In this document: in pieces, positions 1 to 32,000 of the stretch
How the letters are laid out: the number at the start of each line of letters is the position of its first letter
Numbering within the stretch: the stretch's first letter is position 1
Assembly: GCF_001017655.1 (NCBI RefSeq)
Contig: NZ_CP010904.1
Coordinates: 2,910,001-2,942,000 of the forward strand
DNA from: Kiritimatiella glycovorans
Lineage (GTDB): Bacteria; Verrucomicrobiota; Kiritimatiellia; Kiritimatiellales; Kiritimatiellaceae
DNA length: 32,000 nt
Direction of reading: 5' to 3'
Made by a program: the position numbers and the translations under genes
The notes under the pieces: model-generated
Databases searched by the model: none
Seen by the model: only the letters and a program-made list of their open reading frames with translations
What the model was told of the DNA's origin: nothing

Positions 1-484
1 TGGCTTCGATGAACGCTTCGAGTTGCGGACCGATATACCGGGCGAGGACCACGAAGTCATCGGCGTACCTCACCAGTTTGGCCTTCGCCCACCGTGCCGG
101 TCCGTCTTTGCGGTAAAACACCGCATCGAACCAGTGCAGATAGATGTTGGCCAGAAGCGGCGAAATGACCCCGCCTTGCGGCGTGCCCTTGTCGTTGCGC
201 TTCACGGTCGGCGGTTTGCCTTTCTCCGTTTCCTCTACCGGCGCTTTCAGCCACATTCGGATCAGCTTCAGCACGGACCGGTCGGTGACACGCATCTGCA
301 CACAAGCGATGAGCTTGTCGTGTGGAATACTGTCGAAATAGCCGGCCAGATCCGCATCATAAACCGCACACCGCCCTTGCCGGAGCTCCTGTCCAATCGC
401 CTTCAACGCATCATGCGCCGAGCGCTCAGGCCGGAACCCATGGGAGCAATCCTTGAAGTCAGCTTCAAAGATCGGTTCCAATAT
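1..484 (-). pseudogene. Group II intron reverse transcriptase/maturase, continuation fragment (RT3-RT5/6), partial at the window edge
   Basis: My reverse-strand translation reads [32 protein letters not shown]...[17 protein letters not shown]...[21 protein letters not shown]...[14 protein letters not shown]. This frame is not in the ORF track because it has no Met. Confidence 0.85.
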
Positions 485-524
485 CGCTACGTGTCAACGC
501 GAATGAGACACTTTTCTTGGCCGG

Positions 525-1526
525 TCACCCGGCCACTTCGAGTTCCTTCGGCTTGTTGATCCACACCTCCTCGGGCACGTGCCGTGGCGACGGCTCGCCC
601 CGAACGAACCGCTCCGGATGCCGCTCGTAGGCGGCCAGGAGGGTCTGCTTCCGCTCCAACCAGCGCTCGTCGGCTCGGCCGGCATGTACGTCGGCCGGCG
701 TCATCATGGCCAGGCCGGAGTGCCGGTGCTCGTCGTTGTACCAGCGGAAGAACTCCCGCAGGTACTGACGCGCATCCTCCAGCGACCCGAACCGCTCCGG
801 GAACGTCCAGTGGTACTTCAGCGTCTTGAACTGGGCCTCGGAGTACGGGTTGTCGTTCGACACATGCGGCCGGGAGTAGCTGCGCGCCACGCCCAGCTCG
901 ATGAGCAGGTCGATGAACCGGTTTGAACGCATCGCCTTGCCCCGGTCCGAGTGCAACGTCACCTCGTCGCGCCCGATCGCCTGCTGCTCGCAACAGTGGG
1001 TCACCAGCGCCTCGGCCTCCTCGCCGGATTCGGTCTCGCTGATCATCCAGCCGACCACGTAGCGGCTGAACACGTCCAGCACGACGTAGAGGTGGTAGAA
1101 GATCCACGACTTCGGTCCCTTGATCCGGGTGATATCCCACGACCATAGCTCGTTCGGGCGTGTCGCGAGCAGCTCCGGCTTCGTATAGGGCGGGTGGACG
1201 CGCTGGTCTCGGCGTTCGCGGACCTCCTCACGGCGCTTCAGCACACGGTACATCGTGCGCACGCTGCACACGTACTTGCCCTCGTCCAGGAGCGTGGCAT
1301 GCACTTCCGGGACGGCGTAGTCGCAGAACCGCTCGCTGTTCAGTTCGTCGATCACGTCCTGTTCCTCGTCCTCGCTGAGCCGACGATGCGAGATGCGCGG
1401 CGCGGGTGGCGGGGGCGGATCTTCCTTGCGCTTCCGCCACCGGTAGTACGTCGCGCGACTCACGCCCAGGGCTTCACAGGCCGCCTTCACGGAGAGCTTC
1501 TTGCCGTTGTCATCTACGGTCTGCAT
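525..1526 (-). CDS. IS3-family transposase OrfB (DDE/rve integrase core)
   Basis: 333 aa. The blocks WSWDITRI..., HSDRGKAM and NDNPYSEAQFKTLKY...WYNDEHRHSGL are typical of the IS3 rve catalytic domain. Confidence 0.85.
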   Translation of the reverse strand: MQTVDDNGKKLSVKAACEALGVSRATYYRWRKRKEDPPPPPAPRISHRRLSEDEEQDVIDELNSERFCDYAVPEVHATLLDEGKYVCSVRTMYRVLKRREEVRERRDQRVHPPYTKPELLATRPNELWSWDITRIKGPKSWIFYHLYVVLDVFSRYVVGWMISETESGEEAEALVTHCCEQQAIGRDEVTLHSDRGKAMRSNRFIDLLIELGVARSYSRPHVSNDNPYSEAQFKTLKYHWTFPERFGSLEDARQYLREFFRWYNDEHRHSGLAMMTPADVHAGRADERWLERKQTLLAAYERHPERFVRGEPSPRHVPEEVWINKPKELEVAG

Positions 1527-1528
1527 GC

Positions 1529-1996
1529 TCAGCTCTCGCTCTGCCCGGCGTCGCTGAGATCCTCCAGCAGTCGGGAGACTTTTTTTTGAAGCTCGATGAG
1601 CCCTTCGGCGCGGCGCAGCTTGGTCTTCAGCCGCTCGTTCTCGCGTTCAAGGCGCTTCATCTCGTTGCGCATCGAGCGCTTGCTCTTGCCGTCCGGGGTG
1701 ACATCGAAGCCCTTCTCGTCCATCGTGCGCCTCCATTGCATCCACTTCGTGAGTGTGCAGGAGTATAGCCCTTCCCGACGAGCCAGGGCAGCCAGTTCCC
1801 CCTTCCGGTGCTTACACTTCTCGGCCTCCTCCGCGATCCGCAGCTTGTACGCCACGTCCCATCGTTTTCGTTTCGCGACTCTCGGTGTCGCGGCTTCAGG
1901 ATCGGCGAGCTGTCCTGCCCGCGATCGGCGCGAGCCCCCCATGGGGGGCTCCTGTCCCTGGGACTGCTCCTCTACAACCAACGCCTCTGCCTTCAT
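1529..1996 (-). CDS. IS3-family transposase OrfA (DNA-binding/coiled-coil part)
   Basis: 155 aa with a heptad-like C-terminal region (MKRLERENERLKTKLRRAEGLIELQKK). It lies directly upstream of the DDE orfB, which is in the -1 frame. Confidence 0.8.
   Translation of the reverse strand: MKAEALVVEEQSQGQEPPMGGSRRSRAGQLADPEAATPRVAKRKRWDVAYKLRIAEEAEKCKHRKGELAALARREGLYSCTLTKWMQWRRTMDEKGFDVTPDGKSKRSMRNEMKRLERENERLKTKLRRAEGLIELQKKVSRLLEDLSDAGQSES
1580..1587 (-). promoter_or_regulatory. Probable programmed -1 ribosomal frameshift site (A8 run) giving an OrfAB fusion
   Basis: The minus strand reads CAA AAA AAA G in the orfA frame. I translated the -1 frame from the slip site and it stays open (SLPTAGGSQRRRAERELS) into the orfB ATG at 1526. 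Confidence 0.6.
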
Positions 1997-2063
1997 CCAA
2001 CCGGCTCCTCTGCGCCCTCCATCCTGGTTCAGGTTCGTGTCTCATTCTTATTGGCACAGAGGG

Positions 2064-2483
2064 TATCAGAACCGTAGCGGTCTGCACGACCCGATCCCGC
2101 ACCGAGGGTATTCCCAAGGGACGGAGTTTCCCGTTCACCTTCTGGATGTAGACCCGCCGCACTTTTCCAGCACGGTAGGTTCGATCCTTCAGGCTGCGTT
2201 CAATATCCGCCAAGAAGGCTTCGACTCCTCCTTGACTCTGTTCGATGTCCTCGATGGTCACACCATCGGGGCCTTCTTTTCCGCCGTTGGCGCGTACATG
2301 TTTCCATGCCGCCAGCAGAGTGTCGGCCCGGCCAATGTGGCCATAGAGACTGTAGAAGCGAAACCGCTTCTCCTGTTTGGCCTTCTGACTCAGCTTCTGT
2401 CTCAGCGCGGCGAGTTTCGGCGGCAAGAGTCTGTCGTCAATGCGATAGTACTCCGTCGCTTCTTCTGTCATAGGTTTCACCAA
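2064..2483 (-). pseudogene. Group II intron reverse transcriptase/maturase, N-terminal fragment (RT0-RT2)
   Basis: The translation ...RFRFYSLYGHIGRADTLLAAWKHVRANGGKEGPDGVTIEDIE...KLRPLGIPSVRDRVVQTATVLI is typical of a group II IEP N-terminus. Homology stops exactly at the IS junction (2063/2064). Confidence 0.85.
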
Positions 2484-2961
2484 TCAGTCCCCCGCGCTTC
2501 TTACTCAGCTCGTCTTCCGCCGAGACCCCTTCGCTCCACGGGCATTACCCCGCTTCATCACTACTACGAGCCTCTCCGACTCCCGCACGCGATCACCCCC
2601 GAGGTTATTGATTCCCCCACGGGCTTGTCGGCTTACCCGACATCACGGCGGGCCTCCCAAGTTCCTGGCTGTTCTTTCTGCGCGCGCCGTCTCTTGTTAC
2701 CCCGGAGGGCCTTGCCGGTGCATATGACCGTTCCTTCCCGACAAGTGCTGGCTTCATCATATCCGATAGGCTGGCCGCCCTCGACTTGTGTAACGAGGCT
2801 GAATCAAGTTCGCTTTCGCTACGGCTCGCGCGTTCGCCTTCCCAGGCTTCGACGCCGGGGTTACCCCCGATCACCGCTGGGTCGGCTACATGTGCAACGA
2901 TCAATTCACACGACTGACTCCTTTCATTCAGTTAGAAACAGCCAAGCTTTGCTTGGCGCAC

Positions 2962-3136
2962 CCGATGACACGGATGGGATCTCGAAATCCGAATCGAAGT
3001 CGAAATCGGGATTCATAGAGATCATAATTCGTACGCGTACTCGGAGCGCCGAAGGCGCGATCCCACTTCCCCGATTCAAGTAATTCGAGTACGAGTACCG
3101 CTTCGCTGAGTACGAGTACGAGTACGATATTCCCCC
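2962..3136. repeat. Mosaic intergenic repeat, copy a (modules X - hexamer arm - core - hexamer arm - partial Y)
   Basis: It shares long identical blocks with the loci at 7566, 12755, 16792, 22829, 23372 and 24886. The core GGAGCGCCGAAGGCGCGATCCCACTTCCCC lies at 3043-3072. Confidence 0.8.
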
Positions 3137-3151
3137 GGGTGTCCCCATGTT

Positions 3152-3991
3152 GAACTCAGGCGCGCGGATGCGGGGATCGGACTGCTAATCGAAAGGCTCG
3201 AAACACGCGGCGTACTCGACGATACGATGATCATCGTCACCGGCGATCAGGGTCCCGGATTTATCCGCAGCAAACCGTATCTCTACGACGCCGGCATTCG
3301 CGTGCCGCTGGTCATCCGCTGGCCGAAAGGGGTGAAGGCCGGACAGCGCCGCGCGGAACCGGTCTCGGCGGTCGATATCGCGCCGACCATTCTCGACGCC
3401 GCCGGGCTGGATATTCCGGAGACCCTGCACGGCCGCTCGTTGCTTCCGCTCTGTGCCGGGGACGAGGTTCCGTGGCGCACGGGCGTCTGCGCCGAGTTCA
3501 CCGCGCACGGATCCGGTCACTATTTCCCCGGACGCACGATCTCCGACGGGCGCTACCACCTGATCCACAACCTCCTCGGCCCCGATACACCGAATCCCTA
3601 CTGGGCCGCCTACGAGCGCGTGCCGCAGAAACACCCCGAGGCGGGCCCGGTCATTGCCGGCGGCGACGAAAAAATGAAACGGGCGCTCGACCGCCTGCGC
3701 CGTCCGCCGGAGTTTGAACTGTACGACCTGGAGGAAGACCCCGGCGAATTCGTCAACCTCGCCGACGATCCGAAATACGCAGGGCTGCTGGAGCGCATGA
3801 AGCATGAACTTCGGGCATGGCAGGAAGAGACCGACGATCCCCTGCGCAAGCCGGAGAATCTCGCCCTCATGACCGAATGGCACCGGGAACTCCTCGCCGA
3901 TAAAACCCCGGTGCGCGGCCACAAACCGAAGTACGCCGTCGCCGAACTCGTCATGCCCGAGTACCGGGCGATGGTGAAACGGCTCAGGTAG
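3152..3991 (+). pseudogene. Sulfatase (arylsulfatase / sulfamidase-like), C-terminal ~55% only; 5'-truncated
   Basis: The in-frame translation from ~3152 reads ...RADAGIGLLIERLETRGVLDDTMIIVTGDQGP...DAGIRVPLVIRWPKG...VDIAPTILDAAGL, matching C-terminal sulfatase blocks. The N-terminal catalytic C/S-x-P-x-R region is absent, and homology ends at the repeat boundary. Confidence 0.75.
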
Positions 3992-4082
3992 CCATATCCG
4001 CAGTCAATGACGGGAAAGCAGGGATGAGAGCGGGGCGTTTCAAGCGCAAAACCGGAGCCGTGTAGTCCGTGTCGCCGGGATT

Positions 4083-4832
4083 CTATTTCGCGGTTTCCCG
4101 GTCGACCCGGAAGGTGTTTCTCTCGGCGATCGCGGACGGATTGCAGACCTCCCGGAAAATCTCATCGCCGTCCGCGCTCTTCCTGTACACGCGCACCCAG
4201 TAGCCCTTGAGCTTGCCGGTGCTTGAGGCGGGCGCGTTGTTCTCCCATACGTAGCCGGGCATCAGCTCCAGGCTCTTCAGCACGACGGGACCGGTGGTAA
4301 CGGTCTTTTCGCCGCCGGCTTCGAGCACCGGCACTTCGATACTGCCGCTCACGTCGAGCATCTTGGCGTCGGCATGCGAGGCGGCTTCCTCCTGCTTATA
4401 GAAGAGCATGTAATCCACACGCAGGTTTCTGAAGTCGTGACCGGACCTGTTTTCGAGGAGCACTTCGTAGCGGTATTCCTCCGCCTCAATAATCAGGCCC
4501 TCCTCTTTCCCCGTCTGCTTACCCGTCTCCTTCTTTTCCACTTCGATCCGGAAATCCATTTGCGACCGGAAGCTCTCATCCCGGGCCCATGTGCGTATAT
4601 ATTCACGGTCTTTTTCGCAAAACGCGCTCAGAGGCGCGGAGAGTCGGCGCCCGTCGGATCGTCTCACATTCACCATGTCCCGCCGCTCATTAAACGAAAG
4701 AATCTCGGCTTCGACAGTGCGACCCTGTGTGTCGCGGAACGTGTGCATTTCCGCGTCTGCGGCAATACAAGGCTGGAAGGCCGTAATCACAGCCAGCGAA
4801 AGCAGGCGAAGTATATGAGTATGAGCGCGCAT
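4083..4832 (-). CDS. Secreted hypothetical protein with an N-terminal SHD1-like (SLA1 homology) domain
   Basis: The ATG at 4832 has a GGAGGG RBS 8 nt upstream. It has a signal peptide (MRAHTHILRLLSLAVITAFQPCIAADA). The segment FRDTQGRTVEAEILSFNERRDMVNVRRSDGRRLSAPLSAFCEKDREYI resembles the SHD1 domains common in PVC bacteria (recognised from memory). Confidence 0.6.
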   Translation of the reverse strand: MRAHTHILRLLSLAVITAFQPCIAADAEMHTFRDTQGRTVEAEILSFNERRDMVNVRRSDGRRLSAPLSAFCEKDREYIRTWARDESFRSQMDFRIEVEKKETGKQTGKEEGLIIEAEEYRYEVLLENRSGHDFRNLRVDYMLFYKQEEAASHADAKMLDVSGSIEVPVLEAGGEKTVTTGPVVLKSLELMPGYVWENNAPASSTGKLKGYWVRVYRKSADGDEIFREVCNPSAIAERNTFRVDRETAK

Positions 4833-4891
4833 CCGGTTACCCTCCACAGTTCACCCGTTCAATATCCGCTTTCGGGAGGGAATGCAAGCCG

Positions 4892-6384
4892 GGAAGTGTC
4901 CCGTTGACTGTTGAAACTTGAAGGCGGTCTCCTGAGCGTCCATGTTGGACGCTCGGGGCAAACCAACCCGAAAGGAGACCGCCATGAGTGACAATAGCGT
5001 CCTTGAAGCCCTTGGACAAGTTGAACCGTCTGCAGCAGGAGATGTTTTCCGTGACTGGCTGCGTGGTGAAATGCGAACCCTGATCGCCGATATTCTGGCT
5101 GAAGAGGTCACAGAACTGTGTGGTCCGGCCTACAAGCCGGCAGGGGACAGAGGCTGCCGACGTGCCGGCGGAACCCGCGTAGGACTTCGAATTGACGGTA
5201 TTGATGAGGAGATCCGCAAGCCGCGTGTACGTCGCCATGAGGCAGACACATCGAAGGAGGTCAGGCTTAAAAGTTACGACGCGGTCAACAGGGCCGACGA
5301 CCTTCGTGACCGTATCTTGCGTGCCACAGCTGCCGGAGTCAGTTCACGTGATCAGAAAACCTTGTATCCCGATTCAGCGCCCGGACGCAGCAGGGTTTCC
5401 CGCGCCTGGATTGTCGAGGGCCGACAGCGCATACAGAAGCTCCGTGACCGCGACCTGAAGTCCGAGAGGTTCTTCTGCATGCTGCTGGACGGCATTGTAC
5501 TGTCCGAGGATCTCAGCGCCATTGTGGGGCTGGGCATTACGCTGGACGGCCGCAAAGTTATGCTGGATTTTGAAATAGGCGCACAGGAATCGACAGAAGT
5601 GTGTGACGCATTGCTCGACCGGCTTGTCCACCGCGGTCTTGAGTTCGAGGGCGATCCGTTGGCGGTTCTCGACGGTTCTCGGGCACTTCATAACAGCGTC
5701 TTGAAGCATTTTCCGCGAGCGCGCATTCAACGATGCCTGGTGCATAAGGAACGAAATATTAAGCGTTGTCTCTCCAGGCGTCATCACGGCAGCGTGAGCG
5801 ACCTTTTCAAGCGTCTCCGCTCCGTGGAAGGCGAAGAAGCCGGACGTGAAGCACTCGCCGATCTGGAACGCTTTCTGAGCCGGCACAGCCACAAGGCCCT
5901 GGAATCCCTGCACGAGGCCGGTGAGGAGCTCATTACGGTTCACAAGCTGAATGCGCCGTCCACTCTACACACCACGTTGACGAACACAAACTGCATCGAG
6001 AACCCGTTCCGAAACACACGCGCAAAAATCGGGCGGGTGAAGCGTTGGCGCGCAGAGACGGATCAGGCGGAACGCTGGCTGGCCTATTCGCTTCTGAGGG
6101 CCGAGAAAGGGTTCCGTCGAATCAAAGGCTATCGTCAGATCCCGGTGCTTTTGAAATCCCTGGGCTGGCCATCGGAAGCTGTTGAGGCGTCGCTCCGCTC
6201 CGCCCTTGGCCCTCCGGGCCATCCCGCCTCCGGCGGGAACGGGCTCCACTCCACGACGCCTCACCCCCAGGCAGAGAGCGAAGCGAACTGCCGAACAGGG
6301 ACTGGACAAGTGAATGACAAGGAACTACATCGAAATGAAGACCGAGACCGCCAACGAGTTTCAACAGGATTCGGGACATCCCCG
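4892..6384 (+). mobile_element. IS256-family (Mutator-type) insertion sequence, 1493 bp, apparently intact
   Basis: 40-bp imperfect terminal inverted repeats (30/40 identical, no indel) starting at 4892 and ending at 6384. An 8-bp direct repeat GCAAGCCG flanks it at 4884-4891 and 6385-6392. Confidence 0.85.
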
Positions 6385-6459
6385 CAAGCCGGACCCCCTC
6401 ACGGGTCTCAGCAACAGGAGGCGCAGCTGTGGTACCGGGCCATGGGAATCCGGACCTGA
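4984..6459 (+). CDS. IS256-family transposase (Mutator family, DDE)
   Basis: The ATG at 4984 has an AAGGAG RBS. The family signature is present (RIQRCLVHKERNI, LLDGIVL, VLDGSRAL, NCIENPFRN). Conserved sequence ends near ...GYRQIPVLLKSL (~6165). The ORF then continues ~98 low-complexity codons through the right IR into flanking DNA. Confidence 0.8.
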   Translation: MSDNSVLEALGQVEPSAAGDVFRDWLRGEMRTLIADILAEEVTELCGPAYKPAGDRGCRRAGGTRVGLRIDGIDEEIRKPRVRRHEADTSKEVRLKSYDAVNRADDLRDRILRATAAGVSSRDQKTLYPDSAPGRSRVSRAWIVEGRQRIQKLRDRDLKSERFFCMLLDGIVLSEDLSAIVGLGITLDGRKVMLDFEIGAQESTEVCDALLDRLVHRGLEFEGDPLAVLDGSRALHNSVLKHFPRARIQRCLVHKERNIKRCLSRRHHGSVSDLFKRLRSVEGEEAGREALADLERFLSRHSHKALESLHEAGEELITVHKLNAPSTLHTTLTNTNCIENPFRNTRAKIGRVKRWRAETDQAERWLAYSLLRAEKGFRRIKGYRQIPVLLKSLGWPSEAVEASLRSALGPPGHPASGGNGLHSTTPHPQAESEANCRTGTGQVNDKELHRNEDRDRQRVSTGFGTSPQAGPPHGSQQQEAQLWYRAMGIRT

Positions 6460-7370
6460 TGGGAACCGCCGTTTTTCTGCCCGCCGATCATATTGAAGAG
6501 TTCATCCACCGCCGTATCGGCGATGGTCCGGTAGTCCTGTTCCGCCACAATAACCCGGCGCGCCGGATAAGGCTCCCCCTGCCACTCGTCGAAGCAGCCG
6601 ACCAGGGTCTCGCTTTCGCGGAGCACCGGGGCGCGCGGACGGGTGTACTCGCGGACGTCGTACTGGGAGGAGCCCAGTATCGCCAGGGGTTCCCCCCTGA
6701 GATCGACGTTCTCCTCCCCGCCGCTCCCGCCGATCCATCCCAGCCCGCGCGCGGAGAGTTCCTCTGACGCGCCTTTCAGTCGCATCTTCTCCACCGGGTT
6801 GTCTTCGGTACGGAAGAGCAGCACGAACCGCGACGCGCCCGCCTCCACGCAATGGCGGACCAGCTCACGGGCGGCCTCCTCGTTCGCGCTCGTCACGGTC
6901 ACGCCCTGAACGTCCTCCGGCGGCACATCGAGAAAGATCAGAGGAAATTCGCGCTTTTTCAGCGGCGCGAGCGCAGAGAGGTCATGGATATGGCGCGGAT
7001 TCACGATGGCGCCGGCCGAGAGACCCTGACTCATACGCGCCGCCGTGCGGTCGAACGTCTCCTGATCCTTGTGATGAACGGCGATCGACAGATCGTACCC
7101 GTGCATCGCCGCCCGGCGGGAGGCGAACTCGGCGGCCTTCCAGTCCACCATCACCCCGAGCGAAGGGACAATGAACCAGAGAATTTCGGCCCGGCCCTGC
7201 ACGAGAAATCGCGCGGCCAGGTTCGGCTGATACTGCATGCGTGCGGCGACCTCCTGGATGCGGCGGCAGGTATCGGGCCTCAGTCGCGGATCGTTGCGCA
7301 GGGCCCGGGAGACCGTCGAAGCGTTTACGTCGCACTCCAGCGCCACGTCGTAGAGCGTGATCTTTGCCAT
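6408..7370 (-). CDS. LacI/GalR-family transcriptional regulator
   Basis: N-terminal HTH (ITLYDVALECDVNASTVSRALRN) plus a periplasmic-binding-fold sugar-sensor body. A GAGGAGG RBS precedes the ATG at 7370. Confidence 0.85.
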   Translation of the reverse strand: MAKITLYDVALECDVNASTVSRALRNDPRLRPDTCRRIQEVAARMQYQPNLAARFLVQGRAEILWFIVPSLGVMVDWKAAEFASRRAAMHGYDLSIAVHHKDQETFDRTAARMSQGLSAGAIVNPRHIHDLSALAPLKKREFPLIFLDVPPEDVQGVTVTSANEEAARELVRHCVEAGASRFVLLFRTEDNPVEKMRLKGASEELSARGLGWIGGSGGEENVDLRGEPLAILGSSQYDVREYTRPRAPVLRESETLVGCFDEWQGEPYPARRVIVAEQDYRTIADTAVDELFNMIGGQKNGGSHQVRIPMARYHSCASCC

Positions 7371-7565
7371 TCTTTCCTCCTCGCAGTGGTTGTGGATGCG
7401 TCCCGGGTGCCGGCCCCCTGGCGGGCCGGACCGAACCCCCGGAACAGGATTACCATCCTAAGAATATATAAAACCGATACAACCTTTTTTTGTGCTCTGT
7501 ATGCACATTATTAATGACGTTTATAAATAGTATAGGTTGCAAGCGTAAGCGCAGATAGTATTTTT

Positions 7566-7668
7566 CAGGAATTCGAGTACGAGTACCGCTTCGCTGAGTA
7601 CGAGTAGGCGTACTTTGTGACGCGAGCAAATTTTAGTTCCAGCCACTAAGACGCCTGTACTTCCCCCG
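7566..7668. repeat. Mosaic intergenic repeat, copy b (core tail - hexamer arm - full Y module)
   Basis: GGAATTCGAGTACGAGTACCGCTTCGCTGAGTACGAGTA...GTGACGCGAGC...CCAGCC is nearly identical to the reverse complement of 12755-12840 and to 3078-3125. Confidence 0.8.
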
Positions 7669-7879
7669 ATACTACAGCAGCTTCAGAGCCGTAGAGAACC
7701 AATTATATAATGTTACTTATCTGATCGTGATTTCTGTATTATGCGGGCCTTATACCCCGGCCGCGCCCTTTCCGCGCGGATTCAAACGGGGCGAGGCAGC
7801 GATAAACGCTCAGCTTATGCTTTCATGGGCCGCACGGATGCTTTATGAAGGTTTTTTTCGGCAGAAGAGGAGAGAATCG

Positions 7880-8866
7880 ATGAGTGAAGCATTTCCGGGA
7901 CTGGGAGAGAGCGCCGCGGCCCTGGGGCTGACGGCGCTGGAGGTCACGTCCGACGGCCGGTTCGCGGCGGGACGCGACGGGGTGTGCGCGGTGGCGCGGA
8001 CCGGCGACGGGAAGGTCGAGTTTATCGGCTTCGACTCCCATACGCTGGCCACGGTCAATTCGGCCATGGGATACCCCGCCTGCTATCCCGTGCACCCGGT
8101 CCGGCTCGATAAGCCGGTCGAGGCCGTGCTGATGGACCTCGACGGGACCACGGTGCACAGCGAGACGTTCTGGATATGGATCATTCAGCTGTCGACGGCC
8201 AGTCTGCTCGGCGACGACTCCTTCGAGCTCGAGGACGAGGATATTCCGTATGTCTCGGGGCACAGCGTGTCGGAACACCTGCAGTATTGCGTAACCAAGT
8301 ACTGCCCGGACCGCAGCGTCGAAGAGGCGCGCGACTATTACTTCGAGCATACCCGCCGCGAGATGCAGGCCGTGCTCGACGGGACGGGGCGGACGGAGGC
8401 CTTCGTCCCGAGCCCCGGGATCAGGGAGTTTCTTCTCGAATTGAAATCGCGCGGCGTCGCCCTGGGGCTCGTGACGTCGGGGCTCTACGAAAAGGCCTGG
8501 CCCGAAATCGTGTCCGCCTTCCGCAAACTGGAACTGGGCGACCCGCTCGAATTCTACGATGCGATCATCACCGCCGGATTTCCGATGCAGCAGGGACGTT
8601 CGACGGGAACCCTGGGCGAACTCTCTCCCAAGCCGCACCCGTGGCTGTACGCCGAGGTCGCGCGCGTGGGGCTCGGGATTCCCTTCGACCGGCGCGCGCA
8701 TGTGATCGGGATCGAAGACAGCGGGGCCGGGGTATGCTCGATCCGCCTCGCCGGCTTCGAGCCGTTCGGCATCGCGGGCGGAAACATCGAGGGAAGCGGC
8801 ACCCGGGGGCTGTGCAGAGAATTCTGTGCGGACTTTGAAGGTATTCTGGCCGCGATCGATTCGTGA
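7880..8866 (+). CDS. HAD-superfamily hydrolase (subfamily IA-like) with a ~90-aa N-terminal extension of unknown function
   Basis: The ATG at 7880 has a GGAGAG RBS. HAD motifs are present: DLDGTTV (motif I), LVTSG (II), K...PHP (III) and IEDSGAG (IV). Confidence 0.8.
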   Translation: MSEAFPGLGESAAALGLTALEVTSDGRFAAGRDGVCAVARTGDGKVEFIGFDSHTLATVNSAMGYPACYPVHPVRLDKPVEAVLMDLDGTTVHSETFWIWIIQLSTASLLGDDSFELEDEDIPYVSGHSVSEHLQYCVTKYCPDRSVEEARDYYFEHTRREMQAVLDGTGRTEAFVPSPGIREFLLELKSRGVALGLVTSGLYEKAWPEIVSAFRKLELGDPLEFYDAIITAGFPMQQGRSTGTLGELSPKPHPWLYAEVARVGLGIPFDRRAHVIGIEDSGAGVCSIRLAGFEPFGIAGGNIEGSGTRGLCREFCADFEGILAAIDS

Positions 8867-8878
8867 TCGCGCGGCCTG

Positions 8879-8907
8879 TTGACTCCGCGGGGCGGACGCG
8901 GTAATAT
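8879..8907 (+). promoter_or_regulatory. Near-consensus sigma70-type promoter (TTGACT - 17 nt - TAATAT)
   Basis: -35 TTGACT at 8879-8884, an exact 17-nt spacer, and -10 TAATAT at 8902-8907. It sits in an otherwise GC-rich intergenic region and faces rarA. Confidence 0.55.
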
Positions 8908-8913
8908 GATGCT

Positions 8914-9166
8914 ACAGGCGGCAGAGCGGAGCGGACGCTTCGGCAGCTTTGCCGATGGTGTGAACGGCAGCGGCACACGGGATGTACGGCTTGGCCCTGC
9001 CCGGTACGCGGACATGCAAATTCTCTGACCCTTTAGCCACTGAAAGGGAGCTCGGAGTCCGGCAGTGGCCGTATACCCCTGAAGGGGAAACGATAAACCG
9101 CCGGCAGAGCACCCACCTTGTTACCGTGGTCCAGAGATGAGCATAACAGTCGGCCGGGCGGGGCCT
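8914..9166 (+). ncRNA. Candidate structured non-coding RNA or long structured 5' leader of rarA (family unassigned)
   Basis: About 250 nt lie between the promoter and the rarA ATG with no convincing ORF. Several local hairpins are present (GTGTG..CACAC, GCCACTG..CAGTGGC, CCCC-TGAA-GGGG). The segment ends with GGCC-GGGCGG-GGCC followed by T5. Confidence 0.3.
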
Positions 9167-9170
9167 TTTT

Positions 9171-10523
9171 ATGGATCTGTTCACCTCCGACAACCGGGAT
9201 CGGGACGAAAGCGGCGGCGGGCGTACACGGCCGCTGGCTGACCGCGTCCGTCCGGATACCCTCGATGAAATCTTCGGCCAGGACCACCTGCTGGCTTCGG
9301 ATAAGCTGCTGCGCCGCGCCATCGAAGCCGACCGCCTGAGCAGCATCATCCTCTACGGACCGCCGGGCACGGGCAAAACCACGCTGGCCGAGGCGATCGC
9401 GCGCACCACGCAGCGGCGCTTCGAACAGGTCAGCGGCGTAATGGCCAACGTGGCGACGCTGCGCAAAATCCTGGAGGGCGCCCGCGAGCTGCGGCGGATG
9501 CGCGGGCGTGAAACCATCCTGTTCATCGACGAAATTCACCGTTTTAACAAGGCGCAGCAGGACGTGCTGCTCCCCTACGTCGAAAAGGGCGATGTCACGC
9601 TGATCGGGGCGACCACCCACAATCCGTTTTTCTTCATCAACAGCCCGCTGACCTCCCGCTCCCAGATCTTTCAGCTCAGACCGCTCGACACCGGCACTAT
9701 GGGGCAGGTGCTCGAACGGGCGATCCACCATCCCGAGGGACTCGGACCTCTGCGGATCGAGCTGCAGGACGACGCCCGCGAACACCTCTGCTCGATCTGT
9801 GAAGGCGATGCCCGCCGCGCGCTGAATGCGCTGGAAATCGCGGCCCTCACCACGCCCGCGGGCGAGGACGGTGTCCGGCGGCTGGACCGCGGGGTCATCG
9901 AGGATTCCGTCCAGAAGAAGGCGGTGGTTTACGACCACGACGAGGACGAGCACTACGACACCATTTCCGCGTTTATCAAGAGCGTGCGCGGCTCCGACCC
10001 GCACGCCGCGGTCTACTGGCTGGCCAAAATGCTCTATGCGGGAGAAGACCCGCGCTTCATCGCACGCCGCCTGATCATCCTGGCCTCGGAGGACATCGGC
10101 AACGCCGACCCGCACGGCCTCCCGCTCGCGGTCGCGAGCCTGAACGCCGTCGATTTCGTCGGCATGCCGGAGGCCCGCATCATACTTTCGCAGGCCACGA
10201 CCTACCTCGCGACGGCCCCGAAAAGCAACGCGGCTTACCGGGCCATCGAAGAGGCCGGACGCGACGTCGAACAGGGAAACACCCTCCCGGTGCCCGACCA
10301 CCTGCGCGATACGCATTACCGCGGCGCCCGCGAGCTGGGCCACGAGGGCTACAAGTACGCCCACGACTACGAGGGGCACTTCGTCGACCAGGAATACGTC
10401 CCCACCTCGAAGATCTATTACCGGCCCTCCCGGGAAGGACGCGAAGCCGAGATCCGCGCGCGCATGCTCGAGTGGCATCGTGCGCGGAAAAAAACGCCGC
10501 GAAAAGATGAACCGTCTCGCTAA
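9171..10523 (+). CDS. rarA: Replication-associated recombination protein A (AAA+ ATPase, MgsA/RarA)
   Basis: Walker A GPPGTGKTT, Walker B ILFIDEIHRF, and the MgsA C-terminal domain (HYDTISAFIKSVRGSDPHAAVYWLAKML..GEDPRFIARRL). Confidence 0.9.
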   Translation: MDLFTSDNRDRDESGGGRTRPLADRVRPDTLDEIFGQDHLLASDKLLRRAIEADRLSSIILYGPPGTGKTTLAEAIARTTQRRFEQVSGVMANVATLRKILEGARELRRMRGRETILFIDEIHRFNKAQQDVLLPYVEKGDVTLIGATTHNPFFFINSPLTSRSQIFQLRPLDTGTMGQVLERAIHHPEGLGPLRIELQDDAREHLCSICEGDARRALNALEIAALTTPAGEDGVRRLDRGVIEDSVQKKAVVYDHDEDEHYDTISAFIKSVRGSDPHAAVYWLAKMLYAGEDPRFIARRLIILASEDIGNADPHGLPLAVASLNAVDFVGMPEARIILSQATTYLATAPKSNAAYRAIEEAGRDVEQGNTLPVPDHLRDTHYRGARELGHEGYKYAHDYEGHFVDQEYVPTSKIYYRPSREGREAEIRARMLEWHRARKKTPRKDEPSR

Positions 10524-11103
10524 AGACAAGGCCCGGAGGTGGGGACGCGCAGGGCGGGCCTCTCTCCCCCCCGATGCACGCGCTCGCAAAAACCGCGCTC
10601 TGTGCCGTCGTCTGACCCGGCTGAAGCCTTTTATCACGGCGCGCTCCGTTGCCCTCTACAGGGCCGTCGGCGATGAAGTCGACCTCTCGGAGGTGGAGGC
10701 GCCCCTCCGCGCCCGGGGGGTGCGTATCTACCTGCCCCGCTATAACGGCGAACAATACGAAATGGCGCTCTGGCAACCGGACACCCCCCTCGAAAGAGGG
10801 CCGCTCGGCATCCCGCAGCCCCCGGGACCGGCCGCAGGCGAACATGAGATCGATCTCGTGCTGGTTCCCGGCCTCGCATTCGACGTGCAAGGGAACCGGG
10901 CCGGCCACGGGGGCGGCCATTACGATCGCATGCTGAAAAATCTCCGCGCCTTCCGGACCGGCGTCGCCTTCGACGCCCAGCTCGTGCCGCGAATCGAAAC
11001 GGCCCCGCACGATGTTCCGGTTCGCCTTGTGCTCACCGAACGCAGGTTGTACGGTATCAATGCCGAACGATTCTCAATTCTGAGTGTCGAACGAGGCGGA
11101 TAA
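10507..11103 (+). CDS. 5-formyltetrahydrofolate cyclo-ligase (MTHFS/YgfA family)
   Basis: The blocks DLVLVPGLAFDVQGNRAGHGGGHYDR and ...PHDVPVRLVLTE are diagnostic. The start is chosen at ATG 10507, which overlaps the rarA end by 17 nt. The alternative start at 10480 is less likely. Confidence 0.8.
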   Translation: MNRLAKDKARRWGRAGRASLPPDARARKNRALCRRLTRLKPFITARSVALYRAVGDEVDLSEVEAPLRARGVRIYLPRYNGEQYEMALWQPDTPLERGPLGIPQPPGPAAGEHEIDLVLVPGLAFDVQGNRAGHGGGHYDRMLKNLRAFRTGVAFDAQLVPRIETAPHDVPVRLVLTERRLYGINAERFSILSVERGG

Positions 11104-11147
11104 CCAACCGGGGAGGATCTTCCCGATGAAACTTCCGGAGGAGCACC

Positions 11148-12719
11148 ATGGGGTACGAGTACGATTGGTGGCAGATGTGGCAGGACATTATCGTCCCGCT
11201 GGGATTTGTCGTGCTGGGATTCTTTTTCCACGCCTACCTTACAAAGGCCAACGCCGTCGCGGCGTCGAAACAGGCCAAATCGATCCTTGAGGACGCGGAG
11301 AAACAGGCCGAAAGCATCCGGCGCGAGGCGCAGCTCAACCTGCGCGATCAGGAACTTAAAGTCCACGAAAAGGCGCATGAGGAACAGGACAGTGCGCGGA
11401 AGGAGCTGGTCGATCTCGAAAACCGGATCATGAAGCGGGAGAAGGACTTCGACCGCAAGCTCTCCCTGCTGGACCAGAAAGAGCAGCAGCTCGAACAGCA
11501 GATTTCCGAGGCGGAGCGGAAGGAACAGGCGGCCGAGGCCCGCCGCACCGAACTCGACGAGCTGATTGAACAGGAGAACAGGGCGGTCCAGAAAGCCGCG
11601 GAAATGTCCCGGGATGAGGCGCGGGAGACGATCATGAAGCGGCTGCAGGAGGCCCTGAGCGAAGACTCGGCGCGTCTCATCCGCCACGCCCAGAACGAGG
11701 CCCGGGTGCTGGCCCGGACCGAGGCCCGCAAGATCGTGGTCTCGGCCATCGAACGCTACGCCGGCGAGCAGGCCAACGACGTGACCACCACCACGGTGGA
11801 TCTGCCGAGCGACGAGATGAAGGGACGGATCATCGGGCGCGAGGGACGCAATATTCGCGCGTTCGAATCGACCACCGGGATCAACCTGATCATCGACGAA
11901 ACCCCCGGGGTCGTGACCCTGTCAGGCTTCGACCCCACGCGGCGCGAAACGGCGCGGATCACCCTTGAGCGCCTGATCGAGGACGGGCGTATCCAGCCGG
12001 CGCGCATCGAGGAGATCTTCGAAAAGACCAGCCGGGAGGTCGACGACACGATCCGCAAGGCGGGCGAGGACGTGCTCTTCCAGCTCGGTCTGCAGGGGGT
12101 CGCCCCGGAACTCGTCAGCCTGGTCGGGCGGCTGAAGTTCCGCCACAGCTACTCCCAGAACGTCCTGCAGCACTCGCTGGAGACCGCCTTCCTTATGGGG
12201 TCGATGGCCGCCGATCTCGGGCTCGATCCCTCTGTTGCGAAGAGAGTGGGGATCTTCCACGACATCGGCAAGGCCGTGGATCACGAAGTCGAAGGCCCCC
12301 ACGCGCTGATCGGCGGGAAACTGCTGCGCAGGCACGGGGAAAGCCCCGAAGTCTATAACGCCGTCGCCGCCCACCACCACGAAATGGACGTCGACAGCAT
12401 CTACGCGACACTGGCGTCGTCGGCCGACGCGATCTCGGCCTCGCGGCCCGGAGCGCGCTCGGACACGACGGAGAATTATCTCAAACGCCTCTCCCGGCTC
12501 GAGAACGTCGCCGGCGACTTCGAGGGCGTGAACAAGGCCTTCGCCATCCAGGCCGGACGCGAACTGCGCGTGATCGTGGCCCCGTCGGAGATCAGCGACG
12601 AGGCAGCCACCCTGCTCGCACGCGATATCGCCAAGAAGATCGAGCAGGAAGTGCGCTACCCCGGCCAGATCAAGGTGACCGTGATCCGCGAGACCCGCTG
12701 CATCGAATACGCTCAGTAG
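11148..12719 (+). CDS. rny: Ribonuclease Y
   Basis: N-terminal TM helix, long coiled coil, KH domain (MKGRIIGREGRNIRAFE), HD domain (HSLETAFLMG...FHDIGKA) and a conserved C-terminus (YPGQIKVTVIRE). Confidence 0.93.
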   Translation: MGYEYDWWQMWQDIIVPLGFVVLGFFFHAYLTKANAVAASKQAKSILEDAEKQAESIRREAQLNLRDQELKVHEKAHEEQDSARKELVDLENRIMKREKDFDRKLSLLDQKEQQLEQQISEAERKEQAAEARRTELDELIEQENRAVQKAAEMSRDEARETIMKRLQEALSEDSARLIRHAQNEARVLARTEARKIVVSAIERYAGEQANDVTTTTVDLPSDEMKGRIIGREGRNIRAFESTTGINLIIDETPGVVTLSGFDPTRRETARITLERLIEDGRIQPARIEEIFEKTSREVDDTIRKAGEDVLFQLGLQGVAPELVSLVGRLKFRHSYSQNVLQHSLETAFLMGSMAADLGLDPSVAKRVGIFHDIGKAVDHEVEGPHALIGGKLLRRHGESPEVYNAVAAHHHEMDVDSIYATLASSADAISASRPGARSDTTENYLKRLSRLENVAGDFEGVNKAFAIQAGRELRVIVAPSEISDEAATLLARDIAKKIEQEVRYPGQIKVTVIRETRCIEYAQ

Positions 12720-12754
12720 GTTCTTCGTAGATTTTGGTGAACTACTGGAATCCC

Positions 12755-12978
12755 GGCGGCTGGATTAGAAATCCGCTCGCGTCACAACGTACGCGTACTC
12801 GTGCTCAGCGAAGCGGTACTCGTACTCGAATTCCTTGAATCGGGGGAGTGGGATCGCGCCTTCGGCGCTTCGGGTACGAGTACGGGTACGAGTACGAGTA
12901 AGAGTAAGAATGAGGGTGCGAATTATGTTCACCCCCCTCGATTACCCTTCATGGTCTTCATGGTGAATCCCATTCTCT
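12755..12978. repeat. Mosaic intergenic repeat, copy c (Y - arm - core - hexamer array - X-like stub - G-run - nonamer array), reverse orientation relative to copy a
   Basis: The core reverse complement lies at 12845-12873, with the inner hairpin GCGCC-TTC-GGCGC at 12856-12868. GTACTCGTACTCG (12817-12828) faces CGAGTACGAGTA (12889-12900). Confidence 0.8.
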
Positions 12979-13003
12979 CCCCGCCGCTTTCGGGCCTCTG
13001 CGG

Positions 13004-14038
13004 CTACTCCCTCCCGCGACCGTGGGCTGCGGGGGCCCCGGCGATGTACCTCGCCAGATCCTCGATCCTGACCTGTCCCTGCGCGCGGTCGCGTTCGTCC
13101 ATCAGCACCGCGACCGGCTGACGATTTTTCCGCAGTTTGCTGAAGGCCTGCTGGAGGGTCGCGTCGGCCCGGATCCGTACGGCCTTGCGCACGAGCGGCC
13201 GCACCGGATCGTCCGGCCCCGTCTCCGGATCCATGAGATCGCAGAGATGCAGCGTGCCGATCACGTTATTCCGGCGTCCCCGGAATACCGCGCAGCGGTT
13301 GCGGCCGCTCTTCTGCAGGAGCCGTTCCGCGTCGCGCACCGCGGACTCGACCGACACCGCCGGCACCCGGTCGAGCGGGGTCATCAGCCGCCGCGCGGGT
13401 ATGCGCCGCATCGCGATCACGTTCTCCATCATCTGGTTCTGGTGGGGCGTCAGGGCACCGTGGCGGATGCCCTCGGAAAAGTACATCCGCAGGCGCTGCG
13501 GCGAGAGCTGCAGCAGATCGCGGTGCGGGTCGGCGGGGGAGGTGCGCAGCAGCGCGCGGAAGAGCAGGCGCAGCGGAGTGGTCAGAGGACGGCATACGGC
13601 CAGGGATATCCGCAGGACCATCGCGCCGCGCGTCATCAGCTCCTCCGCCCGCGTCCGGAACAGGTTCTTGGGCAGCAGTTCGGCGAACAGGAACATGGGC
13701 GGCGTGAGCACGAGCGTCGCGGCGATCTCGGCGTTCCATGGGATCAGGCCGAACAGAACCCGCCCCCCTCCGGCGCCGACGCCGTGCGCCAGGAAGGAGG
13801 CCGTCACGGTCTGAGCCGCGAGGTAGTTGACCACGTTGTTGCAGAGCAGGACCGTAAAGACGAAGCGCTGGGGTTCGCGCAGCACCTCCTCCAGCCAGCG
13901 CGCGCGCCGCACGCCGTGGCGCGCGCGGTAGCGCAGGTGGATGCGGCTGACCATGTATCCGCCGGTCTCGCTCCCCGAGTAAAAGGCGGAGAGGATCAGC
14001 GCGCTCAGCAGTTTGACCCATGCGTCCCAGGCGGTCAT
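13004..14038 (-). CDS. DUF21 (CNNM) transmembrane plus CBS-pair protein, lacking the CorC_HlyC C-terminal domain
   Basis: The start at ATG 14038 overlaps the stop of the upstream paralogue (ATGA). The N-terminus ...SAFYSGSETG is typical of DUF21. CBS region: RRLMTPLDRVPAV... Confidence 0.75.
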   Translation of the reverse strand: MTAWDAWVKLLSALILSAFYSGSETGGYMVSRIHLRYRARHGVRRARWLEEVLREPQRFVFTVLLCNNVVNYLAAQTVTASFLAHGVGAGGGRVLFGLIPWNAEIAATLVLTPPMFLFAELLPKNLFRTRAEELMTRGAMVLRISLAVCRPLTTPLRLLFRALLRTSPADPHRDLLQLSPQRLRMYFSEGIRHGALTPHQNQMMENVIAMRRIPARRLMTPLDRVPAVSVESAVRDAERLLQKSGRNRCAVFRGRRNNVIGTLHLCDLMDPETGPDDPVRPLVRKAVRIRADATLQQAFSKLRKNRQPVAVLMDERDRAQGQVRIEDLARYIAGAPAAHGRGRE

Positions 14039-15321
14039 GGCAGCGGCACCTTCAGTTCCTCCTCGGGCGAAGCGAGTTCGAGCAGGACTGTCTCGATCCG
14101 CCTGCCGTGCATCCGCTCCACCGTGAACGCAAGATTCTGCAGCCTCACCGTATCGCCCTCCCGGGGCACCCGCCCGAGCAGGTACACGATCAGCCCCGCG
14201 AGCGTGTCGAAGGGCAGCGATTCCAGCTCCGCCTCCGGCACGTAGCCTCGGAAGAGCGCGCGCCATTCGCGCACCGGCAGCCTGCCGCTGAGGCGGTAGC
14301 GCGCCTCGCCGAGCGTATCCACGTCGAGCGCCTGCCCGGCGTCGAATTCCCCGAGCACCTCTTCCAGCAGATCCTCGATCGTCACCACGCCCGCCAGCCC
14401 GCCGTACTCGTCGACCACGACCACGAACTCGAGGTTCTCCTCGACGAAACGCCGCAGCAGTTCGTCCGCGCGCAGCATCTCGGGCACAAACTTCACGGGC
14501 CGCACGCGCCCGACCCCGTCGCGGCCGTCCCGCCGTGCAAAGTAGAGGTCGCGGACGCCGACGATCCCGATGATGCGATCCTCGTGATCCTCGTACACGG
14601 GGAGCGTGCTGATATCGCGCCGGCGCGCCGCCTCCAGCACCGGCCCCGGATCGCCGCGGCGGTCGAGCAGGAGCACATCCACCCGCGGCGTCATGATCTC
14701 GCTGATCCGGATGCCCGGCAGATGCACGATGTCTTCGATGATCTCCTTTTCCTTCACGGGAACGGAATCGCTGCCGCGCGTCAGATCGAGCAGGATCCGC
14801 AGCTCCTCGCCCGTGATCATCCGCGTGGCCTCGCCGCCCTCGTGTCCGCCCCGGCGCGCGCGGACGGCGCGATACACTGCGCGGACCGGGGAGGTGAGCG
14901 CGAACCAGCCCCGAAGCGGAATCGCGGCCGCCCGGGAGAAGGCGAGCGGATAGGACACCCCCAGCGCCTTCGGAAGGATTTCGCCGAAGAGAATCACCAG
15001 CACCAGGAGGACGATCCCCGCCGCCACCTCGATCCAGCCCCCAGCCGCGCGGCCCAGATGCGTCGCCATTGCCGCGCCCGAGCAGAAGAAGAGCAGATTA
15101 ACGAGCATATTCCCGAACAGAACGGCGACCAGCAGCTCGGCGGGACGCGAGGAAAGCGAGACGATGGCCGCCGCCGTCCTGCCCTCCGAACGCGCGAGCT
15201 GATGGAGCTGGTCCCTCTTCAGAGAGAACAGCGCCGTTTCGGCCCCCGAGAAGAAGGCCGATCCGGCCAGCAGCAGGACCAGCCCCGCCAGTCCCGTTCC
15301 GTATTCGCTCAGTTGCTCCAT
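14035..15321 (-). CDS. HlyC/CorC-family transporter (DUF21 + CBS pair + CorC_HlyC domain)
   Basis: SAFFSGAETALFS (DUF21), CBS pair (ISEIMTPRVDV...; VVVDEYGGLAGVVTIEDLLEEV), and a C-terminal transporter-associated domain (YRLSGRLPVRE...LAGLIVYLLGRVPREGD). Confidence 0.88.
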   Translation of the reverse strand: MEQLSEYGTGLAGLVLLLAGSAFFSGAETALFSLKRDQLHQLARSEGRTAAAIVSLSSRPAELLVAVLFGNMLVNLLFFCSGAAMATHLGRAAGGWIEVAAGIVLLVLVILFGEILPKALGVSYPLAFSRAAAIPLRGWFALTSPVRAVYRAVRARRGGHEGGEATRMITGEELRILLDLTRGSDSVPVKEKEIIEDIVHLPGIRISEIMTPRVDVLLLDRRGDPGPVLEAARRRDISTLPVYEDHEDRIIGIVGVRDLYFARRDGRDGVGRVRPVKFVPEMLRADELLRRFVEENLEFVVVVDEYGGLAGVVTIEDLLEEVLGEFDAGQALDVDTLGEARYRLSGRLPVREWRALFRGYVPEAELESLPFDTLAGLIVYLLGRVPREGDTVRLQNLAFTVERMHGRRIETVLLELASPEEELKVPLP

Positions 15322-15566
15322 GATTGTGGTTTGCCCGCGGCGGAGATACGTTTATACTCGATTCTGTGCGGCGTCCCGTCAACAGCACGGAACGCCCGGG
15401 CGGATGCGCGGGGGGCCCATGGATCCCGTGCCACACCGCAGGCAGGATGTTAGTATGAATATATTGTCCCGGTCGAGGACGGACGGTTCGAGCCGGGATC
15501 ACGGGAGCCGTTTTATTTCTGTGCCTGCAACGGGCCGCGGCCCGGGCGGGTGCGGGTGAAAGGCGA

Positions 15567-16787
15567 ATGATCGATTCCATGCTCGACAGGAAAGGCACGT
15601 ATGCCGCGCCGCTGATGGCCGGCCTCCTGCTGGTCGGGGGGATCTTCGGCTGCGGACGCGGCCCCGGCGATGCGGAATATGAAAAGGGCATGCGGGCGAT
15701 CAGGGAAGGGCGGCTCGTCCGCGCCCGCGCCCATCTCGAAAAAGCGGTCCGCCAGCGGGCCGGACGCGGCGACACCGGACCCGCCTGCAATCGCCTCGGT
15801 ATGGTCCTCTGGGAACTCGGCGCCCCCGGGGACGCAATCGAAGCGTTTCAGAAAAGCCGTACCCGGTCGCCGGATTCCTTCGACGCCCTCTACAATCTCG
15901 GATACGCGCTGGTCTCCGAAGGGCGGGCGGAACACGCCGAAGAGGTGCTTACCGAGGCGGCGCTGGTACACCCCCAGGACGCGCAGTCGCTCCAGCTCCT
16001 CGGCGCCGCCTTCCTCGAACAGGGCAAGTGGGACCGCGCCCGGCAGGCCTACGAACGGGCCCTGCGCCGCCGCCCGGACGACCCCGCCCTCCTGTGCGGG
16101 CTGGCCCTGGCGGAGTACGGCGCACAGGATCCCTCGTCGGCGCTGAAACGCCTTCAGGCGCTGACGAAAGGGCACCCCGGCTACGCCCCGGGTCATTTCA
16201 ACCTCGCCGCCGTGTACCGCTTCGGCTTCAACCGGTCCGGCGATGCCGACCGCGCGCTGAACGCCTACCTGGAGGCGGCGGAGGGCCCGGACGCACGGGA
16301 ACGCGCCGCCCGCCTCCGGCGCGGCGAAACCCCGCCCCCCCGCCGCGCCCGGCGCACGCGGGAAGAGGATCCGCTGGGTCTCGAACCCCGGCCGGAACGC
16401 GACCGGGCCGCCGCGACCGAGGCCTTCGGCAGGGCGTTCCGCCACTACGCGGCCGGCGATTTCGACGAAGCGGCGCAATGGTACACCCGCGCAGTGGAAC
16501 ACGACGAGACGTACGAGGAGGCGTTCTACAACCTGGGGCTCACCTACCACAAACTGGACCGCCTGGACGCCGCGGCGGCCGCCTACCGTCGCGCGCTCGA
16601 ACTGAACCCCGCCTCAGCCCGCGCACGCTACAACCTGGCGCTCGTCCACTATCAGCGCGGCAACCTGCGCGAAGCACAACGCGAAGCCCGGGCCGTCCTC
16701 GCCCAGCACCCCGACCACCGCTCCTCCGAACACCTCATCCGGCTCATCCGTGAGAACGGGGAGGAAAGGGACGGTGAAGAGGAATAG
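15567..16787 (+). CDS. TPR-repeat lipoprotein
   Basis: Lipobox LVGGIFGC near the N-terminus and multiple TPR-like units (AxxxxxxAL..P....A..NLG). Confidence 0.7.
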   Translation: MIDSMLDRKGTYAAPLMAGLLLVGGIFGCGRGPGDAEYEKGMRAIREGRLVRARAHLEKAVRQRAGRGDTGPACNRLGMVLWELGAPGDAIEAFQKSRTRSPDSFDALYNLGYALVSEGRAEHAEEVLTEAALVHPQDAQSLQLLGAAFLEQGKWDRARQAYERALRRRPDDPALLCGLALAEYGAQDPSSALKRLQALTKGHPGYAPGHFNLAAVYRFGFNRSGDADRALNAYLEAAEGPDARERAARLRRGETPPPRRARRTREEDPLGLEPRPERDRAAATEAFGRAFRHYAAGDFDEAAQWYTRAVEHDETYEEAFYNLGLTYHKLDRLDAAAAAYRRALELNPASARARYNLALVHYQRGNLREAQREARAVLAQHPDHRSSEHLIRLIRENGEERDGEEE

Positions 16788-16791
16788 CAAA

Positions 16792-16868
16792 GAATCGGGA
16801 TCGCGTTCGGGATCGGGAGTCACCATGAAGCTCATGAAGCACGGCGGGGGTGCTTAGCCCGCCCCCGC
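16792..16868. repeat. Mosaic intergenic repeat, reduced copy f (degenerate core plus CATGAAGNN x2 plus GC hairpin)
   Basis: GAATCGGGATCGCGTTCGGG...TCACCATGAAGCTCATGAAGCACGG matches parts of 12838-12875 and 22846-22880. GCGGGGG..CCCCCGC forms a hairpin between the convergent gene ends. Confidence 0.6.
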
Positions 16869-16885
16869 GAATGGCGCCCATGACC

Positions 16886-17758
16886 TTATTCCTCCGCGGC
16901 CACGAGGCGCGTGACGCGGAAGCCCTCTTTCTCGAGCAGGTGCAGGACGCCTTTTTCGCCGACGAGATGGCCTGCGCCCACCAGCACGAACTCCGTCTCC
17001 GGCGAGCGCGCGAAGGCGGTCAGCTCATCCATCCAGTCACGGTTGCGTTCGACAATGATCTCCCGGTACAGCTCCGGATGCTTGCGCTTCATGTCGCGGT
17101 TGAGCAGCTCCTGAAGCGCCTCGCGATCCCCGTTCCGCCACGCCGACAGCAGTCCGGTCAGCATTTCGGAGGTCGACGCGATATCGTTCACGAACTGCTG
17201 CACCAGCTCATCCTCGTGCCCCTCGCCCATCGAGGCGAGCAGGTCGATCTGCTTCGAGAGGGGTTCGAGCCGGCCGACCTGCTTGCCTTCCTCGACGGCC
17301 CGGCGGTAGAAGTGCATATCGACCCCCTCCTGGTCGACCCCGAGGCGCTGCAGCTCGAGCTGCATCAGCGTGAGAACGGCCATCCAGGGTTTCAACGCCT
17401 GCAGGCTGGCCGGGGGGATGTCGGCCGAATGGCAGTACCGTTTGAGCGTCTTCCAGGACTTGGCGGAGAGCGCCTCCTGCAGTGTCGTGCCGTCCTGGTA
17501 GACGCCGCGCTGGAGCAGCTCACGCTGAACCTCCGGGTCGTTGAGCCCGCCCAAATCGGTTTCAAAAACCAGCAGGCCCGACGTTTCATACGCCGTTTCA
17601 AATTCCCGGGGCAGCGGGTAATCCGACTCGCGAAGGACATGACAGGTGCCGCCCACATACATGCGGTTCCCGTCAGCCCGCACTTCCCAGACCGAACTCT
17701 GCGCCGAGGCGCCGAAGGCCAGCCCGAGAACCGCGGGTCCGATGATCCGCCTGGTCAT
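16886..17758 (-). CDS. TraB/GumN-family protein (secreted)
   Basis: Family blocks YVGGTCHVL, LVFETD and VLVGAGHLVGEKGVLHLLEKEGFRV. The start is chosen at 17758 because it gives a signal peptide (MTRRIIGPAVLGLAFGASAQS). The ORF track starts earlier, at 17878. Confidence 0.75.
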   Translation of the reverse strand: MTRRIIGPAVLGLAFGASAQSSVWEVRADGNRMYVGGTCHVLRESDYPLPREFETAYETSGLLVFETDLGGLNDPEVQRELLQRGVYQDGTTLQEALSAKSWKTLKRYCHSADIPPASLQALKPWMAVLTLMQLELQRLGVDQEGVDMHFYRRAVEEGKQVGRLEPLSKQIDLLASMGEGHEDELVQQFVNDIASTSEMLTGLLSAWRNGDREALQELLNRDMKRKHPELYREIIVERNRDWMDELTAFARSPETEFVLVGAGHLVGEKGVLHLLEKEGFRVTRLVAAEE

Positions 17759-17963
17759 TTTTTTCCGGTCCAACACGCTCGCTCCTCCCGGGTTTACCGT
17801 CGGTCTTCCGGGGCACGATTGTGCACGCACCGCGCTGAAGTGCAAGCGCGACGGGCGCATGCTCACATTTACACACACTTACGCTTTGATTTGCCGAGCC
17901 GCCTGTGTTCATATCGTGCGCTCAGGTTTTCGCAGATACGGGTAAACTTAACCCCTGATCATC

Positions 17964-19058
17964 ATGTCACCGGCACATCGGCTACTCCACGCGCCCCCGG
18001 TCCGCGCCGCCATGCTCGCATGGGCGCTCTGCCTTGCCGTACCCCTGTCCGCGGCGGGCGCCGAACGGCTCCGGATCGAAACCGAACTCTACCGGATGTC
18101 CGGCGTGTTCCCGGAGATGAACCAGATCGCGCTGGTTCACGATGTTCCGCTGCAGGGCATGCGCTGCATGTTCATCGCCCGGCTCCCCGAACTGGACGGC
18201 GAGCTGCGGATCGGCTTCGCGAACGGGCCGGTGCCCGAGGACGAGGAGAGTGTGAGTGCACGCATCGAAGAGGTGCTGGGCACGGTCGGCACGCTGTTTG
18301 CCGAACAGGTGGAGAGCGGGGAGATCGACCGCCCGGGCCCGTCGTACGGCGCCGCCATCTCGCGGCGGTTTCTGGACGAGACGCTGTATGTCGCGGCCTT
18401 CGAATCCTCCGGCCGGATCGCCGTGCTCCACCTCAACGGGTCCGCGGAACACGAAAAAGTACTCCGCGCCGGGCGCGAGCTGGCGCGCAGCCTGAAGATC
18501 AAACCGCCGGTCGTGGAAGGCGGCGTGGTGCTCCGCCCGTACTACGACCCCGACGAAGGCCTCGGCCTCGACTACCCCGAAGGCATGCGCCTGGTGCCTT
18601 CGACGATGCCCGGCGCAGGCCTCGTGGCCCAATTCGCCGGCAACGGAGACCAGCCGTTCGATACCATCCAGATCTACGACCGCAGCGGCATCTTCCGGCG
18701 CAACTCGATCGACGTCCCCGCACCCGGCGATTTCGACAGCGCTCTGCACTATCTGCGCGAAGCGCATGCACAGCTGATGAAGCGCATGGGGCAGGAAACC
18801 AGCGAAGGGCTGCGCGTGGCCCGGGATCACGGCGGGCTCTACCTCGCGGATACCTTTCGCCATCCGGAAGGAAAGCAGTACCGCGTCTACTACCTCATCT
18901 CGCACGGACGCTTCTACAGCCTGGAATTCGCCTCCGGCGGCGAGTTGAACGACGAACTCGCCCGCCGCATATTCCGCTCGCTGCGCCTGCCGGAGAAGAC
19001 GAAGGCTTCGCGCGAAAAGGACGCCGAAGGGGAACACGAAAACCCCGCGATCAGGTAG
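17964..19058 (+). CDS. Hypothetical secreted protein
   Basis: 364-aa ORF with coding-like composition and a signal-like N-terminus (AAMLAWALCLAVPLSAAGA). I recognise no family. Confidence 0.55.
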   Translation: MSPAHRLLHAPPVRAAMLAWALCLAVPLSAAGAERLRIETELYRMSGVFPEMNQIALVHDVPLQGMRCMFIARLPELDGELRIGFANGPVPEDEESVSARIEEVLGTVGTLFAEQVESGEIDRPGPSYGAAISRRFLDETLYVAAFESSGRIAVLHLNGSAEHEKVLRAGRELARSLKIKPPVVEGGVVLRPYYDPDEGLGLDYPEGMRLVPSTMPGAGLVAQFAGNGDQPFDTIQIYDRSGIFRRNSIDVPAPGDFDSALHYLREAHAQLMKRMGQETSEGLRVARDHGGLYLADTFRHPEGKQYRVYYLISHGRFYSLEFASGGELNDELARRIFRSLRLPEKTKASREKDAEGEHENPAIR

Positions 19059-19258
19059 AGGACGATCTCTTAGGCCGCCGCTCTTATCCGTGAAATTGGT
19101 GTCGTCCGTGGTCGTCCCCGAAATTAAACAATCCGAGCCGAACCTCCGTGGTGCTTTCCGCGTTTTACCTCACGCAACCCTCCCCATCCGCTTTCCCTTT
19201 TTTCATTTCTCAACTTCGTGCCGATGACGTACATTCGGCACTCAATCCCGCAAGGAGC

Positions 19259-20180
19259 ATGAGAATCTTGGATACGTCAACACTGCTCGAGCTTTACAGA
19301 CCCATCTGGACGGCCCGGCGCGTGGATGAAATGGAACAGGCGCTCGCCCACCGCGGCGAGGCGTTCTTCTTCATCCCCGGCTCCGGTCACGAGGCCGCGG
19401 CGGCGCTGGCGCCGCACCTGACCGCCGCCGACTGGCTGCACTGCCACTACCGCGACAAGGCGCTCGCCCTGGCGCGCGGCGTCAGCGTGGAGTCGATGTT
19501 CGCCGCCCTGCTCGCGCGCGACCCGTCCGGCAGCGCGGGGCGCCGTATGCCCGATTTCCCCTGCGATCCGGAACTGAACATCCTCAGCACCCCCACGCTC
19601 GTCGGCAACAACGCCCTGCAGGCGGCCGGCGTCGCGGCGGCGGTGAAGGACCGCGAGGGCGCGCCGGTGGTCTACTGCGGGCTGGGCGACGGCGCGACGC
19701 AGGAAGGCGAGTTCTTCGAGGCGGTGGCGGAGGCCGTCCGCGCGACCCTGCCGGTGCTCTTCGTCGTTCAGGACAACCGCTACGCGCTGTCGACACTCAC
19801 CGCAGGCCAGACGTTCTACTCGACGCCCGACGGCAACCCCGAAACGTTCTACGGTCTCCCGATCCGCCGCGTCGAGGGCGCGGACGTCGCGGCGTGCCAC
19901 GAGACCTTCGGCGCGGCCGTGGCCGAGGCGCGCGAACACCGCCGCCCGCAGATCGTCTGCATGCGCTGTGAGCGGCTGCAGAGTCATACGAACGCCGACG
20001 ACCATACCGCGTACCGCACGGAGGAGGATCTGGCCGAGGCGGCGGAGCACGGCGATCCCCTGCGCAACCTGGAGCGTATGCTGATCGACGCGGGCGAGGA
20101 GGCGTCGCGGCTTCGGGCGATCGAGGAGGAATGCGAACAGGCCGTGCAGGACGCCCTCGCCGCCGCCCGTGCCGGGGCGG
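19259..20180 (+). other. Domain: E1 alpha, TPP-binding (E1_dh type)
   Basis: TPP motif GLGDGATQEGEFFEAVAEAVRATLPVLFVVQDNRYA, and the loop SHTNADDHTAYRTEED equivalent to HSTSDD..YR of branched-chain/pyruvate E1 alpha. Confidence 0.8.
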
Positions 20181-22609
20181 AACCGGAAGCGGCGCTCAGC
20201 GCGAAGAAGCCGCTGCCGGTCGAGCTGACCGACCCGAAACGCGAATATCGCGGCACGGGAGAACGCAAGCTCACCATGATCGCCGCCCTGCGCGCGGCCC
20301 TGCGCGTGCGGCTGGAGGAGGAAGACGCGGCGTACGTCTGGGGTGAGGACCTCGAAGACCCCAAAGGCGACGTCTTCGGGCTCGCGAAGGGACTCAGCTC
20401 CGCCTTCCCGGGCCGCGTGCGCAACGCCCCGCTGAGCGAGGCCACCATCGTCGGCGCCGCCGTCGGCCAGGCGCTCGCGGGCCGCCGGCCGGTCGCGTGT
20501 CTGCAGTTCGCCGACTTCCTGCCGCCCGCGTTCAATCAGATCGCCTCGGAGCTGGGCACGATGTACTGGCGCACCAACGGGCGCCTGGAGGCGCCGGTGA
20601 CCGTGCTCTCGGTCTGCGGCGGATATCGCCCCGGCCTCGGGCCGTTTCACGCGCAGACGCCCTCCGCCGTGGCCGCCCACCTGCCGGGAATCGACGTCTT
20701 TCTGCCCTCGACCGCGGCCGACGCGGCGGGGCTGCTGCTGGCGGCGCTGCGCTCGGACCGGCCGTCGATCTTCTTCTATCCCAAAAACCTCCTGAATGAC
20801 CGCAGCGTCGCGACGTCGGAGGACATCGACCGCCACTTCGTTCCGATCGGGAAGGCGCGAATCGCGCGGGCGGGCGGCGACCTGACGCTCGTCGCGTGGG
20901 GCAGCACTATGCCCACGGCCCTTCGTACGGCGGAGGCCGTCGAGCAGGCCGGCCTCTCGGTCGAGGTCGTCGATCTGCGTACGCTCTCGCCGTGGGACCG
21001 CGAGGCGGTATTTGAATCCACCTCGAAAACCGGCCGGCTGCTGGTGATCGATGAAGACCACCAGACCTGCGGGATGGCGGGCGAGGTCTGCGCCGCGGTG
21101 GCGGAGGCGCAGGGCGAACGGGTTCGCGTGGCGCGGCTGGGCGCCGCCGACGCGTATGTCCCCTACCACTTCGGCAACCAGCTCGACGTGCTGCCGTCGT
21201 TCCGGCCCGTGCTCGAAAAGGCTGCGGAGATGCTCGATTGCTCCGTGCGCTGGAACCGGCGGGCCGAGGAGGAGGAAGGGCGGGTGACGGTCAAGACGCT
21301 GGGATCGAGTCCCTCCGACGAGACGGTGAAGATCGTCGAACTGCACGCCGCCGCGGGCGAGGCGGTCGAAGAGGGCGCGCCGCTGGCGTCGGTCGAGGCG
21401 GACAAGGCGACGATGGAGATCGAGGCGCCGCTGGCGGGTACGGTGGAGAAGGTGCTGCTTTCGGAAGGCGACGAGGTGGACGTCGGGGCACCGCTGCTGA
21501 CGCTGGTGCCGTCGGTGGAGGCCGCGGCGCGGCCGCAGACGACCGACGATCCCGGCATCCCGGTGGTCGAAAAGCAGCGCAGCGTGACGGAGGCGGCGGC
21601 CCCGGCGACGCAAGGACACGAGCGCGAGAGCGCCCCGACGGTGATCTCATCGATCTGCTCCGCCCTGGGATCGCAGCTGAAGACGAACGATGAGCTCGTG
21701 GAAATCTGTCCCGGCTGGTCGCCGGACGACGTCGTACAGCGTACGGGGATCCGGAAGCGGCACTGGATCGGCGAAGGCGAATCGGCGCTCTCGCTCGCCG
21801 TGGACGCCTGTCACAAACTCTTTGAACGCGAGGGCGTGACGGTCAACGACTTCGACGCCATCATCTGCAGCACGGGGACGCCGCCCTCGACCACCCCGTC
21901 GCTGGCCTGCCGGATCCTGAAGGAGCTCAGTCCCGAGGAGGGCGAGACGCTGATCCCGGCGCACGACATCAATGCGGCGTGTTCGGGCTACCTGTACGCC
22001 CTGCAGCAGGCCTGCGACATGCTCGAGCACGACCCCGGCGCGCGGATCCTGCTGGTGACGAGCGAGACGCTCTCGCCGATGCTGAATAAGGATGATCCGG
22101 GCACGTTTTTCCTGTTCGGTGACGCCGCGACCGCTTCGCTGGTCTCGCGGGAACAGCGCGGGGGCAACCTCAACCTGCGGGTCGGGCGACCGGTACTCTC
22201 GGCGATGGGGGCCGAGGAGAAGGTGCTCTACGTGCCCTCGCTGCAGAGCGGGACGTTCATGGAGATGGACGGGCGGAGCGTATTCCGGATCGCCGTGCGG
22301 AAGATGATCGACATGCTCGACCGCGCCTGTGCGCAGGAGGGCGCGACGGTCGACGACCTTTCCCTGATTGTCCCGCACCAGGCGAACGGGAGGATTATTG
22401 AGGCGATACGCAAGGCCATCAAGTTTCCGACGGATAAGGTGTTCTACTACATTCGCGATTACGGCAACACCTCGTCGAACACCATCCCGCTCAGCCTCGA
22501 AGCGCTGCCCTCCGACCTCCCGCCCGGCGGGAAGATCGGGCTGACGGCATTCGGCGGCGGCTTCACCTTTGCCGCCGGCGTGGTGGAGACGCTCGAGCGG
22601 CCGCAATAA
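19259..22609 (+). CDS. Multidomain fusion protein (1116 aa): 2-oxoacid dehydrogenase E1 alpha (TPP) + E1 beta + lipoyl domain + FabH-type 3-oxoacyl synthase III
   Basis: The ATG at 19259 has an AAGGAG RBS. One frame with no stops covers all four homology regions. Details are given in the four domain features below. Confidence 0.85.
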   Translation: MRILDTSTLLELYRPIWTARRVDEMEQALAHRGEAFFFIPGSGHEAAAALAPHLTAADWLHCHYRDKALALARGVSVESMFAALLARDPSGSAGRRMPDFPCDPELNILSTPTLVGNNALQAAGVAAAVKDREGAPVVYCGLGDGATQEGEFFEAVAEAVRATLPVLFVVQDNRYALSTLTAGQTFYSTPDGNPETFYGLPIRRVEGADVAACHETFGAAVAEAREHRRPQIVCMRCERLQSHTNADDHTAYRTEEDLAEAAEHGDPLRNLERMLIDAGEEASRLRAIEEECEQAVQDALAAARAGAEPEAALSAKKPLPVELTDPKREYRGTGERKLTMIAALRAALRVRLEEEDAAYVWGEDLEDPKGDVFGLAKGLSSAFPGRVRNAPLSEATIVGAAVGQALAGRRPVACLQFADFLPPAFNQIASELGTMYWRTNGRLEAPVTVLSVCGGYRPGLGPFHAQTPSAVAAHLPGIDVFLPSTAADAAGLLLAALRSDRPSIFFYPKNLLNDRSVATSEDIDRHFVPIGKARIARAGGDLTLVAWGSTMPTALRTAEAVEQAGLSVEVVDLRTLSPWDREAVFESTSKTGRLLVIDEDHQTCGMAGEVCAAVAEAQGERVRVARLGAADAYVPYHFGNQLDVLPSFRPVLEKAAEMLDCSVRWNRRAEEEEGRVTVKTLGSSPSDETVKIVELHAAAGEAVEEGAPLASVEADKATMEIEAPLAGTVEKVLLSEGDEVDVGAPLLTLVPSVEAAARPQTTDDPGIPVVEKQRSVTEAAAPATQGHERESAPTVISSICSALGSQLKTNDELVEICPGWSPDDVVQRTGIRKRHWIGEGESALSLAVDACHKLFEREGVTVNDFDAIICSTGTPPSTTPSLACRILKELSPEEGETLIPAHDINAACSGYLYALQQACDMLEHDPGARILLVTSETLSPMLNKDDPGTFFLFGDAATASLVSREQRGGNLNLRVGRPVLSAMGAEEKVLYVPSLQSGTFMEMDGRSVFRIAVRKMIDMLDRACAQEGATVDDLSLIVPHQANGRIIEAIRKAIKFPTDKVFYYIRDYGNTSSNTIPLSLEALPSDLPPGGKIGLTAFGGGFTFAAGVVETLERPQ
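20264..21238 (+). other. Domain: E1 beta (transketolase pyrimidine-binding plus C-terminal domains)
   Basis: LTMIAALRAAL...VWGEDL...APLSEATIVGAAVGQALAGRRPVACLQFADFLPPAFNQI...PSTAADAAGLLLAALRSDRPSIFFYPK...VVDLRTLSPWD. Confidence 0.8.
21281..21508 (+). other. Domain: lipoyl-attachment (biotinyl/lipoyl fold), followed by an Ala/Pro-rich linker (21509-21637)
   Basis: LASVEADKATMEIEAPLAGTVEKVLLSEGDEVDVGAPLLTL. The DKA lysine codon is at 21404-21406. The motif is E-x-DKA (lipoyl type), not the biotinyl MKM type. Confidence 0.75.
21638..22606 (+). other. Domain: KAS III / FabH-like condensing enzyme with an intact Cys-His-Asn triad
   Basis: HDINAACSGYLYAL (Cys codon 21980-21982), VPHQANGRI (His 22376-22378), YGNTSSNTIP (Asn 22466-22468), and the C-terminal FGGGFTF. 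Confidence 0.8.
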
Positions 22610-22734
22610 ATTCGCACCCCGAACGGATCAAGCCCGCGGGGCTGCAAAGGGGATGGTGGAAAAGTGAAAAGAAATCGAGACCTCAGCTTTCACCTGTTCC
22701 ACATCTTCATCTCTGATAAAATGCCCCACTTTCC

Positions 22735-22808
22735 GGGCCCGTAGCTCAGTCGGTCAGAGCAGGAGACTCATAATCTCTTGGTCGGGGGTTCGAGTCCCTC
22801 CGGGCCCA
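22735..22808 (+). tRNA. tRNA with anticodon CAT (elongator Met or lysidine-modified Ile2 type; not an initiator)
   Basis: Manual cloverleaf: acceptor GGGCCCG/CGGGCCC, D arm GCTC..GAGC, anticodon stem GGAGA/TCTCT with loop CTCATAA, and T arm GGGGG-TTCGAGT-CCCTC. It is 74 nt with no encoded CCA. Confidence 0.9.
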
Positions 22809-22828
22809 TTCCTTCACACCCCCGCCCC

Positions 22829-23047
22829 GTACTCAGCGAAAATGGGATTCACCATGAAGGCCATGAAGAGCATGAAGGTTGGTTGAGGGGGGGGGACGTA
22901 ATCCGTACTCGCACTCGTACTCGTACTCGTACTCGGAGCGCCGAAGGCGCGATCCCACTCCCCCTGTTCAAGGAACTCGAGTACGAATTATGTTCTCTCT
23001 GAATCCCGGCTTCGACTTCGATCCGGATTTCGAGATCCCATCCGTGT
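22829..23047. repeat. Mosaic intergenic repeat, copy d (partial Y rc - nonamer array x3 - G-run - GTACTC x5 - core - arm - X rc)
   Basis: CATGAAGNN x3 at 22853-22879, five hexamer units (four GTACTC plus one GCACTC variant) at 22905-22934, core at 22935-22963, and the X module (reverse complement of 2969-3034) at 22981-23047. Confidence 0.85.
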
Positions 23048-23056
23048 TCTCTCTTA

Positions 23057-23259
23057 CGCTCGTAGTAGGCCCGCAGGTCCGCGAAGCGGACAAGGGCCGT
23101 TATCTTTCACGCGCCTGGCCTGCCGGAGGGGCAGGCGTGCGGCGCTACTACGAACTTCCTCACGCTCGTAGTAGGCCCGCAGGTCCGCGCAGCAGACAAG
23201 GGCCGTTATCTTTCACGCGCCTGGCCTGCCGGGGGCAGACTTGCGGCGCTACTACGAAC
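23057..23259. repeat. Tandem direct duplication, 2 x ~100 bp units (period 106 bp), each internally self-complementary
   Basis: Units at 23057-23155 and 23163-23259 are ~90% identical. Each is bounded by TCGTAGTAGG...CGCTACTACGA and contains GTCCGC-GAA-GCGGAC and GCCTGCC-GGAG-GGGCAGGC hairpins (unit 1). Confidence 0.85.
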
Positions 23260-23371
23260 GCTTGTCGTCTCCCATCCCGACCCCGGCATCCTCTGTGACC
23301 GCTGTGGTGAATCCCCGTCCCGCCTCTTCCCCGAACGGCTCCACCACAAAAAATTTGCGAAGAACCAAAAA

Positions 23372-23419
23372 GGATCGCGCCTTCAGCCCTCCAAGTACGC
23401 GTACGAATCATGTTCACCC
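23372..23419. repeat. Mosaic intergenic repeat, degenerate core plus X-like stub (copy d2)
   Basis: GGATCGCGCCTTCAGCCCTCCAAGTACGCGTACGAATCATGTTCACCC parallels the reverse complement of 3021-3063 and 12918-12935. Confidence 0.65.
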
Positions 23420-23701
23420 TTGCCCTTTTTCACTCACCTGGCCTCCTGATCCGTGAAGATTGCCGCCCACTAAAAATCCTGCGGATCCAAGGGGAAAATG
23501 ACGCAATGTGCGACCCTCACACTCGAAGAAGATTGTAGCCTGTCAGTCAGCCATTACAATTATCGTCCTTCGCGAATGGGATGCTAGTGTCCGAATGAAA
23601 AAGATGGTGCGCCTGGGCAAACGGGCGGCGCAAGCGGAACCGGAAAAGATGAAAGGCGCGGCAGCAGAGAACGCACACACGAATAAGCAAAGGCAGGTCC
23701 G

Positions 23702-24835
23702 ATGAAAATTCCCGCTGCGATAAACGTACGAACGCTCCTGTGCTTCTTTTTCCTTGTGATTGCGGAGACACACGGGTCGGGCCGGATTAACGACCTCGTT
23801 GCCGGATCCGGACGTCCGGAACCGATCGAGGTCGCGAAAGACGGCCACGGTTTTGTGTACGCACAATCCCGCACCCCTTTCGTCGTTTGGGGTGTAAACT
23901 ACGACCACAATGAGTCCGGCAGGCTGCTGGAGGATTACTGGGATGACGCGTGGCCGGTCGTCAGGGAAGACTTCCGTGAAATGAAGGCGCTGGGCGCGAA
24001 CGTCGTCCGTATCCATCTGCAGACCGGCTCCTTCTTCGAGGACTCGCGTGCCATCTCGAAGCCGGCGTTACAGAACCTTTCGCGTCTGCTTGAGCTTGCG
24101 GAACGGACGGGCCTCTACCTGAATATCACGGGTCTCGGGTGCTATCACAAAGACGAAGTGCCCGCCTGGTACGATGCGATGGAGGAATCCGAGCGCTGGA
24201 AGATTCAAGCGACGTTCTGGGGGGCGGTCGCCGCGACCTGCGCGCATTCTCCGGCGGTCTTCTGTTACGACCTTATGAACGAACCGATTCTGCCCGGGCG
24301 CGACAAGCCTGCCGACGGGTGGCTGGCAGGCGAATTCGGCGGGAAACATTTCGTCCAGTACATCACCCGCGATCTGCGGGGACGCACGCGCAGGGCCGTC
24401 GCCCGCGCCTGGGTAGAAACGCTGACCGACGCGATCCGACGCGGCGACCCGGATTCCATGATCACCGTCGGCGTCATCCCCTGGGCCCATACATGGCCGA
24501 ATGCGAAACCGATCTTCTACTCGCCGGAGGTGCGCGGGCCGCTCGACTTTGCGTCCGTCCACTTTTACCCGCGTAAAGACAAAGTGGAAAAGGCACTGCG
24601 CGCGCTCCAGGTCTACGAGGTCGGCATGCCGCTGGTGATCGAAGAAATGTTTCCGCTGAGGTGCTCCATCGAGGAGATGAATGCCTTCATCGAAGGCTCG
24701 CGCGATATTGCCGACGGATGGATCAGCTTCTACTGGGGAACAACCGCGGAAGAGTACCGGGCCGGGGAACGCGATGCGGCTGCACTAATCAAGGCCGCTT
24801 GGCTGGATTATTTTGCGAACAAAAAAATCCGTTGA
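23702..24835 (+). CDS. Glycoside hydrolase family 5-like (beta/alpha)8 glycosidase, secreted
   Basis: Signal-like N-terminus. Blocks: GANVVRIHL, the acid/base motif YDLMNEP, and the putative nucleophile region LVIEEMF. Confidence 0.75.
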   Translation: MKIPAAINVRTLLCFFFLVIAETHGSGRINDLVAGSGRPEPIEVAKDGHGFVYAQSRTPFVVWGVNYDHNESGRLLEDYWDDAWPVVREDFREMKALGANVVRIHLQTGSFFEDSRAISKPALQNLSRLLELAERTGLYLNITGLGCYHKDEVPAWYDAMEESERWKIQATFWGAVAATCAHSPAVFCYDLMNEPILPGRDKPADGWLAGEFGGKHFVQYITRDLRGRTRRAVARAWVETLTDAIRRGDPDSMITVGVIPWAHTWPNAKPIFYSPEVRGPLDFASVHFYPRKDKVEKALRALQVYEVGMPLVIEEMFPLRCSIEEMNAFIEGSRDIADGWISFYWGTTAEEYRAGERDAAALIKAAWLDYFANKKIR

Positions 24836-24885
24836 GGGGAACCTCCCAACCCCGTGGCCTGTTTAAGAAGCCCCGGCACGCACAC

Positions 24886-24950
24886 CGTTTCGCTGAGTAC
24901 GAGAACGATGTGACGCGAGACGGGTTCAGGTTCGGCCGCTAAGATGCCAG
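24886..24950. repeat. Mosaic intergenic repeat, partial Y module (copy e)
   Basis: CGTTTCGCTGAGTACGAGAACGATGTGACGCGAGA...GGCCGCTAAGATGCC parallels 7588-7657. Confidence 0.65.
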
Positions 24951-24977
24951 TCGTGCCGATTTCTGAATATCGCTTTT

Positions 24978-25607
24978 CTACCGGGATGCCGTCTGCGCCA
25001 GCTTATCCAGCTTCATTTCGTCGATAAATTTCGCGGCGGTCTTCTCCTGTCCGGCCCCGTCGACTTCGACAACCACCTGCTCATGAACAGCCACGATCCG
25101 GCAGTCGTCGGGACCGCGCTGCTCCGTAAAGATGTACCAGCCCGCTTTTTCATCCAGCGTTATCCCGCGCTGCTTGAGCATCGGCTTCATCATCGCCGCC
25201 GATTTGGCCATCTGCCGGTAGGGCCTGATCAGTTCAGGCGTGTTCGCAATCATCAGGGTCACATCCCGCTTATCCTCTTTACGGATATAGCGGCGCTCGG
25301 CCTCCATCACGCGTTTCGGGCCGGATGAAGTGGCTGCCGACAAGGTATTGGTTTCTGTTCCGTCAATCTCCCACCCCTCCGGCGCCTCGGGGAGAAACGG
25401 GACGAAGGACGACGTAATCCGTTTGCCGATCCGCGCCACCGCCTGCTGCAGCAGGTCGTGGGCCTCCTTGTAGTGCTCGTTTTTATACGCCTTGCGTGCC
25501 TTCCCGGTCAGCTCGAGGACCGGATCCTGTGCCGCGGAGACGGGAAGCGCGGCAATCAGGCAGACGGCGGAAACAAGGGCGATTCGTGCGGTAACAGAGC
25601 GATTCAT
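24978..25607 (-). CDS. Hypothetical secreted protein
   Basis: The start at 25607 gives a signal peptide (MNRSVTARIALVSAVCLIAALPVSAAQ). I recognise no family. Confidence 0.55.
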   Translation of the reverse strand: MNRSVTARIALVSAVCLIAALPVSAAQDPVLELTGKARKAYKNEHYKEAHDLLQQAVARIGKRITSSFVPFLPEAPEGWEIDGTETNTLSAATSSGPKRVMEAERRYIRKEDKRDVTLMIANTPELIRPYRQMAKSAAMMKPMLKQRGITLDEKAGWYIFTEQRGPDDCRIVAVHEQVVVEVDGAGQEKTAAKFIDEMKLDKLAQTASR

Positions 25608-25828
25608 GACAGCCTCCTTTTCTTCCGGATCTCTCCATTCCATGCGAAGGCAGTCATCCCATAATCAGGAGGACGTGTCAAAAGACCGCTGCGGCGTGGC
25701 CGGGACATGACCCGCCCGGGAGAAGCAGGGATCAACCGCACCCGCTTATCGATGGCGCCGTCTCCGGCCAGCGGGCCTGATTCTTCCGCGTCAGCGATGC
25801 CGGAACAACCGGAGATCGAGTCCTGCGC

Positions 25829-26497
25829 TCAGCCGGATTTATTCAATGCGCCCTGAAGATGAAGCTTATGTGAAAGCACGGCGAGAGTGGATGCGAGGTC
25901 CTCTCGCTGGAGGATAACCTCCTCCGGCACGTGGAGGCGGGTGGGGGTGAAGTTCCATATTCCGCGTATCCCGCCCGCGACCATTGCGTCGGCCACCTCC
26001 TGGGCGACGGCGGCCGGGACGGTGAGGATACCGAGCCGCACGTGCATCCGTCGCGCGAGATCCGCGAGCCGGTCGATATGCAGCACCGTTTTACCGTAGA
26101 TCCTGCGGCCGACCGTCCCGGAGTCGACATCGAACGCGGCGGTGATGCGCAGGCCGTGCTGTTCGAATCCCCTGTACCCGAGCAGGGCCTGACCGAGCGA
26201 ACCCGTGCCGGCGAGAAACGCGTCGGTGGTGTTCGACCAGCCGAGAAACTCCTCGACGGACTCGATCAGTTCATGCAGCGGAAATCCCAGCCGGGGTTTT
26301 CCCCGCGCGCCGGTGATTGCAAGGTCTTTACGGACAACGATCGGGTCCAGCTCCAGTTCGCGCGCCAGAACGGCGCCGGAGGCGTATTCCGCGCCCTCTT
26401 CGCGCATCCGTCGCAGCAGACGGAGATAAAGGGGGAGCCGCTTGAGCGTCGGCACCCCCGCCGTCTTACATGCCATGGCGTCCGGTTGATCACTCAT
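25829..26497 (-). CDS. rex: Redox-sensing transcriptional repressor Rex
   Basis: N-terminal winged helix (LKRLPLYLRLL), Rossmann NADH-binding motif (AGTGSLGQALL), and the ILTVPAAVAQEV...GIRGIWNFTP blocks. An alternative GTG start lies at 26515. Confidence 0.88.
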   Translation of the reverse strand: MSDQPDAMACKTAGVPTLKRLPLYLRLLRRMREEGAEYASGAVLARELELDPIVVRKDLAITGARGKPRLGFPLHELIESVEEFLGWSNTTDAFLAGTGSLGQALLGYRGFEQHGLRITAAFDVDSGTVGRRIYGKTVLHIDRLADLARRMHVRLGILTVPAAVAQEVADAMVAGGIRGIWNFTPTRLHVPEEVILQREDLASTLAVLSHKLHLQGALNKSG

Positions 26498-26645
26498 GAC
26501 CCGTGAGTTAAACACGGGCCCCGCTATATTACGATCTTTTTCAATCGATATTATTATATTTATTGCTTGCCCGCCCGGCGCGCGCAGTGTATCGGTGTTT
26601 ATATATCGATATCAGAGGAGCTATATTAACGAGGGGGGGTACTCC

Positions 26646-29225
26646 ATGACGGATGAAGCGAAAAAGGTATTGCAGGAGATGGTCGATCGTGTGCGAACGG
26701 CGCAGGAGCGCTATGCCGTGTTTGATCAGGAGGCGGTGGACGGGATATTCCGCCACGCCGCCCTCGCGGCGAACCGTGAACGCATCCGGCTTGCCCGCAT
26801 GGCGGCGGAAGAGACCGGCATGGGCATCGTGGAGGATAAGGTCATCAAAAACCACTTCGCGAGTGAATTCATCTACAACAAGTACAAGGACACCCAGACC
26901 TGTGGGGTACTGGAGGAGGACCCCTCGTTCGGGATCCGCCGCATCGCGGAGCCGATCGGGGTAATCGCGGGCGTCGTGCCGACCACCAATCCCACCTCGA
27001 CCGCGATTTTCAAGGCGCTGCTCGCCCTGAAAACCCGCAACGGCATCATTTTTTCGCCGCACCCGCGCGCAAAAGCGTGCACGGCGGAGGCCGCTCGAGT
27101 GGTCGGGCGTGCAGCCGTCGAAGCCGGCGCGCCGGAGGGTTTGATCGCCTGCATTGAGGAGCCTGCCGTCGAATTGTCGAACGCGCTTATGAAGCATCCC
27201 GACATCCGTCTCGTCCTGGCGACCGGAGGGCCGGGCATGGTTCGCGCCGCCTACAGCAGCGGCAAGCCGGCGCTCGGCGTGGGAGCGGGCAATACACCGG
27301 CGGTGATCGATGAAACCGCCTGCGTGCGGACGGCCGTCAACAGCATCCTGCTCAGCAAGACATTCGACCACGGCGTCATCTGCGCCAGCGAACAGAGCGC
27401 CGTAGCCGTGGACGCGGTTTACGGCGAGGTCCGCGACGAGTTCGAGCGGCGCGGGGCGGCTATACTTACGCCCGGCCAGAAAGAAAAAGTCGGCGCCGTA
27501 CTGCTCAAAGACGGAAAACTGAACGCGGCGAACGTAGGCCAGCCAGCGGCAAAGATTGCCGCCGCAGCGGGCATCGAGGTGCCGCCGGAAACAAAGGTGC
27601 TCGTCGCCGAGGTCGATGAGGTCGGCGAACACGAACCCTTTGCCTTCGAGAAGCTCAGCCCGGTGCTGGCCCTCTACCGTGCCCCCGCATTCGACCGGGC
27701 CGTGGACCGGGCCGTGGAGCTGGTGACGTTCGGAGGAATCGGTCACACCTCGGTGCTGTATACCGATCCCCGCAATACGGAGCGCATCGACCGCTTCGGC
27801 GCGCGCATGAAGACCGGCCGGGTGCTGGTCAACATGCCCAGCAGCCAGGGCGCCATCGGCGATATCTACAACTTCAAACTCGAACCCTCGCTCACCCTCG
27901 GCTGCGGGAGCTGGGGCGGCAACAGCGTGAGCGAAAACGTGGGGGTCAAACACCTGATGAACATCAAGACCGTGGCGGAACGGCGCGAGAACATGCTCTG
28001 GTTCCGGGTACCGCCGAAAGTGTACTTCAAGTACGGCTGCCTGCCGGTCGCGATGGGTGAACTGGCCGGGCGGAAGCGCGCGCTTATCGTGACTGACAAG
28101 CCGCTCTACGATCTCGGCTTCGCCGACCGCATCGCCACGGTGCTCGACGGGATGGGCATCGATCACCAGACCTTCTATGATGTCCGGCCCGACCCCGATC
28201 TGGCCACGGTCCGCGCGGGACTGAAGGTGATGACCACGTTCCGGCCGGATGTCGTGATCGCACTGGGAGGCGGCTCGCCGATGGACGCCGCCAAGATCAT
28301 GTGGCTCATGTATGAAAATCCGGGCATGAAGTTCGAGGACATGGCGATGCGGTTCATGGACATCCGCAAGCGGATCTACGCTTTCCCCGAAACGGGTCGC
28401 AGGGCGATCCTGGTCGCCGTGCCGACAACCAGTGGTACGGGTTCGGAAGTGACGCCTTTCGCGGTGGTCACCGACGACGCGACCGGGGCCAAGTACCCGA
28501 TCGCGGACTACGCGCTGACGCCGGACATGGCGATCGTCGATCCGGAGCTGGTGATGCACATGCCGGCGAACCTGACGGCGTACGGCGGCGTGGATGCCCT
28601 GACACATGCCCTCGAGGCGATCGTCAGCGTCCTGAGCACGGAGTTCACAAACTGCCAGGCTCTGGAGGCGGTCAGGCTGCTGTTCAAGTACCTCCCCGAC
28701 GCCTACGAGCACGGTGCGGCGGACCGCAAAGCACGCGAGAAGGTTCATTACGCGGCGACCTTGGCGGGCATGGCGTTCGCCAATGCCTTCCTCGGCGTCT
28801 GCCACAGCATGGCGCACAAGCTCGGCGCCGCGTTCGACCTGCCGCACGGTCTGGCCAACGCGCTGCTGATCGGCGAGGTGATCCGCTACAACGCCACGGA
28901 CCGACCGCTCAAACAGGCCGCCTTCCCGCAATACAGCTGGCCGACGGCCAGGGAGCGGTACGCGCGGGTTGCGGACTACCTGCAGCTCGGCGGCGCAACC
29001 CCGGACGAGAAGGTGGAACGGCTGATCGCCGCGGTCGGGGACCTGAAGCAGCGGCTGGACATACCGGCGACGATACGGGAGGCCGGGGTCCCCGAGGGTG
29101 CATTCCGGGAACGTCTCGACGAGCTGGCTGAAGATGCGTTCGACGATCAGTGCACAGGCGCCAACCCGCGCTACCCGCTCATCGGCGAACTCCGCCGTCT
29201 CTACCGTCGTGCGTACGGGAAATAA
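26646..29225 (+). CDS. adhE: Bifunctional acetaldehyde-CoA / alcohol dehydrogenase
   Basis: 859 aa. N-terminal acylating ALDH domain (catalytic Cys context FDHGVICASEQS) and a C-terminal iron-ADH domain (GGGSPMDAAK, metal-binding His residues in CHSMAHKLG). The ATG at 26646 has a G-rich RBS. Confidence 0.93.
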   Translation: MTDEAKKVLQEMVDRVRTAQERYAVFDQEAVDGIFRHAALAANRERIRLARMAAEETGMGIVEDKVIKNHFASEFIYNKYKDTQTCGVLEEDPSFGIRRIAEPIGVIAGVVPTTNPTSTAIFKALLALKTRNGIIFSPHPRAKACTAEAARVVGRAAVEAGAPEGLIACIEEPAVELSNALMKHPDIRLVLATGGPGMVRAAYSSGKPALGVGAGNTPAVIDETACVRTAVNSILLSKTFDHGVICASEQSAVAVDAVYGEVRDEFERRGAAILTPGQKEKVGAVLLKDGKLNAANVGQPAAKIAAAAGIEVPPETKVLVAEVDEVGEHEPFAFEKLSPVLALYRAPAFDRAVDRAVELVTFGGIGHTSVLYTDPRNTERIDRFGARMKTGRVLVNMPSSQGAIGDIYNFKLEPSLTLGCGSWGGNSVSENVGVKHLMNIKTVAERRENMLWFRVPPKVYFKYGCLPVAMGELAGRKRALIVTDKPLYDLGFADRIATVLDGMGIDHQTFYDVRPDPDLATVRAGLKVMTTFRPDVVIALGGGSPMDAAKIMWLMYENPGMKFEDMAMRFMDIRKRIYAFPETGRRAILVAVPTTSGTGSEVTPFAVVTDDATGAKYPIADYALTPDMAIVDPELVMHMPANLTAYGGVDALTHALEAIVSVLSTEFTNCQALEAVRLLFKYLPDAYEHGAADRKAREKVHYAATLAGMAFANAFLGVCHSMAHKLGAAFDLPHGLANALLIGEVIRYNATDRPLKQAAFPQYSWPTARERYARVADYLQLGGATPDEKVERLIAAVGDLKQRLDIPATIREAGVPEGAFRERLDELAEDAFDDQCTGANPRYPLIGELRRLYRRAYGK

Positions 29226-29300
29226 CCGCGGCGGCGTCCCGGAGCCGTATTCCGGGAAGCGCGGCAGAACCGGACCCGCCGTTAAGCGGGCGGCCGGGCC

Positions 29301-30452
29301 TCACCCGTCGCCCCGCGGGGCGGCGGGCGCCTGTCCGTCTTCGTCGGCCTTCTTCTCCCGGACCAGCTCGGCGCGGGGCGTGAGCATCTTATCGGCCTCA
29401 GCGGCGGGAACGACGTAACGCCAGTCGGCGAAGCGCTGTTGCTGCTTTTCGAGCTTCTCCTTCGCCTCGCGCACTTTTTCGCGGCGGGACTCGAGCTGCT
29501 GTTCATAGCGCTTCTGTGCCGCTTCACCGGGCTTTTCGCCTTCGGCGGCCGGCGCGGGCTTTTCGGGTTCGGGCGGCGCTTCGTAGGCGACGGCCATCTT
29601 CAAGTAGCGTCCCCCGGGGGCGTCGGCGCCGAGCATGAGCGTGTAGGTAAAGCCGTCCTCGCCCTCCACGCGCACGGTGTCCGGCCGGTCCAGCCCGAGC
29701 TGCGCGTCCGTTTTGCCGGGATCGGCCACCGCCGTGAACTCGACCGGGCTGAAGGCGCCGCGCAGGCTGCGCAGGGCCGAGTCTTTCATTTCCATGCCTT
29801 CGGCCAGTTCCGCGAGCTGCAGCGATCCGCCTTCCTTGACGAGCGTGTAGGACTCGTCTCCGGCGGGATCGACCTCGAGACGCGTGATCCTGTATGAGGG
29901 AATGCGCACCAGCTCACTGTCGACCCATTCCAGCGGATCCGGCTTCCACTCGCGCAGCGCGGAATCAATCATCACCACCGGCTTTGCGTCGAGCCGCACA
30001 TAGCGGCCGCCGCCGGCGCGCCGTCCGGAATCCTGCCGGTCCCCCATCCTGAGTTCGGCCAGCACATTCCCCCCGCCGTCCTTGAGGCGCAGGAGCTGCT
30101 CGTCCTCGCCGAGTCCGTAAGTCGAGGGGGTTTCAAGCCCGTCGTACACGCGCTGCACGACGCTCACCTCGCTCAGTTCGCGGAGCCGGCGGGCCAGTTC
30201 GGAAAAGTCGACCGGGTAATCGTGGAGCGCGGGACAGCGCCAGGTCTCTCCGGGGCGGGACAGCGTGAGGCTCTTTTCCGAAGCCGTCAGCTCGATTTCC
30301 CGCACCGCGTTGATGTCGAGACCGGTGAACAGCTCCTCGCCCGGCTGCGGCCCCTCCGCGTCCTGCCGGTCGCCGCGGCGGCCCTGCAGGACGGCGATTC
30401 CGATCAGTACCGCCAGCACAAGCACGAGGGTAATCAGCTTATGATGCGACAT
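29301..30452 (-). CDS. DUF4340-like protein (partner of GldG-type ABC auxiliary components)
   Basis: The ATG at 30452 has an AAGGAG RBS and lies 13 nt after the upstream stop. It has an N-terminal TM anchor, beta-rich repeats and a charged coiled C-terminus. The family call is from memory of the GldG-DUF4340 gene pairing. Confidence 0.6.
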   Translation of the reverse strand: MSHHKLITLVLVLAVLIGIAVLQGRRGDRQDAEGPQPGEELFTGLDINAVREIELTASEKSLTLSRPGETWRCPALHDYPVDFSELARRLRELSEVSVVQRVYDGLETPSTYGLGEDEQLLRLKDGGGNVLAELRMGDRQDSGRRAGGGRYVRLDAKPVVMIDSALREWKPDPLEWVDSELVRIPSYRITRLEVDPAGDESYTLVKEGGSLQLAELAEGMEMKDSALRSLRGAFSPVEFTAVADPGKTDAQLGLDRPDTVRVEGEDGFTYTLMLGADAPGGRYLKMAVAYEAPPEPEKPAPAAEGEKPGEAAQKRYEQQLESRREKVREAKEKLEKQQQRFADWRYVVPAAEADKMLTPRAELVREKKADEDGQAPAAPRGDG

Positions 30453-30465
30453 AACCTCTACTCCT

Positions 30466-32000
30466 TTATCTTCCCGCACGCCGGCGCCGGATGCCGTGTA
30501 CGACGCCGAAGACCGCGACCACGAGGGGCACGGCGCCGATATTGATGACCTTGAGCATCAGCCCGAGCTTTTCGATATCACGCCGGAGATTCTTACGGAC
30601 CTCCTTGAGCTGCTGCTGGATTTCAAAGCGTTTGGTGCGGAACTTCTCGATCTCGTCCTTCTGCTCCGGCGAGAGGATGTATTCCTGCTGGTCCTCCCGG
30701 GCGCGTTGCAGTTCGCGCAGCCGTCCCTGCAGTTCGCGCAGCTCCTGCTGAAGCCGCTCTTCCTCCGCTTTCCAGCGCTCCTCCGCCCTGCGCTCGAGTT
30801 CGCGCACCTTTGTGAACGGGCGGTCGTACGAGCCGCGGCTGCGCAGCCCGATCAGGGCCTCGCTGCCGGTTATCTGTTCGACCAGGTTCAGGGCGAAGTT
30901 GAGGTTGTCGTTGAGCGGCCGGCTGGTCGTCTGGCCGAAGAAGTTCATCTCCTCGATGCAAAACCGGTCGTAAAGCATATCCGCATCCCCCACCAGCACC
31001 GCGATCGCATCGCCGTCGCTCTGATCGATGTGCGCTTCGGTCTCCTGCGTCTGCTCTTCCGGCTCTCCGTTCCCGTCCTCTTCGCCCGCGGCCTGCGGAT
31101 CCTCCGGCGGACCGTCCGGGAAGGCGGAGGCGAACGAGCCGCTCACGCGCAGCGCCAGGGTACGGGTCTCCGCCGCTCCGGCGGGGCGCCCGCCGCCGAA
31201 CTGCGCCTGCATGCCCTGCTGGAGGCGCGCATCGCCGCTCGATTCGATCAGCCGGTCGACCTCTACGCCGTCCTTCGGCGTAACGTCAAACGCCCCGGCG
31301 AACGGCATCAGCATGAAGTTCAGACCGCTCGTGGCGGGATCCTCGGGATCGAAGCCGCTCTCGCGCACGCTGAGGAACGTATTGTTGCGTTCGGCGCGCC
31401 CCTGCCCCGCCCCGACCATACTGCCCAGCGCCGGGTCCCAGACCACGCCCTGCGCGGAGCGGATGCCCCAGCCTCCGGTCAGGCGGTCCAGGTTCGAGGC
31501 CATGCCCTGCTGCATCGCCTGCATCCCGCCCATCGGGCTGGTCATCTGCTGCACGAGGCACATCGGGTCGGTGAACGCCAGCAGCCGGCCGCCGCGCAGC
31601 ACGAACTGGTCGATCGCGTAGAGCGTCTTTTCGGACAGTCCCGCCGGATGAACCAGCAGGAGGGCGTCGAGGTCTTCCGGGATCGTTTCCGCGGAGGTCT
31701 CCACGCGGCGCACCTCCACCTGCTTGCGCAGCTCCTCGACCAGTGCCCACGGGCCGCCGCCGCGCTGCTGCGGGTTGTAGGGATTGCGCGGCGCGCCCAT
31801 GACGGGCAGCGGGCTGAGTACGCCCAGCACCGGCTGATCCTCGCGCGTGACCTCGTACAGCATGCGCGTCAGGTGGTACTCGAGGCGCGGCTCCATCTGG
31901 GGGGCGAGGAACGGCAGGACCGCCTCCTGCTTCCCGCTGACCGCCACCACGCCGAAGTAGAGCCCGGCCGGCGAAAAGGGATCGACGGACTGACTCTCCA
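30466..32000 (-). CDS. GldG-like ABC-transporter auxiliary component (ABC_transp_aux), 5' end outside the window
   Basis: Blocks LLLVHPAGLSEKTLYAIDQFVLRGGRLLAFTDP and NDNLNFALNLVEQITGSEALIGLRSRG, with a C-terminal TM helix. The frame stays open to the window edge. Confidence 0.75.
   Translation of the reverse strand, partial: ESQSVDPFSPAGLYFGVVAVSGKQEAVLPFLAPQMEPRLEYHLTRMLYEVTREDQPVLGVLSPLPVMGAPRNPYNPQQRGGGPWALVEELRKQVEVRRVETSAETIPEDLDALLLVHPAGLSEKTLYAIDQFVLRGGRLLAFTDPMCLVQQMTSPMGGMQAMQQGMASNLDRLTGGWGIRSAQGVVWDPALGSMVGAGQGRAERNNTFLSVRESGFDPEDPATSGLNFMLMPFAGAFDVTPKDGVEVDRLIESSGDARLQQGMQAQFGGGRPAGAAETRTLALRVSGSFASAFPDGPPEDPQAAGEEDGNGEPEEQTQETEAHIDQSDGDAIAVLVGDADMLYDRFCIEEMNFFGQTTSRPLNDNLNFALNLVEQITGSEALIGLRSRGSYDRPFTKVRELERRAEERWKAEEERLQQELRELQGRLRELQRAREDQQEYILSPEQKDEIEKFRTKRFEIQQQLKEVRKNLRRDIEKLGLMLKVINIGAVPLVVAVFGVVHGIRRRRAGR

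Follow-up and report, generated by a model that had tools for sequence, protein, structure and literature searches.

Hexamer-armed palindromic repeats in Kiritimatiella glycovorans are probable gene-less relatives of PF05635 (S23p) cassettes

Six loci within a 32,000-nucleotide stretch of Kiritimatiella glycovorans L21-Fru-AB (the window, in which all positions below are counted over the whole stretch) are probably full or partial copies of one gene-less, non-autonomous family of palindromic DNA repeats, a miniature relative of cassettes that carry a PF05635 gene. The unit is composed of a run of GTACTC hexamers and a mirrored run of GAGTAC hexamers with a short, non-palindromic centre between them, and three lineage-specific modules (X, distal Y and Z) lie outside these arms. 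Judged by sequence comparison, the family would belong to a wider class whose hexamer-and-hairpin arms have between them either a short variable centre or a PF05635 gene, and the layout of this class matches the inverted-repeat-bounded, S23p-encoding intervening sequences (IVSs) of 23S rRNA.

The initial annotation of this DNA had reported related sequence at six loci, and self-BLAST of the window and profile searches agree, with pairwise repeats among the copies recovered at E values down to 1.6e-31. The match at that value joins copies a and c (3030-3126 to 12788-12884, inverted, 97 nt, 93%). Inverted matches also connect c with d (12820-12900 to 22906-22986, 81 nt, 91%), b with c (7567-7675 to 12727-12835, 109 nt, 80%), module X of a with that of d (2968-3037 to 22978-23047, 70 nt, 91%) and fragment d2 with a (23372-23415 to 3020-3063, 44 nt, 89%); a and d align directly as well (3029-3094 to 22921-22986, 66 nt, 91%), and e aligns with c (24895-24954 to 12741-12800, 60 nt, 72%). 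Copy e was found as module Y by a profile built without it (E 1.5e-11). Copy f was likewise detected as module Z by a profile built without f (E 2e-4), but only as a weak, partial match of 29 nt. Profile searching found no further significant copies in the window.

Copy c (12727-12985, minus strand), the most complete, fills the spacer between the RNase Y and CNNM/CBS genes and was delineated by repeat search, self-BLAST, folding, profiles and Tandem Repeats Finder. Read on the plus strand, it begins with distal module Y (12727-12788), followed by GTACGC GTACTC GTGCTC (12789-12806), the spacer AGCGAAGCG (12807-12815), two GTACTC hexamers (12816-12827), the core (12828-12871), six GAGTAC-type hexamers (12872-12907), the GAATTATGTTC junction (about 12908-12930) and module Z, with its nonamers and G-run, to 12985. 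Copy a (2966-3156, plus strand; repeat search, self-BLAST, folding and profiles) consists of module X (2966-3030), a left arm GTACGC GTACTC (3031-3042), a core (3043-3086) containing the hairpin GCGCC-GAA-GGCGC (3046-3058), a right arm in which the spacer CGCTTCGCT (3099-3107) separates two GAGTAC hexamers (3087-3098) from three more (3108-3125), and a family-specific tail, common to UniParc P0244, that extends to about 3156. Both a and c carry a mirrored arm across a 44-nt centre, and an exact 33-mer arm is found in c at 12795-12827 and, on the reverse strand, in a at 3087-3125.

Copy d (22829-23048, plus strand; repeat search, self-BLAST, folding, profiles and Tandem Repeats Finder) starts 20 nt past tRNA-Met and comprises a GTACTCAGCGAA fragment (22829-22840), module Z (22841-22904, with three CATGAAGnn nonamers and G9), five GTACTC-type hexamers (22905-22934), a core (22935-22978), a single GAGTAC (22979-22984) and an inverted module X (22985-23048). 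Fragment d2 (23372-23415, minus strand, opposite in orientation to d) contains half a core, a two-hexamer arm and the GAACATGATTC junction. Copy b (7562-7675, plus strand; repeat search, self-BLAST and profiles), positioned between divergent ORFs, lacks the left arm and a full core and retains a core-end remnant TTCAGGAATTC, two GAGTAC hexamers (7575-7586), the spacer CGCTTCGCT (7587-7595), GAGTAC GAGTAG GCGTAC (7596-7613) and distal module Y (7614-7675). Copy e (24877-24959, plus strand) is a diverged module Y only, CGTTTCGCT GAGTAC GAGAAC ... GTGACGCGAG ..., between a GH5 gene and a convergent ORF; the ORF to its right (24978-25643) is without Pfam support. Copy f (16806-16859, plus strand), a weak module-Z-like stretch made up of CACCATGAAGCTCATGAAG and a G-run hairpin, lies between convergent TPR and TraB/GumN genes.

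Arms in the window contain 1 to 6 hexamers, and Tandem Repeats Finder reported both the hexamer and the nonamer arrays. As the initial annotation had described, the modules recur in varied combinations: X, core, Y and Z are joined in differing ways, and in both orientations, across a, b, c, d, d2 and e. The outer junctions GAACATAATTC+(GTACTC)n and (GAGTAC)n+GAATTATGTTC each occur among a, c, d and d2, and no single window copy has both. The ORF and gene map places c, f and e between convergent ORF ends, as claimed; against the further claim that all copies are intergenic, copy a is not in a clean intergenic spacer. It has the 5' end of a group II intron on one side and, on the other, a 5'-truncated sulfatase gene (3155-3991, plus strand), whose Pfam Sulfatase match starts at profile position 210 of 301 and whose homology begins right after the tail, at about 3155, suggesting rearrangement at the repeat. 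Slippage and recombination between hexamer arrays may have given rise to such mosaics and truncations, including copy b and the sulfatase beside a.

Folding of a, c and d recovered both proposed pairings, the inner hairpin GCGCC-GAA-GGCGC and the GTACTC/GAGTAC stem closing around the core. The arm-closed hairpins are predicted on both strands with z scores of -2.9 to -4.2, 0-2 of 200 shuffled sequences folding equally well. On each strand a small G+C hairpin whose loop is GAA follows the 5' hexamer run (GCGCC-GAA-GGCGC / A-GCGAAGC-G), the arms and hairpins reading (GTACTC)n-GGA-GCGCCGAAGGCGC and A-GCGAAGC-G. GCGNAGC is a known, very stable DNA mini-hairpin (PMC13037366, PMC3201870). The window repeats have no Rfam match at gathering score or at E<=10, and 20 metagenome loci have none at gathering score. 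The mosaic modules and the lack of an Rfam match at E<=10 support the earlier assignment to a REP/BIME/MITE-like class outside any described family, and none of the modules is a fragment of the window's IS3, IS256-like or intron elements.

The family is not confined to this region. A reverse-strand frame of the repeat translates to LVLSEAVLVLEFLESGEWDRAF and retrieves three UniParc ORFs (P0241, P0242 and P0244) that cover the same core, X or tail, yet differ in sequence from the window copies, and further copies therefore exist outside the window; these ORFs would derive from K. glycovorans, judging only by their adjacent UniParc numbers. The same frame bears on whether the repeats are decayed duplicated fragments of a protein-coding gene, or real small ORFs, which we regard as very improbable. 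It is open through all copies (..SRHxVRVLVLSEAVLVLEFLESGEWDRAFGA(ST)n..DYVPPP..FMxFMVNPI), the internal periods of 6, 9 and 21 nt are all multiples of three, and gene callers have placed ORFs over such repeats; in addition, a 31-nt core-like stretch within the neighbouring TPR gene encodes FLEQGKWDRA, and of the four differences that separate these ten codons from copy d, three are synonymous and in the third position. However, the frame has no Pfam domain and matches no real protein family, only short ORFs over the same repeat in many organisms; in copy d a stop codon stands 9 nt ahead of the core and a start codon is missing, the CNNM gene is overlapped at its 3' end by the ORF over copy c (12801-13121), and the presence of the same DNA in both orientations with inverted arms is unexplained by coding sequence.

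Searches elsewhere turned up neither the core nor modules X, Z and distal Y, and the exact 22-nt core has no other copy in the genomes and metagenomes searched, which would reflect either the absence of the source genome from that set or a small number of core copies. In phage and plasmid records the only matches were 31-nt ones to the hexamer array, and the arm motif is absent from viral contigs. The arm, written as (GTRCTC)2-AGCGAAGCG-(GTRCTC)2 and searched as GTRCTCGTRCTCAGCGAAGCGGTRCTCGTRCTC, matches at least 120 metagenome contigs, falling, among the matches listed, into 86 sequence groups of 48-68% GC; because the loci were picked by the arm motif itself, the frequencies given here are conditional on the choice of motif. 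Identity to copy a reaches 44 nt and, among the matches listed, is confined to the arm and spacer. This shared arm and spacer is partly low-complexity sequence. The initial annotation had noticed neither that the arm motif is common to many other bacteria nor that it bounds PF05635 gene cassettes in them. Planctomycete hallmark genes are found on some contigs (DUF1559 three times, BBP7 and N_methyl), and on the basis of these few Pfam families the hosts would be Planctomycetota-like and other environmental bacteria.

The metagenome elements share one layout: a forward hexamer run, then a spacer that forms a short hairpin, then a centre that varies, and finally GAGYAC hexamers in mirrored order. 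Among the matches listed, 59 of 121 cases have an inverted GAGYAC array at most 250 nt downstream, versus 12 of 112 with one upstream. Mirrored arms are present in 37 dereplicated elements, 70 of 90 hexamer pairs are perfectly complementary in mirrored order, and the covarying arms permit three hexamer types (GTACTC, GTGCTC and GTAATC). The spacers are always A-[hairpin]-G with differing self-complementary stems (AGCGAAGCG, AGTGAAACG, AATGAAATG, AGCCGCTTGCGGCG, AGTCCGCCGCGGCGGACG and others), and spacer stems covary, as do the arms. Their commonest loops are GNA triloops, and some are GNRA (GTAA, GTGA) or CTTG. Array copy number varies between otherwise identical contigs, and 21-nt units vary between near-identical ones. 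The copies show no orientation bias relative to neighbouring genes, and the motif adjoins gene ends 80 times and gene starts 60 times among the matches listed. No transposase or other gene recurs beside it among 113 neighbouring ORFs. By-eye inspection of elements with clear outer repeats found no target-site duplication or empty site except for one possible 7-nt duplication at L078; the window copies are without a clear outer boundary.

These data also bear on whether the copies are instead functional structured RNAs kept by selection (bidirectional terminators, 3'-end stabilisers, RNase III sites or small RNA genes) rather than selfish or mobile DNA, an alternative raised in the initial annotation that we consider unlikely. 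The strong hairpins predicted on both strands, the position of three window copies and many metagenome copies at convergent gene ends, the 80 to 60 ratio of ends to starts, and the covarying spacer stems with some loops typical of RNA (GNRA and CTTG) would all suit such a role, as would promoter-like TTGCGG-N18-TATACT boxes in one metagenomic core and the fact that stems of S23p IVSs are RNase III substrates (PMC4990558). On the other hand, no Rfam match was found, an intrinsic-terminator T-run is absent from a, c, d and e, with one terminator-like site at fragment d2, orientation toward neighbouring genes is unbiased, and the commonest spacer loops, GNA triloops, are characteristic of stable DNA hairpins. 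Among paired hexamers in the arm comparison, A:T (46) and G:C (28) were accompanied by G:T (7) and A:C (5), and the equal rarity of the two mismatches indicates that neither strand is favoured as RNA. The mosaic, truncated and inverted combinations (b, d2 and e) and the truncated gene beside a are also unlike site-specific functional RNAs.

Alternatively, the hexamer arrays could be putative binding sites for a sequence-specific DNA-binding protein, at an iteron-plus-hairpin origin or nick site of HUH type or on a nucleoid or regulatory platform, with palindromy secondary; we judge this quite improbable. Rep/HUH origins combine a hairpin with adjacent short tandem repeats, which the arms resemble, and very different genomes have GTRCTC and A-[hairpin]-G in common but not the centres or outer modules, a conservation that a plain stem would not need. 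The associated PF05635 family, moreover, is one that we take to include the nucleic-acid-binding diversity-generating retroelement (DGR) protein Avd. Nevertheless, the neighbourhood of the motif shows no recurrent HUH, Rep or other candidate gene, and the arms covary in a way that keeps complementarity, all three hexamer types being allowed.

We favour the reading of the repeats as miniature relatives of PF05635 cassettes. To our knowledge, no function has been assigned to PF05635 (S23p, 'four helix bundle protein'), a large multi-copy family. Among the matches listed, about 24 of 120 loci (~20%) have a PF05635 gene or fragment 36-250 nt from the motif, and only two such genes or fragments lie more than 1 kb away; forward arrays are mostly upstream (20 of 24 cases) and reverse arrays mostly downstream (21 of 26). 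The cassette gene, of about 120 codons, encodes an S23p/four-helix-bundle protein, one of which matches the solved S23p structure 2GSC (E 6e-11), and the stages of decay seen range from intact through frameshifted and half genes to small fragments. Neither a PF05635 gene nor a remnant of one appeared in the window when it was translated in six frames, and as the window is the part of K. glycovorans that was searched, the link to the cassettes is carried only by the shared arm and spacer. The short forms may be internal-deletion derivatives of gene-bearing cassettes, and copying to new intergenic sites would depend on a trans-acting factor, possibly the PF05635 protein.

In S23p-encoding IVSs, the inverted repeats at the ends pair into a 28-bp stem that RNase III cleaves; these elements have been proposed to be mobile, by a mechanism unknown, and are viewed as selfish, and their origin and movement have been an open question since about 1990 (PMC4990558). 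The full-length metagenome relatives share with the 23S rRNA IVSs of Coxiella burnetii and Leptospira the PF05635 gene and terminal inverted repeats forming a long stem, and the window copies too have such repeats, in the predicted folding of a, c and d. In contrast to the IVSs, elements of this class lie between ordinary genes and not in 23S rRNA helices (by location, the window copies are between protein genes or beside a tRNA gene, in a window without rRNA), their inverted repeats are built of tandem hexamers and hairpin spacers, and they occur in multiple copies, often with no gene, the window copies being without PF05635 sequence. If transcribed from either side, the arms would fold into a long perfect stem that could end the transcript, stabilise it or be cut by RNase III.

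REP/BIME/REPIN elements are mobilised by RAYT transposases (IS200/IS605-like Y1 transposases). They are likewise short, extragenic, multi-copy palindromes, often at gene ends, that form mosaics with other motifs in both orientations, and two inverted units make a longer hairpin, as in REPINs. However, the GTAG or CGTC tag at the foot of a 20-40 nt stem-loop that defines the two REP super-families (PMC3733652) is absent from the window copies, the arms are tandem hexamers of variable number, and no RAYT gene is found in the window or, among the matches listed, beside the motif in 120 loci. The BOX elements of Streptococcus pneumoniae are modular (boxA-boxB(n)-boxC), with complementary end modules that fold into a stem-loop; they resemble the present family in their variable internal units, intergenic position and lack of a transposase of their own, but are unrelated in sequence and from a different phylum, and in this family it is repeats of 6 nt and 21 nt within the arms themselves that vary, and a gene-bearing form exists. 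Neisseria Correia elements, which are MITEs, similarly have terminal inverted repeats, many dispersed copies and a size of about 100-300 bp, and may affect transcripts by way of hairpins and internal promoters. Unlike MITEs, the repeats have no parent insertion sequence with a transposase, the ends of the IS3 and IS256-like elements in the window being unrelated, and the only recurrent cargo gene is PF05635.

We tentatively propose, at somewhat less than even confidence, that hexamer-array palindromes are the ends of a previously unrecognised, widespread class of small mobile cassettes, in bacteria of Planctomycetota-Verrucomicrobiota type, whose sole gene encodes an S23p/Avd-like four-helix bundle, that 23S rRNA IVSs would be a special case landed in rRNA, that the K. 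glycovorans repeats would be gene-less miniatures, and that the PF05635 protein may promote copying by recognising the arms, with their hexamers and GNA hairpin, in the form of single-stranded DNA, cruciform DNA or RNA. The arrays explain many spurious short annotated ORFs (LVLVLSEAVLVL, EYEYEY, STSTST) and are likely break points in metagenome assemblies. The arm can be defined by sequence as a hexamer array, a GNA-loop hairpin and a second hexamer array, and it bounds PF05635 genes at ordinary sites in the chromosomes of many uncultured bacteria, with gene-less miniatures also present in a cultured, fully sequenced organism. The arms thereby offer concrete DNA or RNA substrates for PF05635 protein binding and cassette movement.

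Related sequence is present as described at every position for which the initial annotation had proposed a modular repeat family at six loci: 2962-3136 (copy a), 7566-7668 (b), 12755-12978 (c), 16792-16868 (f), 22829-23047 with 23372-23419 (d and d2, one locus) and 24886-24950 (e). Self-BLAST of the window and a repeat search aligned a with c over 97 nt (93%, E 1.6e-31), c with d over 81 nt (91%), b with c over 109 nt (80%), a with d over 66 nt in direct orientation (91%), d2 with a over 44 nt (89%) and e with c over 60 nt (72%). Module X, one of the outer modules, aligns between a and d over 70 nt (91%) and has the opposite orientation relative to the core in the two copies. When the tested copy was omitted from the profile and then searched for, e was recovered at E 1.5e-11. 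The relatedness of the six loci is therefore upheld by self-BLAST and profile searches, but f was recovered weakly (E 2e-4 over 29 nt). No further significant copy was found in a profile search of the window.

Alignment of the copies by hand and with MAFFT yielded a basic unit composed, in order, of GAACATAATTC, (GTACTC)2-6, the 44-nt centre or core GGAGCGCCGAAGGCGCGATCCCACTyCCCCnnTTCAAGnAAyTC, (GAGTAC)1-2, CGCTTCGCT and (GAGTAC)3. Both strands of the unit present GTACTC hexamers first and then a G+C hairpin whose loop is GAA; folding of both strands recovered the predicted inner GCGCC-GAA-GGCGC hairpin and the stem closed by the hexamer arrays, with z from -2.9 to -4.2. Modules X, distal Y and Z lie outside the arms and are combined differently among the copies, with fragments at b, d2 and e. 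The window repeats match no Rfam model, even at E<=10, and the suggestion that they form a REP/BIME/MITE-like class fits these mosaic repeats with K. glycovorans-specific modules.

The window has a G+C content of 64%, and the genome of K. glycovorans L21-Fru-AB contains 75 transposase genes (PMC5148204). The ORF map of the window places c, f and e between convergent ORF ends, as first noticed, and b between divergent ORFs; d begins 20 nt past tRNA-Met. Mobile elements cluster around copy a, which is separated by about 55 nt from the 5' end of a group II intron. On the other side of copy a, a sulfatase gene (3155-3991) lacks its first two thirds (its match to the 301-position Pfam Sulfatase profile begins at position 210), and its break point coincides with the end of the repeat. 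The intron lies on the minus strand, where 1-475 and 2065-2483 hold the two halves of the reverse transcriptase and 2689-2921 the ribozyme domains D1-D4, and an IS3-family element (about 476-2064, minus strand; orfA 1529-1996, orfB 525-1526) is inserted inside its reverse transcriptase ORF, giving a nested arrangement over 1-2921. A perfect hairpin, GCCAAGC-TTT-GCTTGGC (2931-2947), on the 5' exon side between the intron 5' end and copy a, could be the target structure of the intron. An IS256-like element with a Mutator-family transposase occupies 4897-6378 and is bounded by terminal inverted repeats of 35 nt with 80% complementarity. That the repeat modules belong to the IS3 element, the IS256-like element or the group II intron was ruled out, since the element boundaries exclude them.

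Other features of the window were also noted. A 6S RNA gene (8991-9168; Rfam 88 bits) lies between HAD hydrolase and MgsA ATPase genes. Between d and d2, a 106-nt unit is duplicated in tandem at 23053-23260 (93-95% identity); each unit has, besides a GTCCGC-GAA-GCGGAC hairpin, a long-range pairing of CGTAGTAG with CTACTACG, and no Rfam family matches. A single ORF of 1153 codons (19148-22609) joins E1 dehydrogenase, transketolase-like, lipoyl-attachment and KAS III (FabH-like) domains, which is an unusual fusion.

A reverse-strand frame is open across every copy (..LVLSEAVLVLEFLESGEWDRAF..) and was used as a profile query. It retrieved three ORFs from UniParc (P0241, P0242, P0244), whose accession numbers are neighbours and which have the same core, X or copy-a tail; they differ in sequence and therefore represent further copies that lie outside the window and probably belong to the same genome. 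The open frame bears on a minor rival explanation, that the repeats are decayed coding sequence, for which the TPR-like FLEQGEWDRA stretch of the core argues. A TPR gene in the window contains, on the minus strand at 16011-16040, a 31-nt stretch with 26/31 positions identical to the core that encodes FLEQGKWDRA; over those ten codons it departs from copy d four times, three of them by a synonymous third-position change, and its score was reached by none of 200 shuffled windows. This stretch could be a chance resemblance or a hint at the origin of the core. Beyond these ORFs, the exact 22-nt core was found in no metagenome or viral contig and in no other genome representative, save for one chance match in a Burkholderiales coding region. 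BLAST of plasmid and phage collections returned only hexamer-array matches or none, and L002, the closest syntenic relative (its RNase Y is 65% identical), shows none of the repeats. IS3 copies 88-92% identical to that of the window are present in metagenomes, and contigs with near-identical copies have unrelated flanks.

The same frame-profile search also retrieved short ORFs with LVLVLSEAVLVL, the translation of (GTACTC)2-AGCGAAGCG-(GTACTC)2, from unrelated metagenomes. A metagenome scan placed the hexamer-array motif GTRCTCGTRCTCAGCGAAGCGGTRCTCGTRCTC in at least 120 contigs, from which the class figures that follow are drawn, among the matches listed; the contigs make up 86 sequence groups whose G+C content spans 48-68%, and some loci have families that are hallmarks of planctomycetes (DUF1559 and BBP7 among them). 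The motif was absent from 2.9 million viral contigs, and no Rfam family matched at gathering score in the 20 metagenome loci searched. Only the arm plus spacer, at most 44 identical bases, is common to the window and the metagenome loci; against the listed loci, K. glycovorans alone has the core, X, Z and distal Y. Class elements among the matches listed are intergenic, and the occurrences of the motif within real genes that were considered proved to be ORF-extension artefacts (at L017, for example, the kinase domain begins after the motif). Gene starts and ends numbered 26 and 41 downstream of the motif and 34 and 39 upstream. By these counts the motif is not oriented preferentially towards the starts of downstream genes, and a -10 box is missing from the window core; a role as promoter of the downstream gene was therefore ruled out. 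No recurrent transposase was found among neighbouring ORFs at the listed loci.

Among the matches listed, an inverted GAGYAC array is found downstream of the motif in 59/121 cases versus upstream in 12/112, around a centre of 14-108 nt. Three hexamer types occur in mirrored order, for example GTGCTC GTGCTC GTAATC / centre / GATTAC GAGCAC GAGCAC, and in 37 dereplicated elements 70 of 90 hexamer pairs are perfectly complementary, the arm pairs comprising 46 A:T, 28 G:C, 7 G:T and 5 A:C. Two rival readings, that the elements act as functional RNAs or that the arrays are bound by a protein, are less likely and could each hold alongside membership of a palindrome class; that G:T and A:C mismatches are equally rare speaks against function as one RNA strand. 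The spacer covaries in the same way: among the matches listed it is always an A, a hairpin and a G, with stems of 2-7 bp that vary in sequence and keep their self-complementarity (AGCGAAGCG, AGTGAAACG, AATGAAATG, AGCCGCTTGCGGCG, AGTCCGCCGCGGCGGACG). GCGAAGC and GCGCAGC occur most often as spacers and are known as DNA mini-hairpins of very high stability with a GNA loop (PMC13037366, PMC3201870). The number of 6-nt and 21-nt units varies between near-identical contigs. Metagenome loci L104, L111, L117, L054, L112 and L124 represent one abundant gene-less family with several copies per 10 kb, outer inverted repeats (e.g. GTTCTTCAGGAATTATTGTGG ... CCACAATTATTCCTGAAGAGCC) and a 96-nt centre containing well-kept promoter-like boxes (TTGCGG-N18-TATACT, TTGGGC-N17-TATAAT) aimed into the GAGTAC arm.

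Among the matches listed, a gene or fragment of the S23p family PF05635, the four-helix-bundle protein of 23S rRNA intervening sequences, lies 36-250 nt from the motif at about 24 of 120 loci, with just two such genes at distances above 1 kb. The cassette layout is constant among these loci: (GTRCTC)n-hairpin-(GTRCTC)n, 13-46 nt, an ATG and gene of about 120 codons, and (GAGYAC)n-CGCTTCGCT-(GAGYAC)n, with forward arrays upstream in 20/24 cases and reverse arrays downstream in 21/26. The proteins are diverse, and one matches the S23p pentamer structure 2GSC (E 6e-11). Intact, frameshifted, half-deleted and fragmentary genes are all found between the same arms and are a decay series towards short centres. 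A six-frame search of the window found no PF05635 sequence, and tblastn with a PF05635 protein as query gave no match in plasmids at E<=1e-8. At L120 (2100-3220) and L048 (4260-4830), tandem PF05635 cassettes have arms in common; ORFs there run through the hexamer arrays, with tails like EHEHRFAEHEH, so annotated proteins may have repeat-encoded extensions.

S23p-encoding intervening sequences of 23S rRNA are selfish elements whose terminal inverted repeats pair into a 28-bp stem that RNase III cuts, and whose origin and mobility are unexplained (PMC4990558). The metagenome cassettes resemble them in carrying a PF05635 gene between inverted-repeat arms; they differ in being bounded outside rRNA rather than inside the 23S rRNA. 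Both kinds of element, intergenic palindromic repeats and S23p intervening sequences, are already known. In Rfam and the literature searched (sequence strings, planctomycete repeats), we found no description of tandem-hexamer arms with GNA-loop hairpin spacers, of their wide distribution, or of such arms bounding PF05635 cassettes at sites other than rRNA. The best reading of the copies in the window is that they belong to this hexamer-array palindrome class as miniatures devoid of a gene. Such miniatures would derive from gene-bearing cassettes and be moved by a trans-acting factor; recombination at the arrays would give rise to the mosaics and to the cut sulfatase gene beside copy a, and at the RNA level a long stem at transcript ends may be subject to RNase III cleavage.

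What the first reader, a model, noticed from the sequence alone, without database searches (positions are those of the whole stretch)
19259..22609. E1alpha-E1beta-lipoyl-KAS III in a single polypeptide: a possible CoA-independent link from 2-oxoacid decarboxylation to fatty-acid/polyketide priming
Seen in sequence: one 3351-nt ORF with a good RBS carries four regions in the same frame. (i) A TPP-dependent E1 alpha with the GDG...N TPP motif. (ii) A full E1 beta. (iii) A lipoyl domain with the E-A-D-K-A lysine. (iv) After an Ala/Pro-rich E2-style linker, a complete FabH-type KAS III with Cys (21980), His (22376) and Asn (22466). Established knowledge: in 2-oxoacid dehydrogenase complexes, E1 reductively acylates the lipoyl arm of E2, and the E2 catalytic core passes the acyl group to CoA. 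FabH is then primed by acyl-CoA; for example, branched-chain 2-oxoacid dehydrogenase feeds FabH to make iso/anteiso fatty acids. Inference: here the condensing enzyme occupies the position normally held by the E2 core. The S-acyl-dihydrolipoyl arm could therefore load the KAS III cysteine directly, bypassing acyl-CoA, followed by condensation with malonyl-ACP. Alternatively, the KAS III fold could act purely as an acyltransferase, functionally replacing E2. I do not recognise this architecture as described, and it is the best candidate for a novel system in this window.
Basis: partly seen in the sequence, partly recalled or inferred. Interest (0 to 1): 0.9.

Follow-up and report, generated by a model that had tools for sequence, protein, structure and literature searches.

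The report
Oxoacid decarboxylase–lipoyl–FabH fusion enzyme
One 1116-residue protein joins a 2-oxoacid decarboxylase, a lipoyl swinging arm and a fatty-acid-starting condensing enzyme, so it probably turns 2-oxoisovalerate or pyruvate straight into the first fatty-acyl-ACP intermediate without acyl-CoA; the design is widespread but I found no study of it.

Summary
ORF 19259-22609 (+) is uninterrupted and encodes E1alpha, E1beta, a lipoyl domain (Lys716), a roughly 45-residue flexible linker and a FabH-type KAS III (Cys908/His1040/Asn1070), all with strong profile scores. There is no E2 catalytic core and no E3-binding domain.

The window matches Kiritimatiella glycovorans at 100% identity. The architecture is not an artefact: full-length copies occur in all 80 best-matching species genomes (582 encode a relative), across Kiritimatiellota, Lentisphaerae, Planctomycetota, Spirochaetota, Gloeobacterales and others. 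The gene almost always stands alone.

Several results support a condensing enzyme fed by the lipoyl arm:
- The catalytic triad and the proposed ACP-docking Arg249 are conserved in 276 fusions.
- Arg151, which stacks on the adenine of CoA in E. coli FabH, is never Arg.
- Sister proteins carry an E2 core, a thioesterase or E2-ACP at the same position.
- Some relatives add a fused KR-ACP, a coupled ACP gene or a coupled ketoreductase gene.
- All cultured Kiritimatiellota make only even-numbered straight and iso-even fatty acids, as an isobutyryl primer predicts.

Direct lipoyl-to-cysteine transfer remains inferred. I could not check the rest of the genome for E3, E2 or a second FabH. No paper or solved structure was found.

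The parts
19259..22609 (+). Complete CDS of the E1alpha-E1beta-lipoyl-KAS III fusion (1116 aa; alternative start at TTG 19268 gives 1113 aa)
   Evidence: Uninterrupted translation. 100% identical to the Kiritimatiella glycovorans protein P0001. Start-codon context examined.
19316..20188 (+). E1 alpha (TPP-binding) domain, aa 20-310; GDG(143-145)...N173 motif; His243 in the SHTNADD motif
   Evidence: PF00676, 3.4e-42. The best solved relative is Thermus thermophilus 2-oxo acid dehydrogenase E1 alpha, 1UM9_A, 2.6e-40, with the motifs aligned. G143, N173 and H243 are invariant across the family in both A1 and A2.
20267..21184 (+). E1 beta (pyrimidine-binding plus transketolase C-terminal domains), aa 337-642; Glu394 (PLSEA) and His464 (HAQTP)
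   Evidence: PF02779, 6.9e-22, and PF02780, 4.2e-29. 1UM9_B scores 1.4e-62 with the motifs aligned. E394 and H464 are invariant.
21284..21511 (+). Lipoyl domain, aa ~676-751; lipoyl-lysine Lys716 (codon 21404-21406) in the E-A-D-K-A motif
   Evidence: PF00364, 3.5e-16. K716 is invariant in 64 and in 25 diverse fusions. The AF2 model shows a beta-barrel flanked by low-confidence linkers.
21512..21640 (+). Ala/Pro/charged flexible linker, aa ~752-794
   Evidence: AF2 pLDDT is 33-57 across aa 751-790 and below 50 at 775-790. Conservation is lower and the family alignment has gaps here. No PF02817 (E3_binding) match.
21641..22588 (+). FabH-type KAS III domain, aa 795-1110; Cys908 (21980), His1040 (22376), Asn1070 (22466); Arg1045 = E. 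coli Arg249; Pro947 at the Arg151 position; Thr879 at the Phe87 position
   Evidence: NF006829, 251.8 bits against a cutoff of 249. PF08545 and PF08541 both match. Solved FabH structures score 1e-38 to 1e-43. Residues mapped onto E. coli FabH across 120 and then 276 fusions.
19147..19162 (+). Terminator-like hairpin plus T-run between the upstream ORF and the fusion gene; suggests the gene is transcribed on its own
   Evidence: Consensus scan only, which is weak evidence. The gene is followed by tRNA-Met at 22735-22808.

Best explanation
The protein is a self-contained starter module for type II fatty-acid synthesis.

Shown by sequence: it carries an intact alpha/beta-type TPP-dependent 2-oxoacid E1, a lipoyl domain, a flexible linker and an intact Cys-His-Asn KAS III. 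It has no E2 core.

Inferred mechanism:
1. E1 decarboxylates a short 2-oxoacid. In Kiritimatiellota this is probably 2-oxoisovalerate, and perhaps also pyruvate.
2. E1 reductively acylates lipoyl-Lys716.
3. The S-acyl-dihydrolipoyl arm swings into the pantetheine tunnel of the fused KAS III and passes the acyl group to Cys908. This plays the part that acyl-CoA plays for ordinary FabH.
4. KAS III then decarboxylates malonyl-ACP and condenses it, giving 3-keto-4-methylpentanoyl-ACP (or acetoacetyl-ACP), which enters FAS II.
5. The dihydrolipoyl arm must be re-oxidised by a separately encoded E3-like flavoprotein, which I have not identified.

In Kiritimatiellota this would account for fatty acids that are exclusively even-numbered straight and iso-even.
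For: Domains and catalytic residues are intact and conserved. The polypeptide has no PF00198 or PF02817 match.

FabH residues across 276 fusions:
- Cys112 and Asn274 invariant in all 276; His244 conserved in 275.
- Arg249, which I take to be the ACP-docking residue (from memory), kept in 271.
- Arg151 is never Arg. In E. coli FabH the adenine of CoA stacks between Trp32 and Arg151 (PMC4606726).
- Asn210 is replaced. Phe87 is mostly Thr or Ser.

The C-terminal domain is interchangeable on the same E1alpha-beta-lipoyl module. Variants carry an E2 core (P0156, P0181, P0183, P0194, P0198), E2 plus ACP (P0192), a thioesterase (P0158), or form a PKS/NRPS loading module (P0184). P0156, P0158 and P0153 nest inside the KAS III clade in the E1 tree. 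This implies that the acyl-lipoyl arm hands its acyl group directly to whatever domain follows.

Links to ACP and beta-keto processing in relatives:
- P0126 is the fusion plus KR plus ACP in one chain.
- An ACP gene of about 82 aa overlaps or directly follows the KAS III stop codon in L010 and L011.
- In Spirochaetaceae loci L078 and L087 a 259-aa SDR gene starts at the base after the fusion's stop codon; L086 and L074 carry one about 180-280 nt downstream by tblastn alignment.

Phenotype: K. glycovorans, three Pontiella species and Tichowtungia have i-C12/14/16/18/20:0 plus even straight chains among their reported fatty acids. K. glycovorans forms no odd-numbered fatty acids and no anteiso-C15:0, and it grows on glucose-mineral medium (PMC5148204, PMC7356697, PMC10880615). 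The closest solved E1 is the Thermus branched-chain E1.

The AF2 model shows well-folded domains joined by low-confidence linkers on both sides of the lipoyl domain.
Against: There is no biochemical evidence. Transfer from lipoyl to a ketosynthase cysteine has no documented precedent that I know of.

I could not test whether the K. glycovorans genome also encodes an E2 core, an E3 or a second FabH.

Pirellulales also carry the fusion (Rosistilla, Lignipirellula and many MAGs). The species whose fatty acids I could read, which are not the genomes shown to carry the fusion, have straight-chain unsaturated fatty acids with no iso acids among the major ones (PMC6995999, PMC12254169). The iso-fatty-acid link therefore cannot be general, and the substrate in those organisms is more likely pyruvate or something else.

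The Trp32 position is ambiguous. HMMER aligns Asp there, while MAFFT places an invariant Trp at that column with a four-residue insertion after it.

Arg36 is replaced by Leu or Val in about a third of the planctomycete set (38 of 119), and the Lys214 and Lys256 positions are mostly uncharged there.

The score against TIGR00747 (fabH) is 216, below its 292 cutoff.

No E3 or fab genes lie next to the gene in 88 loci, apart from two loci with Lpd.
Confidence: 0.58

Rival explanations
1. The KAS III fold acts only as an acyltransferase. It takes the acyl group from the dihydrolipoyl arm onto Cys908 and passes it to holo-ACP or CoA, functionally replacing the E2 core. A different enzyme carries out the condensation.
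For: An E2 core occupies the same slot in nested relatives such as P0156, which suggests functional equivalence. E. coli FabH has an intrinsic acetyl-CoA:ACP transacylase activity (from my own knowledge). ACP genes directly follow the gene in L010 and L011.
Against: His1040 and Asn1070 are needed for malonyl decarboxylation but not for transacylation (from my own knowledge), yet they are conserved in 275 and 276 of 276 fusions respectively. From memory, KAS III-like pure acyltransferases usually have altered triads. Fused or coupled ketoreductases (P0126, and the Spirochaetaceae SDR gene) imply a beta-keto product. The Arg151 position argues against CoA as the acceptor.
Confidence: 0.15
2. This is a co-localisation ('Rosetta stone') fusion. 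E1 and the lipoyl domain work with a separately encoded E2 core and E3 to make free acyl-CoA, and the tethered FabH then uses that acyl-CoA in the ordinary way.
For: Every domain is individually canonical. I could not search the rest of the genome for PF00198. L080 has E2 and Lpd genes 8-10 kb away, and L088 has Lpd 2 kb upstream.
Against: Lipoyl domains normally belong to the E2 chain, but here the lipoyl domain is joined by an E2-style linker directly to KAS III. There is no subunit-binding domain to recruit an E2/E3 core. The residue at the Arg151 position is never Arg. No E2 lies within 10 kb in 87 of 88 loci. The thioesterase-terminated sister P0158 makes sense only if the acyl-lipoyl arm feeds the C-terminal domain directly.
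Confidence: 0.12
3. The protein primes a specialised lipid or polyketide, not bulk membrane fatty acids.
For: Some relatives have a dedicated ACP, KR-ACP or SDR partner. Pirellulales carry the fusion without major iso fatty acids (PMC6995999, PMC12254169). Related E1-lipoyl-E2-ACP units load PKS/NRPS lines (P0184; QncN/L/M as described in PMC6335953).
Against: In this window and in the seven annotated homologous loci the gene is flanked by unrelated housekeeping genes rather than biosynthetic genes; a probe of 88 loci found no ACP, FabD, PlsX, LipA or LipB nearby. It was found in every Kiritimatiellota genome that turned up in these searches. K. glycovorans has a small 2.95-Mb genome and its dominant fatty acid (i-C14:0, 42%) needs exactly this kind of primer (PMC7356697).
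Confidence: 0.12

Closest known systems
Branched-chain 2-oxoacid dehydrogenase complex plus FabH (for example Bacillus, Staphylococcus or Listeria Bkd feeding FabH for iso/anteiso fatty acids)
   Same: The chemistry matches at both ends. A TPP-dependent alpha/beta E1 reductively acylates a lipoyl-lysine, and a Cys-His-Asn KAS III condenses the primer with malonyl-ACP. The closest solved E1 is the Thermus branched-chain E1. The closest solved KAS III structures are true FabHs.
   Different: There is no E2 core, no subunit-binding domain and no adjacent E3. All the parts are in one chain. The acyl-CoA intermediate is presumably skipped, and the CoA-adenine residue Arg151 is lost. Kiritimatiellota show only iso-even products, not iso-odd or anteiso.
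QncN/QncL/QncM-type C2-unit loading (quinocarcin, naphthyridinomycin, scleric acid SclQ1-4)
   Same: A TPP E1-like enzyme loads a lipoyl domain, and the acyl unit is delivered to an ACP-bound pathway without a free CoA thioester. QncL is itself an E1beta-lipoyl-acyltransferase fusion (PMC6335953). Relatives P0192 and P0184 in this superfamily have exactly the E1-lipoyl-E2-ACP order.
   Different: In those systems an E2 acyltransferase domain moves the unit to a dedicated ACP within secondary-metabolite clusters. Here a condensing enzyme replaces the E2 domain, no dedicated ACP is encoded nearby, and the setting is housekeeping.
Stand-alone FabH (E. coli FabH; NF006829 / TIGR00747)
   Same: The domain has 35-40%-level similarity to FabH structures, E-values 1e-38 to 1e-43. 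The catalytic triad, the FGGG loop, Arg249, Asn247 and Phe157 are all conserved.
   Different: The domain is fused at the C-terminus of a 790-residue E1-lipoyl module. Arg151 becomes Gln, Pro, Phe or Leu; Asn210 is replaced; GDGAGA becomes GDAATA; Phe87 becomes Thr. It scores below the TIGR00747 cutoff.

Membership tests
2-oxoacid dehydrogenase E1, heterotetrameric alpha/beta type (PF00676 + PF02779 + PF02780) | All three Pfam domains above the gathering thresholds, in alpha-then-beta order | tested here: met
   144.9, 78.4 and 101.4 bits against cutoffs of 22, 27 and 25.9
2-oxoacid dehydrogenase E1, heterotetrameric alpha/beta type (PF00676 + PF02779 + PF02780) | TPP/Mg motif GDG-X(26-28)-N, alpha His in the H-x-x-x-D-D loop, beta Glu that activates TPP, and beta active-site His | tested here: met
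   G143-D144-G145...N173, H243 (SHTNADD), E394 (PLSEA) and H464 (HAQTP) align with Thermus 1UM9 A/B. G143, N173, H243, E394 and H464 are invariant in both A1 and A2. The roles of these residues come from my own knowledge.
2-oxoacid dehydrogenase E1, heterotetrameric alpha/beta type (PF00676 + PF02779 + PF02780) | Substrate identity (2-oxoisovalerate, pyruvate or other) | not testable with these tools
   The best PDB hit is the Thermus branched-chain E1, but PDH E1 subunits score nearly as well. The equivalog models are all below cutoff.
Lipoyl domain (PF00364) | Domain match with the conserved D-K-A lysine | tested here: met
   59.2 bits against a cutoff of 22.1. K716 in VEADKA is invariant. 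The AF2 model gives a beta-barrel.
Lipoyl domain (PF00364) | Actual lipoylation, as opposed to biotinylation or no modification | not testable with these tools
   The motif is DKA, not the biotinyl motif MKM. An LplA/B-like gene lies 2 kb upstream in one relative only (L003).
FabH / KAS III (NF006829, TIGR00747) | Cys-His-Asn triad and oxyanion FGGG loop | tested here: met
   C908, H1040, N1070 and F1098-G1101. The triad is conserved in 275-276 of 276 fusions.
FabH / KAS III (NF006829, TIGR00747) | Curated model score above cutoff | tested here: inconclusive
   NF006829 scores 251.8 against 249 and passes. TIGR00747 scores 216.2 against 292.1 and fails.
FabH / KAS III (NF006829, TIGR00747) | Acyl-CoA nucleotide site: adenine stacked between Trp32 and Arg151 (PMC4606726) | tested here: not met
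   The Arg151 position is Pro in the window protein and Gln, Pro, Phe, Leu or Tyr in the family; it is Arg in 0 of 276. The Trp32 column is Asp, Ala or Glu in ungapped alignments, with an invariant Trp four residues upstream, so that position is ambiguous.
FabH / KAS III (NF006829, TIGR00747) | ACP-docking basic patch (Arg249 and neighbours) | tested here: met
   R1045 corresponds to Arg249, which is kept in 271 of 276 fusions. Lys214 and Lys256 are Lys or Arg in the Kiritimatiellia set but mostly uncharged in the planctomycete set. The docking role is from my own knowledge.
Classical 2-oxoacid dehydrogenase complex (E1-E2-E3) | E2 catalytic core (PF00198) and peripheral subunit-binding domain (PF02817) | tested here: not met
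   Neither is found in the polypeptide. No AceF-like core lies within 10 kb in 87 of 88 loci. Presence elsewhere in the genome could not be tested.
Classical 2-oxoacid dehydrogenase complex (E1-E2-E3) | Dihydrolipoyl dehydrogenase (E3) partner | not testable with these tools
   Lpd lies within 10 kb in only 2 of 88 loci, L080 and L088.
QncN/L/M-type E1-lipoyl-E2-ACP loading system | E2 acyltransferase domain plus a dedicated ACP | tested here: not met
   There is no PF00198 in the protein and none in the window ORFs scanned with Pfam. The ORF downstream of the gene (22879-23298) has no PP-binding match, and ACP probes found nothing in the window. Some relatives do have a dedicated ACP.

The most novel reading that the evidence does not exclude
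The lipoyl swinging arm directly acylates the active-site cysteine of a ketosynthase. That would make this the first lipoyl-dependent condensing enzyme and a CoA-independent way to start fatty-acid synthesis from 2-oxoacids. It could be the main or only FabH of whole lineages (Kiritimatiellota, many Planctomycetota, Lentisphaerae, some Spirochaetota and Gloeobacterales). It would belong to a broader, unrecognised class of E1alpha-beta-lipoyl-X enzymes, where X is KAS III, a thioesterase or E2-ACP, in which the acyl-lipoyl arm feeds interchangeable acceptor domains.
Probability: 0.5. Interest if true: 0.85.

Novelty: new variant of a known kind. Interest (0 to 1): 0.75.

Why it matters
If the mechanism holds, it has several consequences.

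- **A new reaction partner for the lipoyl arm.** The arm is known to deliver acyl groups to E2 cores, and in Qnc-type systems on to an ACP. A condensing enzyme would be a new recipient.
- **A route that avoids acyl-CoA.** Central 2-oxoacids would enter fatty-acid synthesis without an acyl-CoA pool.
- **An explanation for a chemotaxonomic oddity.** Kiritimatiellota make only even-numbered straight and iso-even fatty acids, and no odd-chain acids are reported for them. A primer module selective for 2-oxoisovalerate and perhaps pyruvate gives a simple genetic reason.
- **Better annotation.** More than 500 species genomes currently label this protein with names that describe only one of its parts.
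- **An engineering part.** It would be a compact one-gene unit for making branched fatty acids or polyketide starters from 2-oxoacids.
- **A wider principle.** The sister architectures ending in a thioesterase, E2-ACP or KR-ACP suggest a modular family of E1-lipoyl loading units.

Tried and rejected
- **Conserved neighbours.** I read the annotated genes of seven homologous loci and probed 88 loci (±10 kb) with tblastn. The probes were E. coli FabH, FabD, FabG, AcpP, PlsX, the AceF core, Lpd, LipA and LipB, plus two ACPs. There is no conserved partner. Lpd appears in 2 loci and an E2 core in 1. Only a Spirochaetaceae subgroup has a coupled SDR gene.
- **Genome-wide inventory.** I could not check K. 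glycovorans for a second FabH, an E2 core, E3 or lipoylation genes. No tool gives whole-genome access, and the species' own genome did not appear in the genome-contig hits.
- **Apparent split forms.** P0165 (E1beta-lipoyl-KAS III) and P0268 (lipoyl-KAS III) are not clean evidence for separate genes. P0165 has a degraded E1alpha remnant upstream, and P0268 starts at a contig edge.
- **Loss of Trp32.** I dropped this as a firm claim, because MAFFT aligns an invariant Trp to that column with a four-residue insertion after it.
- **Fatty acids of Spirochaeta thermophila.** These would have been an independent phenotype test, but I could not find them in the paper library.
- **AlphaFold geometry.** Coordinates are not exposed, so the reach of the lipoyl arm to the two active sites could not be measured.
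- **5' leader RNA.** Rfam found no riboswitch or other RNA element in the leader.
- **Supplementary files.** None are held for Spring et al. 2016.

Full report
**Observation**

The ORF from ATG 19259 to the stop at 22607-22609 on the + strand is uninterrupted and encodes 1116 aa. Pfam finds E1_dh (aa 20-310), Transket_pyr (337-513), Transketolase_C (531-642), Biotin_lipoyl (690-749), ACP_syn_III (903-969) and ACP_syn_III_C (1024-1110). All are far above their thresholds. NCBIfam's beta-ketoacyl-ACP synthase 3 model NF006829 matches aa 795-1110 at 251.8 bits against a cutoff of 249.

There is no 2-oxoacid_dh (E2 catalytic) domain and no E3_binding domain.

The only correction concerns the ribosome-binding site. 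AAGGAG ends 1 nt before ATG 19259. The database version of the protein is 1113 aa, which implies a start at TTG 19268.

**Identity and setting**

The protein is 100% identical to a Kiritimatiella glycovorans protein. NCBI names it 'beta-ketoacyl-ACP synthase 3' and UniRef names it 'putative transketolase'.

The neighbours in the window are unrelated to lipid synthesis:
- RNase Y
- two CNNM/CBS transporters
- a TPR protein
- an unassigned 747-aa ORF
- a GH5 glycosidase
- Rex and AdhE

A terminator-like hairpin precedes the gene and a tRNA-Met follows it. The gene therefore looks monocistronic and is not part of a biosynthetic cluster.

**Each part is catalytically intact**

The closest solved relatives of the E1 half are the alpha and beta subunits of the Thermus thermophilus branched-chain 2-oxo acid dehydrogenase E1 (1UM9, 2.6e-40 and 1.4e-62). 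The GDG...N TPP motif, the alpha His (SHTNADD), the beta Glu (PLSEA) and the beta His (HAQTP) are all aligned.

The C-terminal domain matches solved FabH structures at 1e-38 to 1e-43.

In alignments of 64 and of 25 diverse fusions, K716, C908, H1040, N1070 and the E1 residues G143, N173, H243, E394 and H464 are invariant.

An AlphaFold2 model has mean pLDDT 85.9 and pTM 0.71. It gives confident folds for all domains, with low-confidence segments at 670-673, 684-686 and 775-790. That pattern fits a lipoyl domain tethered by flexible linkers.

**It is a family, not an artefact**

More than 120 full-length homologues at 55-63% identity come from Kiritimatiellia and Pontiella. A search of 1.84 billion cluster representatives found about 45 clusters (at 50% identity) with the full architecture, down to 37% identity.

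Named carriers include:
- Rosistilla carotiformis, Lignipirellula cremea, and MAGs of Pirellulaceae, Planctomycetaceae and Gemmataceae
- Lentisphaerae
- Spirochaeta thermophila and other Spirochaetaceae
- the Gloeobacterales cyanobacterium Anthocerotibacter panamensis
- Syntrophobacteraceae and Gammaproteobacteria MAGs

In the species-representative genome collection, 582 candidate stretches encode a relative. The best 80 essentially all cover the whole query (one is cut by a contig end).

**KAS III sits where the E2 core sits**

Proteins whose E1alpha-beta-lipoyl module is 36-50% identical to this one end in other domains:
- an E2 catalytic domain (P0156, P0181, P0183, P0194, P0198)
- E2 plus ACP (P0192)
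- a thioesterase (P0158)
- an unassigned domain (P0153)

P0184 is a PKS/NRPS whose loading region is E1-lipoyl-E2-ACP.

In a neighbour-joining tree of the E1 part, the KAS III proteins form one clade. P0156 (E2), P0158 (thioesterase) and P0153 are nested inside it. This is a rough tree with no support values. The C-terminal acceptor domain has therefore been swapped on a constant E1-lipoyl module. The simplest reading is that the acyl-dihydrolipoyl arm feeds whichever domain follows it.

**Condensing enzyme or mere transferase**

I mapped the domain onto E. coli FabH, using the sequence from NC_000913. Across 276 fusions:
- The triad, Phe157, Met207, Gly209, Asn247 and the FGGG loop are essentially invariant.
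- Arg249 is kept in 271. From my own knowledge this is the key ACP-docking residue.
- Arg151 is never Arg; it is Gln or Pro in Kiritimatiellia and Phe or Leu in planctomycetes.
- Asn210 is replaced, and Phe87 is mostly Thr or Ser.

In E. coli FabH-CoA structures the adenine ring stacks between Trp32 and Arg151, and Arg36 and Asn210/Asn247 hold the pantetheine (PMC4606726). All four canonical FabHs aligned have Arg and Trp at these positions. The Trp32 column itself is ambiguous in the fusions.

The conserved decarboxylation residues and the retained ACP patch favour true condensation with malonyl-ACP. Loss of the adenine clamp fits a primer that no longer arrives as acyl-CoA.

Independent links to ACP and keto-processing point the same way:
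- A singleton relative continues into KR-ACP (P0126).
- Two contigs have an ACP gene of about 82 aa overlapping or 6 nt after the KAS III stop codon.
- In Spirochaetaceae loci L078 and L087 a 259-aa SDR gene starts at the base after the fusion's stop codon; L086 and L074 carry one about 180-280 nt downstream by tblastn alignment. Its best NCBIfam match is mycolate reductase, below cutoff.

**Physiology**

K. glycovorans grows on glucose-mineral medium. It is an obligate fermenter, and its fatty acids are i-C14:0 (42%), C18:0 and i-C18:0 plus minor even-chain acids. It forms no odd-numbered fatty acids and no anteiso-C15:0 (PMC5148204, PMC7356697).

Among the major or listed fatty acids of Pontiella desulfatans, P. 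sulfatireligans, P. agarivorans and Tichowtungia are only C18:0 and i-C12/14/16/18/20:0 (PMC7356697, PMC10880615). From established fatty-acid biochemistry, iso-even chains arise from an isobutyryl primer, which comes from 2-oxoisovalerate. Iso-odd and anteiso chains need isovaleryl and 2-methylbutyryl primers. A dedicated module selective for 2-oxoisovalerate, and perhaps pyruvate, fits this profile.

The caveat is Pirellulales. They also carry the fusion, but the described species whose profiles I could read have C16:0, C16:1 and C18:1 as their major fatty acids (PMC6995999, PMC12254169). Those species are not the ones shown to carry the fusion. The substrate or role there must differ; pyruvate giving acetyl is the obvious guess.

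**What could not be settled**

- No conserved neighbour supplies E3, E2, lipoylation or fab functions. Across 88 loci, Lpd appears in 2 and an E2 core in 1.
- I could not inspect the rest of the K. glycovorans genome. Re-oxidation of the dihydrolipoyl arm, and the absence of a separate E2 or FabH, remain open.

**Prior knowledge**

I ran ten full-text searches in all. Six were aimed at the architecture or its closest precedents, and none found a description of it. The other four covered fatty-acid profiles and FabH residues. No PDB chain combines an E1 with a KAS III.

The nearest documented concept is the QncN/QncL/QncM system and its SclQ1-4 homologues. There a TPP enzyme, a lipoyl domain and an E2 acyltransferase deliver a C2 unit to an ACP (PMC6335953).

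**Verdict**

I rate it a new variant of known systems: a 2-oxoacid dehydrogenase-type loading unit fused to a FabH. It is widespread, uncharacterised and directly testable.

Noticed in passing
window 8991-9168 (+), 9171-10523 (+), 10480-11103 (+): A 6S RNA gene (Rfam RF00013, 88 bits) is followed directly by a MgsA/RarA-type AAA+ ATPase gene and then a 5-formyltetrahydrofolate cyclo-ligase gene. This resembles the E. coli ssrS-ygfA linkage (from memory), apparently kept in a PVC bacterium with one gene inserted.
   Followed up: partly
window 525-6459: This stretch is rich in mobile elements. It holds an integrase-core (rve) transposase at 525-1526 (-), a group II intron D1-D4 RNA match at 2689-2921 (-) with no recognisable reverse-transcriptase ORF, a C-terminal sulfatase fragment at 3227-3991 (+), and a Mutator-family transposase at 4942-6459 (+). 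The sulfatase gene looks disrupted.
   Followed up: partly
window 16850-19093 (+): A 747-aa ORF directly upstream of the fusion gene has no Pfam match. No counterpart is evident in the annotated gene lists upstream of the fusion in other genomes.
   Followed up: no
window 25829-26515 (-) and 26496-29225 (+): A Rex-type redox repressor (Put_DNA-bind_N plus CoA_binding) is divergent from a bifunctional AdhE, and the ORF starts overlap. This fits the ethanol fermentation reported for the organism (PMC5148204).
   Followed up: no
window 22735-22808 (+): A tRNA-Met (CAT) gene lies 126 nt after the stop codon of the fusion gene.
   Followed up: yes
P0158, P0192, P0184, P0153 (relatives, no window coordinates): The same E1alpha-beta-lipoyl module occurs with other C-terminal ends: a thioesterase (P0158), E2 core plus ACP (P0192), a loading region of a KS-MT-C-A PKS/NRPS (P0184), and an unassigned domain of about 270 aa (P0153). 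This suggests a wider family of lipoyl-arm loading modules.
   Followed up: partly
L005 10001-15829 (P0126): A 1942-aa singleton carries E1alpha-beta-lipoyl-KAS III-KR-ACP plus about 260 unassigned C-terminal residues in one chain. It sits in a non-biosynthetic context in an NCBI MAG contig.
   Followed up: partly
L078 6314-7093; L087 13361-14140; also L086 and L074: In Spirochaetaceae MAGs L078 and L087 a 259-aa classical SDR gene starts at the base after the fusion's stop codon; L086 and L074 have one about 180-280 nt downstream. Its best NCBIfam match is mycolate reductase, below cutoff.
   Followed up: partly
L010 3037-3288; L011 1376-1621: Small carrier-protein (PP-binding) genes overlap or lie 6 nt after the KAS III stop codon in two metagenomic relatives. 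The L010 gene has a degraded E1alpha remnant upstream.
   Followed up: partly
L006 6632-8368; L008 1240-2712; L003 7233-8039; L088 6745-8133: Scattered neighbours that could be relevant, each seen in one genome only: ilvD-like dehydratase 1.6 kb upstream in Rosistilla, ilvC 7 kb upstream in strain S94, an LplA/B-like ligase 2 kb upstream in a Kiritimatiellia MAG, and Lpd 2 kb upstream in a Gammaproteobacteria MAG.
   Followed up: no

What the first reader, a model, noticed from the sequence alone, without database searches (positions are those of the whole stretch)
21281..21637. Lipoyl swinging arm present, but no E2 acyltransferase core and no E3 anywhere in the window
The lipoyl domain (DKA lysine at 21404-21406) and its flexible linker are followed by KAS III, not by a CAT-like E2 core. 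I find no DHRxxDG-type E2 active-site motif anywhere in the ORF. No dihydrolipoamide dehydrogenase, lipoate ligase/synthase, ACP or malonyl transferase is encoded within about 10 kb on either side. After acyl transfer the dihydrolipoyl arm must be re-oxidised, so the system needs a trans-acting E3 or another oxidant. That is a notable requirement if the host is the strict fermenter that the Rex/AdhE genes suggest.
Basis: partly seen in the sequence, partly recalled or inferred. Interest (0 to 1): 0.7.

Follow-up and report, generated by a model that had tools for sequence, protein, structure and literature searches.

The report
Lipoyl arm feeding a ketosynthase directly
One 1113-residue protein of the anaerobe Kiritimatiella glycovorans joins a keto-acid decarboxylase, a lipoyl swinging arm and a fatty-acid-starting ketosynthase (FabH) with no E2 core, so it probably starts branched fatty acids straight from a keto acid without coenzyme A, a route not described in the papers I could search.

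Summary
The ORF at 19148-22609 (likely start 19268) encodes E1alpha-E1beta-lipoyl-linker-KAS III. The lipoyl lysine is at 21404-21406. Neither this ORF nor the rest of the 32-kb window contains an E2 core, PSBD, E3, lipoate ligase or synthase, ACP or FabD.

The gene is from Kiritimatiella glycovorans, a strict fermenter. The same six-domain protein occurs in at least 80 species of Kiritimatiellia, Lentisphaerae, Planctomycetota and Spirochaetota. In these the lipoyl Lys, the two E1 His residues and the KAS III Cys-His-Asn triad are invariant or nearly so.

Sister proteins carry an E2 core, E2 core plus ACP, a thioesterase, or KAS III-KR-ACP at the same C-terminal position. The last domain is therefore most likely the acceptor of the acyl-lipoyl group. 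A lipoate ligase gene lies within 2 kb upstream in the four closest relatives, directly upstream in three.

All cultured Kiritimatiellota make only even-numbered iso and straight fatty acids, which is the signature of an isobutyryl primer. My best reading is that 2-oxoisovalerate passes to isobutyryl-lipoyl, then to the KAS III Cys, and is condensed with malonyl-ACP.

The arm must be re-oxidised in trans. Some Kiritimatiellia MAGs have E3, but I could not determine this for the present genome.

The parts
19268..22609 (+). Whole gene for E1alpha-E1beta-lipoyl-KAS III (1113 aa from the TTG at 19268; the open frame extends back to the GTG at 19148).
   Evidence: P0001 is 100% identical, 1113 aa, and named 'beta-ketoacyl-ACP synthase 3 [Kiritimatiella glycovorans]'. 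An AAGGAG motif at 19252-19257 lies 10 nt before the TTG at 19268. GC3 is 0.87.
19316..20188 (+). E1 alpha-like ThDP-binding module (ORF aa 57-347). It includes the GDG motif at 19685-19693 and His280 at 19985-19987.
   Evidence: PF00676 at E=3.6e-42. Best solved match is the T. thermophilus 2-oxoacid dehydrogenase E1 alpha, 1um9_A, at 1.3e-39. G140, N170 and H240 (P0001 numbering) are invariant and D141 and G142 nearly so in 31 sequences at 36-53% identity.
20267..21184 (+). E1 beta-like module (Transket_pyr aa 374-550 and Transketolase_C aa 568-679). It includes His501 at 20648-20650.
   Evidence: PF02779 at 7.3e-22 and PF02780 at 4.1e-29. 1um9_B matches at 8.6e-62. H461 and E391 (P0001 numbering) are invariant.
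21281..21508 (+). Lipoyl domain (ORF aa 712-787), with the conserved LGSSPSDE loop and the VEADKA hairpin.
   Evidence: PF00364 at 3.8e-16. Matches the E2p lipoyl domain of 7b9k_A at 4e-16. The AF2 model shows an all-beta fold at pLDDT about 75-90.
21404..21406 (+). Codon AAG for the predicted lipoyl-lysine (Lys753 in the ORF, K713 in P0001).
   Evidence: Read directly from the sequence. Lys is present at this column in all 86 related loci and in 30 of 31 distant representatives.
21509..21640 (+). Ala/Pro/Glu/Thr-rich linker (ORF aa 788-831). It contains a conserved short strand, PGIPVVEK, at 21551-21574.
   Evidence: This is the least conserved segment (0.57 against 0.72-0.83 for the other segments). 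Its length is 30-84 aa, median 44, across the family. pLDDT is below 50 at P0001 residues 757-760 and 771-788, and residues 764-769 are modelled as a strand.
21641..22588 (+). KAS III (FabH-type) domain (ORF aa 832-1147). Cys945 is at 21980-21982, His1077 at 22376-22378, Asn1107 at 22466-22468 and Arg1082 at 22391-22393.
   Evidence: NCBIfam PRK09352 at 251.7 bits. 41 solved FabH-family sequences match at E<=1e-20, the best being 2ebd_A at 1.3e-42. Cys, His and Asn are invariant in 120 close and 31 distant members.

Best explanation
The protein is a single-chain '2-oxoacid-to-3-oxoacyl-ACP' initiation enzyme for type II fatty-acid synthesis.

Proposed steps:
1. The fused E1 alpha-beta module uses ThDP to decarboxylate a short 2-oxoacid. 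This is most likely 2-oxoisovalerate and possibly also pyruvate.
2. E1 reductively acylates the lipoyl-Lys753 of its own swinging arm.
3. No CAT-like E2 core passes the acyl group to CoA. Instead the arm delivers it to Cys945 of the C-terminal KAS III domain.
4. KAS III decarboxylates malonyl-ACP (His1077, Asn1107; ACP docking at Arg1082) and forms the 3-oxoacyl-ACP that enters elongation.
5. The dihydrolipoyl arm left behind is re-oxidised in trans, by a free dihydrolipoyl dehydrogenase acting as it does on the glycine-cleavage H protein, or by another thiol-disulfide acceptor.

Shown here: the domain order, intact catalytic residues in all three modules, the absence of E2 core, PSBD and E3 from the protein and the window, conservation across several phyla, domain-swapped sister architectures, and lipoate-ligase linkage in close relatives.

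Inferred: the identity of the 2-oxoacid, lipoylation in vivo, direct lipoyl-to-Cys transfer, and the re-oxidant.
For: Architecture and intact active sites:
- The KAS III triad and the equivalent of E. coli Arg249 (ACP docking) are invariant in 120 close homologues. They are invariant or 30/31 in representatives at 36-53% identity.
- The lipoyl Lys, both E1 His residues and the ThDP motif behave the same way.

Position of the C-terminal domain:
- Relatives found with the same E1ab-lipoyl module carry at that position an E2 core (P0156, P0198, P0207, P0183), E2 core plus ACP (P0192), a thioesterase (P0158) or KAS III-KR-ACP (P0126).
- One is the loading end of a PKS/NRPS (P0184).
- This is the pattern expected if the C-terminal domain is whatever accepts the acyl group from the arm.

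Lipoate ligase linkage:
- A lipoate-protein ligase gene lies upstream on the same strand in the four closest relatives. It is directly upstream in L006, L007 and L009 and 2 kb away in L003.

CoA-binding residues:
- E. coli Arg151 is one of the two residues that sandwich the CoA adenine (my recollection of the FabH structures). It is Q, P or T in close members and never Arg in 31 distant ones.
- The Trp32 equivalent is displaced by a 4-residue insertion and is not conserved outside Kiritimatiellia.

Phenotype:
- K. glycovorans has i-C14:0 (42%), C18:0 and i-C18:0, with no odd-numbered and no anteiso fatty acids.
- Pontiella spp. and Tichowtungia likewise have only i-C12 to i-C20 and straight even chains (PMC5148204, PMC7356697, PMC10880615).
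- Iso-even chains arise from an isobutyryl primer (PMC5013041).
Against: - No biochemical evidence exists, and I know of no ketosynthase shown to accept its primer from a lipoyl arm.
- The lipoyl-lysine arm is shorter than phosphopantetheine, and the FabH active site lies at the bottom of a pantetheine tunnel.
- The E1 specificity is not established by sequence. It is closest to the T. thermophilus branched-chain E1, but below every NCBIfam equivalog cut-off.
- The Planctomycetota and Spirochaetota carriers were not checked for iso-even fatty acids.
- I could not establish whether K. glycovorans has a second stand-alone FabH, an E3 or a lipoate ligase.
- The abundant straight-chain C18:0 needs either pyruvate as a second substrate or another initiator.
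- The Arg151 and Trp32 argument rests on alignment of a variable region.
Confidence: 0.6

Rival explanations
1. The KAS III domain works only as a transacylase. It stands in for the missing E2 core and moves the acyl group from the lipoyl arm to CoA or to holo-ACP. Condensation is then done by another enzyme.
For: It occupies the position that an E2 core occupies in sister proteins. From my own knowledge, several KAS III-like enzymes are acyltransferases rather than condensing enzymes, and E. coli FabH has weak acetyl-CoA:ACP transacylase activity.
Against: His and Asn of the triad serve malonyl decarboxylation. They are invariant in all 151 members examined, as is the ACP-docking Arg. A pure transacylase needs only the Cys. 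The variant P0126 continues with KR and ACP, which makes sense only after a condensation.
Confidence: 0.12
2. The mechanism is the same but the role is different. The enzyme starts a specialised lipid or polyketide rather than bulk membrane fatty acids.
For: Related modules sit at the head of PKS/NRPS-type proteins (P0126, P0184). One relative (L003) lies near MBOAT, a methyltransferase, a phosphopantetheinyl transferase and an adenylation-PCP-TE gene.
Against: - In K. glycovorans and most relatives the gene is solitary among unrelated housekeeping genes, and no neighbourhood is conserved.
- It is present throughout the class.
- The KAS III part reaches the NCBIfam FabH subfamily cut-off.
- The dominant membrane fatty acids are exactly those expected from it.
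Confidence: 0.12
3. The arm does not feed KAS III. The KAS III domain uses ordinary acyl-CoA, the E1-lipoyl part works with a separate E2/E3 encoded elsewhere, and the fusion only co-localises two steps.
For: No direct evidence for lipoyl-to-Cys transfer exists. Canonical PDH genes (AceE-AceF-Lpd) occur in some Kiritimatiellia MAGs.
Against: - A lipoyl domain covalently attached to E1 and lacking a PSBD and core cannot join an E2 assembly.
- A trans E2 core would have to service a foreign arm.
- The same module is fused to alternative acceptors in sister proteins.
- The Arg151 equivalent is absent throughout the family and the Trp32 equivalent is not conserved.
Confidence: 0.08
4. The small domain is a biotinyl carrier or an unmodified structural hairpin domain, not a lipoyl domain.
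For: Pfam PF00364 does not separate biotinyl from lipoyl domains. In Planctomycetota members the residue before the Lys is T, S, A or E rather than D.
Against: - The sequence has the motif E-A-D-K-A rather than M-K-M.
- Its best matches are E2 lipoyl domains.
- It is fused to an E1 whose two lipoyl-directed His residues are invariant.
- A lipoate ligase gene is adjacent in close relatives.
- No carboxylase or carboxyltransferase domain is present.
Confidence: 0.03

Closest known systems
Branched-chain 2-oxoacid dehydrogenase complex (Bkd E1/E2/E3) followed by FabH, as in Bacillus, Listeria and Staphylococcus
   Same: The overall chemistry matches: 2-oxoisovalerate gives an isobutyryl thioester, which is condensed with malonyl-ACP to give iso-even fatty acids (PMC5013041). 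The E1 is of the heterotetramer type, closest to the T. thermophilus branched-chain E1. The condensing enzyme is FabH-type.
   Different: Here all parts are on one chain. There is no E2 catalytic core, no PSBD and no 24/60-mer scaffold. Presumably no acyl-CoA intermediate forms, and E3 is neither tethered nor encoded nearby.
Single-chain E1ab-lipoyl-E2core proteins (P0156, P0198, P0207, P0183), which are uncharacterised database relatives
   Same: They share the E1 alpha-beta fusion and the lipoyl domain, at 34-49% identity over query residues about 1-780. They also lack a PSBD.
   Different: Their C-terminal acceptor domain is the CAT-like 2-oxoacid_dh core (PF00198), not KAS III.
QncN/QncL/QncM and NapB/NapD systems of quinocarcin and naphthyridinomycin biosynthesis (my recollection of Peng et al. 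2012 PNAS; not checked here)
   Same: A ThDP E1-like enzyme loads a lipoyl arm, and the acyl group ends on a carrier protein of a biosynthetic line rather than on CoA.
   Different: Those systems use separate subunits, a transketolase-type donor and an E2-like acyltransferase domain to reach the ACP. No ketosynthase takes the acyl group from the arm. P0192 and P0184 resemble them more than the window protein does.
Glycine cleavage H protein with L protein (E3)
   Same: It is a lipoyl carrier without a PSBD whose dihydrolipoyl form is re-oxidised by a freely diffusing E3. This is the most likely model for recycling here (established knowledge).
   Different: The H protein is a free small protein that carries an aminomethyl group, not an acyl group.

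Membership tests
2-oxoacid dehydrogenase multienzyme complex (PDH/BCKDH type) | ThDP-dependent E1 with a GDG...N motif and the two His residues that act in reductive acylation | tested here: met
   PF00676, PF02779 and PF02780 match. G140, N170, H240 and H461 (P0001 numbering) are invariant and D141 and G142 nearly so.
2-oxoacid dehydrogenase multienzyme complex (PDH/BCKDH type) | Lipoyl domain with a Lys at the hairpin tip | tested here: met
   PF00364 at 3.8e-16 with the motif VEADKA. Lys is conserved in 86 of 86 loci.
2-oxoacid dehydrogenase multienzyme complex (PDH/BCKDH type) | CAT-like E2 catalytic core (PF00198, DHRxxDG) that forms the scaffold and makes acyl-CoA | tested here: not met
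   The ORF has no PF00198 hit. The motif is absent from all six frames, and tblastn with the SucB core gave E>=0.045.
2-oxoacid dehydrogenase multienzyme complex (PDH/BCKDH type) | Peripheral subunit-binding domain that tethers E1 and E3 | tested here: not met
   No PF02817 hit. The lipoyl domain is followed only by a 44-aa linker of low confidence.
2-oxoacid dehydrogenase multienzyme complex (PDH/BCKDH type) | Dedicated E3 (dihydrolipoyl dehydrogenase) | tested here: inconclusive
   E3 is absent from the window. It is absent from all but 2 of the 86 family loci (L080, L073). It is present in some Kiritimatiellia MAGs. The K. glycovorans genome outside the window could not be searched.
FabH / KAS III initiation condensing enzyme | Cys-His-Asn catalytic triad in a thiolase-fold domain pair | tested here: met
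   The motifs AACSG, PHQAN and GNTSS are aligned to solved FabHs. The triad is invariant in 120 plus 31 members.
FabH / KAS III initiation condensing enzyme | Score above the curated family threshold | tested here: met
   NCBIfam PRK09352 (subfamily) scores 251.7 against a cut-off of 249, which is marginal. TIGR00747 scores 216 against 292 and is not reached.
FabH / KAS III initiation condensing enzyme | ACP-docking Arg (E. coli R249) and the basic patch | tested here: met
   The R249 equivalent is present in 119/120 and 30/31 members. R36 is invariant in close members. K214 and K256 are K or R in close members only.
FabH / KAS III initiation condensing enzyme | Acyl-CoA primer site (adenine stacked between E. 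coli W32 and R151) | tested here: not met
   The R151 equivalent is Q, P or T in close members and F, P, Y or K in distant ones, never R. W32 is displaced by a 4-aa insertion and is conserved in only 10 of 31 distant members. The residue roles are from my memory of the E. coli structures, and the alignment of this region is uncertain.
Lipoylated proteins | Covalent lipoate on the Lys in vivo | not testable with these tools
   The support is indirect only. LplA genes lie upstream on the same strand in L006, L007, L009 and L003.

The most novel reading that the evidence does not exclude
This is a previously undescribed enzyme class in which a lipoyl swinging arm, rather than CoA or ACP, primes a ketosynthase. 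Fatty-acid synthesis would then be initiated directly from a 2-oxoacid with no acyl-CoA intermediate. The enzyme would be the main initiator responsible for the iso-even-only fatty-acid signature of Kiritimatiellota. A bolder extension is that in E3-poor strict anaerobes the arm is recycled by a non-E3 thiol-disulfide acceptor.
Probability: 0.5. Interest if true: 0.75.

Novelty: new variant of a known kind. Interest (0 to 1): 0.66.

Why it matters
If the arm really primes KAS III, the list of known acyl donors to ketosynthases (CoA, ACP) gains a third member. It would also show that the 2-oxoacid dehydrogenase E1-lipoyl unit is a portable loading module. That module can be plugged into an E2 core, a thioesterase, a ketosynthase or a PKS/NRPS line.

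It gives a concrete, testable genetic explanation for an unusual chemotaxonomic marker of Kiritimatiellota (only even-numbered iso and straight chains). It also suggests a compact single-gene part for engineering branched-chain fatty acids or polyketide starters directly from keto acids.

Databases currently label the protein either 'beta-ketoacyl-ACP synthase 3' or '2-oxoisovalerate dehydrogenase E1 component'. Each label describes only part of it.

Tried and rejected
1. Looking for E3 and lipoate ligase in the rest of the K. glycovorans genome.
- A homology search with a Kiritimatiellia LplA listed only the top 120 hits, none from the 2,949,723-bp contig.
- The same was true of a search with the E3 of L090, where all listed hits were at least 67% identical.
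- The result is inconclusive, not negative.
- Look-ups of P0001 and of the window-edge gene to extend the window failed because they are not on record.

2. Neighbourhoods of LplA genes as a route to a Kiritimatiellia E3. Only L090 and L088 showed canonical E1/E2/E3 operons, and L088 is of unknown taxon.

3. Conserved operon partners.
- No ACP, FabD, LipA, LipB or GcvH lies within 10 kb in any of the 86 family loci.
- No second FabH lies within 10 kb in any of the 90 loci held.
- Neighbourhoods are otherwise unrelated.
- The E3 near the fusion in L080 is separated from it by NUDIX and GST genes, so I do not count it as an operon.

4. My first claim, from the phmmer alignment, was that E. coli Trp32 is replaced by Asp. 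MAFFT instead aligns an invariant Trp four residues upstream, so I downgraded it to 'displaced, not conserved family-wide'.

5. Literature. Six full-text searches ran and one search failed. None found a paper describing an E1-lipoyl-KAS III fusion. The library omits most subscription journals, so this is absence of evidence only.

6. The promoter and terminator scan around the gene was uninformative.

They served only as BLAST or alignment probes.
Full report
**Observation**

The ORF at 19148-22609 (+) translates to 1153 aa. Pfam finds these domains, in order:
- E1_dh at aa 57-347
- Transket_pyr at aa 374-550
- Transketolase_C at aa 568-679
- Biotin_lipoyl at aa 727-786 (E=3.8e-16)
- ACP_syn_III at aa 940-1006
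- ACP_syn_III_C at aa 1061-1147

NCBIfam matches FabH (PRK09352) over aa 832-1147 at 251.7 bits, just above its cut-off of 249.

The finding's coordinates 21281-21637 are aa 712-830, that is the lipoyl domain plus the linker. Bases 21404-21406 are AAG, the Lys of VEADKATMEIEAP.

Solved-structure matches are strictly domain by domain:
- E1 alpha and beta match the Thermus thermophilus branched-chain E1 (1um9_A at 1.3e-39, 1um9_B at 8.6e-62).
- The lipoyl domain matches an E. coli E2p lipoyl domain (7b9k_A, 4e-16).
- The C-terminal part matches 41 FabH-family sequences (best 2ebd_A, 1.3e-42).

There is no 2-oxoacid_dh core and no E3_binding (PSBD) domain.

I picked the coding ORFs of this 64% GC window by their GC3 pattern and scanned 20 of them with Pfam. 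The neighbours are:
- IS and transposase genes and a sulfatase fragment
- LacI, a HAD hydrolase, MgsA and RNase Y
- two CNNM/CorC genes and a TPR protein
- TraB/GumN and a hypothetical protein
- the fusion gene itself
- a GH5 glycosidase and another hypothetical protein
- Rex, DUF4340 and an ABC auxiliary protein
- The long ORF after Rex was not scanned.

None is an E2, E3, lipoate ligase or synthase, ACP or FabD. tblastn of the whole window with such proteins, and six-frame searches for the E2 and E3 signature motifs, found nothing.

**Identity and gene model**

The product is 100% identical to a 1113-aa protein of Kiritimatiella glycovorans on a 2.95-Mb contig, named 'beta-ketoacyl-ACP synthase 3' (P0001). 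That model starts at the TTG at 19268, ten bases after an AAGGAG motif.

K. glycovorans L21-Fru-AB is an obligately anaerobic, strictly fermentative bacterium without quinones or cytochromes (PMC5148204).

**A conserved family, not an accident**

- More than 120 proteins of about 1105 aa and 55-63% identity share all six domains.
- A scan of species-representative genomes returned 80 full-length copies. They come from Kiritimatiellia, Pontiellaceae and Tichowtungia, and also from Lentisphaerae, Pirellulaceae and other Planctomycetota, Spirochaetaceae including Alkalispirochaeta, and one gammaproteobacterial MAG.
- A search of 1.84 billion representatives found about 38 near-full-length clusters at the 50% identity level, down to 37% identity. 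Thirty of these passed my length and HQAN-motif filter and were aligned.
- The Lys aligned with K753 is present in all 86 loci examined and in 30 of 31 distant representatives.
- In those 31 sequences the GDG...N ThDP motif is conserved (Gly and Asn invariant, the other two positions nearly so). The E1 alpha His (ORF His280), the E1 beta His (His501) and the KAS III Cys945, His1077 and Asn1107 are invariant. The equivalent of E. coli FabH Arg249 (ACP docking) is 30/31.
- Selection has therefore kept every module catalytically equipped.

**What the C-terminal domain is for**

The representative search also recovered proteins that share the E1ab-lipoyl part but end differently:
- E2 core: P0156, P0198, P0207, P0183
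- E2 core followed by an ACP: P0192
- thioesterase: P0158
- KAS III followed by KR and ACP: P0126
- a PKS/NRPS that begins E1-lipoyl-E2core-ACP-KS: P0184

None has a PSBD. This interchange at one position is what one expects if the E1ab-lipoyl unit is a loading module and the last domain is the acceptor of the acyl-dihydrolipoyl group. In the window protein that acceptor is a complete condensing enzyme.

**Lipoyl rather than biotinyl**

- The motif is E-A-D-K-A, not M-K-M.
- The matches are to E2 lipoyl domains.
- In the four closest relatives a lipoate-protein ligase gene (PF21948) lies upstream on the same strand. The gap is about 100-180 bp in L006, L007 and L009 and 2 kb in L003.
- No such gene lies in this window.

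**Signs that the primer site differs from ordinary FabH**

In E. coli FabH the CoA adenine stacks between Trp32 and Arg151 (my recollection of the crystal structures).
- In this family the Arg151 position is Q, P or T, and it is never Arg in distant members.
- The Trp is displaced by a four-residue insertion and is not conserved beyond Kiritimatiellia.
- E. coli Phe87, which narrows the primer pocket, is Thr in all close members.
- These points are suggestive only, because this region aligns poorly.

**Structure prediction**

AlphaFold2 with 36 homologues gave mean pLDDT 83.6 and pTM 0.65.
- The domains are modelled confidently.
- Confidence is very low in the linker (P0001 residues 757-760 and 771-788), which agrees with a flexible tether.
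- A short conserved strand, PGIPVVEK (21551-21574), sits inside the linker. Its role is unknown.
- The linker is 30-84 residues long across the family, with a median of 44.

**Link to phenotype**

- K. glycovorans makes i-C14:0 (42%), C18:0 and i-C18:0. It makes no odd-numbered and no anteiso fatty acids (PMC5148204, PMC7356697).
- Pontiella desulfatans, P. sulfatireligans, P. agarivorans and Tichowtungia aerotolerans likewise list only even iso and even straight chains.
- Iso-even chains come from an isobutyryl primer, iso-odd from isovaleryl and anteiso from 2-methylbutyryl (PMC5013041).
- A dedicated 2-oxoisovalerate-to-KAS III channel that excludes the C6 keto acids would explain this unusual profile. 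Pyruvate as a second substrate, or a separate FabH, would give the straight chains. This part is inference.

**Mechanism proposed**

1. ThDP-dependent decarboxylation of 2-oxoisovalerate on the E1ab module.
2. Reductive acylation of lipoyl-Lys753.
3. Swing of the arm to KAS III and transfer of isobutyryl to Cys945.
4. Decarboxylative condensation with malonyl-ACP to give 3-oxo-4-methylpentanoyl-ACP.
5. Re-oxidation of the dihydrolipoyl arm in trans.

Steps 1, 2 and 4 follow from established mechanisms of the domain families and from the intact residues shown here. Step 3 is the new and unproven step. Step 5 is required by the chemistry, but its catalyst is unknown.

The logic is sound: two electrons stay on the arm. 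It is not an oddity for a fermenter, for these reasons:
- E3 reduces NAD+, not O2.
- Kiritimatiellia MAGs encode dihydrolipoyl dehydrogenases (P0421, P0428, P0430).
- One relative has LplA beside AceE-AceF-Lpd (L090).
- Only one oxidation is needed per chain started.

From my own knowledge, dihydrolipoyl groups can also reduce thioredoxin-like proteins. Examples are the mycobacterial Lpd-SucB-AhpD system and E. coli glutaredoxins in lpd mutants. A non-E3 route is therefore conceivable.

I could not determine whether K. glycovorans itself has an E3 or a lipoate ligase. The capped searches list only the 120 best hits, and this genome was not among them. Attempts to extend the window failed.

Among the 86 family loci an E3 lies within 10 kb only twice. 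In L080 a lipoyl-Lpd gene is separated from the fusion by NUDIX and GST genes. In L073 the E3 is about 8 kb away. E3 is therefore not a linked partner.

**Rivals**

- KAS III could be a mere transacylase. The invariant His and Asn, and the KR-ACP extension in P0126, argue for real condensation.
- The product could be a specialised lipid. However, the gene is solitary, present across the class and of FabH grade, and the bulk fatty acids fit.
- The arm could be irrelevant to KAS III. However, a PSBD-less, core-less arm fused to E1 has no other evident client, and the domain-swap series argues otherwise.
- A biotinyl role is very unlikely.

**Comparison and novelty**

The protein works like a Bkd complex plus FabH compressed into one chain. 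It fails two defining tests of the 2-oxoacid dehydrogenase complex (E2 core and PSBD). It is also atypical for FabH, being fused and having an altered CoA site.

Six full-text searches found no description of an E1-lipoyl-KAS III protein. Databases label it by one half or the other. I rate it a new variant of a known kind: known parts and known chemistry, with a new hand-off.

Interest is moderately high. The hand-off is directly testable with one recombinant protein, and it would explain a phylum-level lipid signature.

Noticed in passing
window 22735-22808 (+): A tRNA-Met (CAT) gene lies 125 nt after the stop of the fusion gene, inside a 1.1-kb stretch (22610-23701) with no convincing ORF.
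   Followed up: partly
window 8991-9168 (+): A 6S RNA (Rfam RF00013, 88 bits) lies between a HAD-like gene and the MgsA/RarA gene.
   Followed up: no
window 525-6459: This is a mobile-element patch. It holds an rve integrase (525-1526, -), an HTH_Tnp_1 gene (1529-1996, -), a group II intron D1-D4 RNA match (2689-2921, -) and a Mutator-family transposase (4942-6459, +). A sulfatase gene (3227-3991) is reduced to its C-terminal part and is probably a disrupted pseudogene.
   Followed up: no
window 21551-21574 (+): Inside the otherwise variable lipoyl-to-KAS III linker there is a conserved motif, PGIPVVEK (P762, G763 and P765 of P0001 are nearly or fully invariant). AlphaFold models it as a short beta strand. 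It may dock the arm onto one of the catalytic domains.
   Followed up: partly
P0126, P0158, P0192, P0184 (representative search hits): The E1ab-lipoyl unit also occurs fused to a thioesterase, to E2core-ACP, to KASIII-KR-ACP, and at the head of a PKS/NRPS (E2core-ACP-KS-MT-C-A). This suggests a general keto-acid loading module for assembly lines.
   Followed up: partly
L006 13435-15440: In the closest relative the gene order is LplA, the fusion gene, then NifU and a class V aminotransferase (NifS/IscS-like) on the same strand. This Fe-S assembly pair next to a lipoyl protein may be coincidental.
   Followed up: no
window 25829-26515 (-) and 26496-29225 (+): A Rex-type repressor gene (Put_DNA-bind_N plus CoA_binding) is divergent from a long ORF whose translation looks like AdhE (not scanned with Pfam). 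This is the usual arrangement for redox-sensing control of ethanol fermentation. The two listed ORFs overlap by 20 nt, so the true start of the presumed adhE is probably further downstream.
   Followed up: no
window 13004-15321 (-): Two tandem CNNM/CBS (CorC-type) transporter genes lie here. Their maximal ORFs overlap by about 230 nt, so the start of the downstream gene (13004-14266) is probably later than listed.
   Followed up: no
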